NCBI GenBank assembly: GCA_002753745.1
Contig: PEAR01000002.1
Location: 1-47,100, forward strand
Reading direction: 5' to 3'
DNA: 47,100 nucleotides
DNA from: Candidatus Omnitrophota bacterium
GTDB lineage: Bacteria; Omnitrophota; Gorgyraeia; Zapsychrales; Fredricksoniimonadaceae
How positions within the stretch are numbered: the stretch's first letter is position 1; each line of letters starts with the position of its first letter. Of this stretch, positions 1 through 47,100 are shown in pieces. Under the pieces are notes generated by a model, which was not told where the DNA came from, did no database searches, and worked only from the letters and a program-made list of their open reading frames with translations. Position numbers and translations under genes: made by a program.

Positions 1-250
1 TATGCTCCCAGATATTTTTAGCCGTCAACAGATTAAAAGAGTAGATTGCACGGATCTTGTCATCATCCAGGTCAATGCGGATCGGAGAATCAAAATTTGC
101 GGGGAAAATATCGAGAATACTGCCGCGAACAGCGTACAGGCCTTCATGACAAGCCGATGTCCCGCGTTCATAACCGAACCCGGCAATATCAGCCTGCAGC
201 GTTTCAAGAGAAACCGACTGACCAATGAAATATTTTAATGAATAAAACAT
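1..250 (-). CDS. mfd: Transcription-repair coupling factor (Mfd)-like protein, N-terminal part; open at the window edge
   Basis: Absent from the ORF track because it runs off the window. My translation of the minus strand from ATG 250..248 gives MFYSLKYFIGQSVSLETLQADIAGFGYERGTSACHEGLYAVRGSILDIFPANFDSPIRIDLDDDKIRAIYSFNLLTAKNIWEH. The block G-x-Y-x-VRG-x-ILDIFP ... IRIDL-DD-x-I-x-x-I-x-x-F matches the UvrB-homology module of Mfd. UvrB has the same block but needs an upstream ATPase domain, which is absent here. In-frame stop upstream at 310..308. Confidence 0.45.
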   Translation of the reverse strand, partial: MFYSLKYFIGQSVSLETLQADIAGFGYERGTSACHEGLYAVRGSILDIFPANFDSPIRIDLDDDKIRAIYSFNLLTAKNIWEH

Positions 251-274
251 AATAGCCTGACGCGTATAAAGAAT

Positions 275-309
275 GAACCCCGGGTGCAGCATGACCGCTC
301 CCGGGGTTC
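275..309 (-). terminator. Putative intrinsic terminator hairpin downstream of secDF
   Basis: Perfect 10 bp inverted repeat GAACCCCGGG (275..284) / CCCGGGGTTC (300..309) with a 15 nt loop. It lies 21 nt past the secDF stop and on the minus strand is followed by ATTCTTTAT. The T-tract is weak. Confidence 0.45.
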
Positions 310-329
310 ACTTATATTTACAAAACGGA

Positions 330-2540
330 TCACCAGCTCTTTTTGGTGAACTTCTGAGCCAGGACCACCAGCGGCGAAACCACCATGATCGTGGAATAGA
401 TACCCGCTGTAAACCCGATGATCAACGTTAACGAGAATGTATTGAGCACCTCGCCGCCCATAAAAAATAACGCCAGTACGACCAGCATGGTCACAAAGGT
501 CGTTAATAAAGTCCGAGCCAGGGTCTGATTAATACTTAAGTTAATCACTTCTGCCAACGTGCCTTTTTTACCGGTCTTATTAAAATTCTCCCGAACACGA
601 TCATAAATAACAATCGTATCATTGATAGAATAACCTGCCACCGTCAACAAAGCCGTAATAACCAAAAGGTCGATCTGCCGTCCAAAGAAAACTGTGAGCC
701 CCATGGCAATGATAACGTCATGAAGCAGGGCAACAACGCCGGCAAAAGCAAAGTCATAATGCTTGAATCTGAACCCCAAATAGATCAGGATCCCGCCAAG
801 AGCCAGCAGTAGAGCCCACACCGCCTGCTCACGCAAATGTTTGCCGACAACAGGGCCGACTTTCTCGATCCTTAATGTTTGAAACGTATTATCCTTGAAT
901 TCTGCTCTGAATGCCGCCTGCACTTTAACGTCGGAATCTTCCGCGGTGCGAATGATGACATTCTCAGGATTCTTATCATACTGCTGAATGATCGCATCAA
1001 CCACACCAGCGTCCTTGATGACCTTGCGTACATTCTCCGCCGAAACAGGTTTCTCAAAACGATACTGCTGGACCTGACCGCCGGAGAAATCAATGCCATA
1101 GGCTTGATTCTTCTTCATAATAATGCTTGTTATTCCAACCACACTAACGGCCAATGAAAGAAAAATAAAGAATGGCGCCAGTTTAAGAAAATCGATCTTG
1201 GGAACTTTGAGAATATGGAGCATCCTCAGATTCTTGATCAAATTCTTCTCTATCAACAACAAGAACGCCGTACGCGTCACATAAACGGTGGTGAACAAAC
1301 TCGCCAAAAGACCGATCGAGAGAGTGATCGCAAAACCCTTGATCGGACCTGAACCGAACTGGAACAGCATAAAAGAAGCAATCAAGGATGTCACATGCGA
1401 GTCAAAAATAGCTGAGAATGCCCGATCATACCCGGTATTGATAGCCGATACCAGCGCTTTGCCGTTATCAACCTCTTCCCTGATACGTTCATTAATAAGA
1501 ACGTTCGCATCAACCGCCATCCCCAATGTTAAAGCCAAACCGGCAATACCCGGAAGGGTCATCGTAACCTGGGAGCCCGGCATCATGACATTTATAAATC
1601 CCATGGTGCCGATCGTGATCAACAAGTTCAGGAACAAACCGATCGACGCAATAATGCCACCGATAAAATAATAAAAGATCATAAAAATAAATACCGCCAG
1701 CGTGCCGATGACCATCGCCTTGATCCCGGCATCAATAGAATCTTTACCTAGTAACGGCCCGATCGTCCGTTCTTCCTCGATCGACATCGGACAGGGCAGC
1801 GAACCGGAACGCAGTGCCAATGCCAGCATGGATGATTCCGCATCGCTGAATTGACCAGAAATCTCGGCCGTTCCAGTCAGAATAGGTTCACGAATATTAG
1901 GCGCGGACAGAACTTCACTATCCATCACGATAGCCAGGCGTTCCCCGACATGCTTCTGAGTAAGGTCTGCAAAATCTTTGGCTCCCTGACTATTAAACGT
2001 CAGAGAGATCTTCGGATAAAAAGAATGCTGGTCAAAATCAACCTTGGCATCGGAAATAGAATCACCCTGCATGATTGCTTTGGTCTCAACGATGATCGGA
2101 TCGGCTTTCGTGCCCTTGACGTATTTCAATTCGTAACCATCAACGACCTTACCGGCACTGATCTCCTTGAACATTTCCGGATCTTCTTTCACCAGACGGA
2201 ATTCAAGATGGGCCACGCGCTTGACCATGTCGACAGCTTTATCGCGGTCGGTCACACCTGGGAGCTGCACCAAAATCTGATCTTCACCCTGACGCTGAAC
2301 AACAGTCTCACCCACACCGAGCGAATCGATACGGTTACGCAGAATTTCCATCGCGCGCACCACAGCGTCCGCTTTGGCATTTTCGGAAAGCTTGGACGTA
2401 TCCACCTTCATAATCAGATGCATACCTCCGCGCAAGTCCAACCCAAGGTTAATGCGCTTGTTCAACGGCCAGGCAAAAGCCACGCAAGCCGCAACAACAC
2501 CCAGAATTAACAAAAACCTGTTAACTAATGCCTTCGACAT
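330..2540 (-). CDS. secDF: Protein translocase subunit SecDF (fused SecD-SecF), 736 aa
   Basis: N-terminal TM followed by LGLDLRGGMHL (SecD signature). Periplasmic domain, two six-TM bundles, SecF-like second half (YGIDFSGG). GGAGAGG RBS upstream. Sits directly downstream of yajC, the classical arrangement. Confidence 0.95.
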   Translation of the reverse strand: MSKALVNRFLLILGVVAACVAFAWPLNKRINLGLDLRGGMHLIMKVDTSKLSENAKADAVVRAMEILRNRIDSLGVGETVVQRQGEDQILVQLPGVTDRDKAVDMVKRVAHLEFRLVKEDPEMFKEISAGKVVDGYELKYVKGTKADPIIVETKAIMQGDSISDAKVDFDQHSFYPKISLTFNSQGAKDFADLTQKHVGERLAIVMDSEVLSAPNIREPILTGTAEISGQFSDAESSMLALALRSGSLPCPMSIEEERTIGPLLGKDSIDAGIKAMVIGTLAVFIFMIFYYFIGGIIASIGLFLNLLITIGTMGFINVMMPGSQVTMTLPGIAGLALTLGMAVDANVLINERIREEVDNGKALVSAINTGYDRAFSAIFDSHVTSLIASFMLFQFGSGPIKGFAITLSIGLLASLFTTVYVTRTAFLLLIEKNLIKNLRMLHILKVPKIDFLKLAPFFIFLSLAVSVVGITSIIMKKNQAYGIDFSGGQVQQYRFEKPVSAENVRKVIKDAGVVDAIIQQYDKNPENVIIRTAEDSDVKVQAAFRAEFKDNTFQTLRIEKVGPVVGKHLREQAVWALLLALGGILIYLGFRFKHYDFAFAGVVALLHDVIIAMGLTVFFGRQIDLLVITALLTVAGYSINDTIVIYDRVRENFNKTGKKGTLAEVINLSINQTLARTLLTTFVTMLVVLALFFMGGEVLNTFSLTLIIGFTAGIYSTIMVVSPLVVLAQKFTKKSW

Positions 2541-2588
2541 GATTACCTCTCCCAGTTTGTTTCTTAAATAAAAAACCTTCGCGGTGCT

Positions 2589-2867
2589 TTATTCGCCTTT
2601 TTTAATAACAGATGTGACCGACTCTTTCTCAAATTCAACGCGCACATTCTCATCAAGTCTCAAAACAACGGTCGTATCCTTAACGTTAACCACGATCCCG
2701 CGGATCCCACCGACAGTAAGGACTTCATCATTCTTGCGCAGGTTCTTTAATAATTCCTGGTGAACTTTCTGTTTCTGCTTTTCAGGGCGGATAAGCAGAA
2801 AATAAAAGATCCCGAAAATGAGGACAATCGGAAGAAGCTGCATCAGCATATTCGACTGTGGTGCCAT
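2589..2867 (-). CDS. yajC: Preprotein translocase subunit YajC, 92 aa
   Basis: Single N-terminal TM, then LLIRPEKQKQK ... L.K.DEVLTVGGI.G.V, typical of YajC. AGGAG RBS. Lies upstream of secDF. Confidence 0.9.
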   Translation of the reverse strand: MAPQSNMLMQLLPIVLIFGIFYFLLIRPEKQKQKVHQELLKNLRKNDEVLTVGGIRGIVVNVKDTTVVLRLDENVRVEFEKESVTSVIKKGE

Positions 2868-2975
2868 ATATACTCCTAAGTAAAAAAGATTAATAAAACA
2901 ATAACCTCATCGCGAAAAAGATGCACAGCTTTTTATCTCCACCGCAACGATGCAATAAATAGCGTGTTTACGCCA

Positions 2976-3224
2976 TTAACCTTTTTTCGTTTTATTATAA
3001 AGCGAACGAACGGTATCCGTCATGGTCGCGCCCTTCTTGATCCAGATATCGGCCTTGGCCGTATCGATCTTGTAAGAAGCCGGCTTTTTCGACGGGTCAT
3101 AGTATCCGATGATCTCAAGAACTCGCCCGTCACGGGGATAACTCTTGGGGATAACCACGATGCGCCAATTGTGATTTTTCTGAGCCGGATCGCCAGCCTT
3201 CTGCATTCTGATCTTAACTTCCAT
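2976..3224 (-). CDS. rpsP: 30S ribosomal protein S16, 82 aa
   Basis: MEVKIRMQKAGDPAQKNHNWRIVVIPKSYPRDGRVLEIIGYYDPSKKP matches the S16 pattern (V.IRL.R.G....P.YRIVV.D.R..RDGR.IE.IG.YDP). I prefer the internal ATG at 3224 (AAGGAG RBS 6-7 nt upstream) to the ORF-track start at 3290. The longer form adds 22 non-S16 residues and overlaps trpE. Confidence 0.9.
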   Translation of the reverse strand: MEVKIRMQKAGDPAQKNHNWRIVVIPKSYPRDGRVLEIIGYYDPSKKPASYKIDTAKADIWIKKGATMTDTVRSLYNKTKKG

Positions 3225-3261
3225 TGTTACTCCTTTTGTGTTTTTCTGTAAAAGCCCCTTA

Positions 3262-4764
3262 TCAGGCTTTCCTATTATATGCCAATTCAAGCGCCTTAAG
3301 CTGCGCCCCTGCTTTATTCATTGTTTCGATGTATTCTTTCGACGGATCGGAATCAGCCACGATTCCGGCACCCGCTTGAATGTATGCCTTGTTTTCCGTT
3401 AACACAACGGTTCGGATTGTGATGCACATATCCAGATCGCCGGAGAAACTGAAATAACCAACACATCCCCCGTAAGGCCCGCGACGCGTTGTTTCCAGGC
3501 CGTCAATGATCTCCATAGCCCGGATCTTAGGGGCACCGGAAAGTGTTCCCGCCGGGAATACAGCCTCCAAGGCCGAAATCGCATCCTCTTTGTCCTTTAA
3601 CGTTCCCTGAACGTTCGACACAATATGCATCACATGCGAATATTTCTCGATCGACATCAAATCCGTCACTTTTACCGTGCCTTCACGGCAAACACGCCCA
3701 AGATCATTGCGCCCCAAATCGACAAGCATGACATGTTCGGCAATTTCCTTCGGATCAGCTAAAAGCTCTTTTGCCAGCGCTTCATCCTCCTGAGGAGTCT
3801 TCCCCCGGGGACGAGTTCCAGCGATCGGGCGTGTTTCTACCAGACCATGTTCACAGCGTACCAGCATCTCGGGCGATGAACCGACAATGCTCATCCCGTT
3901 TAAATTCAGCAAATACATATACGGCGATGGATTGAGCGCACGTAATGTACGATACAAACTGATCGCATCAACCCTGGCATCAACCTCAAGCCGCTGCGAT
4001 AAAACAACCTGAATGATCTCCCCGGCCTTTATCTCTTCCTTGGCCTTCAACACCATCTGCTCATAGCGGCCTTTGGTGCAATTAGAGCGGACCTTAAACT
4101 TTGAACCACCTGAAGTCTTCTTAATTTTTGGTAACGGCGCGTTCAACGTCGAGGCCAGACGATCAATCGCTTTCATAGCCATCGAAAATTTATTTAACTT
4201 AGCCGCCTTCGTGTCCTTAGGATCAACGTCGATACAAGATACCAGTTTAATCGTATGGTGTAGATGATCAAAGATCACCATGTCGCGTGCCAGCATCAGG
4301 ACCATATCGGGCAAAGCCAGGTCATCCGTCGTTTTGTCAGGCAAATTCTCAAAGAACCGTACGGCATCATAGCTTAAATAGCCCACAAAACCACCGCAAA
4401 ACTGCGGAAGGCCAGATATAGTAACAAAATTATACTTATTTAGCAACTGCCGGATTATTTCTAGCGGTGATCGGTCAAAGCCTGCTTTTTGCGATACCAG
4501 CTTACCCTTGTTTAAAGTAAGCACCTCAGCACACCGATCTTTACTACTAACAACAAGATGAGGATTACAGGCTATAAAGGAATACCGCGCCAGCTTCTCA
4601 TTCCCCTCAACCGATTCCAGCAGAAACGAATACAAGGACCCTGCCGACAATTTCATATAAGCGGAAACCGGCGTTTCCAAGTCGCCGTAGATCTCGCGGT
4701 AAACCGGCACCAGATTCCCCTGGGAACAAAATGCCAAAAACTCTTTCTCAGACATTGTATACAT
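3262..4764 (-). CDS. trpE: Anthranilate synthase component I (TrpE), 500 aa
   Basis: Chorismate-binding family. N-terminal FLLESVEGNEKLARYSF (the LLES Trp-feedback motif of TrpE). C-terminal GTLSGAPK..AMEII...E...RG.YGG.VGY and GAGIVADSDP. No trpG/trpD adjacent. PabB or isochorismate synthase is less likely but not excluded. Confidence 0.8.
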   Translation of the reverse strand: MYTMSEKEFLAFCSQGNLVPVYREIYGDLETPVSAYMKLSAGSLYSFLLESVEGNEKLARYSFIACNPHLVVSSKDRCAEVLTLNKGKLVSQKAGFDRSPLEIIRQLLNKYNFVTISGLPQFCGGFVGYLSYDAVRFFENLPDKTTDDLALPDMVLMLARDMVIFDHLHHTIKLVSCIDVDPKDTKAAKLNKFSMAMKAIDRLASTLNAPLPKIKKTSGGSKFKVRSNCTKGRYEQMVLKAKEEIKAGEIIQVVLSQRLEVDARVDAISLYRTLRALNPSPYMYLLNLNGMSIVGSSPEMLVRCEHGLVETRPIAGTRPRGKTPQEDEALAKELLADPKEIAEHVMLVDLGRNDLGRVCREGTVKVTDLMSIEKYSHVMHIVSNVQGTLKDKEDAISALEAVFPAGTLSGAPKIRAMEIIDGLETTRRGPYGGCVGYFSFSGDLDMCITIRTVVLTENKAYIQAGAGIVADSDPSKEYIETMNKAGAQLKALELAYNRKA

Positions 4765-4766
4765 TA

Positions 4767-5522
4767 TTAAGTACGAACCGGGATCCCCCGGCCTTTCACA
4801 TATGCTTTCACGTCTCTGATCGGGATCTCGCCATAATGGAAAATAGACGCAGCAAGTCCCGCATCAGCGCCTGACTTCTCAAAAACGTCCGCAAAGTGAG
4901 CCGCTTTCCCAGCACCACCAGAGGCGATCACCGGAATATTAACCGTCGCACTGACTGCAGCTGTTAACGGCAGATCGAAACCGTCCTTGGTCCCATCTGT
5001 ATCCATGCTGGTAAGAAGAATCTCTCCCGCGCCAAGCTGCTGAACCTCCCGGGCCCACAGAACAGCTTCTTTTTCAGTCTCATTTCTACCACCATGAGTG
5101 AAGACTTTCCAGACATTGCCAATCTTTTTTACATCGATCGCTACCACGATGCATTGAGAACCAAACCGGTCGGCCGCCTCACGAATCAACGTTGGATTCT
5201 TTACAGCTGAGGTATTAATCGATACTTTGTCCGCGCCGGCATTCAAAAGAAGGCGGATATCGTCCACAGAATTAATGCCACCCCCGACAGTAAGCGGCAT
5301 GAACACCTGCTCCGCTGTCCGGTTGACGACATCAATAAAAATTTTGCGTCCTTCATGACTCGCGGTAATATCCAAAAAGACCAGTTCGTCTGCCCCGGCA
5401 GCATCATAAGCCCGGGCACAATCCACCGGATCGCCGGCATCCCGAAGATTTACAAAATTAATGCCTTTAACAACCCGCCCGTCTTTGACATCAAGGCAAG
5501 GAATGATTCTTTTTGTCAGCAT
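4767..5522 (-). CDS. hisF: Imidazole glycerol phosphate synthase cyclase subunit HisF, 251 aa
   Basis: [22 protein letters not shown]...RDAGDPV and [12 protein letters not shown] are HisF hallmarks. Overlaps hisA by 7 nt. Confidence 0.95.
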
Positions 5523-6235
5523 AGGGCGAATGCCTTTTTAATATCCAAGGTGCCTTCATAGATCGCCTTGCCCGTAATGACGCCCCAAAGGTTTGACGCT
5601 TTCAAGGCCAGTAGGGCCCTGATATCATCAAGAGACTTGACCCCGCCGGAAGCGATCACATTAAGGCCATCAACAGCAAGGATTTCTTTCAACCCGTCAA
5701 TATTAGGACCAGACAAAGTGCCGTCACGGGCAATATCAGTGTAAATAACATATTTCAGGCCCATGGCCGCAAACTGCCTCGCCAGGTCGATCCCTTTCAC
5801 CGTGGAAGTTTCCACCCAGCCGCGCTGAGCAACAAAACCATTCGAACAGTCCAGACTCACCGCGATCTGATCGTCCCATTTCTTTAACAGCATGGCCAGA
5901 AAATCACAATCACCCACTACCCTGGTCCCCAAAATAACCCGGGCGATCCCCGCCGATAAATAATTATCGACAACATCAATACTGCGGATACCGCCGCCAG
6001 TTTCAACAGGGATCGTCAGTTCTTTAGCGATCCGTTTGATCACCTGCTGGTTACGCCGCTCGCCGGACTCAGCTCCGTCAAGGTCGACCACATGAAGGAA
6101 AGGCGCGCCCAGATCCTGCCAGCGTTTGGCCATATCCAGCGGATCCGTTCCGTATTCAGTCATTTGATCGAACTGGCCCTTAAAAAGACGTACAACCTTG
6201 CCATCCTTGATATCGATCGCGGGTAAAATCAACAT
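5516..6235 (-). CDS. hisA: ProFAR isomerase HisA, 239 aa
   Basis: [20 protein letters not shown]........DP...A..W...G...LHVVDLDGA is a typical HisA N-terminus. Lies between hisH and hisF. Confidence 0.93.
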
Positions 6236-6831
6236 TGGACAAAATTCCTTAATATGCCAAGACCAACCGTCTGACTTTTTTCCGGGTGGAACTGAGCACC
6301 CCAGATGTTCTTATGACACACCGACGATGTATAGGAAATGCCATAATCCGTAACGGTTGCAGTAACCAATCGGTCTTTCGGACGTGCATAATAGGAATGA
6401 CAAAAATAAACGAATGCACCTTCCGCAATCCCTCGGAACATCGGACAATCCGGTTGAACGATCCTGATCGCATTCCACCCCATTTGGGGCACCTTAACCG
6501 TATCCGCAAAGCGTTCCACCACGCCAGGCAGAATTCCGAGAGCTTTAACATTGCCGCCTTCAGTACTGGAATCGAACAAGACCTGAAAACCGAGGCATAT
6601 CCCCAAAAATGGCTTGCCCAATGATACCTGGGAACGGATCAAGTCCGAAAGGTGCAATTCATCCAGGCGGGCCATCGCCGGGCGGACAGCACCGACTCCG
6701 GGCAAAACGATCTTGCCGGCCCGTTCAATGACCGAGCGGTCAGATGTTATCTGAGCATCCGCGCCGCTAGCTTCAAGAGCTTTTTGAACACTGCGCAAGT
6801 TACCCATGCCGTAATCAATGATTGCAATCAT
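6229..6831 (-). CDS. hisH: Imidazole glycerol phosphate synthase glutamine amidotransferase subunit HisH, 200 aa
   Basis: MIAIIDYGMGNLRSVQKALE, the nucleophile elbow GICLGFQ and a C-terminal QFHPEKS form the class I GATase triad context typical of HisH. ATGA overlap with the hisB stop. Confidence 0.95.
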   Translation of the reverse strand: MIAIIDYGMGNLRSVQKALEASGADAQITSDRSVIERAGKIVLPGVGAVRPAMARLDELHLSDLIRSQVSLGKPFLGICLGFQVLFDSSTEGGNVKALGILPGVVERFADTVKVPQMGWNAIRIVQPDCPMFRGIAEGAFVYFCHSYYARPKDRLVTATVTDYGISYTSSVCHKNIWGAQFHPEKSQTVGLGILRNFVQC

Positions 6832-7448
6832 CAGTCAATAATACCTTTTGTTGAGGGAACAATGCCTTCACGGCGCGGATCCACCTGCGTGGCCTGATCA
6901 AGCGCCAGGCCAAGAGCCTTGAACGCCGCTTCAACATTCGTATGAACATCGTCTGAAACATTCTGCAGGGTAATACTGAGCGTACACCCGAGGCTATGCG
7001 CAAACGATTCCATAAAATGCTCAAGATAACTCAGAGAGTACTCCTGTTTATCGCCGGACTGTATGACTTTATCTTTCTCAAGGTTCAGCCTGAAATAACC
7101 CCGCCCGCTGATATCGATGATCGCCCGGGCCACCGTGGATTCCATTGGTGCGCCGGCGCTGCCAAAACGGCGGATTCCCGCCTTATCGGCAAGAGCCTGC
7201 TTGAAGGCCTTGCCCAGAACGATCCCAATATCTTCGTTCGTATGATGAATATCGATCTGGGTATCAGATTTAATGATCTCAAGTTCAAGATCGAAAAGGC
7301 CATGAAAAGCGAACAGCTCGATCATATGGTCCAGAAAACCGATCCCCGTCTTGATCTCGCAGCGGTCTCCACGGCCGTCAATATTCAGCTTGGCCTTGAT
7401 ATGTGTTTCCTTGCTTTTGCGTTCAACAACAGCTGTTCTAGACGACAT
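6831..7448 (-). CDS. hisB: Imidazoleglycerol-phosphate dehydratase HisB (monofunctional), about 205 aa
   Basis: R.A.V.R.T.ET.I...L.IDG, GIGFLDHM...FA.H, DIHHT.EDIGI.LG and H....E..FKA. are IGPD motifs. I prefer ATG 7448 (AAGGGGA RBS, no overlap with hisD) to the track start 7478, which would overlap hisD by 17 nt. Confidence 0.9.
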   Translation of the reverse strand: MSSRTAVVERKSKETHIKAKLNIDGRGDRCEIKTGIGFLDHMIELFAFHGLFDLELEIIKSDTQIDIHHTNEDIGIVLGKAFKQALADKAGIRRFGSAGAPMESTVARAIIDISGRGYFRLNLEKDKVIQSGDKQEYSLSYLEHFMESFAHSLGCTLSITLQNVSDDVHTNVEAAFKALGLALDQATQVDPRREGIVPSTKGIID

Positions 7449-7461
7449 AAATTTCCCCTTG

Positions 7462-8685
7462 TTATTTGAACCGGACATTGACCGTTTCGGCGTGCTTGAC
7501 TAACCCTTCGATCAACGCGATCTGCGCCAGTGGCTCTTTAACCTTTTCTAAAGCCTTCCGTGAATATGAAATAAGATGGCTGGTTTTCATAAAATCCGAC
7601 AGGCTTAACCCCGACGAGAATTTGGCCGTCCCCAGTGTCGGCAGCACATGGCTGGGACCTGCAATATAATCTCCCAGCGGCGTCGGACTATAAGCCCCCA
7701 GGAAAATAGCGCCGGCGTGTCGGATCATTTTGGCGACACTTTGCGGATCATTGGTCAGGATCTGCAAATGCTCCGGCGCGATGCGGTTGGAAATGTCACA
7801 TGCCTCTTCCATATTTTTGGCATAGATCACAAACCCGCCCTGCACACGATTCCTTACCTGACGGATCAATTGCTTAGAAGTCGAGATCAGGATCGAGAGG
7901 CCACCAGCATGTTCCAACTGAGACTCAAAATCGGCCACTACAAAATCGGGATTGCTGAAACGATTGGCAATGATCACCAGTTCCGTCGGGCCTGCAAGCA
8001 TATCAATGTCGACAAACCCGAACAGCTGGCGTTTAGCTTCTGTCACATAGGCATTACCAGGCCCTACGATCTTATCGACCCTCGGCACACTCTTGGTCCC
8101 ATATGCCAGCGCGGCAATGGCCTGCGCTCCGCCGATCTTATAGATCTCCTTAACATTCAATAAATTTGCCACCGCGAGAACGTAAGGATTAACATGCCCA
8201 TCTTTACCGGGCGGTGTTGCAATAACGATCCTTTTAACTCCGGCGATCAACGCCGGCACCACTGTCATATAAACGGACGATACCAGAGGAGCTGTGCCCG
8301 CCGGGATATAGACGCCAACCGAATCCAGCGGCTTGTATTCTTCCTTCAAGAAAATCCCGTCTCCGCTCTTTATGCAGCAAGGCTTCTTGATTTGCTTGCG
8401 ATAAAACGCGGACACATTGTTGATAACCAGCTTTAATGAAGCAATAAAGTCCGGCGTGATATTCTGGAACGCTCCGCTGATCTCGCTTTCCGCGACACGC
8501 AGGTCTTTTGGACTGAGTTTAACTTTATCGAAACGACGGGTATATTTTAGGACTGCGGCATCCCCATTAACACGGATATCCGCAATAATACGCTGAACTT
8601 TATCAACCGTACTCTGACGGCGGTAATACATATTGCGATTGTAGAGTGCCTCAATATTCTTGCTGTTAAGTTTTAAAAGTTTCAT
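7462..8685 (-). CDS. hisD: Histidinol dehydrogenase HisD, 407 aa
   Basis: I...V...GD.A...YT..FD, VG.YIPGG.AP..SSV.M...PA..AGV, GGAQAIAA.AYGT..V..VDKIVGPGN.YV..AK and PEHL are histidinol dehydrogenase signatures. Confidence 0.93.
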   Translation of the reverse strand: MKLLKLNSKNIEALYNRNMYYRRQSTVDKVQRIIADIRVNGDAAVLKYTRRFDKVKLSPKDLRVAESEISGAFQNITPDFIASLKLVINNVSAFYRKQIKKPCCIKSGDGIFLKEEYKPLDSVGVYIPAGTAPLVSSVYMTVVPALIAGVKRIVIATPPGKDGHVNPYVLAVANLLNVKEIYKIGGAQAIAALAYGTKSVPRVDKIVGPGNAYVTEAKRQLFGFVDIDMLAGPTELVIIANRFSNPDFVVADFESQLEHAGGLSILISTSKQLIRQVRNRVQGGFVIYAKNMEEACDISNRIAPEHLQILTNDPQSVAKMIRHAGAIFLGAYSPTPLGDYIAGPSHVLPTLGTAKFSSGLSLSDFMKTSHLISYSRKALEKVKEPLAQIALIEGLVKHAETVNVRFK

Positions 8686-11324
8686 GCCTTGATGCTCTCC
8701 TTGACGGTTTTCACCGCAGTATCAAACACCGCGATCAATTTCTGTGGGTCCTTGCACCCGGCCTGAGCCAAATTGGGCCTCCCGCCGCCAGATCCGCTAA
8801 AAAGCGGGGTCACTTTAGCCATCAGATCCCCGGCTTTCAGCCCTTTCTTGACCAAATCATCGGAAAGCATCAAAATGACCGCCCCGTCTTCGGCAGACGT
8901 CGCAGCCAGTAAAGCCACCACCGATGAACATTTCTGTCTTACCAGGTCAGCGATCTTACGCAGGGTTTCCATATCTGCACCCTTAAAAACGTGCGACACA
9001 AGAACTGCACCTGCAACGGTATCTGCCTTGGCAATAACATCAGTCAACGACCCTTTGATCACTTCAAAATTAAGATCCGATACTGTTTTCTGAAGATCTT
9101 TGATCCTTTTCGCCTGCTGTTCAACCCTCAGGGCAACTTCATCCGGAGATGATTTTAGTACAGCAGCCGCTTTTTCCAATTGCTTTTCTTTAGCCCTGAC
9201 CATTTCCAGTGCCCCGATTCCCGTCACCGCCTCGATGCGCCGGATCCCCTGAGCCACCGCACCCTCAGTGATGATCTTGAACAAACCCGCCTGGCCGGTC
9301 ACATCAAGATGCGCCCCGCCGCAAAACTCACGGGAATATTCTCCCGCGGCAACAACCCGCACCGTTTCGCCGTATTTCTCGGCAAAGAACGCTAACGCGC
9401 CGCTTTGCCTGGCTTCTTCAATAGTCATGACTTTCTTGGAAACGATATCACAACGGCGAATAAAACTGTTCACCGCATCTTCAACCTGTACAAGTTCTTC
9501 ACGACTAACACCCTTCGGATGGGTAAAATCAAAACGCAAATGATTTTCATCTACCGACGATCCCTGCTGTTTAATATGCTCCCCCAGCACCAGACGCAAC
9601 GCCGCCTGCAATAAATGGGTAGCGGTATGATTGCGCGTAATGGCCATGCGACGCTCACCGTCAATAGACGCCGTCACCAGTTCGCTCACCTTAATAACCC
9701 CTTTGACGATCCCGCGATGCACAAAAACATCGCGTTGCTTTTGGGTATCTTTCACATCCAGGGCGCCGTTCTTGCCCTTAATAAAGCCGGTATCAGCGGC
9801 CTGGCCGCCCTGCTCGGCATAAAATGGACTTTTGTCCAACACCATTGCCGCGCGATCACCATCATTAGCCTGCGCAACGCTCTTTCCGTCGACAAAAACC
9901 GCCAATACTGTCACATCCGCTGACGGCAGCTCAAACCCGACAAACTCCGTTTTGGGCAAGCCCGTCACATCCACGTCTCCAGAAAGAAAGACATCCCCCT
10001 GCATTTTACTGCCGGCCCGGGAACGCTCTTTCTGGTCATTCATCAACTTCTCAACGATCGCCATCGCCTGGGCCAGGATATCCGCCGAAAAGACTGCGGC
10101 AGCTTTTTCCTGAATTAAATTAACGGGCAACCCGTACGTATCGCGATATAAGAACATCCGGGCGCCAAGATCATCAACGCTAACATTATCTGCCTTTAAT
10201 CGTTGCAGCTCACTGATATATTCCGGCACTTTCTCACCGTTAAGTTTGATCACGGCCTCTTCGACACGCTTTACTGAAAGAGTAATATCTTTCTCTTTAG
10301 CAACAAGGTCCGGATAAGGCCCCTTCATGACGGAAACCACAACGCCAACCAGCGAATGAACGATCGGCTTTTTGATCCCGGCCTGAATAAAAATATTGGT
10401 CATGTCTACAATAAGACGACGCATCACGTAGCCGCGGCCTTCGTTTGACGGAATAACACCATCGCCTAAGCCGAAAGTCACCGCCCGAATATGATCGGCG
10501 ATCACACGATTTTCACGCAGCGTGATGGAAGCGTTCTCTGCTGTCACGGCCTTCTTGATCGCACTCATGATATCGATAAAAAGATCTGACTCATAATTAT
10601 TCTTCTTGCCCTGCATCACCGCTGTCAGACGCTCCAGTCCCATGCCGGTATCAATATTTTTCGCCGGCAATGGCTCAAGAACGCCGCCGTCTTTACGATT
10701 ATACTGAGTAAAAACCAGGTTCCAGACTTCGCAAAAGCGGCCACAATTGCAATCCGGGTTACAATCAGGATTCTGGCAATTATTAACGCCCCAATCAAAA
10801 AATATTTCCGAGCAGGGGCCGCAAGGGCCATTAGGACCATTAAGCCGGGCATTGGAAGGCCAAAAATTTGATTTGTCGCCGAGTTTAACGATCCTGCCGG
10901 CCGGGACCTTGATCTCGTTTAACCAGATCGCGTAAGCCTCATCATCGTCCTTATTAACCGAAACCCACAGCCTATCGGCGGGGATATTCATCACGGTCGT
11001 CAGAAATTCCCAGGCCCAGTGGATCGCGTCTTTCTTGAAGTAATCACCAAAAGAAAAATTCCCGAGCATTTCAAACATTGTATGATGAAAATCCGTCACC
11101 CCTACTTCAGGCAGGTCGTCGGTGCGCAGGCATTTCTGCGAGGAAGCCGCGCGGGTAAACCCGGTAATATGTCCCATGAATTGCGGCTTGAACTGCTGCA
11201 TGCCGGCCGTCGTAAAAAGCACCGTCGGATCGTCTTTTGGAACCAGCGAATCACTGACCGCAACCTTATGCCCTTTTGAAGCAAAGAATTCCAAAAACTT
11301 TGAGCGTATCTCGTGTCCTGTCAT
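8682..11324 (-). CDS. alaS: Alanine--tRNA ligase AlaS, 880 aa
   Basis: N-terminal IR..FL.FF..KGH....S.SLVP.DDPT.LFT.AGM..FKP, FEMLGNFSFGDYFK, the editing-domain HTATHLL and CGG.H motifs, and a C-terminal DHHA1-like GGGG.P..AQAG. ATGA overlap with the hisD start. Confidence 0.97.
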   Translation of the reverse strand: MTGHEIRSKFLEFFASKGHKVAVSDSLVPKDDPTVLFTTAGMQQFKPQFMGHITGFTRAASSQKCLRTDDLPEVGVTDFHHTMFEMLGNFSFGDYFKKDAIHWAWEFLTTVMNIPADRLWVSVNKDDDEAYAIWLNEIKVPAGRIVKLGDKSNFWPSNARLNGPNGPCGPCSEIFFDWGVNNCQNPDCNPDCNCGRFCEVWNLVFTQYNRKDGGVLEPLPAKNIDTGMGLERLTAVMQGKKNNYESDLFIDIMSAIKKAVTAENASITLRENRVIADHIRAVTFGLGDGVIPSNEGRGYVMRRLIVDMTNIFIQAGIKKPIVHSLVGVVVSVMKGPYPDLVAKEKDITLSVKRVEEAVIKLNGEKVPEYISELQRLKADNVSVDDLGARMFLYRDTYGLPVNLIQEKAAAVFSADILAQAMAIVEKLMNDQKERSRAGSKMQGDVFLSGDVDVTGLPKTEFVGFELPSADVTVLAVFVDGKSVAQANDGDRAAMVLDKSPFYAEQGGQAADTGFIKGKNGALDVKDTQKQRDVFVHRGIVKGVIKVSELVTASIDGERRMAITRNHTATHLLQAALRLVLGEHIKQQGSSVDENHLRFDFTHPKGVSREELVQVEDAVNSFIRRCDIVSKKVMTIEEARQSGALAFFAEKYGETVRVVAAGEYSREFCGGAHLDVTGQAGLFKIITEGAVAQGIRRIEAVTGIGALEMVRAKEKQLEKAAAVLKSSPDEVALRVEQQAKRIKDLQKTVSDLNFEVIKGSLTDVIAKADTVAGAVLVSHVFKGADMETLRKIADLVRQKCSSVVALLAATSAEDGAVILMLSDDLVKKGLKAGDLMAKVTPLFSGSGGGRPNLAQAGCKDPQKLIAVFDTAVKTVKESIKA

Positions 11325-11797
11325 ATTTCCCTTATTACCTTGTTAATAGTCCCTGCTGAGAAACCTCGCCGAGCCAGATAATCCATCATACGTTTTTTGC
11401 GTTTACGCGGTTCAATGCCCCGATATAACCTGCCCCTCCGCTCGACAATCGCTAAAGCCACCGCAACTTCATCATGGTCGCTGCGAACACTTTCCCAAAG
11501 GTCGGTGACGATCTCTTTCGCAATGCCTTTTTGAGCTAACTCGCGGGCAACGCGGCTAAAACCGTATTTCTTGAGCCGGCCCTGCATCCAGACCCTGGCA
11601 AAAGCCGCATCGTCAATGAATCCCAGAACCTTGAATTTATCGACAATGATTGAACAAATGTCCAGCGTAAAACCTTTGACGGCCAACTTCGCTTTTAATT
11701 CAGCTTCGCTGCGGGGCCTTAATTTAAAAAGGCGAAGGGCGTACCCCTTCGCCTTTTTTAAGCTCTGCTCTGTCTCAACATCATCCACCGGGATCAC
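11321..11797 (-). CDS. recX: Recombination regulator RecX, 158 aa
   Basis: Size, helical-repeat composition (A...AL..L..R.RSE.EL..KL...G) and position overlapping recA upstream and alaS downstream (the classical recA-recX-alaS arrangement). Confidence 0.8.
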
Positions 11798-12858
11798 TCC
11801 GCGGATTTTTTAGCCTCAGGCTTGACCGGCGCGTCTTTGGCCCTGGCTTTCTCGATGATCAGCTTCTCAAGTTTCTGAGCCGCTTTTACATTTTCTTCAA
11901 AGAACTTCTTGGCATTATCCCGGCCCTGTCCAACCCGTTCACCTTCAAACGTAAACCAGGCGCCCGCTTTGTCCAAAACATTGAATTTTACGCCCAGATC
12001 AACCAGATCGCTGGACTGGGAAATGCCTTCATTAAAATAGATCTCAAACTCGGCATCACGGAACGGCGCCGCCACCTTATTCTTGACGATCTTGGCACGC
12101 ACCCGGTTACCGATCACCTCATCACCTTTTTTAATCGACTCAATCCGGCGCAAATCAATACGCACCGAAGCATAAAACTTCAAGGCATTACCGCCGGTGG
12201 TGGTCTCGGGATTCCCGAACATCACCCCGATCTTCATCCGGATCTGGTTAATGAAAATGATCGACGTGTTCGACTTGCTGATAACCGCCGTCAGTTTACG
12301 CAACGCCTGCGACATCAACCGGGCGTGCAGCCCCATATGACTGTCGCCCATCTCACCCTCGATCTCGGCCTTGGGCGTCAGTGCCGCAACAGAATCGATG
12401 ATCACCAAATCTACCGCATTGGAACGCACCAGTGTTTCCGCGATCTCAAGCGCCTGCTCGCCGGTATCCGGCTGGGAGACCAGAAGGTCGTCAAGCTTGA
12501 CCCCGATCTTCGCCGCATAGGACGCATCAAAAGCATGCTCCGCATCAATAAACGCCGCTGTCCCGCCCTTTTTCTGGATCTGACGGATAATGCTCAAGGT
12601 CAGCGTCGTTTTTCCCGACGATTCCGGCCCAAAGATCTCAACCACCCGCCCGCGAGGAATCCCGCCAACACCCAAAGCCAGGTCAATCCCCAGAGAACCG
12701 GTAGAAATTGAATCCACATCAGCCCGAATGGTCCCATCCAGCTTCATGATGGATCCCTTGCCGAACTGCTTTTCGATCTGCGTCAACGCCAGATCAAGCG
12801 CCTTACGCCTGTTGTCCAACTCCGCCGGTGTAAATCCGGCTTTCTTCACATCACTCAT
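11794..12858 (-). CDS. recA: Recombinase RecA, 354 aa
   Basis: [18 protein letters not shown], Walker [34 protein letters not shown] and [27 protein letters not shown] prefer ATG 12858 with a GGGAGG RBS 5-6 nt upstream. The track start 12870 is a GTG that overlaps that RBS. Confidence 0.97.
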
Positions 12859-12901
12859 AAAACCTCCCACTTAAAGATTAATAATGTTTGGGGGGACGAT
12901 G

Positions 12902-12930
12902 ATTATACTTAAGGGGTTGCAGGTTGTCAA
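12902..12930 (-). promoter_or_regulatory. Consensus sigma70-type promoter for recA
   Basis: The minus strand reads TTGACA (12930..12925), an exact 17 nt spacer, then TATAAT (12907..12902). This lies about 44 nt upstream of the recA ATG. Both hexamers are perfect consensus. Confidence 0.7.
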
Positions 12931-12981
12931 AAGAAGAGTTATTTGACAGTTTAATTAAAGAAAAGCTATTAATTTTATCTA

Positions 12982-14346
12982 TTATTGCTTTGCGGCAACA
13001 GCCGCAGAAATCTGAGCAACAACATAATTAAGCATTTCGTCCGTCATTCCAGGGTAAACACCTACCCAGAAGGTGTCACGCATTATCTTGTCAGTAATTC
13101 TCAAATCACCAACACTACGGAACCCTTTTTGAGCCTTTCGCATGTCATCGAAACAGGGCTGTCTGACAAGATTACCCGCAAAAAGCATGCGCGTCTGAAT
13201 ACCCTGTTTCTCAAGATGCGCCACGATCTGATCCCGACTAAATCCGGCACCTTCCTGCAATGTCAGCGGAAAACCAAACCAGCTAGGATCAGAATTGCGG
13301 GTGGGCTCTGGCAGGATAAACGTGTGGTTCAAGAAGAAAAGCCGCTCTTTAAGCAAAGACCAATTCTTTTTACGAATCTCAATGAAAAAAGGCAATTTTT
13401 CCAACTGGGCACAACCAATGGCCGCCTGCATTTCTGTAGCTTTAAGATTGAATCCGAAATGTGAATAGACGTATTTATGATCATACCCATACGGCAAGTC
13501 GCCCGACTGAAAAGAAAAACGCTTTTGGCATGTATTATCTTTACCCGGCGGACACGCACAGTCCCTGCCCCAGTCCCGAAATGATTCTATTAATTGTTTT
13601 AACAACAAGTCGTTCGTATAAACGGCCCCGCCTTCACCCATCGTAATATGATGTGCGGGATAAAAACTCGACGTTCCTATGTGCCCTATCGTGCCTGTAT
13701 ATTGCCATTTGCCATTCAAGCAATATTTGGATCCCAGAGCATCACAATTGTCTTCGATCAGCCACAACTTATGTTTAGCACAAAAATCATAAACAGCCTG
13801 AAGATCAAACGGATTCCCTAAGGTATGAGCCACCATGACAGATTTTGTTTTTTTTGAAAGGGCTTCCGAGAGTTGTGTCACATCGATATTGTAGGTTGGT
13901 AAAGAAATATCCACAAAAACAGGCACCGCACCATATTGGATGATCGGGGTGACAGTAGTTGGGAACCCCGCAGCCACGGTAATAACTTCATCTCCCGGAT
14001 TAATACGCCGTTCGCCTAATTTAGACGACGTCAATGCCATAAATGCAAGCAAATTTGCTGATGACCCGGAATTGACAACTGAACAATATTTAACACCATT
14101 AAACGCTGCAAATTCGTGTTCAAAACGTTGTATATAGCGCCCACTCGTCAGCCAAAAATCCAAAGAGGCATCAACAAGACTCTCGAGCTCCTTTGAATCA
14201 AAGACCCTGCCGCCATAAGCAATCCGCTCGCCTGGCTGAAAGACTTTTGAATGGCCAAAAGTTTCACGATAATACTCCTGAACCTTTTCCAGGATCTCCT
14301 GGCGCAACAGTTCCGCTTTACTCATAGCACCTTCGATACCGTTCAT
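12982..14346 (-). CDS. rfbH: CDP-4-keto-6-deoxyglucose 3-dehydrase (E1 / RfbH / DdhC)-like PMP enzyme, 454 aa
   Basis: DegT/DnrJ/EryC1 fold with RfbH-specific strings: [37 protein letters not shown] and [16 protein letters not shown]. In the last string His occupies the position of the Schiff-base Lys, which is the E1 hallmark. The Cys motif [12 protein letters not shown] (C-x-C-x7-C) matches the E1 [2Fe-2S] site. An alternative start is ATG 14325. Confidence 0.8.
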
Positions 14347-14355
14347 GATCGTCGA

Positions 14356-15237
14356 TCATTTATCATACAGCAATAATGAGCGATCAATTTTACCCTGATT
14401 AACCCTATACCAGTTATATAAATCACCTAAGCAAGTATCCATATCCTTAAACTGAAAATGGCCTATCTCATTAATCAATCGCGAATTATCCCCACTATAT
14501 TCAGCTTTCAAGCCGGGCTCAGCGACCTTAATATCAAGATTCTTACCAGAAACCCTTAAGATCTTACGAGCCAATGTCAAAAGATCATGTGTGCGCCCGG
14601 TACAAATATTATAAACTTTTTCTTTCGTCTGGTTCTGCATAAACCAATCAACTATCTTAACTAAATCATCAATAAATAGATAATCAAAGAATACGTTCTG
14701 CTTTATCGTGATTGGCAGGTCAAACAACGCTTTGCAACAAGCATTGGAAATAAAACGGATTTCCCAATCCTCGTATTTACCAAACACCCCAAAAAGGCGC
14801 AGATTATAAATATTCTTTGATTGCTCCAGTTCATTATTGATCAAATATTTTGATAAACCATAAGAGTCACCAGGAATATGCTTGCCAAAATACGCCTCAT
14901 TCATCCTTGGAATCCAGTGTTCACGATCAAACTCCGCACCCGATCCAAAAGTAAATAACTTCCCATAAGAATCAGAACAACGAGAAAGATTTAAAAACAT
15001 ACCCCGATTAGAATTCAAAACCAAGGAAGTGTCTTTTGTCGAATTCCGCGTGGCATTCCAAACTGCGGCATGGATCACTACATCAAAACGATTTTGTTTA
15101 AGATACGCCCGAACTTTATTAGCATCTAAAAGATCAAGCTCTTTACTTCCAGGGGCCTCAATCTGATACTCTCCTGTAAGCTGTTCTTTAAGATTACGCC
15201 CGATAAAACCTGTACCCCCGGTAATCAGAATTTTCAT
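14356..15237 (-). CDS. NAD(P)-dependent sugar epimerase/reductase (short extended SDR), 293 aa
   Basis: MKILITGGTGFIGRNL Rossmann motif and a YGLSK catalytic Y-x3-K. The size is closer to NDP-4-ketohexose reductases (paratose/abequose synthase class) than to 4,6-dehydratases. The specific activity is not assignable. Confidence 0.7.
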   Translation of the reverse strand: MKILITGGTGFIGRNLKEQLTGEYQIEAPGSKELDLLDANKVRAYLKQNRFDVVIHAAVWNATRNSTKDTSLVLNSNRGMFLNLSRCSDSYGKLFTFGSGAEFDREHWIPRMNEAYFGKHIPGDSYGLSKYLINNELEQSKNIYNLRLFGVFGKYEDWEIRFISNACCKALFDLPITIKQNVFFDYLFIDDLVKIVDWFMQNQTKEKVYNICTGRTHDLLTLARKILRVSGKNLDIKVAEPGLKAEYSGDNSRLINEIGHFQFKDMDTCLGDLYNWYRVNQGKIDRSLLLYDK

Positions 15238-15728
15238 ATGTATTTTCGATAAATTGCCTGTACCGTCACCAAATTCTCAGGGCAAAAATCATGCCACATT
15301 AAATAACCAGGATCTGTTGGCATCATCCCGTTATTGGCGGTAAGAAATGTTTCGGTTAAAAAGCACTTAAATAAAAAAGAAATAAAATGCCCTCTTTCAT
15401 CCTGCTCCGGCAGAATCAACTCATTAACAGCAATTGGCACCTTGTCAAAAATAATGCCGGTTCCGATCTCTGTCTCAGCCACTTTCAGGACTCTAGTTTC
15501 CAACTTTTCCTTGAATCGAAGAATCCCTCCCGGCAGATGCCAGCCCTTACCCGCGCAGCCATCATCCCGCCATGACAGAAGAGTGCGTCCTCGCTCATCC
15601 TTGATTAATAAATCGACATTTACCAGAGGCGTAATTCTGCTCATCAGGCGAAACACCTCCTTAGGTAATCCGCGAGAAGGATCGCCGACCTGCTTATTCA
15701 AAATTGCTACAGCCTGAATAATATTCAT
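15234..15728 (-). CDS. Nudix-fold protein, GDP-mannose mannosyl hydrolase (Gmm/WcaH)-like, 164 aa
   Basis: TPLVNVDLLIKDERGRTLLSWR.......GWHLPGGILRFKEKLETRVLKVAETEIG parallels the Gmm layout (TPLVSLDFIV ... W.VPGGR). The Nudix box is degenerate (G-x5-E-x7-KV-A-ET-E-I-G). Confidence 0.5.
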   Translation of the reverse strand: MNIIQAVAILNKQVGDPSRGLPKEVFRLMSRITPLVNVDLLIKDERGRTLLSWRDDGCAGKGWHLPGGILRFKEKLETRVLKVAETEIGTGIIFDKVPIAVNELILPEQDERGHFISFLFKCFLTETFLTANNGMMPTDPGYLMWHDFCPENLVTVQAIYRKYI

Positions 15729-15755
15729 CCCTCACCTTAACGAATAGTGATTATA

Positions 15756-17291
15756 CTAATCAGCTTTACTTCCGAAAGAAAAGACCCGAAGGAACTCCCT
15801 CAAAGATAAGGCGGTGTCCTTTTTTATAACCATAAAATAAAAAAGCTGGAAAAACTTAACTGTCATATAGAAAAAGAGCAGCGCATACGCCGGAATTCTT
15901 TTAACGTTTTCTAAAGTTTGTGTCAAAGAAAATGACGCTGTATCTTTATTAGGACGAGCAAGATTCTTTCTAAAACGTCGGACATCCAGATAAAATGCAA
16001 AGATCGAAAATAAAATGTCTCGCCTGAGTTCTGCCTCACTCATCCCGGGCGGAACGTAAGAAAAAGGAGTCAACTTGAAAGGATTCTCGATAAAAGTCGA
16101 GACACTGTTAAAATTTTCGTATATACCAACAATATTTAACCGGTCTTCCCTCTTTGCAATCTCATATAATTCTGTCCCGGGGTAAGGTGTCGCGTTATTA
16201 AAACGAATCGTATCAATCTGCAAATCACGGGTCATTTTTAGGCAATCTCTGCGCGTCTTCATTGTCTCGCCCGGCAACCCAAAAATAAACGTTGCACTGA
16301 CAATGAATCCGATACTTTTCGCTATTTGCACTGCCTTAACACAATCGGCCACCGTCTCGTTTTTCTTGATCAGTCTAAGCACCTTATCGTCAGAACTCTC
16401 GATTCCAAAGAATATATATTTAAAACCAACAGCATATAATTCTTTAAGAATATCAAAGGAAACATGATCGGCTCTACCCTGGAAACTGAAAGTCATCTTA
16501 TTATTCAGTCCGCGAAGTCGGATTTCGGCAATCAGTTCAGAAAGTTTATTTTTATCAAAAAGAAAGTTATCATCAAGAAAAGCAATGAACCGCTTATTGT
16601 GTTTAACATAAAGCATTTCCAGGTCATCAACAACTTTCCTGGGATCACGAAAACGGTATTTCTTACCCGTAACAACCCGATTACTGCAAAAAATACAGTC
16701 ATAAGGACAGCCCCGGGAAGCCATGACAAATTCCAGATCATATTTCGGAGACTTAAAGAGATGATATGGAAAGGAGGGCAAATTATTAACGTCAACACTT
16801 TCTAATGACTTCGGATTATGAACAATTTGACCGTTCAACCGATAAGAAAGATTCGCTAAAGAATGCAGATCTTTCCCGCTCTTAAGCGCTCTATAGAGGT
16901 TAACAATGACATGATCGGCTTCGCCTCTGACAACATAATCAACTTGAAGAAAATCAAGCATTTCATCCGGCATTGCCGAGGGGTGAACCCCGCCGAATAC
17001 AACGACAGACTGCGGATAAAGTTGTTTAATGATTTTAGCCAATTCCAGGGATCTATTCAAATTGGCGGTTAAAACACTGAAACCAAAAATAAACGGCGGG
17101 TTTAATCTCTTAACAAGGTCAGCAATAACTTGGAGCGTATTTTCTTCAACCTGCTCATCAATAATTTCAGCCGTACAGCCAGCCTCAAGCAATACACTCA
17201 CCAAAGTTCCAATGCCGAGCGGAACAATGACGGGAAGGAATGGTTGAAAAGCTTTTAAGGTATTACGTGAAGAGGCATTAACGAAAATCAT
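15756..17291 (-). CDS. B12-binding-domain radical SAM enzyme (class B), 511 aa
   Basis: N-terminal Rossmann-like cobalamin-binding region (VVFGGVHPS, Y.VRGEAD), followed by SRGCPYDCIFC (C-x3-C-x2-C). Confidence 0.8.
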   Translation of the reverse strand: MIFVNASSRNTLKAFQPFLPVIVPLGIGTLVSVLLEAGCTAEIIDEQVEENTLQVIADLVKRLNPPFIFGFSVLTANLNRSLELAKIIKQLYPQSVVVFGGVHPSAMPDEMLDFLQVDYVVRGEADHVIVNLYRALKSGKDLHSLANLSYRLNGQIVHNPKSLESVDVNNLPSFPYHLFKSPKYDLEFVMASRGCPYDCIFCSNRVVTGKKYRFRDPRKVVDDLEMLYVKHNKRFIAFLDDNFLFDKNKLSELIAEIRLRGLNNKMTFSFQGRADHVSFDILKELYAVGFKYIFFGIESSDDKVLRLIKKNETVADCVKAVQIAKSIGFIVSATFIFGLPGETMKTRRDCLKMTRDLQIDTIRFNNATPYPGTELYEIAKREDRLNIVGIYENFNSVSTFIENPFKLTPFSYVPPGMSEAELRRDILFSIFAFYLDVRRFRKNLARPNKDTASFSLTQTLENVKRIPAYALLFFYMTVKFFQLFYFMVIKKDTALSLREFLRVFSFGSKAD

Positions 17292-17308
17292 TAAAAACTC
17301 CGAGAAAA

Positions 17309-17749
17309 TTACAGATTCTCAGTATGCTCATGAGTTCTAAAAGAAAACCATTTCTGGCCGAAATAATTATACACAGTAGAAATCACAAAACACACGCCCT
17401 GAGCCAAAACCGGATGAAGTCCAAACAAACTGACTGCTACAAACATCAGAGCAAAACCTAAAACCATACTTCCACCATAAACCACATAACACCTTAAATA
17501 TTCTCTTAGAAAATTGCCCTTAGTTCTAAAAACAAAGAATTTCTGACATAAATAAGTATTTGTCATGGCAAGAATATTAACGGGTATCAACAACACCAGA
17601 TAGTGCACTTGATGCTGCCACCACTGGTAGAAAAGAGCGTAAACGCCGACCATAAAAAGAACGTTCCACCCGCCAACCAGCAAATAACGCGTCAGGCGAT
17701 ATAATTCATCCTTGCTCATTCTAGTCAAAGTTAAGCTTTTCATCCTCAA
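17309..17749 (-). CDS. GtrA-family small membrane protein (polyprenyl-P-sugar flippase-like), about 136-146 aa
   Basis: Four predicted TM helices. L.RY.LVGG.N..F....Y..F at the N-terminus and F.F at the C-terminus are typical of GtrA. Sits immediately downstream of a GtrB-like GT2. Start is uncertain: TTG 17749, ATG 17743 or ATG 17719. Confidence 0.65.
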   Translation of the reverse strand: MRMKSLTLTRMSKDELYRLTRYLLVGGWNVLFMVGVYALFYQWWQHQVHYLVLLIPVNILAMTNTYLCQKFFVFRTKGNFLREYLRCYVVYGGSMVLGFALMFVAVSLFGLHPVLAQGVCFVISTVYNYFGQKWFSFRTHEHTENL

Positions 17750-18668
17750 TCACCAGCGGACGATTTTTTACCTGTGTCAATATAGCTCCCACATATTCGC
17801 CAACAATCCCTAGAAATAGTAATTGAACAGCGGAAAAGAAAAACAACCCTATAACTAAGGGAGCTAAGCCTAAATTAAACGTCTGCCAATAAAGCAGCTT
17901 ATAAACAAAATACGCAATGGCCACAAAAAAGCTAAAAAACGCTAAACAAAAACCAGTAAGTGCCGCTAAGCGCAGCGGTAGCTTGGAATGATTAACAAAC
18001 CCTGTCATTGCTATATCGTATAATGTAAAGAAATTATTCTTTGACCTGCCATGTTTGCGTTTATCTTGAATATATTCAAGTACCTTGCGTTTAAATCCAA
18101 TTTCAGCAATAAGTCCGCGGAAGTAAGGGTAAGGGTCATGATACCTTTTTAAACCATCCATAAACTTCCGGTCATACAAACCAAAACCTGTAAAATTCTG
18201 AATCATGTCGTTTGAATCTGAAAAGCTGGATAAAAGGCGGTAATAAAAGCTTCTTAGAACGGCCATTAAAAAGAATTCACGACTTTTTGATTGAACCGCG
18301 ATAACCACCCGAAAGCCAGCTTCCCAATGCCTGACAAAATCAAGAATCATCTCGGGAGGATTCTGTAAATCGGAACACATTCCAACCACAGCATCACCAG
18401 AGGCCTGAAGTAAAGCATTATACGTTGAACGTACTTGACCAAAATTATTGGCATTAAAAATAACTTTAAAGTTTTTGTCCTTCCGGGCAATACAGCGAAG
18501 CATTTCTCGCGTACCATCAGTAGAACAATTATCAGCGACAATTATTTCATAATCATATTCAGGTAGTTTTCCGAAAACAGCCACCAAACGATCATAGAAT
18601 TCCTGCAGATTTTCGTTTTCGTTAAAGCAGCCAGTAATAACACTAATCTTTTTCCGAATACTGTTCAT
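17721..18668 (-). CDS. Family 2 glycosyltransferase, polyprenyl-phosphate sugar synthase type (GtrB/ArnC/DPM1-like), 315 aa
   Basis: ISVITGCFNEN.NL, EIIVADNCSTDGT, SDLQNPPE, and two C-terminal TM helices ending in LGIVGEYVGAI (the GEY.GRI-like tail of GtrB/ArnC). Confidence 0.8.
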   Translation of the reverse strand: MNSIRKKISVITGCFNENENLQEFYDRLVAVFGKLPEYDYEIIVADNCSTDGTREMLRCIARKDKNFKVIFNANNFGQVRSTYNALLQASGDAVVGMCSDLQNPPEMILDFVRHWEAGFRVVIAVQSKSREFFLMAVLRSFYYRLLSSFSDSNDMIQNFTGFGLYDRKFMDGLKRYHDPYPYFRGLIAEIGFKRKVLEYIQDKRKHGRSKNNFFTLYDIAMTGFVNHSKLPLRLAALTGFCLAFFSFFVAIAYFVYKLLYWQTFNLGLAPLVIGLFFFSAVQLLFLGIVGEYVGAILTQVKNRPLVIEDEKLNFD

Positions 18669-19825
18669 TTTAAAACCACCACCTTATTTTTAACTCCCAT
18701 CAAACTTATTTCTTTGAGGATATCATCAGAAAATACCGCTACAGCAATGATAATTACCGGCAAATGATGCTTATTTATAATCTCCATAGGAGAGCATATC
18801 TGTTTACCAAATAAATATCCCCCCTGTTTATGTTTATCATTATCAACGAACATAACGATTTTACATTGATTTAATCGAGATGTCGCCAACAAACGACTTG
18901 CATAATTACCGGCGCCCCAGACAATTATCTCTTCTTGACTTTGTGCCAACCTATCAATAATCACATCAACATTATGAATCTGAGATGTCTGGGAAACATA
19001 CTGTGAGAGCATTTTTGCAGAATGATTACGCCATTCGGAAGCTTCAGCGCACTCATTTGAATATGCACAAAAGATCATCGGCTGCTCAACATTAGAGAAC
19101 TTTACTGTCGTTTTAACAAGATTAACAACTCTAAACCCATATGCAAGACCCAAATTTATTAAAGAAGTTTCATCAAAATGGTTAACATGCTCGCAATTAA
19201 AATAATCGAAAGGAATTGAATCAAACTGGTGATACCGAGAAGCGTCCGGAACACAAACCAAGAAGAATCCATTGCGTCTTATTAATGACTGAAGTCTTTT
19301 CATGATGCCGGGCAATTCATAAATATGTTCAAGCACCCCGGACATAATGGCAACATCATACTTTTTATCGACAGAAAGATCGAAAATGCTTAAAGTAACG
19401 CCCACAATCCCCTTTTCACAAGCATTAGCTATGCATTTTTCAGATGGATCAAGGGCTGTAAGGTTAAAGAAACCTAAGCCTTGCAACTCATACAATAAAC
19501 TTGAATTGCCGCTCCCTATATCAATAATATTTGCTGATACATCACAGATAACTGAGCTTACCCACTTTGCACGATCTTTATAAATATGTGAATTGCCCGG
19601 AATATAGGTCATCTCATACTTAGACATACTGGCGTAATATGCATCAAAATCATCTTGTTTTAAGGAAATATCTGCATAAACGAACCCACAATGACAACAA
19701 GAAACAACATCGTATTCACCTGGCATAAAATGTATGCTTGCAAAAACAAACTTTTGCGTATGCAAAACATCACCAGTTAAATTGCGACATATCGGACAAG
19801 AACGATTTAAATTTCTTATTTTCAT
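18665..19825 (-). CDS. Class I SAM-dependent methyltransferase with N-terminal Cys4 zinc ribbon, about 386 aa
   Basis: CPICRN ... CCHCGF zinc-ribbon pairs. Motif I is IIDIGSGNSSLL. The C-terminal domain is Rossmann-like (IIVWGAGNYASRLL ... FVDNDKHKQG). The architecture recalls NDP-hexose C-methyltransferases. I prefer ATG 19825 to the TTG at 19840. Confidence 0.7.
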   Translation of the reverse strand: MKIRNLNRSCPICRNLTGDVLHTQKFVFASIHFMPGEYDVVSCCHCGFVYADISLKQDDFDAYYASMSKYEMTYIPGNSHIYKDRAKWVSSVICDVSANIIDIGSGNSSLLYELQGLGFFNLTALDPSEKCIANACEKGIVGVTLSIFDLSVDKKYDVAIMSGVLEHIYELPGIMKRLQSLIRRNGFFLVCVPDASRYHQFDSIPFDYFNCEHVNHFDETSLINLGLAYGFRVVNLVKTTVKFSNVEQPMIFCAYSNECAEASEWRNHSAKMLSQYVSQTSQIHNVDVIIDRLAQSQEEIIVWGAGNYASRLLATSRLNQCKIVMFVDNDKHKQGGYLFGKQICSPMEIINKHHLPVIIIAVAVFSDDILKEISLMGVKNKVVVLK

Positions 19826-19861
19826 ATGGCGTTCGTCCAACCTTAAGTAAAAGCAAAAAAC

Positions 19862-21496
19862 TTAAATTAAGTTGAAATAAACCGCCCAGTCTTTCCAGAA
19901 TGAGCTTGTATTAATTATAGATCGAAAGTTGCCTTTATGTACTAGAGCTCTATCAAGCTCACCCTTTCCTTCATAAGCTTTTGCTAAACAATAATAGGCA
20001 AAAGCATGATCTGAATAAACATTTACAAGATTACTGAAACTCTTAATACATTCATCATAATTTCCTATACGCAAATTATAATTGTGAATAAAATTAACAT
20101 GTAAATTCATCATATACGCCTGCTTTTCAATATGCTCAGGCGTGTAACTTGGTGTTCGGATATTACACTTTGTTAAACTAGGGCAGAAAAAACTATCATT
20201 CACTAAATAACCATTTTCTTTACATTCATTATAAAGACGACTGCCAGGAAGCGGCAATGCAATCAAGAAATAAACCCAGCTGAAACCAATTTCTTCCAGC
20301 GTTTCAAGCGTTTCGTTGCGATGCTCATCCGTTTCTCCAGGTGAGCCAATAACAATATTAGTAAGGGCACTGATGCCGAATTTACGAAGGCTATGTACAG
20401 CGCACTTTGCCTCATCCTTAGTAACAGGTTTCTGAATAATATGTTTCAATACAAAATCTGAACCGGATTCTAAACTTGTATACTGAAATGTATTCCCTAA
20501 TTGTGATAAAAGTTGAGCCACCTCATCATCAATATTCCGCATAAGAATGGCAGGAAAATTTACATTAATCTTTAATTTAACATACTCTTTAAGAATTAAT
20601 TTGGCTCTCACCTTATCAAGAAGAAATGAGTCGTCACAAACAAATAATTCAGTCAAACCGTCATCCTCAACCATTTTTCTCACATCATTAACAGCCCGTT
20701 CAGCACTTAAAAATCGCACTTTCTTGCCATGAACATTAAACCCCGCACAAAAGTTGCAATTAAAAGGACAGCCTCGAGATAGGTAAATAATTCTTGATAC
20801 CATTGTTCGTTTGAAGTTCTTTTTGTAAACCGCTCCCTTAATCTTAGGCAAATTAAAATTTGAAAGATCAACATAGCTAAAATCAATAGGCGGAATATTA
20901 TCAAGTTCTGAAACAGTGTAATTAGCAGGTTTAATTCCGAGCTTAATACTTTCCTTTGTAACAAAAGCATTATTAGATCTCACATGCGCTCGACTATCTT
21001 CACTGTCGATTAAGCGCAAAAAGGGAATTTCTCCCTCGCCAAAATTAACGGCATCAATATCATTCTTTAACGCAATTTCTTCGCTTAAAACTGTTGCCAG
21101 ATTACCGCCGACAATAAGCAACGTATTCGGGGCCACTTTCTTTATTGTTGCCGCCAGACCGTCCAACAGGTGATACCCGACATTAAACATAAGTGAAATA
21201 CCAACAATGTCAGGATTAAACTCTCCCGTTTCTGATTCTATATACTTTCGAAAATACTCCTGTCCATCTCTAATAACATTCCCGTGCTGATATTCACTGA
21301 CCAAGTGATTATTTATATCTACAATTCTAAAATTAACGCAATTCCGGGCATATTTCTTTACATATGCACATATAGAAAGCAGGCCATAGGGAAGATTAAC
21401 AATAGACCGGGTATCAAATAAATATTTCTGCGCACCGGGATCCAACAAATCCGGGATAGGCATCGTAAACAATAATACTTTCTTGCTTTTATTCAC
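19862..21496 (-). CDS. B12-binding-domain radical SAM enzyme (class B) with TPR-like C-terminus, 544 aa
   Basis: N-terminal B12-binding-like region (IVGGNLATV, D.VNFGEGE), then SRGCPFNCNFC (C-x3-C-x2-C). The C-terminal AYYCLAKAYEGKGELDRAL is TPR-like. Confidence 0.8.
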   Translation of the reverse strand: MNKSKKVLLFTMPIPDLLDPGAQKYLFDTRSIVNLPYGLLSICAYVKKYARNCVNFRIVDINNHLVSEYQHGNVIRDGQEYFRKYIESETGEFNPDIVGISLMFNVGYHLLDGLAATIKKVAPNTLLIVGGNLATVLSEEIALKNDIDAVNFGEGEIPFLRLIDSEDSRAHVRSNNAFVTKESIKLGIKPANYTVSELDNIPPIDFSYVDLSNFNLPKIKGAVYKKNFKRTMVSRIIYLSRGCPFNCNFCAGFNVHGKKVRFLSAERAVNDVRKMVEDDGLTELFVCDDSFLLDKVRAKLILKEYVKLKINVNFPAILMRNIDDEVAQLLSQLGNTFQYTSLESGSDFVLKHIIQKPVTKDEAKCAVHSLRKFGISALTNIVIGSPGETDEHRNETLETLEEIGFSWVYFLIALPLPGSRLYNECKENGYLVNDSFFCPSLTKCNIRTPSYTPEHIEKQAYMMNLHVNFIHNYNLRIGNYDECIKSFSNLVNVYSDHAFAYYCLAKAYEGKGELDRALVHKGNFRSIINTSSFWKDWAVYFNLI

Positions 21497-22643
21497 ATTT
21501 ACCTTTAGTTATCGCATCTTTATCAGCTATGGCGTACAAAACAGTTTCGGTCTGATTATCGGTGTAATGACGCATAAAGAATTTATACCCAGGCACGAAA
21601 GATCTTAACAATAACAACAAATCAAACAAGTCTTCACGCCGGTGATAAACACTAACCGCTAATTTCGGCATCCACTTCTTGATCGTCTGTTCAGCACCAA
21701 GAATCGCATTATGCTCGGCACCCTCAATGTCCATCGATACATACGTCACTCGCCGGCCATTCAAAATATTGTCTATTGTATCAACTTCCATTGAATCAGC
21801 TGATAAAGAGTTGTCTATAATTTCAGAAATACGTGAGCCCCCTTCACGTCCAGCTTGAAAATGAATAATCTGATGTTTATGCCATGCGCCCATGTTATGT
21901 AGCTCTATCTTCTTTATACCGTTAAGGGAAATAACCCCCTCTAAAGTTAAGAGAGTTTTCTTGTCTGGTTCAAATGCAATTATCCCATCATAAACTTTAT
22001 TCGTACGACGATTAAACTCAATAATAGCATTGCCTTTAAAAGCTCCAACATCTAAAAAGACCTCATTGTCTAATAAACTTACAATATCATCATCAAAGTA
22101 CTCTGTTTTAGATTTGATTTCGGAATATAAACTGAAATCACCTGAAATTTTGGCATTAAGGACATTAGCGTAAACACTCTTAGAAAAATCATCTGCCAAC
22201 AAGGAATAGGCCTCATTGAACTGAGACTCATATTCAAGATAATACGGGTAATTAATTTTCTCGCCACAAACTTCAAATCCACGCAGATACCAGAAAGGAT
22301 TCTTTTCACAAGCTCTACTTAACTGAGAAAAAATTGGCTCCTTATATTGAATCCCCGTTGCCACCACAATCTGATACTTTCCACCATTGCTAATAAATTT
22401 ATTCTTAATGCCTTCGTAACTATAAACAGGCAATCCAATATGAGACATCCCCTGCTTTGATAAATCATTATCACAAAAACACACCGGCTCAATGCCGTGT
22501 TGGCGTAAATACATCAAGACGCACCATGCAATTTCACCAGCTCCCCAAAGAATTACCGGCAACGCTGTAGACTTGATTAAAGCGAATATCGCCTCTTCTT
22601 CATGCGCGACATTCTTTATAAGCCCAGAAAGACTATTCAACAT
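21489..22643 (-). CDS. FkbM-family SAM methyltransferase with N-terminal Rossmann-like domain, 384 aa
   Basis: FLDVGAFKGNAIIEF ... IAFEPD ... VSMDIEGAE matches the FkbM layout. The N-terminal VILWGAGEIAWCVL ... FCDNDLSKQG resembles the C-terminal domain of the 18665..19825 methyltransferase. Confidence 0.7.
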   Translation of the reverse strand: MLNSLSGLIKNVAHEEEAIFALIKSTALPVILWGAGEIAWCVLMYLRQHGIEPVCFCDNDLSKQGMSHIGLPVYSYEGIKNKFISNGGKYQIVVATGIQYKEPIFSQLSRACEKNPFWYLRGFEVCGEKINYPYYLEYESQFNEAYSLLADDFSKSVYANVLNAKISGDFSLYSEIKSKTEYFDDDIVSLLDNEVFLDVGAFKGNAIIEFNRRTNKVYDGIIAFEPDKKTLLTLEGVISLNGIKKIELHNMGAWHKHQIIHFQAGREGGSRISEIIDNSLSADSMEVDTIDNILNGRRVTYVSMDIEGAEHNAILGAEQTIKKWMPKLAVSVYHRREDLFDLLLLLRSFVPGYKFFMRHYTDNQTETVLYAIADKDAITKGKCE

Positions 22644-23656
22644 CGCAATTTCCTCGCATCAAAGCCATCGATATTGTCTTTAATATAATGGCCGCTTTTA
22701 TAAAAATCGCACCGCGAACAGGAAACATTATCCTGTTTACGGTCCTCGAGTTGCATTAGCATGAACTTATGCCATGCCTCTGACAGCCACAATCCCTTCA
22801 AATCAATACGATTAACGTTACCAAGATTAGTTCCCCCGTTAAAATCGATACAACAGGGCGCCACATCGCCGTTACTGCGTACCGCCATCGTGGTGAATGC
22901 CATTGGGCAAACGCGCCGGTGTTGCGATTCAGCGTGCATATCCTGGACTGCGGCGGCGGTGTCCTTGTACAGAGCATCTGTAAATCTAGCACCCTCCGTC
23001 ATGGTCCAGTTATGCGGTTTATCAATATAGATCTCGTCGGCCACATCCTGGTACATCTTGATAAAATCATCATTACCCGGACCGTATGTATCCAGCATTT
23101 TTACAGCGACAAAAGGGCGTTCACGGCCGGCCAGTTTCTTAAGCTCCTGCAACATGCTCAAATTATCATGGATGGAACGAATATCCAATTTTGAGCCTGT
23201 AATATCCTCATGTTTCTGTTGATCGGGCGAATACACGGAAACTCGCAAATAATCCAACTGATGATCCACCATTCCCTGCGCGATCTTTCTAGTCAGTAAA
23301 GAAGCATTCGTCGTCGTCTCGACCCTTTCCGCGATATCAGCATGCTTCGCCATTTTAAGCATCTCGGCAAAATCAGGATTAAGAAGCGGTTCGCCATATA
23401 AACTAAGCTTAAGCACTTTAAGTTTTGCCCCGCTCCAAGACCGCAGCTGCTCAATGATCTTCCTGTACAAGCTCAAATCCATATTAAGCCGAAGACGCGA
23501 TAAAAAGTTTTCTTCTTTTAAACTTTGAAAACAATGAACACATCTGAAATTACACAAACTGGAAGGCTCGATCAAAACTGTAAAGGGCTTCTTTAAAGGC
23601 AAAACATCAACAAGGTTTTGCCTGTTGGTCGCATGTAATTGAGTATACGAGATCAT
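22637..23656 (-). CDS. Radical SAM enzyme with SPASM/twitch-like C-terminal Cys motifs, 339 aa
   Basis: SSLCNFRCVHC (C-x3-C-x2-C), GEPLLNP, C-terminal C-x12-G-x4-C (CPMAFTTMAVRSNGDVAPC) plus CSRC. Tandem paralog of the next gene. Confidence 0.8.
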   Translation of the reverse strand: MISYTQLHATNRQNLVDVLPLKKPFTVLIEPSSLCNFRCVHCFQSLKEENFLSRLRLNMDLSLYRKIIEQLRSWSGAKLKVLKLSLYGEPLLNPDFAEMLKMAKHADIAERVETTTNASLLTRKIAQGMVDHQLDYLRVSVYSPDQQKHEDITGSKLDIRSIHDNLSMLQELKKLAGRERPFVAVKMLDTYGPGNDDFIKMYQDVADEIYIDKPHNWTMTEGARFTDALYKDTAAAVQDMHAESQHRRVCPMAFTTMAVRSNGDVAPCCIDFNGGTNLGNVNRIDLKGLWLSEAWHKFMLMQLEDRKQDNVSCSRCDFYKSGHYIKDNIDGFDARKLRC

Positions 23657-24678
23657 ATTCTCAGTTTATCGACAGGGAACCCGTCAACATTGTCCTCTTG
23701 GGGAAACAGTTTAAACCAGTCACAATTAGCGCAAATGCGATTTTCGTGCTTGCGTCCTTCCAGAAGCATCTTCCGAAACGCGAACATATTGTCACCCCGC
23801 CACAAATCTTGCAATGAAGTATCATTCGCATTTCCGATTTTTGTCCCTTTGGCCGGGTCATGAGTACACATTAGACAGTCACCAATGTTATTGATGACCA
23901 TCGACATGAACGGCCGTGAGCAAACAGCGCGTCCAGTATTAAGACTAGCCTGATATTCACGTCGTGACTGGAGCTCCTTGACAGGATCGTTGTAATACAT
24001 ATTCACAAGGTCATTCCCGCTGTAATTCGTCGCATTATGGACTTTTTCCAGACCAATTTCGTCCGCTATCCCCTGATATAAATCAAAGAATATTGTGTTT
24101 TCGTCGCTGTATGTATCAAACATCTTAACAAAGATATACGGCTTTTCGGCGCCTGAGCGATCACGTGTATCGCGCAACTGTTTAATGTTTGCCTGGATCT
24201 TTGCGACAGAGCAATCAGTCCTTGTAACTTCGCGATGATGTTTGTCCTGTGCGGCATAAATAGAAAAACGAATAGCATCCAGGCCGTACGTAATCAATTT
24301 AACCGCGATATCAGGAGTTAAAAGCGACCCGTTTGAGAATGTATCCACCCGTTCGGCTACTTCCGCCTCTTTAGCAATCCTGACCATCTCACAAAAGTCA
24401 GGATTAATAAAAGGCTCGCCAAGCATGGCCAACCTCAAAAGCTTAAGTTTTGGACCTGGCCACTCCTTTAACTCCAGGATCAACTTCTTAAACAAAGCCA
24501 TATCCATATGCTTAAGCGGCTTAAGATCATTGCGCGTATTATCACTGCCATGAACACAAGGAGTGCATCGGAAATTACACAAATTTGTCGGCTCAATAAA
24601 AAGCGACAAAGGCTTTTGTAACGGCAGCATCTCGCGCAAAGGCTTGCGATCATGTGAAATAATGGTAAACAAACTCAT
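23653..24678 (-). CDS. Radical SAM enzyme with SPASM/twitch-like C-terminal Cys motifs, 341 aa (paralog of 22637..23656)
   Basis: TNLCNFRCTPC, GEPFINP, C-x12-G-x4-C (CSRPFMSMVINNIGDCLMC) plus CANC. Aligns along its full length with the neighbouring paralog, at roughly 40% identity by eye. Confidence 0.8.
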   Translation of the reverse strand: MSLFTIISHDRKPLREMLPLQKPLSLFIEPTNLCNFRCTPCVHGSDNTRNDLKPLKHMDMALFKKLILELKEWPGPKLKLLRLAMLGEPFINPDFCEMVRIAKEAEVAERVDTFSNGSLLTPDIAVKLITYGLDAIRFSIYAAQDKHHREVTRTDCSVAKIQANIKQLRDTRDRSGAEKPYIFVKMFDTYSDENTIFFDLYQGIADEIGLEKVHNATNYSGNDLVNMYYNDPVKELQSRREYQASLNTGRAVCSRPFMSMVINNIGDCLMCTHDPAKGTKIGNANDTSLQDLWRGDNMFAFRKMLLEGRKHENRICANCDWFKLFPQEDNVDGFPVDKLRI

Positions 24679-25737
24679 TTAAACAAAATCCTCTGGCGTA
24701 AAGACCTCAGACCAATGAACAGGCAACGGTTTGCCATAAAACTTACTCATATAATTCTTGATAAAATTACTGTCTTCGCCGGACAGACAAAGAGGATTAA
24801 ATTCTTTAAAATGTTTAATACTCATGCCCCTTTTAAGAATAGCAGCAAAGCTTTCTTCAAAAATATTGCCCAGCGAGATATGAATAAATCCGCATGGCAG
24901 AATATCTCCATACTGAGTCAAATGCAGGTTTGAATTAACACTCCCACAGCCCCTTTCAATACCGTACGTGGGAAAAGTGTCGCGATGCAAAGATGGATAT
25001 TGTTGATTAACGTGCTTCATGTAAGCCGCGTCATCAGCATCAATCAACATATCATGCTTACCTTCCCACTCGCCGACAGCATGAGCAATCATGACATCAA
25101 CCGTAAAACCATTCTCCTGGGCAAACTTGGCCATTTCAAGCGTTCTGTCAGTACGACAATTCTGATGGGTGATGCAGGTTTGTATCACCACACTCAACCC
25201 GGCTTCCTGGGCGTTAAACAATGCCTCTTTTGCTTTAAGGTAAGCTCCTTCTTTATTTCTGTTCATATCGTGTTTAGCTGCGTCAAAATCATCGATACTG
25301 ATTTTTACCTTATCCAACCCCCAGCTTCTCAGATCCCGGGCCATTTCTTTGGTCAAAAAATACCCGTTGGTGCTCATTGATAAATGAAACCTGTCCGGCT
25401 GCAATGCCTTGATAACGCTCTGAAGATTTTTTAATATTAATGGCTCACCACCAGAAATGACAAACTGACACAGCCCTAACTCATGGGCTTCATCGCTAAA
25501 GCGCCTCAAATCATCCGGAGAAAGAGCTCTTTCCTTATGCGCAAATCTCGTCGTAAAACAATGCCGGCATTTTAAATTACATGCCAGGTTAAAACCGATA
25601 TCAACTACAGGAGTAGCCAATCCCGCCTTAAATCGATCCGCAATCTTGAGGATCTTCTCAAAAGCAAGAGGCTTCTCTTTTTTAAGTCTTTCGCGACGTG
25701 CGGCCTCAATTTGCTGCTTTTCAATTGATCGACTCAT
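24679..25737 (-). CDS. Radical SAM enzyme (MoaA/NirJ/PqqE-like core) with twitch-like C-terminal motif, 352 aa
   Basis: LACNLKCRHC, ISGGEPL, and C-x12-G-x4-C (CGSVNSNLHLTQYGDILPC). Confidence 0.8.
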   Translation of the reverse strand: MSRSIEKQQIEAARRERLKKEKPLAFEKILKIADRFKAGLATPVVDIGFNLACNLKCRHCFTTRFAHKERALSPDDLRRFSDEAHELGLCQFVISGGEPLILKNLQSVIKALQPDRFHLSMSTNGYFLTKEMARDLRSWGLDKVKISIDDFDAAKHDMNRNKEGAYLKAKEALFNAQEAGLSVVIQTCITHQNCRTDRTLEMAKFAQENGFTVDVMIAHAVGEWEGKHDMLIDADDAAYMKHVNQQYPSLHRDTFPTYGIERGCGSVNSNLHLTQYGDILPCGFIHISLGNIFEESFAAILKRGMSIKHFKEFNPLCLSGEDSNFIKNYMSKFYGKPLPVHWSEVFTPEDFV

Positions 25738-25747
25738 ATTTAATTCA

Positions 25748-27547
25748 CTAGTAATCTAAATGCTTGACTATCATATTTGAATAAAACTCTTCCCTCTCAA
25801 GGAGAGGGCTCATATCTTCAAGAGGCTTTGAAACGATCGTGCCATCCGCATGATGAAACGACATAACACGTGGTGCCCGCACCTCATCAGGAATAATCAT
25901 AACATCACACACCACCGGTCCCTGCATATCTAAAACTTGGCGAATCTTCTGTTTAAGATCTTTTTGATCGGTAATGCGTACCGTAGCTATCCCATATGCC
26001 CCGACAACCTTTGAAAGATCCGGCAAAGTAAGCCCGCTACTTTTATCGGCAACGGTCACACGCTCAAAGCATCCTCGTTGAGAAACGCGAATCGATGCAT
26101 ACCCGTCATTATTCATCACAAAGAATTTAATCGGCAAGTTTAACCGCCTAATAGTTTCCAGTTCCTGAATATTCAGCTGGAACCCACCATCTCCGTCGAT
26201 ACAAACTGTCGGCCTGTTCCCGCTGGCAAGGCACGCCCCGATCGCCGCTGGCTGGGCAAAACCCATGGCTCCGGTGCCCTTATTATGAAACACCCGCTGT
26301 CCGGCTTTCACCTTGAACGCCGTAAGAAAGATTTCACAGGCATTGCCGGCATTGCCAGGCAAAATCACATAATCGCTAGTAAGTTCCCGGGATAAAATAT
26401 CGGAAAAAGCATAAACACTAACCTTCTCAACTTCAGCATGATGCTCAGGTAGAACAAAAGGATAACGCTCTTTCCATACCCGGCACCTGTCGATCCAGGT
26501 TGAACAGTCCCGCGCTTGAAGCGTCCCCTTTCTAGCCAGCACCCTGTGCATAAAAAGGCCAGCGTCCATCACAATCGGCAGATCAATCGAAGGGCCGATC
26601 TTATTAATCTCAGCGGGGTCAATATTCACCATAACTTTCTTTGCCCCTCTTGCTAGCTTATCAGGGGCATACGCGATTAAGGCCATATCTAGCCTCGCAC
26701 CCAAAATCAATAAAAGATCGGAGTTCTGTAAAGTAAAGTTAGCACTTCGAGAAGCAATCATTCCTGGCATCCCGAAATGCAAATCGTGTTCTGATGAAAT
26801 CAGATCAACTCCAAGTCGAGTTGTAAGAACAGGAACGCCGAGAGCATCGATAAACTTTAAGAAATCACCTTGAGCCCCTGCCAACCGAATCCCGTTACCT
26901 GCCAGAATTACCGGCCGTTCCGCTTTCTTAAACAATTCAATAAATGACGCCACCAGGTCTTCTTTAAAACGATCATCTGAAGCCTTTTGATTCTCGGCCG
27001 GCTCATATCCTTTCAAGTCTTTAGGATCAACATGCGCAACTTGAACATCCAGCGGAATATCAAGCCATACCGGCCCAGGCCGGCCAGTCTTGGCTGAATG
27101 TACAGCTTTTTCTAAATGATACCTAACCATCGCTGGATCAGTAACAGTAACCGCATATTTTGTTATTGCTTTAACCAACGATACAATATCGATCTCCTGA
27201 ACACCTAATTGCCTGACCCCGGAGTTGCCACTGATATCCGCGCGCTTAACCTGACCGGAAATAAAAAGACATGGCGTTGAGTCTTGCCAGGCAGCCGCAA
27301 CACCCGTAATCGCGTTAGTCCCTCCAGGGCCAGTGGTTACCAAAGCAACCCCCAGATTATTAGTAACCCGCGCATATGCTTCTGCGGCAATTGCGCTAGC
27401 TTGTTCGTGAAGATTGCCAACAGGTTCAATACCCTCGCAATGCCCCAAAGAATCCACCAAATGCATCGCTCCACCGCCAGGAAGCATAAAAACATGCCTT
27501 ACTCCTAATGACGCTAAATAATGAAACACATAATCCGAAAGCTTCAT
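25748..27547 (-). CDS. Thiamine-diphosphate-dependent enzyme, acetolactate synthase large subunit-like (YerE-like candidate), 599 aa
   Basis: Three-domain ALS layout. The N-terminus reads HVFMLPGGGAMHL ... EQASAIAAEAYAR ... LVTTGPGGTNA. The ThDP motif is IDGDGGFQ-x-VMNNDGY (GDG ... NN). Confidence 0.85.
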   Translation of the reverse strand: MKLSDYVFHYLASLGVRHVFMLPGGGAMHLVDSLGHCEGIEPVGNLHEQASAIAAEAYARVTNNLGVALVTTGPGGTNAITGVAAAWQDSTPCLFISGQVKRADISGNSGVRQLGVQEIDIVSLVKAITKYAVTVTDPAMVRYHLEKAVHSAKTGRPGPVWLDIPLDVQVAHVDPKDLKGYEPAENQKASDDRFKEDLVASFIELFKKAERPVILAGNGIRLAGAQGDFLKFIDALGVPVLTTRLGVDLISSEHDLHFGMPGMIASRSANFTLQNSDLLLILGARLDMALIAYAPDKLARGAKKVMVNIDPAEINKIGPSIDLPIVMDAGLFMHRVLARKGTLQARDCSTWIDRCRVWKERYPFVLPEHHAEVEKVSVYAFSDILSRELTSDYVILPGNAGNACEIFLTAFKVKAGQRVFHNKGTGAMGFAQPAAIGACLASGNRPTVCIDGDGGFQLNIQELETIRRLNLPIKFFVMNNDGYASIRVSQRGCFERVTVADKSSGLTLPDLSKVVGAYGIATVRITDQKDLKQKIRQVLDMQGPVVCDVMIIPDEVRAPRVMSFHHADGTIVSKPLEDMSPLLEREEFYSNMIVKHLDY

Positions 27548-28029
27548 ACGATTCCTTTGCTTTTCACAAGAATGAGGATATCCAGCAATTCTCTTACCGC
27601 ACCACGACCGCCGGAAGCTTTCATCACTAAATCCGCATGATCTATAGCAGCCGGGTGCGCTGAAGCGGGAACCGCAGATAATCCAGCCAGATCAAGAGCC
27701 TCTATATCATTAATGTCATCTCCCATAAAACATACAGCCTCGAGCGCAAGTCCGTTCTTTTGTGCAAAAACTTTCAATGACGCAGCCTTATCTTTGCTCC
27801 CTTTATAAACATCAACAATTCCCATCTTACGCGCGTAACGATCAACCAATGGAGTATCTTCACCCGAGATAAGGGCAAAAATAAGCCCCGCTTTACTTGC
27901 CCGGGAGATCCCCATAATGTCGAGAAATGAAAACTGTTTAAATTCTTCGCCTTCAGGCCCCCAAATAAAGGTGCCATCGGTTAGAACGCCGTCAACATCG
28001 AGCGCAACAGCCTTGATATTTTTCATCAA
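27544..28029 (-). CDS. HAD-superfamily phosphatase, KdsC/YrbI family, 161 aa
   Basis: IKAVALDVDGVLTDG ... ISG ... Y.G..DK ... FMGDDINDIEAL...GLSAVPA.AHP.....ADLV....GGRGAVRE is nearly colinear with Kdo-8-P phosphatase. The substrate is not assignable. Confidence 0.8.
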   Translation of the reverse strand: MMKNIKAVALDVDGVLTDGTFIWGPEGEEFKQFSFLDIMGISRASKAGLIFALISGEDTPLVDRYARKMGIVDVYKGSKDKAASLKVFAQKNGLALEAVCFMGDDINDIEALDLAGLSAVPASAHPAAIDHADLVMKASGGRGAVRELLDILILVKSKGIV

Positions 28030-28049
28030 ACTACTCCTTACGAGTGCGT

Positions 28050-30440
28050 TTATAAACCAGACTTAATAAATAACTCTCGATCTTTCGCATCATCCTTGAA
28101 AATTGTATCCGCCAATAACCAAAGAAAGATTACAAACGCCATAAACCCCTGAGCCGCAGAAAACCAGAATAGAAAGGTCAAAATCGATGAATAAAAATAA
28201 AACCGAACAGTATTTTTTCCTGCTGCTAAAGGAACGGCTTTATACGCCAGATTCGCAACATAAACCGGAACAGACTTGGTGTTGACTTCTGCCCTCCACG
28301 AAGGATGCCAAATATCACTATATAAGAGCCAGACTGGGCGCCCAACAGGAACGACCGTCTCAATGACCACCTCGTTAGGAGAGAATAATTTAACATGATA
28401 TGGGAGATCCAGTCGACTATTTAATCCCAAATCTGTCGACGACACTGTATCGTCCATTCTAAGTGTCGGCTGGCCATCATAAGAAGTCAGAACAGGGACA
28501 TCTCCAGCGTAACCAGGATCAGCAATAACATCTGCCGCCTTCTGCGGAGAACTAAAATAGACAGCCGACGTAAAGAACTGAACCTTATCTTTAGTCACGC
28601 CGGAAATCTTAAGAACAGAAGGAGTATTCAAATTAAAATTAAAAGAATACGGCGTGCCTGCGTTGATGTTCCCTGAAGCATTTAAAGGAATATGCATGTA
28701 TGCTCTTAGATAATAATCTAAGGGTTTAGCCCATGTATCCGTACGTAAAACTGTAGAAAAACAATCACGCCATAAAAAATTACCCGCAGAATTATAAATA
28801 GCACCTTTCTTTTGTAAAAGAACCGCAAGGAAATCAATCCGGTCGTCAGTATCTAAATGTTCACAATTACGAGAAGCTCTCCACGGTAAAGGCTGCCAAG
28901 TCAATGACTTCAAATCCTTTTGCGATACAGAAACTGTGCGTAAGAGAGACTGATCAACGCGATACGCATAAACATCAATCATCTGAGCCAGGAACCATAA
29001 TACGCCGATAATTAACAATGCTTTCTGCGTCCGAATAAAGATCATCATGGTGCAGAAAATGGCAAGCACTCCGGAAATAAAAATAGGTATATAGAAATTA
29101 AAATTAAGGGCGTTCCAATCAAAAGACGGTAATCCTCCGGTCACCATTTCTCCCAGAATGAAGTCCCTCAATACAGCGTCATTCCGTAATTGACATAAAA
29201 AGAAAGTAACGCCCATAAAGAAGACAGCTGTAAAAAAGAAAAAAACAGAACGCCGCCAATGTTCATCTGCCACCCGCTTGTTGTCTGCACAAAAAATTGC
29301 CTCGAATCCAAACCCGGCCAGAAAGCAGAGCCCAAACTTGACGACAGGCGCCAACAAACATAAATGACGATAATAATTCATTAAAGGCCAGAAATAATAC
29401 AAAACGACCGCCAGTACAGAGCCCATAGTTAAAAGAAGCATTGCAACAGTCCACCCGATCCATACCATCGCCTCCTTCCGAGGGCTTAAACATAAAGCAG
29501 CAAGTACACAGGGTAAAGCAAACAACCCCATGTACAACGTAAAGTCTAATGCCGGAGATAACCGCAAAGCAAGTTCATTCCACTTATTAAGATGGGTATT
29601 ACCGGCATAGGTAAGAAATGTCTGGAGAGAAACTGTGCCGTCAGGATTTCGCAAATAATTGCCAAAAATGGTAAAAGGATCCATATTCAGGCGCATATTA
29701 ACCAGAATCAATGCTGCCAGCGCAAGAATGGATAGAACACAAATCCGAAAAGACGCACCAAATTTGATCAATTTGAATTGCTTCTCATAATACTCACGTC
29801 TAATGCAGATATCAAAAACATAAAGAACAAAAACAGCCAGCAAGCTTACCGTGATCGTATACGGATTGGTCTCAAGGCTCTGGACCCCAAAAAAATATGC
29901 TGCCAGAAAAAACCAGCGCCATTGCCCGCTATCCAGGAAACGATATAAAAGCCAGATAACCAGCGGAACAACATACAAAATACAAATCCAGAACATTTGA
30001 TTGTACGAAATCATGCAGCTTGCCACACACACCATCACAAAAAGACGCGGGGCTAAAGCAGCGAAATATCTTCCCGACAATAACCATACACCGGAGAGAA
30101 AAACAAAATGATAAAAGAACATCCCAACATAGAACAAGGACAAGAAGTCAAAGAATCTTAACAATTTCCACATAAAGAAAAACGCATCAAAAAGGAAACC
30201 TGGACCGTTTAAATAAAACATCCTTGACCCATGCGTTAAAAAAGGAGTCCATAAGGAAACCTGACCGTATTCAACAATCGCGTTAAGACGGTAATATTCG
30301 CCGAAAAAGAAAGCTAATGGATCGTGGATGACAATATGTCGAGCGGAAATATCCCAAAAGAGGAAAAGCAGTTCAATTAAAACCAGGGCAGAAAATGCAG
30401 CAAATGTTCTATGGCGAAACAACCGGTGAAATATTTTCAT
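28050..30440 (-). CDS. Large polytopic membrane protein, YfhO-like / putative GT-C glycosyltransferase, 796 aa
   Basis: At least 12 hydrophobic segments in the first roughly 490 aa. A soluble domain of about 250 aa follows, then one terminal TM (ILTFLFWFSAAQGFMAFVIFLWLL), which is the YfhO architecture. The early loop G-Q-V-S-L-W-T-P-F-L-T-H-G resembles the YfhO G..PLW.P...G motif. The family call is tentative. Confidence 0.5.
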   Translation of the reverse strand: MKIFHRLFRHRTFAAFSALVLIELLFLFWDISARHIVIHDPLAFFFGEYYRLNAIVEYGQVSLWTPFLTHGSRMFYLNGPGFLFDAFFFMWKLLRFFDFLSLFYVGMFFYHFVFLSGVWLLSGRYFAALAPRLFVMVCVASCMISYNQMFWICILYVVPLVIWLLYRFLDSGQWRWFFLAAYFFGVQSLETNPYTITVSLLAVFVLYVFDICIRREYYEKQFKLIKFGASFRICVLSILALAALILVNMRLNMDPFTIFGNYLRNPDGTVSLQTFLTYAGNTHLNKWNELALRLSPALDFTLYMGLFALPCVLAALCLSPRKEAMVWIGWTVAMLLLTMGSVLAVVLYYFWPLMNYYRHLCLLAPVVKFGLCFLAGFGFEAIFCADNKRVADEHWRRSVFFFFTAVFFMGVTFFLCQLRNDAVLRDFILGEMVTGGLPSFDWNALNFNFYIPIFISGVLAIFCTMMIFIRTQKALLIIGVLWFLAQMIDVYAYRVDQSLLRTVSVSQKDLKSLTWQPLPWRASRNCEHLDTDDRIDFLAVLLQKKGAIYNSAGNFLWRDCFSTVLRTDTWAKPLDYYLRAYMHIPLNASGNINAGTPYSFNFNLNTPSVLKISGVTKDKVQFFTSAVYFSSPQKAADVIADPGYAGDVPVLTSYDGQPTLRMDDTVSSTDLGLNSRLDLPYHVKLFSPNEVVIETVVPVGRPVWLLYSDIWHPSWRAEVNTKSVPVYVANLAYKAVPLAAGKNTVRFYFYSSILTFLFWFSAAQGFMAFVIFLWLLADTIFKDDAKDRELFIKSGL

Positions 30441-30471
30441 GCTAAAATCCGGGTTAGTGGTAAAAAAACTG

Positions 30472-32373
30472 TCACTTCAATGTAATGTCACTAAGAACAT
30501 AATCAGGCGCGGGTCGAAGATACCCGCTCCCCGTCGCAAAAGAAAGTTTGCGCTGCGCTGATATCAGGTTTTTTTCCAGCTTATTGTCACCATATCCGCG
30601 CGCGATAGATATTGCCGTATCATAAGCCGGCGAGAATGTCGGATCTTTCTCGATAGCCGTCAAGGCATCTGTCAAGGCGCGTAAGGGTTGTTTCTTATCA
30701 AGCCAGATCTGAGCTCGATTTAAATATGGGAGATTATAATCCGGATTAACACGAATCGCCATATTATATTTTACCATTGCAAGGTCATCCTGATGAAGTT
30801 GCTGATAAACAACTCCCCAGTTATAAAAAAAGCTTACAGAAGGCTTCTTTGACAATTTGAAACGAGTTTCAAAACAATTCAATGCGCTATAAAACTGATT
30901 AAAGGAAGCATACGCTAACCCGGCATCCTCGTACAACTCAGGATTTAAAGGCTCTCTGGCAAGTGCAAACTGAAAAGAACGCAATGCAGCAGCCTTTCGG
31001 GCCGCAGCGATCTTCTGGTCAAAAGAAAGTTTAAAAACACTTCTCATTCGACCAATATCAGTTCTCTTCGTTCTTGCAACAAATTTTAAGAAAGAAGCTT
31101 TAGAAGGCATATAAAAATCATCGGTATAAAGCGATTGCCCCCTCATGTCAAATGAAAACGCTGACGGATTAGTCTTAACAGTCGCGTTCCAAATCGAGAA
31201 AGAATCGACCCAGTCAAAAACTCTGTGAGAAGATAACAACAAAAAAAACACAAAAACAGATAGAGATACCGCAATAAAGACTTTCTTTTTTAATGTAAAA
31301 GCGTAGTCCACAAGATAACCGATCACAAAGCAGAAACCCAGGCTCGGAAGATACATAAATCTGTCCGCCACTGTCGTCAAATCAAAGATATCAAACCTCC
31401 ATAAGAAGAATGCAGTGAGAATATAAAAAAGTGCAGCAAAAAGAAATAATTTCCAACGCCAATTTTTGAACAAAACAACCGCGAACAGAAAAATCACCAT
31501 GAAACCGCGAAAAACGTCCGTATTCCATAAATCCAAACGTGACGGATAGCCGTAAATGATCGATAAATTCAGCGGGCAAAAAAACTTCTGCAAATAAAAG
31601 CTAGCACTCCAAACCCATATAAACGGAGATGTATGCCAGGAAAAAGGAACGCCACGGGCATTCATTGAATATGTTATTAAGGCAATGGGTTCAACGACCA
31701 GAAAGAAAGGAATTTTATCAACAATTGCACCCCATGACATCCTTCTTGAACGCAAATAATCCAACAAACAAAGCGCTAAAGGAAGACTAAGGGCCATCGG
31801 TTTTGATAATACACTTAACCCTGCGGCTGCTAAAGCAAAGATGTAGTGACGAGCGTTCCTATCGTCCTGATACTGACAATATGAGATCATCGCCATCAGG
31901 TAAAATGAAGTGAACAACAAATCTTTTCTGGCGGTTATCCAGGCTACCGCTTCAACATGAACAGGATGAACGGCGAATATAAGTACGGACCAAAAAGCAG
32001 CTCGTAAATTTAGTCCCAGGTAGCGTGCAAGAAAAAATGCCAGGAAACAAACAAGAAGATGCAAAAGGACATTAATCGCGTGCGACAGGGTGGGCAATGC
32101 CCCGAACAATAATCTTTCATAAAGGAAAGTTACAACTGTTATCGGCACATACGTTTTATTTGCAGAGTCAGGCGTAAAGAAGATATCCCAAACAGCCTTT
32201 AAATTATTATTGCAAACAAGGGTGTTCAGAAAAATGTGCGTATTATCATCAAAATTGATAAACTGACCGGCTAGAATGACCGGATAATACACGATACCGA
32301 CAATCGCAATCAATAGAACAAACCATACAATGTGATGCTTCTTTAATTGCTCGCTGTCATTTAAGAACAACAT
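30472..32373 (-). CDS. TMTC/PMT-like GT-C membrane glycosyltransferase with C-terminal TPR repeats, 633 aa
   Basis: First-loop acidic motif FINFDDN. HPVHVEAVAWITARKDLL and SKPMALSLPLALCLLDY. About 10-11 TM segments, then about 200 aa of TPR-like repeats. Confidence 0.7.
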   Translation of the reverse strand: MLFLNDSEQLKKHHIVWFVLLIAIVGIVYYPVILAGQFINFDDNTHIFLNTLVCNNNLKAVWDIFFTPDSANKTYVPITVVTFLYERLLFGALPTLSHAINVLLHLLVCFLAFFLARYLGLNLRAAFWSVLIFAVHPVHVEAVAWITARKDLLFTSFYLMAMISYCQYQDDRNARHYIFALAAAGLSVLSKPMALSLPLALCLLDYLRSRRMSWGAIVDKIPFFLVVEPIALITYSMNARGVPFSWHTSPFIWVWSASFYLQKFFCPLNLSIIYGYPSRLDLWNTDVFRGFMVIFLFAVVLFKNWRWKLFLFAALFYILTAFFLWRFDIFDLTTVADRFMYLPSLGFCFVIGYLVDYAFTLKKKVFIAVSLSVFVFFLLLSSHRVFDWVDSFSIWNATVKTNPSAFSFDMRGQSLYTDDFYMPSKASFLKFVARTKRTDIGRMRSVFKLSFDQKIAAARKAAALRSFQFALAREPLNPELYEDAGLAYASFNQFYSALNCFETRFKLSKKPSVSFFYNWGVVYQQLHQDDLAMVKYNMAIRVNPDYNLPYLNRAQIWLDKKQPLRALTDALTAIEKDPTFSPAYDTAISIARGYGDNKLEKNLISAQRKLSFATGSGYLRPAPDYVLSDITLK

Positions 32374-34042
32374 TGCGTTTCTCCGAAGTCATTATAGAAT
32401 CGAGACTTGCTATTCCTGGTGTCGCCGGCAGATCAGGACAAAACACATATTTTGCCTCAGATAAACTTCGATAGTATGAAGGATATAAAGCCTCCGCCAG
32501 CGTATAGCGCCGCCACAGGAGATCGCCATTTTGATGCAGCCACTTCCCGGCATAGTTCCCTGGGCATTGATGAGAAACAAAAAAAGAAAAATCAGCCTCA
32601 GATCGGTGCGTATCTACAAAAGCTGTTGTCGCATCCAGAAAATGTCGACGATGTTTATCGCCTTGTGCAATAGCTAAATTAATATTATAAATAGAAAGAG
32701 CGTTGAGAAAGATCATTCCTGCGGATAATACGTACACCGCCAGTCGAATTAGCCCGCCATCTGATCTTTTTGATATCGCTTCAAAAGACAAACATGCGTA
32801 TGCCAATGGTAAAGCCAAAACCCAAAAAAAGTAAATGTAATAGGAATTGAAGAACAAGCCTGTAAAAATACCGCGGGTATTAACCCGGCCACATGAAACA
32901 AAAAGCACGAAACCTGAAATCATTATACAGAAAAGACTTATTAATTTTCTTCGGTCATCAGAAATCTTTGGATACGAATAAATAGCCAGCCAGCTAAAAA
33001 GTAAAAGCGCTGCCGCCCCCCTTATAAAATGCGGAGAAAAACCAACAAAAGGCCAAAGTGAATTTAACGTAAACGGAACCAAAGCCACTCGCTCTACCAA
33101 AGCAATCTCTGAAGCTTTTAGAAATATTCCGCTGCAGATGAACCATTTCAAAGCCGTTAAAGCATTAACAACCGTTTTGACCGATACCACACCTGTAGCG
33201 ATATGGCTGATTTCAGTAGTAACAGGCGCATGCCTTAACATAAAATCAGCGGCATTCATACCAAGGCTTACTAATGCCGCCCCCACAAACAGGAAAGTAA
33301 ATTTTATATTATGTTCGACGATGGCAAGATATAACGCAAAACATAGTAAAAAAACAAAACCAAGTTCGAAAATAAAAGAAGACAAAAAAAGAAAAAGAAC
33401 ACACCATTGCAATGACGACCGGTCTTGCTGGTTTTGCTTAAATTTCTTAACTTTAATGCAAGCCTCAAGAACAAGAATACAAAAGATCATATACGCACTG
33501 ATATTGTGCCAAACAACCATCGGAACATTGGACAGCATCAGCAAAAAAGCTCCCGCCGAGACTGCGGCAGGAATGCCGGGAGAAATAATATCTAACAATC
33601 GAAACATTGAAAAACCGACCATTAGATGAAGAACGATAGCCATTGCCTGCCATAACGTAAAATTATATCCCAAAAAAACCAACTGGCCTCCTAAAAAGAC
33701 ATTTAACAAAGGCCTAAAAAGAAATTCGTCGCGCGGCATAAAAACACGCTCTCTATTCAGAGAGTATGCCCCGAAAGTTTTATCCATAATATTGTTTTTA
33801 CGAGACATTTCCGCCAGATATGATATCTGATCGTGTTTGGGGGCATGCTGCAAGGAAGGCCAATACGATAATAGTGTCAACAAAACAAAAACAAAAAAGA
33901 TATAACGACGTAAAAAATGCTGATGCTGATGCATGCTTCGTGAACAAAATTGATTACATTGAAAAGAGATACGAATTCTTTCTTCAAATCGATGAAAACA
34001 CAAACACATCAGCAAAAGGAATAAATTCAATACCAACTTCAC
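32357..34042 (-). CDS. Polytopic membrane protein of unknown function (candidate pilin-modifying enzyme), up to 561 aa
   Basis: A long ORF with many hydrophobic segments and no recognisable soluble domain. It starts 13 nt after the pilin stop and overlaps the next gene by 17 nt. Start is uncertain: GTG 34042, ATG 34009 or ATG 33934 (MHQHQHFLRRYIFF...). Confidence 0.55.
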   Translation of the reverse strand: MKLVLNLFLLLMCLCFHRFEERIRISFQCNQFCSRSMHQHQHFLRRYIFFVFVLLTLLSYWPSLQHAPKHDQISYLAEMSRKNNIMDKTFGAYSLNRERVFMPRDEFLFRPLLNVFLGGQLVFLGYNFTLWQAMAIVLHLMVGFSMFRLLDIISPGIPAAVSAGAFLLMLSNVPMVVWHNISAYMIFCILVLEACIKVKKFKQNQQDRSSLQWCVLFLFLSSFIFELGFVFLLCFALYLAIVEHNIKFTFLFVGAALVSLGMNAADFMLRHAPVTTEISHIATGVVSVKTVVNALTALKWFICSGIFLKASEIALVERVALVPFTLNSLWPFVGFSPHFIRGAAALLLFSWLAIYSYPKISDDRRKLISLFCIMISGFVLFVSCGRVNTRGIFTGLFFNSYYIYFFWVLALPLAYACLSFEAISKRSDGGLIRLAVYVLSAGMIFLNALSIYNINLAIAQGDKHRRHFLDATTAFVDTHRSEADFSFFVSHQCPGNYAGKWLHQNGDLLWRRYTLAEALYPSYYRSLSEAKYVFCPDLPATPGIASLDSIMTSEKRNVVLK

Positions 34043-34054
34043 ATTTAATTGAAA

Positions 34055-34501
34055 CTAAAAAGGAGACGTAGACGCGGCGGCTGCGATTGATGATGTCAGT
34101 CCGGTTCTATTAACTATGCCCTGAAAAACACTTGTAGCTGGAGCCATAAACTGAGTAATACCTGCATCATTTACTACCATTGAAACATGGTTTTGTGTTG
34201 CGGCATTTTGCCTTGCGGTAATAATTAAGGAAGTTGCAGCTGCAGTAAATGAATACGCGAATCTTGAGTTTTGAGGTGTGGTTACACCTAAAGCCGCCTG
34301 ACTTGCACAAAGTGTGAAATTATTTGTTGCTTCATAACAAGTTGCTGCAGCCCTTTTGATAATCCCAAAATACTGCATCGCTTCAGCGCCTTGAGCCGCA
34401 TTGGTTTGGGCCGCAAGCCTGGGAAGTGCCAACGTTGCCATAATACCCAAGATAACAATAACAATAATGATTTCGATGAGAGTAAAACCTTTGTTATTCA
34501 T
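34055..34501 (-). CDS. Type IV pilin / pseudopilin, major-pilin copy A, 148 aa
   Basis: Prepilin leader and cleavage/methylation motif MNNKG|FTLIEIIIVIVILGIMA with Glu at +5. GGAG RBS. 89% identical (132/148 by hand alignment) to the 39242..39688 product. Confidence 0.9.
   Translation of the reverse strand: MNNKGFTLIEIIIVIVILGIMATLALPRLAAQTNAAQGAEAMQYFGIIKRAAATCYEATNNFTLCASQAALGVTTPQNSRFAYSFTAAATSLIITARQNAATQNHVSMVVNDAGITQFMAPATSVFQGIVNRTGLTSSIAAAASTSPF
34055..34501 (-). repeat. Dispersed direct repeat, copy 1 (pilin gene duplication)
   Basis: Aligns at the nucleotide level over the whole CDS with 39242..39688. Includes a perfectly identical run of at least 110 nt (34371..34480 = 39558..39667). 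Flanking non-coding DNA is unrelated. Confidence 0.9.
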
Positions 34502-34673
34502 ATAAAATCTCCGGTAAGTTATAAAAGATTAAATTACTTCGTGATGAATATGTTTATATTAATAAGAATTTTCTAATAAAACAACAAAAAAGAAATATTT
34601 AAATCCAATCAGGAAATATAAAAACAATCAACATCATTCACAGCGACTAAAACAGATAGCATTTATTGCGAAA

Positions 34674-41111: not shown

Positions 41112-42845
41112 TTATCCCAGCGTAACGCCGTAAACTTCCTCAAGACTGGTGGTACCCGCCTCAACCTTGCGAATACCCGCCTCAAACAATGTCATCATGC
41201 CGTTCTTGCGGGCCGCATCGCGCAGTTCCGTATAAGAGCCGTTGCGGGAAATAAGCCGGCGCATATCATCGTCGATCATCAGCACTTCAGCAATGACCAT
41301 GCGGCCACGATAACCGGTATGTGAACACTTATCACACCCTTTAGCGCGATAAATAAGCTCCGTCTTAAGCTTCAGATCGCCCATCTCTTCCGCCTTGGGC
41401 TCATACGGCTCCTTGCAATGCGGGCAAAGCTTTCGCCCCAGGCGCTGGGCCACGATCATGGTTAACGACGGCGTTAACAAATACGTTGAAATACCGATGT
41501 CGAGCAAACGGGTAATCGCCGATGGCGCATCATTCGTGTGAAGCGTACTTAACACGAAATGCCCCGTTAAAGCGGCCCGGGTACAGATCTGGGCAGTATC
41601 CAGGTCGCGCACCTCACCGACCATGATGATATCCGGGTCTTGACGCAAAAAAGACCGTAACGCTTCCGCAAATGTAAACCCGATATCGGTTCGGATCTGG
41701 ACCTGGTTAATGCCATCAATACGAAACTCCACCGGATCTTCAGCTGTAATGATATTTTTGGTCGGATCGATAACCTCGCTCAACGCCGAATACAATGTGG
41801 TGGACTTACCGCTGCCGGTAGGACCGGTAACAAAAAACAACCCATAAGGAACTTGCAGCCCTTTACGAATTAGCTCCAGCTGACTCGGCTCGAACCCCAG
41901 CGTAGCCAGATTTAACTTGATCGCTTCCCGGTCAAGAATACGCATGACGATCTTTTCTCCCCACACTGTGGGCAGTGATGAAATACGCAGGTCGACCGTG
42001 CGGTCCTCAAGCTTGGCCGAAATCCGGCCGTCCTGCGGCAATCGTTTCTCGGAAATGTCGAGCTTGGCCAGAATTTTGATACGTGAAATGATCGGTAAAT
42101 GCAAATGCTTGGCCGGCGGCGGGATCTGATACAGTTCGCCGTCGATGCGGTAACGCACCTCGATTTTGTCCTTGAACGGTTCAATATGAATATCGCTGGC
42201 ACGCTCGTCGATAGCCTGACGGATGATAAGGTCAACCAGTTTTATGACCGGAGCTTCTTCAGCCTTGGCAATAACTTTATCAAGACTCAGCTCCGCTTCC
42301 CCGCCTTCTTCGGTAACCAACACCGCAGAGGCCGGCGACAACTCCCGGGAACGCTGCAAGGCCTCACCCCATAAAACGTTGCCGCCGGCTTTGGAGTCGC
42401 CGGAAAGATTCCCGTAAAACTCAAGAATGCCTTTTAACAAATCGCTACGCGAGGCAATAACAAAGTTGATCTCACAACCAGTGATCTTCTTGAGATTATC
42501 GATCATCATCAGATCAAACGGATTAAAGATCCCGCAGGATAATGAATTCATGTTGCGGTTCAGCGGCAGCACCAGATGCTCTTTGGCAAATTCATACGGA
42601 ATAAGTTTTTCAAGATGCTGTTCGCGCTGTGGTGTGAGCATTCCCGAGGCTCGCGAAGCATAAGGAATAAGTAGCTGAGTACCGATCGCCGCGGCCAGGT
42701 CCTCTTCTTTTAAAATGCCTTTGTTGACCAGAATCTCGCCAACATAGATCTTCTCGGCCTTCTGGGCTTCCAGAGCCTCTTTAAACTGGGCCTCAGTGAT
42801 GAGCCCCTGCTTGATCAGAATTTCACCCAAACGAAGACGCGCCAT
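41112..42845 (-). CDS. Type IV pilus / T2SS assembly ATPase (PilB/GspE family) with MshEN-like N-terminal domain, 577 aa
   Basis: Walker A GPTGSGKSTTLY. Asp and His boxes (IMVGEVRD, TGHFVLSTLHTND). Tetracysteine CPHC ... CDKC. N-terminal tandem RLGEILIKQGLI.../VGEILVNKGIL... motifs. Confidence 0.93.
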   Translation of the reverse strand: MARLRLGEILIKQGLITEAQFKEALEAQKAEKIYVGEILVNKGILKEEDLAAAIGTQLLIPYASRASGMLTPQREQHLEKLIPYEFAKEHLVLPLNRNMNSLSCGIFNPFDLMMIDNLKKITGCEINFVIASRSDLLKGILEFYGNLSGDSKAGGNVLWGEALQRSRELSPASAVLVTEEGGEAELSLDKVIAKAEEAPVIKLVDLIIRQAIDERASDIHIEPFKDKIEVRYRIDGELYQIPPPAKHLHLPIISRIKILAKLDISEKRLPQDGRISAKLEDRTVDLRISSLPTVWGEKIVMRILDREAIKLNLATLGFEPSQLELIRKGLQVPYGLFFVTGPTGSGKSTTLYSALSEVIDPTKNIITAEDPVEFRIDGINQVQIRTDIGFTFAEALRSFLRQDPDIIMVGEVRDLDTAQICTRAALTGHFVLSTLHTNDAPSAITRLLDIGISTYLLTPSLTMIVAQRLGRKLCPHCKEPYEPKAEEMGDLKLKTELIYRAKGCDKCSHTGYRGRMVIAEVLMIDDDMRRLISRNGSYTELRDAARKNGMMTLFEAGIRKVEAGTTSLEEVYGVTLG

Positions 42846-42853
42846 AAACAGCC

Positions 42854-44335
42854 CTATTCTTCCTTACGAAAACGTTTAACAGCATCCATCTCTTTGTCGA
42901 TAAGACCGGAACGCATATCGGGAAAAGACTGCTCGCGCATTTTTAAATTACGATCTTCGATCTTCTTTAGCTCACCGGGAACGAGTTCGTCAGCCCCGAG
43001 AACCCGGGGAGTCAAAAAAACCATGAGCTCCCGCTCATCATTCTGATCACTCTTATGTTTAAAGAAAAAACCCAACAGCGGGATCTTGCTTAAAAAAGGA
43101 ACACTGGAATGAGCACTGCTGTCCGTGCGTCGGAGCAAACCGCCAATAACCACCGTTTTACCATTTGGGACAAGCAATGTCACTTTAACACTGCGTTCTT
43201 CAGGATCTCTGTACGTTGTTACTATACCGTTAATAGTAATAGATTTCGGGCCTCCTGCATCGGTCGCTTTTGGTTCAACAGATAGGAGAATTTCGTTAGT
43301 CACCGGATTGATCTGGGGCGTCACCGTCAGCTGAACGCCCGTTGAACTCCTTTCCAGAGTAATGCTGGATGGCGTCGAACCCGACGCCATCACTGTTGTC
43401 CCGCCGATTACCTGATTGGTTGTGATCTGGATCGTCGCCGTTTGATTGTCAGCCGTAATAACACGGGGACGTGAAAGGGTTTTTGTTAAGGCGTCCTGTT
43501 TCAAAAAATCCAGGATCAGCGCAGAATTGGCAAAATTAAGGCTGCCGGATGAATTTTCAATCATGTCACCAGAAGTTTTATCCGTACTCGTCAGATTAAG
43601 ATTTACACCTGTAACATGACTGGATCGCCAGGGATAGTCTAAATTTTTATTCGTAGAATTAACCAAAGCAGCAAAATTAATTTTTGACCCAAGCGTATCA
43701 AGCGTCGTTTTACTAACATCCAGCAATTCCATCTGGATTAAAACTTGTCGGATAGGAACATCAAGTTTGGCCAGCATGCGCTCAATCTCGGGAAATTGCT
43801 CTTTAACATCCGTCACAATAATACTGTTTGTCCGCGTCTCGTCAACAAGCTTACCTTTAGGACTAAGCACTGTCTGTAAAGACGCACTGAAAGAACCACC
43901 GCCGGTCTTGACTTTGGATGAATCCAGCGACGCGTACTTCAAGGGATAGACTCGCGTGATAAGATTACTGGCTGCTTCCTTATCTTTATCGATCTTCATG
44001 ATCGTAATAAGATTCATGTCACGGTCAAAGGTAAATGTCAGCTCGCAAGACGCCAGGACTTTCTTTAACGCCTGTTCAACCGGCACATCATTAAGCAAAA
44101 CCGTAATTTTATCGTCGGGAACATTTTTCTCGAAAATAAAATTCGCCCCCATCTGCTTGGAAAAGATCTTGAGGATATCCTTCAGGCTCGCATCCTTAAG
44201 GTCGATCGTGATCCTTTTGGAGTATTCCGGCAAAATGAATCCGGCATCGTCGTCCTGACCCTGGGCAGCGTAAAGAACCGGCCCCGGCACAAAAAGCAAC
44301 GAAAAGATTAAGCAGGAAAGGTAGAATTTAGTCAT
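42854..44335 (-). CDS. Outer-membrane secretin (PilQ/GspD family), 493 aa
   Basis: Signal peptide. An N0/STN-like domain (IDLKDASLKDILKIFSKQMGANFIF). The C-terminal secretin core ends in VPFLSKIPLLGFFFK......ERELMVFLTPRVL. Confidence 0.9.
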   Translation of the reverse strand: MTKFYLSCLIFSLLFVPGPVLYAAQGQDDDAGFILPEYSKRITIDLKDASLKDILKIFSKQMGANFIFEKNVPDDKITVLLNDVPVEQALKKVLASCELTFTFDRDMNLITIMKIDKDKEAASNLITRVYPLKYASLDSSKVKTGGGSFSASLQTVLSPKGKLVDETRTNSIIVTDVKEQFPEIERMLAKLDVPIRQVLIQMELLDVSKTTLDTLGSKINFAALVNSTNKNLDYPWRSSHVTGVNLNLTSTDKTSGDMIENSSGSLNFANSALILDFLKQDALTKTLSRPRVITADNQTATIQITTNQVIGGTTVMASGSTPSSITLERSSTGVQLTVTPQINPVTNEILLSVEPKATDAGGPKSITINGIVTTYRDPEERSVKVTLLVPNGKTVVIGGLLRRTDSSAHSSVPFLSKIPLLGFFFKHKSDQNDERELMVFLTPRVLGADELVPGELKKIEDRNLKMREQSFPDMRSGLIDKEMDAVKRFRKEE

Positions 44336-44805
44336 TATTTCTCCTGATCTGTATGAATGGTAAATGGCATATTCCTGTATCTTACATCGACCTCATCTTT
44401 GTCGATCTTAAGGATCAGAACTTTGGCGCCGGCGTAATCGATCGACTGGCCCTGCTCGACCACCTCGCCGTTAATGATCGCCATCGGATGATCAATGCTA
44501 AAAAGGATCCCGGAAATGGCTAACGCCGGAGCCTCAATCTTGGGAGGCGGAGGTTTCGGCGTCGGCGTTGGCAACGGTTCCGGCGGCTTTACCACAACAG
44601 GACCAGGCGTCGGCGTCGGTTCCGGCGGAGCTTTAATTTTCGAAACAAACGGATCTGCCAGCGCCCGGATCGACCGTTCGATCGCATCAATCGACGCCCC
44701 ACTGGGCAGCGAATCGCCCTGGGCCGGCAGCGCCATAAAACAAAGTCCCATGACAGCGTAGAACACTGCCAGCGGCTTTCCGCTATTTTCGATGAGTTTT
44801 TTCAT
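44335..44805 (-). CDS. Secreted proline-rich protein, PilP/GspC-like candidate, 156 aa
   Basis: Signal peptide (…MALPAQG|D). A Pro/Thr linker PPEPTPTPGPVVVKPPEPLPTPTPKPPPPK. A small beta-rich C-terminal domain (ISGILFS...MAIINGEVVEQGQSI...KVLKIDKDEVDV). Located between the PilO-like protein and the secretin. The function call rests on position and architecture only. Confidence 0.4.
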   Translation of the reverse strand: MKKLIENSGKPLAVFYAVMGLCFMALPAQGDSLPSGASIDAIERSIRALADPFVSKIKAPPEPTPTPGPVVVKPPEPLPTPTPKPPPPKIEAPALAISGILFSIDHPMAIINGEVVEQGQSIDYAGAKVLILKIDKDEVDVRYRNMPFTIHTDQEK

Positions 44806-45469
44806 TGTCCAGAATCTCGATTGATGACACGGTCATCGTGATCTCCAGTTTCGAAGTCCCACTCCCTTTTGACATTGATTCGCCGGGGATTCGACCTCTA
44901 AAAGCGCCACTATTGTCGTTCCGCCCGGACTGCAGGATCTTCAAGGCGTCGACTTTTAACGCATATTCAGACTGCTCAATATCATCAAGTAACAACAAAG
45001 CTTCCTGAAACGTATTGACCGAGCACGACAACTGTATCGTTATCCGCCTAAAAAAACCGTTATCAACCGTCTGTGGCGGCGTGATCGACGTTATCTGGAT
45101 ACTGCGTTTGTTGGCCAGCAGCGTAAAATACGAAATGACTCTCTCTTCCAGTAAAGGATAGGGAATGTTTTCAAACAAGGTCTCGTTTTCAGCCGTTGCG
45201 GTTTTCAGTTTCTTAGCCGGCGACTCTTTCTCAGCCATTTGCTGGATTTCAGTATTCAACGCATCGGTTTTTGCAAACTGGACACTAAGGTACTGCCAAA
45301 TGCCTCCCAGGGTTAAAAACACGAAACCAACACAAAATATCCCCGTCTTATTACCCAGCAAAAAATCCCGCACCGAAGAAATAGAAATGCTTACCTTGGG
45401 CGCCGTCTTCCCGCCCATTTTCCCCATGCCGCCGAACTTGTTGTTGTCGCTGAATTTAAATTGAACCAT
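44783..45469 (-). CDS. PilO/GspM-like bitopic inner-membrane protein, 228 aa
   Basis: A short cytoplasmic N-terminus, one TM (IFCVGFVFLTLGGIWQYL), a coiled-coil segment and a ferredoxin-like C-terminal region (FFRRITIQLSCSVNTFQEALLLLDDIE). Position after the PilMN gene. Confidence 0.5.
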   Translation of the reverse strand: MVQFKFSDNNKFGGMGKMGGKTAPKVSISISSVRDFLLGNKTGIFCVGFVFLTLGGIWQYLSVQFAKTDALNTEIQQMAEKESPAKKLKTATAENETLFENIPYPLLEERVISYFTLLANKRSIQITSITPPQTVDNGFFRRITIQLSCSVNTFQEALLLLDDIEQSEYALKVDALKILQSGRNDNSGAFRGRIPGESMSKGSGTSKLEITMTVSSIEILDNEKTHRK

Positions 45470-45479
45470 TAAAAACCCT

Positions 45480-47069
45480 TCATTTGAACTCTAAAGTAAA
45501 AGCCGTCGCGCGTTGTCTTTGCCCGATATCCACGGACTGTAAATTCTTTATTTTGATCTCGGCAAAAACTCCTTTAAACTCGGGCACGCTTTTGATCAAT
45601 TCAAGGAATTGGTTGACCAGCTCGAATTCGGCATTTGAATCATTTAACGAAGCATACCCGGAAAGGCTGATAGACAATGATTTCTTAACCGGATAATAGT
45701 CTGCCGCAACCAAACGCTTTTTTTCCTTGGGTTGGTCCCGGGAAACAATGCTGGTATCGGGATAAGAAACATCCATCGAATTAAACCAGATCGCCTCAGG
45801 CGTAATTTGGGCAAGCTTGATCATTAATGGCGTTAAAGAACTTTTCAACGGAAGGCTTTTGACCGCCGCCACCTTTTTGGTCAGGAAATTAAGTTTTGAA
45901 TCGATGTCTTCCTGGGAAACGTCCAGATAACGACCGAGCCGGGAAGCCGCTTCTTGCTTAACAGCCTCTTTTGAACGAAGCTGATCATTTGTCCACCACC
46001 ATGCCAGAAAAGCCAAGGCAGCGCAGAAAGCAACGCAACAGACGACCGCCAGAATCTGGGGCGCGAATAAATTGATATTGACCTTTTCTTTCTTTTTCTG
46101 ATGACCACCCGAACTGGACTCACTCAGATTAAAATCAATAACCAAAGGCACCGCGCCAGAAAGTCCGGCGCCAAAAGCCTGTAGATACCCGATATTCGTC
46201 AGAACATTGAACTTTCCCATCACCTGCTCAGGGCCAATAACCTGAACAGGAAGATTTATATCCTCAGACATCCCGTCGTACAAAGGCTCGACAGTCTCGG
46301 ATGAGATCGCCACCACCTTCTGCACATCAATCCCGGCGTTATGACGGGAAAAGAAGTCCAGCGACATCCTGACTTCGTTAAAAAGCTTGGCCCGGGTAAA
46401 TTCAACCGTATCACCAGTCGAGCCCGGCTGTGATGAACGCAAGGTGAAATCGCGAATAAATTTCGCATAACCCTGAGAAAAAATCGAGATCTCACCCATA
46501 TCCTGATGCGTGGTCAGGACGGCGGTGACTTTATCAGTCGTAACAAGCTTCTGAGCAACAAGGCCGCGCAAAAGACTCATGGCCGACGGTTCACTGTAAA
46601 CAACATTGATCCCGGCCTGGTATAGAATGTCAGTGTAATGCTGGTAAAGTTCGCGACGGATCGCGGTGAACGCAATCCCGATATGGCGCGTCCCCTCAAT
46701 GCTTATGGTCGATGGATAGTAATTAAAAACCAGGCTTTCGACAGGAAACGGCACATACTTCTTGGCTTCAAACATGACAACGCCCTGAACTTCATCAGGT
46801 TTTACCCAGGGAATTACAAACCAGCGTACGATGATGTCGTTTGACGGCAATGAAAGAAAAGCATTCGCGGCAGAAAATGAGGCGGAACTCAAGGCCTTAT
46901 GAAGGAGATTAATAGCATGAAGATCTTTGGCTATAATTTCGGTATTCTGCTCTGCTCCGGTATTCGTAAAAGAAACGAATGAGGAAAAAAGAGGGACGTC
47001 CTTTTTCAGCTCGACAAGGCTGATCCCGGCGTTGCTCCAATAAATACCTAGTTTGCGCTGATTATCCAT
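45480..47069 (-). CDS. PilM-PilN fusion protein (GspL-like architecture), 529 aa
   Basis: Residues 1 to about 320 look like the actin-like ATPase fold of PilM (GIYWSNAGISLVEL, FEAKKYVPFPVESLVFNYY, LYQAGINVVYSEPSAMSLLRGL). A Lys-rich linker follows, then one TM (ILAVVCCVAFCAALAFLAWWW) and a periplasmic domain of about 170 aa in the PilN position. Confidence 0.65.
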   Translation of the reverse strand: MDNQRKLGIYWSNAGISLVELKKDVPLFSSFVSFTNTGAEQNTEIIAKDLHAINLLHKALSSASFSAANAFLSLPSNDIIVRWFVIPWVKPDEVQGVVMFEAKKYVPFPVESLVFNYYPSTISIEGTRHIGIAFTAIRRELYQHYTDILYQAGINVVYSEPSAMSLLRGLVAQKLVTTDKVTAVLTTHQDMGEISIFSQGYAKFIRDFTLRSSQPGSTGDTVEFTRAKLFNEVRMSLDFFSRHNAGIDVQKVVAISSETVEPLYDGMSEDINLPVQVIGPEQVMGKFNVLTNIGYLQAFGAGLSGAVPLVIDFNLSESSSGGHQKKKEKVNINLFAPQILAVVCCVAFCAALAFLAWWWTNDQLRSKEAVKQEAASRLGRYLDVSQEDIDSKLNFLTKKVAAVKSLPLKSSLTPLMIKLAQITPEAIWFNSMDVSYPDTSIVSRDQPKEKKRLVAADYYPVKKSLSISLSGYASLNDSNAEFELVNQFLELIKSVPEFKGVFAEIKIKNLQSVDIGQRQRATAFTLEFK

Positions 47070-47100
47070 TATTTAAATAGTCCTTTGTTAACATTACAGC

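Follow-up and report, generated by a model that had tools for sequence, protein, structure and literature searches.

A partial copy of a widespread sugar-building cassette in an Omnitrophota bacterium, probably making a long-branched, methylated deoxysugar for type IV pili

What sugar would be built by a compact gene string that combines a 3-dehydrase, a thiamine diphosphate (ThDP) enzyme, five radical SAM enzymes and two methyltransferases, and on which acceptor would it end? The string lies in a stretch of 47,100 nucleotides of a Candidatus Omnitrophota bacterium (contig PEAR01000002.1), hereafter the window. The original prediction described positions 12982-28029 as a fifteen-gene sugar-tailoring island ending in a polyprenyl-P-sugar synthase plus flippase. 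The Pfam and NCBIfam assignments agree with its list of domains, and the ORFs lie at the coordinates first given, all on the minus strand like every gene located below; they number 14, and every intergenic gap in this range is too small for a fifteenth. The GT2 synthase and the GtrA flippase are genes 9 and 10, and the string ends with a B12-binding radical SAM enzyme, a Nudix-like protein, an SDR and RfbH. The operon-like packing, also part of that prediction, is real: calculated from the coordinates, neighbours among the 14 genes overlap by 4-29 nt or stand 0-27 nt apart. A consensus sigma-70 promoter upstream of recA (TTGACA-17-TATAAT, 12/12 matches, 12902..12930, minus strand) marks the 3' boundary of the island.

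Many anaerobic bacteria carry a sugar-building cassette of which the island is a real, if incomplete, copy. The core formed by the ThDP enzyme, three radical SAM enzymes and the methyltransferases recurs in 31 other, non-redundant loci (L numbers below) from many anaerobic lineages, so the gene set is not a product of chance, and the island, whose density of radical chemistry had been called uncommon for a glycan locus, is not unique. The literature search turned up no description of the cassette. The three radical SAM enzymes are all present in 28 of the 31 loci, the ThDP enzyme in 23, the HAD phosphatase in 21 and NeuB in 20; RfbF, RfbG and RfbH are frequent, and a short NeuB-like synthase and a KdsC-type phosphatase usually occur as well.

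The last gene encodes the E1 or RfbH CDP-6-deoxy-4-hexulose 3-dehydrase (454 aa, 12982..14346), which matches the NCBIfam RfbH equivalog with 724 bits (cutoff 423) and the Yersinia E1 structure 3BCX with 530 bits. His220 and the four [2Fe-2S] cysteines (Cys193/251/253/261), the features on which the E1 assignment had been made to depend, are present here and invariant in 10 cassette orthologues; judged by these residues, the protein is a true orthologue of E1. Searches of the window with tblastn returned no nucleotidyltransferase, 4,6-dehydratase or NeuB, and no Pfam scan of it returned an E3-like reductase, in keeping with the earlier caveat that the pathway is not self-contained. The absence of NeuB, RfbF, RfbG and an E3-type reductase from the window counts against showing the pathway complete in this genome.

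The ThDP enzyme (599 aa, 25748..27547; TPP_enzyme N, M and C domains) falls below every AHAS equivalog cutoff of NCBIfam. Its best solved relatives are JanthE (8RPH, 404 bits) and PpYerE (5AHK, 295 bits); AHAS reaches about 240 bits. The three YerE-like proteins form one clade, apart from AHAS, in 200/200 bootstraps, the YerE-like reference enzymes compared being JanthE and PpYerE. The sequence data thereby place the enzyme in the family of YerE-like ketone carboligases, as predicted. An identity as IlvB/AHAS, named beforehand as the finding that would speak against this, is contradicted by the clade, the bit scores and the missed cutoffs.

Which branch would this enzyme introduce? The original prediction favoured the two-carbon branch of yersiniose and left the KdsC-like phosphatase unexplained. 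This HAD phosphatase (161 aa, 27544..28029; TIGR01670, 129 bits, cutoff 107) scores under the KdsC and KDN-9-P equivalog cutoffs. In related loci it adjoins a NeuB-like synthase, accompanied in L002, L016 and L047 by a SIS domain, fused or beside it, an arrangement that parallels KdsD-KdsA-KdsC. The pairing of the phosphatase with a synthase and sometimes an isomerase points to a long keto acid as the ThDP donor, giving an acyl-branched sugar. Aldolases are known suppliers of keto acids, and an HMGL-type aldolase replaces NeuB/HAD in L021, while a citrate-lyase-type aldolase is found in a Clostridium butyricum flagellar island. The presumed keto-acid supplier of the cassette is exchangeable between NeuB/HAD and aldolases, which matches the scheme of YerE-like enzymes ligating C4-C8 keto acids to CDP-4-keto-3,6-dideoxyglucose (PMC9306805). 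The sugar proposed here would resemble that erwiniose/caryophyllose scheme, unlike the yersiniose branch. We consider it improbable that the product is a yersiniose-type sugar, with an acetyl or hydroxyethyl branch from pyruvate that is then methylated and deoxygenated, the phosphatase being unrelated or serving a second sugar. Pyruvate is indeed the YerE donor (PMC9306805), JanthE, the closest solved relative, takes pyruvate and short keto acids (PMC12247030), and both NeuB and an aldolase are absent from the window. However, wherever upstream sequence suffices, the HAD and NeuB-type genes usually directly adjoin the ThDP gene, and variants put aldolases in their place. Furthermore, neither the gene-called loci nor the scanned ORFs without a label yielded a CMP-ulosonate synthetase that would give the NeuB product another use, so this product is unlikely to be itself a glycosyl donor.

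The long-branched sugar would then be the substrate of the radical SAM enzymes. Enzyme 1 (352 aa, 24679..25737; CX3CX2C at C53/57/60) is MoaA/BlsE-like, with MoaA, SkfB and cytosylglucuronate decarboxylase as top PDB sequence matches, and has just three invariant C-terminal cysteines (264, 282, 317) in 16 orthologues. Enzyme 2 (341 aa, 23653..24678; C34/38/41) is a BtrN-type twitch enzyme whose orthologues across phyla share 53-79% identity; its invariant C253/271/316/319 align with BtrN residues 167-244 with no net gap (spacing 17/44/2). Its paralogue, enzyme 3 (339 aa, 22637..23656; C35/39/42; 38% identity to enzyme 2), carries C250/268/313/316, invariant in 17 sequences, and both share BtrN's exact cysteine spacing. 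Judged by these cysteines, the three SPASM-annotated enzymes are of the carbohydrate type with single-cluster twitch C-termini, and they are not peptide maturases, the outcome that would have spoken against the original prediction. A secondary-metabolite cluster, aminoglycoside- or nucleoside-like, or a RiPP-maturation cluster in place of a surface-glycan locus is very improbable, even if antibiotic pathways are the best-known setting of BtrN, DesII, AprD4 and TokK-like enzymes and many peptide-maturase models appear among the weak NCBIfam radical SAM matches. Those matches are all far under their cutoffs, and the C-termini hold one auxiliary cluster where full SPASM has two; in addition, the locus encodes neither a precursor peptide nor an aglycone scaffold, genes for resistance or export are missing too, and the cassette consistently adjoins flagellin, pilin, GtrB and GT-C genes.

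Two further radical SAM enzymes bind B12 (PF02310 + PF04055). The first (544 aa, 19862..21496, C-terminal TPR) has QCMT 9CCB, AprD4 and TokK as best solved relatives (PMC12931638), and orthologues of 45-72% identity in L003, L005, L007, L009 and L031. The second (511 aa, 15756..17291) resembles BchE and HpnJ, under their cutoffs, and its hydrophobic segment at residues 470-489 is a probable C-terminal membrane anchor. It has no full-length orthologue in other cassettes, the sole match being a weak one of 28% in L044, and a 47% orthologue in L059 comes after a gene homologous to that of the 796-aa GT-C protein described below. The copy in the window looks like a mosaic, these two genes co-occurring as a separate module elsewhere.

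Methylation is consistent with the nucleotide-sugar stage. The FkbM-family methyltransferase (384 aa, 21489..22643; PF05050, TIGR01444) begins with about 70 residues that resemble NeuD/PglD N-terminal domains and the C-terminal domain of the Zn-ribbon methyltransferase (391 aa, 18665..19840; PF13489, PF08484, PF22674; Methyltransf_14 / C2185-like C-terminus), and this PglD_N-like domain, common to both, presumably binds the nucleotide of the substrate. Cys15/18/48/51 of the Zn-ribbon enzyme are invariant in 13/13 orthologues, and none of the solved sugar C-methyltransferases matches it closely. The extended SDR (293 aa, 14356..15237; PF01370, PF04321), a candidate ketoreductase, is 47-49% identical to the SDRs of the L002 and L039 cassettes. 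The Nudix-like protein (164 aa, 15234..15728) has a degenerate Nudix box, a weak PF00293 match below cutoff (E=0.004), 36 bits to the GDP-mannose mannosyl hydrolase subfamily, and orthologues in L014, L015 and L045.

The predicted polyprenyl-phosphate glycosyltransferase (GT2, 315 aa, 17721..18668) aligns along its whole length with Synechocystis GtrB (5EKP, 146 bits) and with ArnC, as anticipated; its best NCBIfam match is PgfS, and it has two C-terminal hydrophobic helices. Its partner is a GtrA-family membrane protein (146 aa, 17309..17749; PF04138, 59.7 bits, cutoff 26.1). We know of no CDP-sugar-dependent GtrB, which counts against the delivery proposed here. The original prediction set its limit at 28029, but the functional unit extends further upstream, taking in GT-C transferases and a pilin, as far as 36632 or beyond. 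Only 20 nt from the HAD gene lies a 796-aa polytopic protein (28050..30440) with a faint YfhO match; its AlphaFold2 model (pLDDT 87, pTM 0.89) has a predicted GT-C fold, all high-probability Foldseek matches being GT-C (EmbA/B, ArnT, EmbC, AftD, AftA) with modest E-values of 5.6e-4 to 7e-3. Upstream of it lies a candidate protein O-glycosyltransferase with PMT_2 and TPR domains (633 aa, 30472..32373; PF13231, 29.6 bits, cutoff 26.1), which has an invariant DD motif (D42, D43) after its first TM helix, some homologues called protein O-mannosyltransferase by JGI, and a fold search dominated by TPR matches. A 561-aa polytopic protein (32357..34042, about 10 hydrophobic segments) has no Pfam or NCBIfam match and weak local similarity to the 633-aa protein (E=0.005), and a second PMT_2/TPR-type protein with TPR repeats (652 aa, 34674..36632) is 34% identical to the latter over 588 aa.

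Between these genes, with 12 nt separating it from the membrane-protein and GT-C genes downstream, lies a type IV pilin with a Ser/Thr/Ala-rich tail (148 aa, 34055..34501; PF07963, GFTLIE prepilin motif); all are on one strand and no terminator was found between. A paralogous pilin (148 aa, 39242..39688, 90% identity) is followed by a strong terminator hairpin (14-bp stem, 39223-39192), and the context directly upstream of the island comprises pilin, PMT_2/TPR enzyme, 796-aa GT-C protein and pilus machine. The extension of the unit through the GT-C genes and pilin makes the pilin the likely acceptor. Alternatively, the same polyprenyl-phosphate sugar would end up on a polysaccharide (O-antigen, lipid A or exopolysaccharide) in a GtrABC/ArnT-like manner, the pilin being adjacent incidentally; we hold this to be possible, if rather unlikely. 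ArnT and Emb, the best folds of the 796-aa protein, act on lipid or glycan acceptors, the L011 and L034 cassettes lie beside exopolysaccharide genes (YjbH, Bac_transf), and most GtrB-type loci have no pilin within 10 kb. Against it stand the continuity of the pilin with the GT-C string, the presence of two pilin and two TPR-bearing PMT_2 paralogues in one same-strand string, and the recurrence of pilin or pilus genes elsewhere: the window, L005 and L045 have pilins next to their GtrB-type cassette, and L009 has a PilB/MshE ATPase there. YfhO or PMT_2 GT-C genes come after GtrA in L009 and L031. Moreover, the other ending of the cassette serves a protein acceptor: GtrB/GtrA (13 loci), the ending that goes with GT-C enzymes, and cytoplasmic glycosyltransferases of the GT2-TPR or TPR-GT41 kind (5 loci) never occur together, and flagellin genes adjoin three of the latter five (L002, L003, L016). 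With pilins in three loci only and exopolysaccharide genes in two, the acceptor of the cassette is not fixed.

The model we propose, with a rough probability of 0.55 and on sequence evidence, sees in the 14 genes a partial, rearranged copy of a horizontally spread cassette for a CDP-linked, heavily tailored acyl-branched 3,6-dideoxyhexose, which a three-component route of GtrB, GtrA and GT-C enzymes would deliver to type IV pilins in the periplasm. CDP-4-keto-6-deoxyglucose, which would require RfbF and RfbG encoded outside the window, would be converted to CDP-4-keto-3,6-dideoxyglucose by E1 and an electron donor. A NeuB-like synthase, present in relatives and absent from the window, and the KdsC-type phosphatase would supply a 3-deoxy-2-ulosonic acid, which the ThDP enzyme would decarboxylate and add to the C-4 ketone to create a long polyhydroxylated branch. 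The SDR would reduce the branch carbonyl, the three twitch enzymes would oxidise, dehydrate or epimerise the polyol, possibly with C-C chemistry, C-methyl groups would come from both B12 enzymes, and O- or C-methyl groups from the two SAM methyltransferases. The GT2 enzyme would then put the sugar on polyprenyl phosphate, GtrA would help its flipping, and the PMT_2/TPR and 796-aa enzymes would move it onto the adjacent pilins.

In conclusion, sugar tailoring, E1, the YerE-like enzyme, the twitch radical SAM enzymes and the GT2 enzyme survive from the original prediction, while the type of branch, the extent of the unit and its uniqueness had to be revised. The product is probably an unusual long-branched, methylated deoxysugar passed via a lipid carrier to type IV pili, and the cassette that would build it has passed from phylum to phylum and is used for flagellin glycosylation in other species as well.

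The island that we analyse here, at positions 12982-28029 of the minus strand, holds 14 ORFs whose coordinates give junctions of 4-29 nt overlap or 0-27 nt gap; in the whole window, all ORFs of at least 120 aa, bar those nested antisense in a longer ORF, lie on this strand. Pfam and NCBIfam scans across the island reproduce the domain list read earlier from the sequence alone, in the order KdsC-type HAD phosphatase, three-domain ThDP enzyme, three radical SAM/SPASM proteins, FkbM methyltransferase, B12-binding radical SAM enzyme, Zn-ribbon methyltransferase, GT2, GtrA, second B12-binding radical SAM enzyme, weak Nudix protein, SDR and RfbH. The original prediction had counted fifteen genes and had let the island end in a polyprenyl-P-sugar synthase plus flippase; the count is 14, with GT2 in ninth and GtrA in tenth place. 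Apart from these two points the observation stands, and its interpretation as a sugar-tailoring island finds partial support and is extended below. The G+C content is lowered to 0.35-0.45 in the island, compared with about 0.50 on the recA side; over 14000-25000 and 28000-36000, the latter upstream of the island, it is 0.35-0.44, whereas housekeeping genes around these stretches (recA, alaS, his, pilus ATPase) have about 0.50, so that the glycosylation genes may well have been acquired horizontally. AlaS is at least 90% identical to that of a Candidatus Omnitrophota MAG. At 12902-12930 (-), in the 111-nt gap upstream of recA, a sigma-70 promoter of perfect consensus (TTGACA-17-TATAAT, 12/12) lies between the RfbH stop and recA and thereby marks the 3' boundary of the island. 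Within the island, the scan for promoters and terminators gave site counts near the shuffled expectation, and such sites are therefore left uninterpreted; Rfam and tRNA scans of the window found nothing.

The model we propose combines the synthesis of a branched CDP-sugar, its transfer to polyprenyl phosphate and its placement on type IV pilins. We give this full mechanistic chain a probability of roughly 0.55, its weakest links being the identity of the ThDP donor, the radical SAM chemistry and the pilin as acceptor.

Much of the argument comes from a conserved gene set, hereafter the cassette, which was mapped against a reference protein set in 31 non-redundant loci (designated L plus a number). 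Its recurring order is (RfbF, RfbG, RfbH, SDR), short NeuB-like synthase, KdsC-type HAD, ThDP enzyme, radical SAM enzymes 1, 2 and 3, FkbM, (B12-rSAM-544, the counterpart of 19862..21496) and Zn-ribbon methyltransferase. The ThDP enzyme is found in 23 of the 31 loci, NeuB in 20, the HAD in 21 and all three radical SAM enzymes in 28, and absences carry little weight because many contigs are truncated. Radical SAM enzyme 2 has orthologues of 53-79% identity in lineages as distant as Victivallaceae, Syntrophaceae, Elusimicrobia, Thiorhodococcus, Synergistaceae, Desulfovibrionaceae, Clostridium and others, which argues for horizontal spread; all identified cassette hosts are anaerobes or anoxygenic phototrophs. 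The copy in the window has no NeuB, RfbF or RfbG detectable by tblastn in that stretch, and is either incomplete or dependent on genes at other places in the genome, such as kdsA and the rfb genes of O-antigen synthesis.

The E1 assignment of the last gene is confirmed by its score of 724 bits against the RfbH equivalog NF011936 (cutoff 423) and by a 530-bit alignment to the Yersinia E1 3BCX over residues 12-446. The histidine and Fe-S features expected of such an enzyme are also present, His220 and Cys193/251/253/261 all being kept in this alignment: E1 residues 216-228 align with a segment of the window protein that holds His in place of the Schiff-base Lys (His220), and the four cysteines are those of the [2Fe-2S] motif C-X57-C-X1-C-X7-C reportedly described by Agnihotri et al. 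in 2004. The His-His pair and the four Fe-S cysteines are invariant in 10/10 cassette E1 orthologues. An FNR-like or 2Fe-2S reductase that could be the E3 partner (AscD/RfbI) was found neither in Pfam scans of the window nor in the annotated related loci, and a general ferredoxin or flavodoxin may substitute for E3 with the island E1.

The ThDP enzyme could have been an AHAS of amino acid biosynthesis, a reading rejected on two results. It stays below all AHAS equivalog cutoffs (best TIGR00118, 363 bits against a cutoff of 538), as the original prediction of a YerE-type enzyme implied, and a neighbour-joining tree of few taxa, from which Yersinia YerE, ErwE and MMAR_2332 are absent, groups the cassette ThDP enzymes with JanthE and PpYerE in one clade (200/200 bootstraps), apart from IlvB, IlvI and Arabidopsis AHAS. 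Its best solved relatives are JanthE (8RPH, 404 bits), with which it has a C-terminal tail in common, and PpYerE (5AHK, 295 bits), with AHAS at 241 bits or less (plant AHAS about 240); Pfam scans of the window reveal neither an AHAS small subunit nor ilv genes near the ThDP gene. JanthE and PpYerE are described as YerE-like ketone-accepting carboligases (PMC12188165, PMC12247030). Genes for a keto-sugar acceptor accompany the ThDP gene, RfbH in the island and RfbF/G/H in the cassettes of 12-17 related loci, and it is established chemistry that RfbF, RfbG and RfbH yield CDP-4-keto-3,6-dideoxyglucose (PMC9306805). [quoted passage not shown]

In the cassette, the gene adjoining that of the ThDP enzyme encodes a NeuB-family TIM barrel lacking the SAF domain, paired with a KdsC-type phosphatase, and a SIS isomerase domain is also present in the Clostridium, Synergistaceae and L047 cassettes. 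The set of SIS, NeuB and KdsC-type proteins mirrors KdsD-KdsA-KdsC and would accordingly give a 3-deoxy-2-ulosonic acid, which is an alpha-keto acid. Such an acid might instead serve as a glycosyl donor in its own right, which is unlikely because no CMP-ulosonate synthetase was seen in the gene-called related loci or among the unlabelled ORFs scanned. Distant variants exchange the NeuB/HAD pair for aldolases. In a Eubacterium sp. MAG (L021, 727-12892), a GtrB-like GT2, RfbH, one rSAM2-like enzyme (37% identical to that of the cassette) and a ThDP enzyme (41%) accompany an 898-aa fusion of an HMGL-type aldolase and a 3-dehydroquinate synthase, which stands in place of NeuB/HAD and whose second domain hints at carbocycle formation. 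A Clostridium butyricum flagellar island, annotated simply as a paratose locus, combines a citrate-lyase-type aldolase, an "acetolactate synthase" and RfbFGHS (PMC13317340 supplement). The likeness to KdsD-KdsA-KdsC, the lack of a CMP-ulosonate synthetase in what was scanned and these aldolase swaps together lead us to infer that NeuB/KdsC is a keto-acid supply module. The product of the ThDP step would then carry a long polyhydroxylated branch at C-4.

The three radical SAM enzymes 1, 2 and 3 (24679..25737, 23653..24678 and 22637..23656, all on the minus strand) do not score as peptide maturases, none of them reaching any NCBIfam maturase cutoff. Enzyme 2 matches BtrN through its C-terminal domain (44 bits) and, weakly, DesII through its core (24 bits). 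With no net gap in the alignment, its invariant Cys253/271/316/319 fall within the match to BtrN residues 167-244, in agreement with the auxiliary-cluster ligands of BtrN (169/187/232/235). Enzyme 3 is a 38%-identical paralogue with the same cysteine spacing, so that both combine CX3CX2C with invariant cysteines at the BtrN-like 17/44/2 spacing that defines a BtrN-type twitch enzyme. Enzyme 1 resembles MoaA and cytosylglucuronate decarboxylase and, with just three invariant C-terminal cysteines, may be MoaA-like. An assignment to the SPASM peptide maturases was rejected: the 3-4 conserved C-terminal cysteines make one auxiliary-cluster set as against the seven cysteines and two clusters of SPASM, and the maturase scores are far below cutoff. 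In every related locus the context of the radical SAM enzymes is one of nucleotide-sugar genes.

Both B12 enzymes have the class B radical SAM architecture, with an N-terminal PF02310 domain and a PF04055 core, and their best solved relatives, QCMT and TokK, are distant and weak (56-81 bits). The FkbM and Zn-ribbon methyltransferases each contain a PglD_N-like domain, consistent with methylation at the nucleotide-sugar level, since by analogy with PglD we presume that this domain binds the nucleotide of the substrate. A TylC3/TcaB9-type sugar C-methyltransferase was considered for the Zn-ribbon enzyme and found no sequence support, its sole PDB match being an unrelated small methyltransferase (E=2e-4); a weak Methyltransf_14 match keeps the idea of a sugar C-methyltransferase open. 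The Nudix-like protein (15234-15728, -) has a degenerate Nudix box (GGILRFKEKLETRVLKVAETEIG), in which the R-E pair and one Glu are replaced, its sole profile similarity is to GDP-mannose mannosyl hydrolase, and it has orthologues in only three other cassettes. A part in the tailoring of the sugar is proposed for the SDR, all three twitch enzymes, both B12 enzymes and the FkbM and Zn-ribbon methyltransferases.

The delivery part of the model starts with GT2, whose residues 7-308 align with residues 27-326 of GtrB 5EKP (146 bits); this alignment, a second full-length one with ArnC and hydrophobic segments at residues 230-298 bear out its earlier description as GtrB-like. Upstream of the island, on the same strand, come in order a 796-aa polytopic protein (28050..30440, 20 nt from the HAD gene), a 633-aa PMT_2 and TPR protein (30472..32373), a 561-aa membrane protein, a type IV pilin (12 nt from the gene of the latter), a second PMT_2/TPR paralogue (652 aa, 34674..36632), rsmE, three pilin-like (minor pilin) genes, a second major pilin, PilC, the PilB/MshE ATPase, the secretin and PilM/N. 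The AlphaFold2 model of the 796-aa protein (pLDDT 87, pTM 0.89) gives confident Foldseek matches, at modest E-values, that are all GT-C enzymes: EmbA/B, ArnT, EmbC, AftD and AftA. In the fold search with the PMT_2/TPR model, TPR proteins swamped the match list. With GT2 and GtrA inside it, GT-C genes directly upstream and pilins adjoining, the island thus sits within a complete GtrB/GtrA/GT-C arrangement next to pilins, and the same combination of synthase, GtrA and GT-C occurs in L005, L009, L015 and L031. The succession pilin, 561-aa protein, PMT_2/TPR protein and GT-C places the GT-C genes downstream of a pilin gene, as in TfpW-type systems, where pilA is followed by the GT-C gene and a GtrA-like protein is needed (bioRxiv 10.1101/2020.04.19.049825). 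The window lacks the D-Araf genes of these systems.

The two major pilins (34055-34501 and 39242-39688, -) have 148 aa each and are 90% identical; residues 1-60 are the same except residue 3, and the differences are concentrated in residues 97-108 and the four C-terminal positions (…AAAASTSPF versus …AAAASANAF). A hairpin of 14-bp stem, trailed by a T-rich stretch, comes after the second pilin gene at 39192-39223 (-), as is usual for a major pilin under high expression. The rsmE-type 16S rRNA methyltransferase gene (36616-37344, -) stands between the minor pilins and the PMT_2/TPR gene, which it overlaps by 17 nt. Several homologues of the 796-aa protein (P0131, P0139, P0141, P0147 and P0148) are fused to ankyrin repeats and reach 1000-1160 aa. 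The 1171-aa ankyrin protein adjoining the cassette of L018 was considered as a further homologue and rejected for lack of a BLAST match at 1e-6.

Among the 31 loci, the cassette has two endings, which never occur in the same locus. The first, GtrB-like GT2 plus GtrA, is found in 13 loci, often with PMT_2/TPR or YfhO GT-C genes following it (L005, L009, L015, L031); the cassette adjoins pilins in two loci, L005 and L045, and the gene of a PilB/MshE ATPase in a third, L009. The second is a cytoplasmic GT2-TPR or TPR-GT41 glycosyltransferase and is found in five (L002, L003, L038, L040, L047), two of which, in C. chromiireducens (L002) and T. mannitoliphagus (L003), have flagellin genes beside them. 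A flagellin fragment also adjoins the cassette of L016, whose contig includes neither ending. The cassettes of L011 and L034 adjoin exopolysaccharide genes, and for this reason the acceptor is not fixed.

The copy in the window appears to be a mosaic. The second B12 enzyme, B12-rSAM-511 (15756..17291, -), has a full-length orthologue in none of the other cassettes, the sole match being a weak one of 28% in L044. In an unrelated metagenomic locus (L059, JGI 3300042991, 10001-17229), the gene right after that of a homologue of the 796-aa protein (49%) encodes an orthologue of B12-rSAM-511 (47%), and a GtrB-like GT2 and another B12-rSAM enzyme come with them. This grouping suggests that a separate module of GT-C, B12-rSAM and GT2 has merged into the island. 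Another locus, attributed to the same MAG as the window (L058, GCA_015233765.1, contig JADFWR010000046.1, 1-11827), has a 68%-identical PMT_2/TPR paralogue followed by a second radical-SAM-rich sugar island, in the order SDR, rSAM/SPASM, 287-aa protein, rSAM, B12-rSAM, split transketolase, SDR, GT2, SDR and B12-rSAM, with proteins whose relationship to those of the window island is no more than distant.

By analogy, the island would work as a combination of three known schemes: acyl-branched sugar synthesis, three-component extracytoplasmic glycosylation and TfpW-type pilin glycosylation. With the acyl-branched pathways of yersiniose (YerE/YerF), erwiniose (ErwE/F/I/J), caryophyllose (MMAR_2331-2333) and 'gastriose' (MyGE), brought together in the scheme of Steitz et al. 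2022 (PMC9306805), it has in common an E1/RfbH making CDP-4-keto-3,6-dideoxyglucose, a YerE-like ThDP carboligase and an SDR reductase, to which the related loci add a dedicated enzyme supplying a functionalised alpha-keto acid. This supplier would be a NeuB-type PEP condensing enzyme and a KdsC-type phosphatase, joined in some loci by a SIS isomerase, instead of a pyruvate aldolase, and in the related loci NeuB/HAD takes the position of the aldolase in the clusters of the scheme. In the window, ThDP, E1 and SDR are present, and RfbF, RfbG and any keto-acid-forming enzyme are absent. The cassette further adds three twitch and up to two B12 radical SAM enzymes, and the proposed destination of its product is a protein, pilin or flagellin, in place of LPS or LOS.

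The second likeness is to GtrA/GtrB/GtrC, CsbB/GtcA/YfhO and the streptococcal PgfS/PgfM1 protein O-glycosylation, and resides in the full-length match of GT2 to GtrB and PgfS, the GtrA-family protein and the adjoining GT-C (YfhO-like by fold, PMT_2 by profile). In these systems the sugars are simple ones (Glc, GlcNAc, pentofuranoses) taken from UDP donors (PMC11127046, PMC11092751), whereas the donor here would be CDP-linked, branched and heavily tailored, and a product of the same gene string. The third is to the group IV pilin glycosylation of P. aeruginosa, which involves TfpW/TfpX, a GtrA-like protein and lipid-linked D-Araf (bioRxiv 10.1101/2020.04.19.049825); the gene order agrees, with a GT-C of large periplasmic domain just downstream of a pilin, a GtrA-family protein is present in both, and the donor here too would be a polyprenyl-monophosphate sugar. 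The window differs in a sugar unrelated to arabinofuranose, in several GT-C paralogues and in a lipid-linked sugar that would come from a nucleotide sugar through a GtrB-type GT2 and not through DPPR synthase and DprE1/2. The island differs from the known schemes in its keto-acid source, its radical SAM block, the predicted CDP-linked donor of a GtrB-type enzyme and the proposed protein acceptor. As for the radical SAM block, BtrN, DesII and AprD4 have the same CX3CX2C motif and single auxiliary [4Fe-4S] twitch domain, with the BtrN cysteine spacing kept in enzymes 2 and 3; the similarity is local only, three such enzymes would act in one pathway, and the proposed substrates are CDP-linked branched sugars instead of aminocyclitols or TDP-aminosugars. 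Full-text searches of open-access literature, which also covered radical SAM enzymes in connection with flagellin islands and CDP sugars, yielded no paper tying radical SAM enzymes to acyl-branched sugars or describing the cassette.

A bolder reading, which we hold tentatively and consider rather doubtful as a whole, is that the cassette makes a new class of sugar: a CDP-linked branched deoxysugar of about C13-C15, with a polyol side chain from a NeuB-type ulosonic acid, remodelled by the three twitch radical SAM enzymes, C-methylated by cobalamin radical SAM enzymes and displayed as a protein O-glycan on the pilins and flagellins of anaerobes. The remodelling of the polyol would consist of deoxygenation, epimerisation or carbocycle-forming C-C chemistry. 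To our knowledge, very little is known of radical SAM action on bacterial surface glycans, and this pathway, if real, would be the first radical-SAM-dependent one for a surface glycoprotein and would contain the first CDP-sugar-dependent GtrB.

In conclusion, our comparison predicts a new donor source for acyl-branched sugars, NeuB/KdsC in place of an aldolase, and suggests that the "paratose" flagellar island of C. butyricum (PMC13317340) encodes something more elaborate than its name. Clostridium chromiireducens and Thiorhodococcus mannitoliphagus DSM 18266 are cultured and carry the cassette next to flagellin, so that the glycan and the enzyme chemistry are directly testable, and the finding should hold real interest for glycobiologists and for enzymologists working on radical SAM. 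It ties a compact, conserved set of three twitch enzymes and cobalamin-dependent enzymes to YerE-type branching and protein glycosylation in many anaerobic lineages, in which a single sugar module would be served by two delivery routes: one in the cytoplasm, with flagellin as acceptor, and one in the periplasm through a lipid-linked sugar, with pilin as acceptor.
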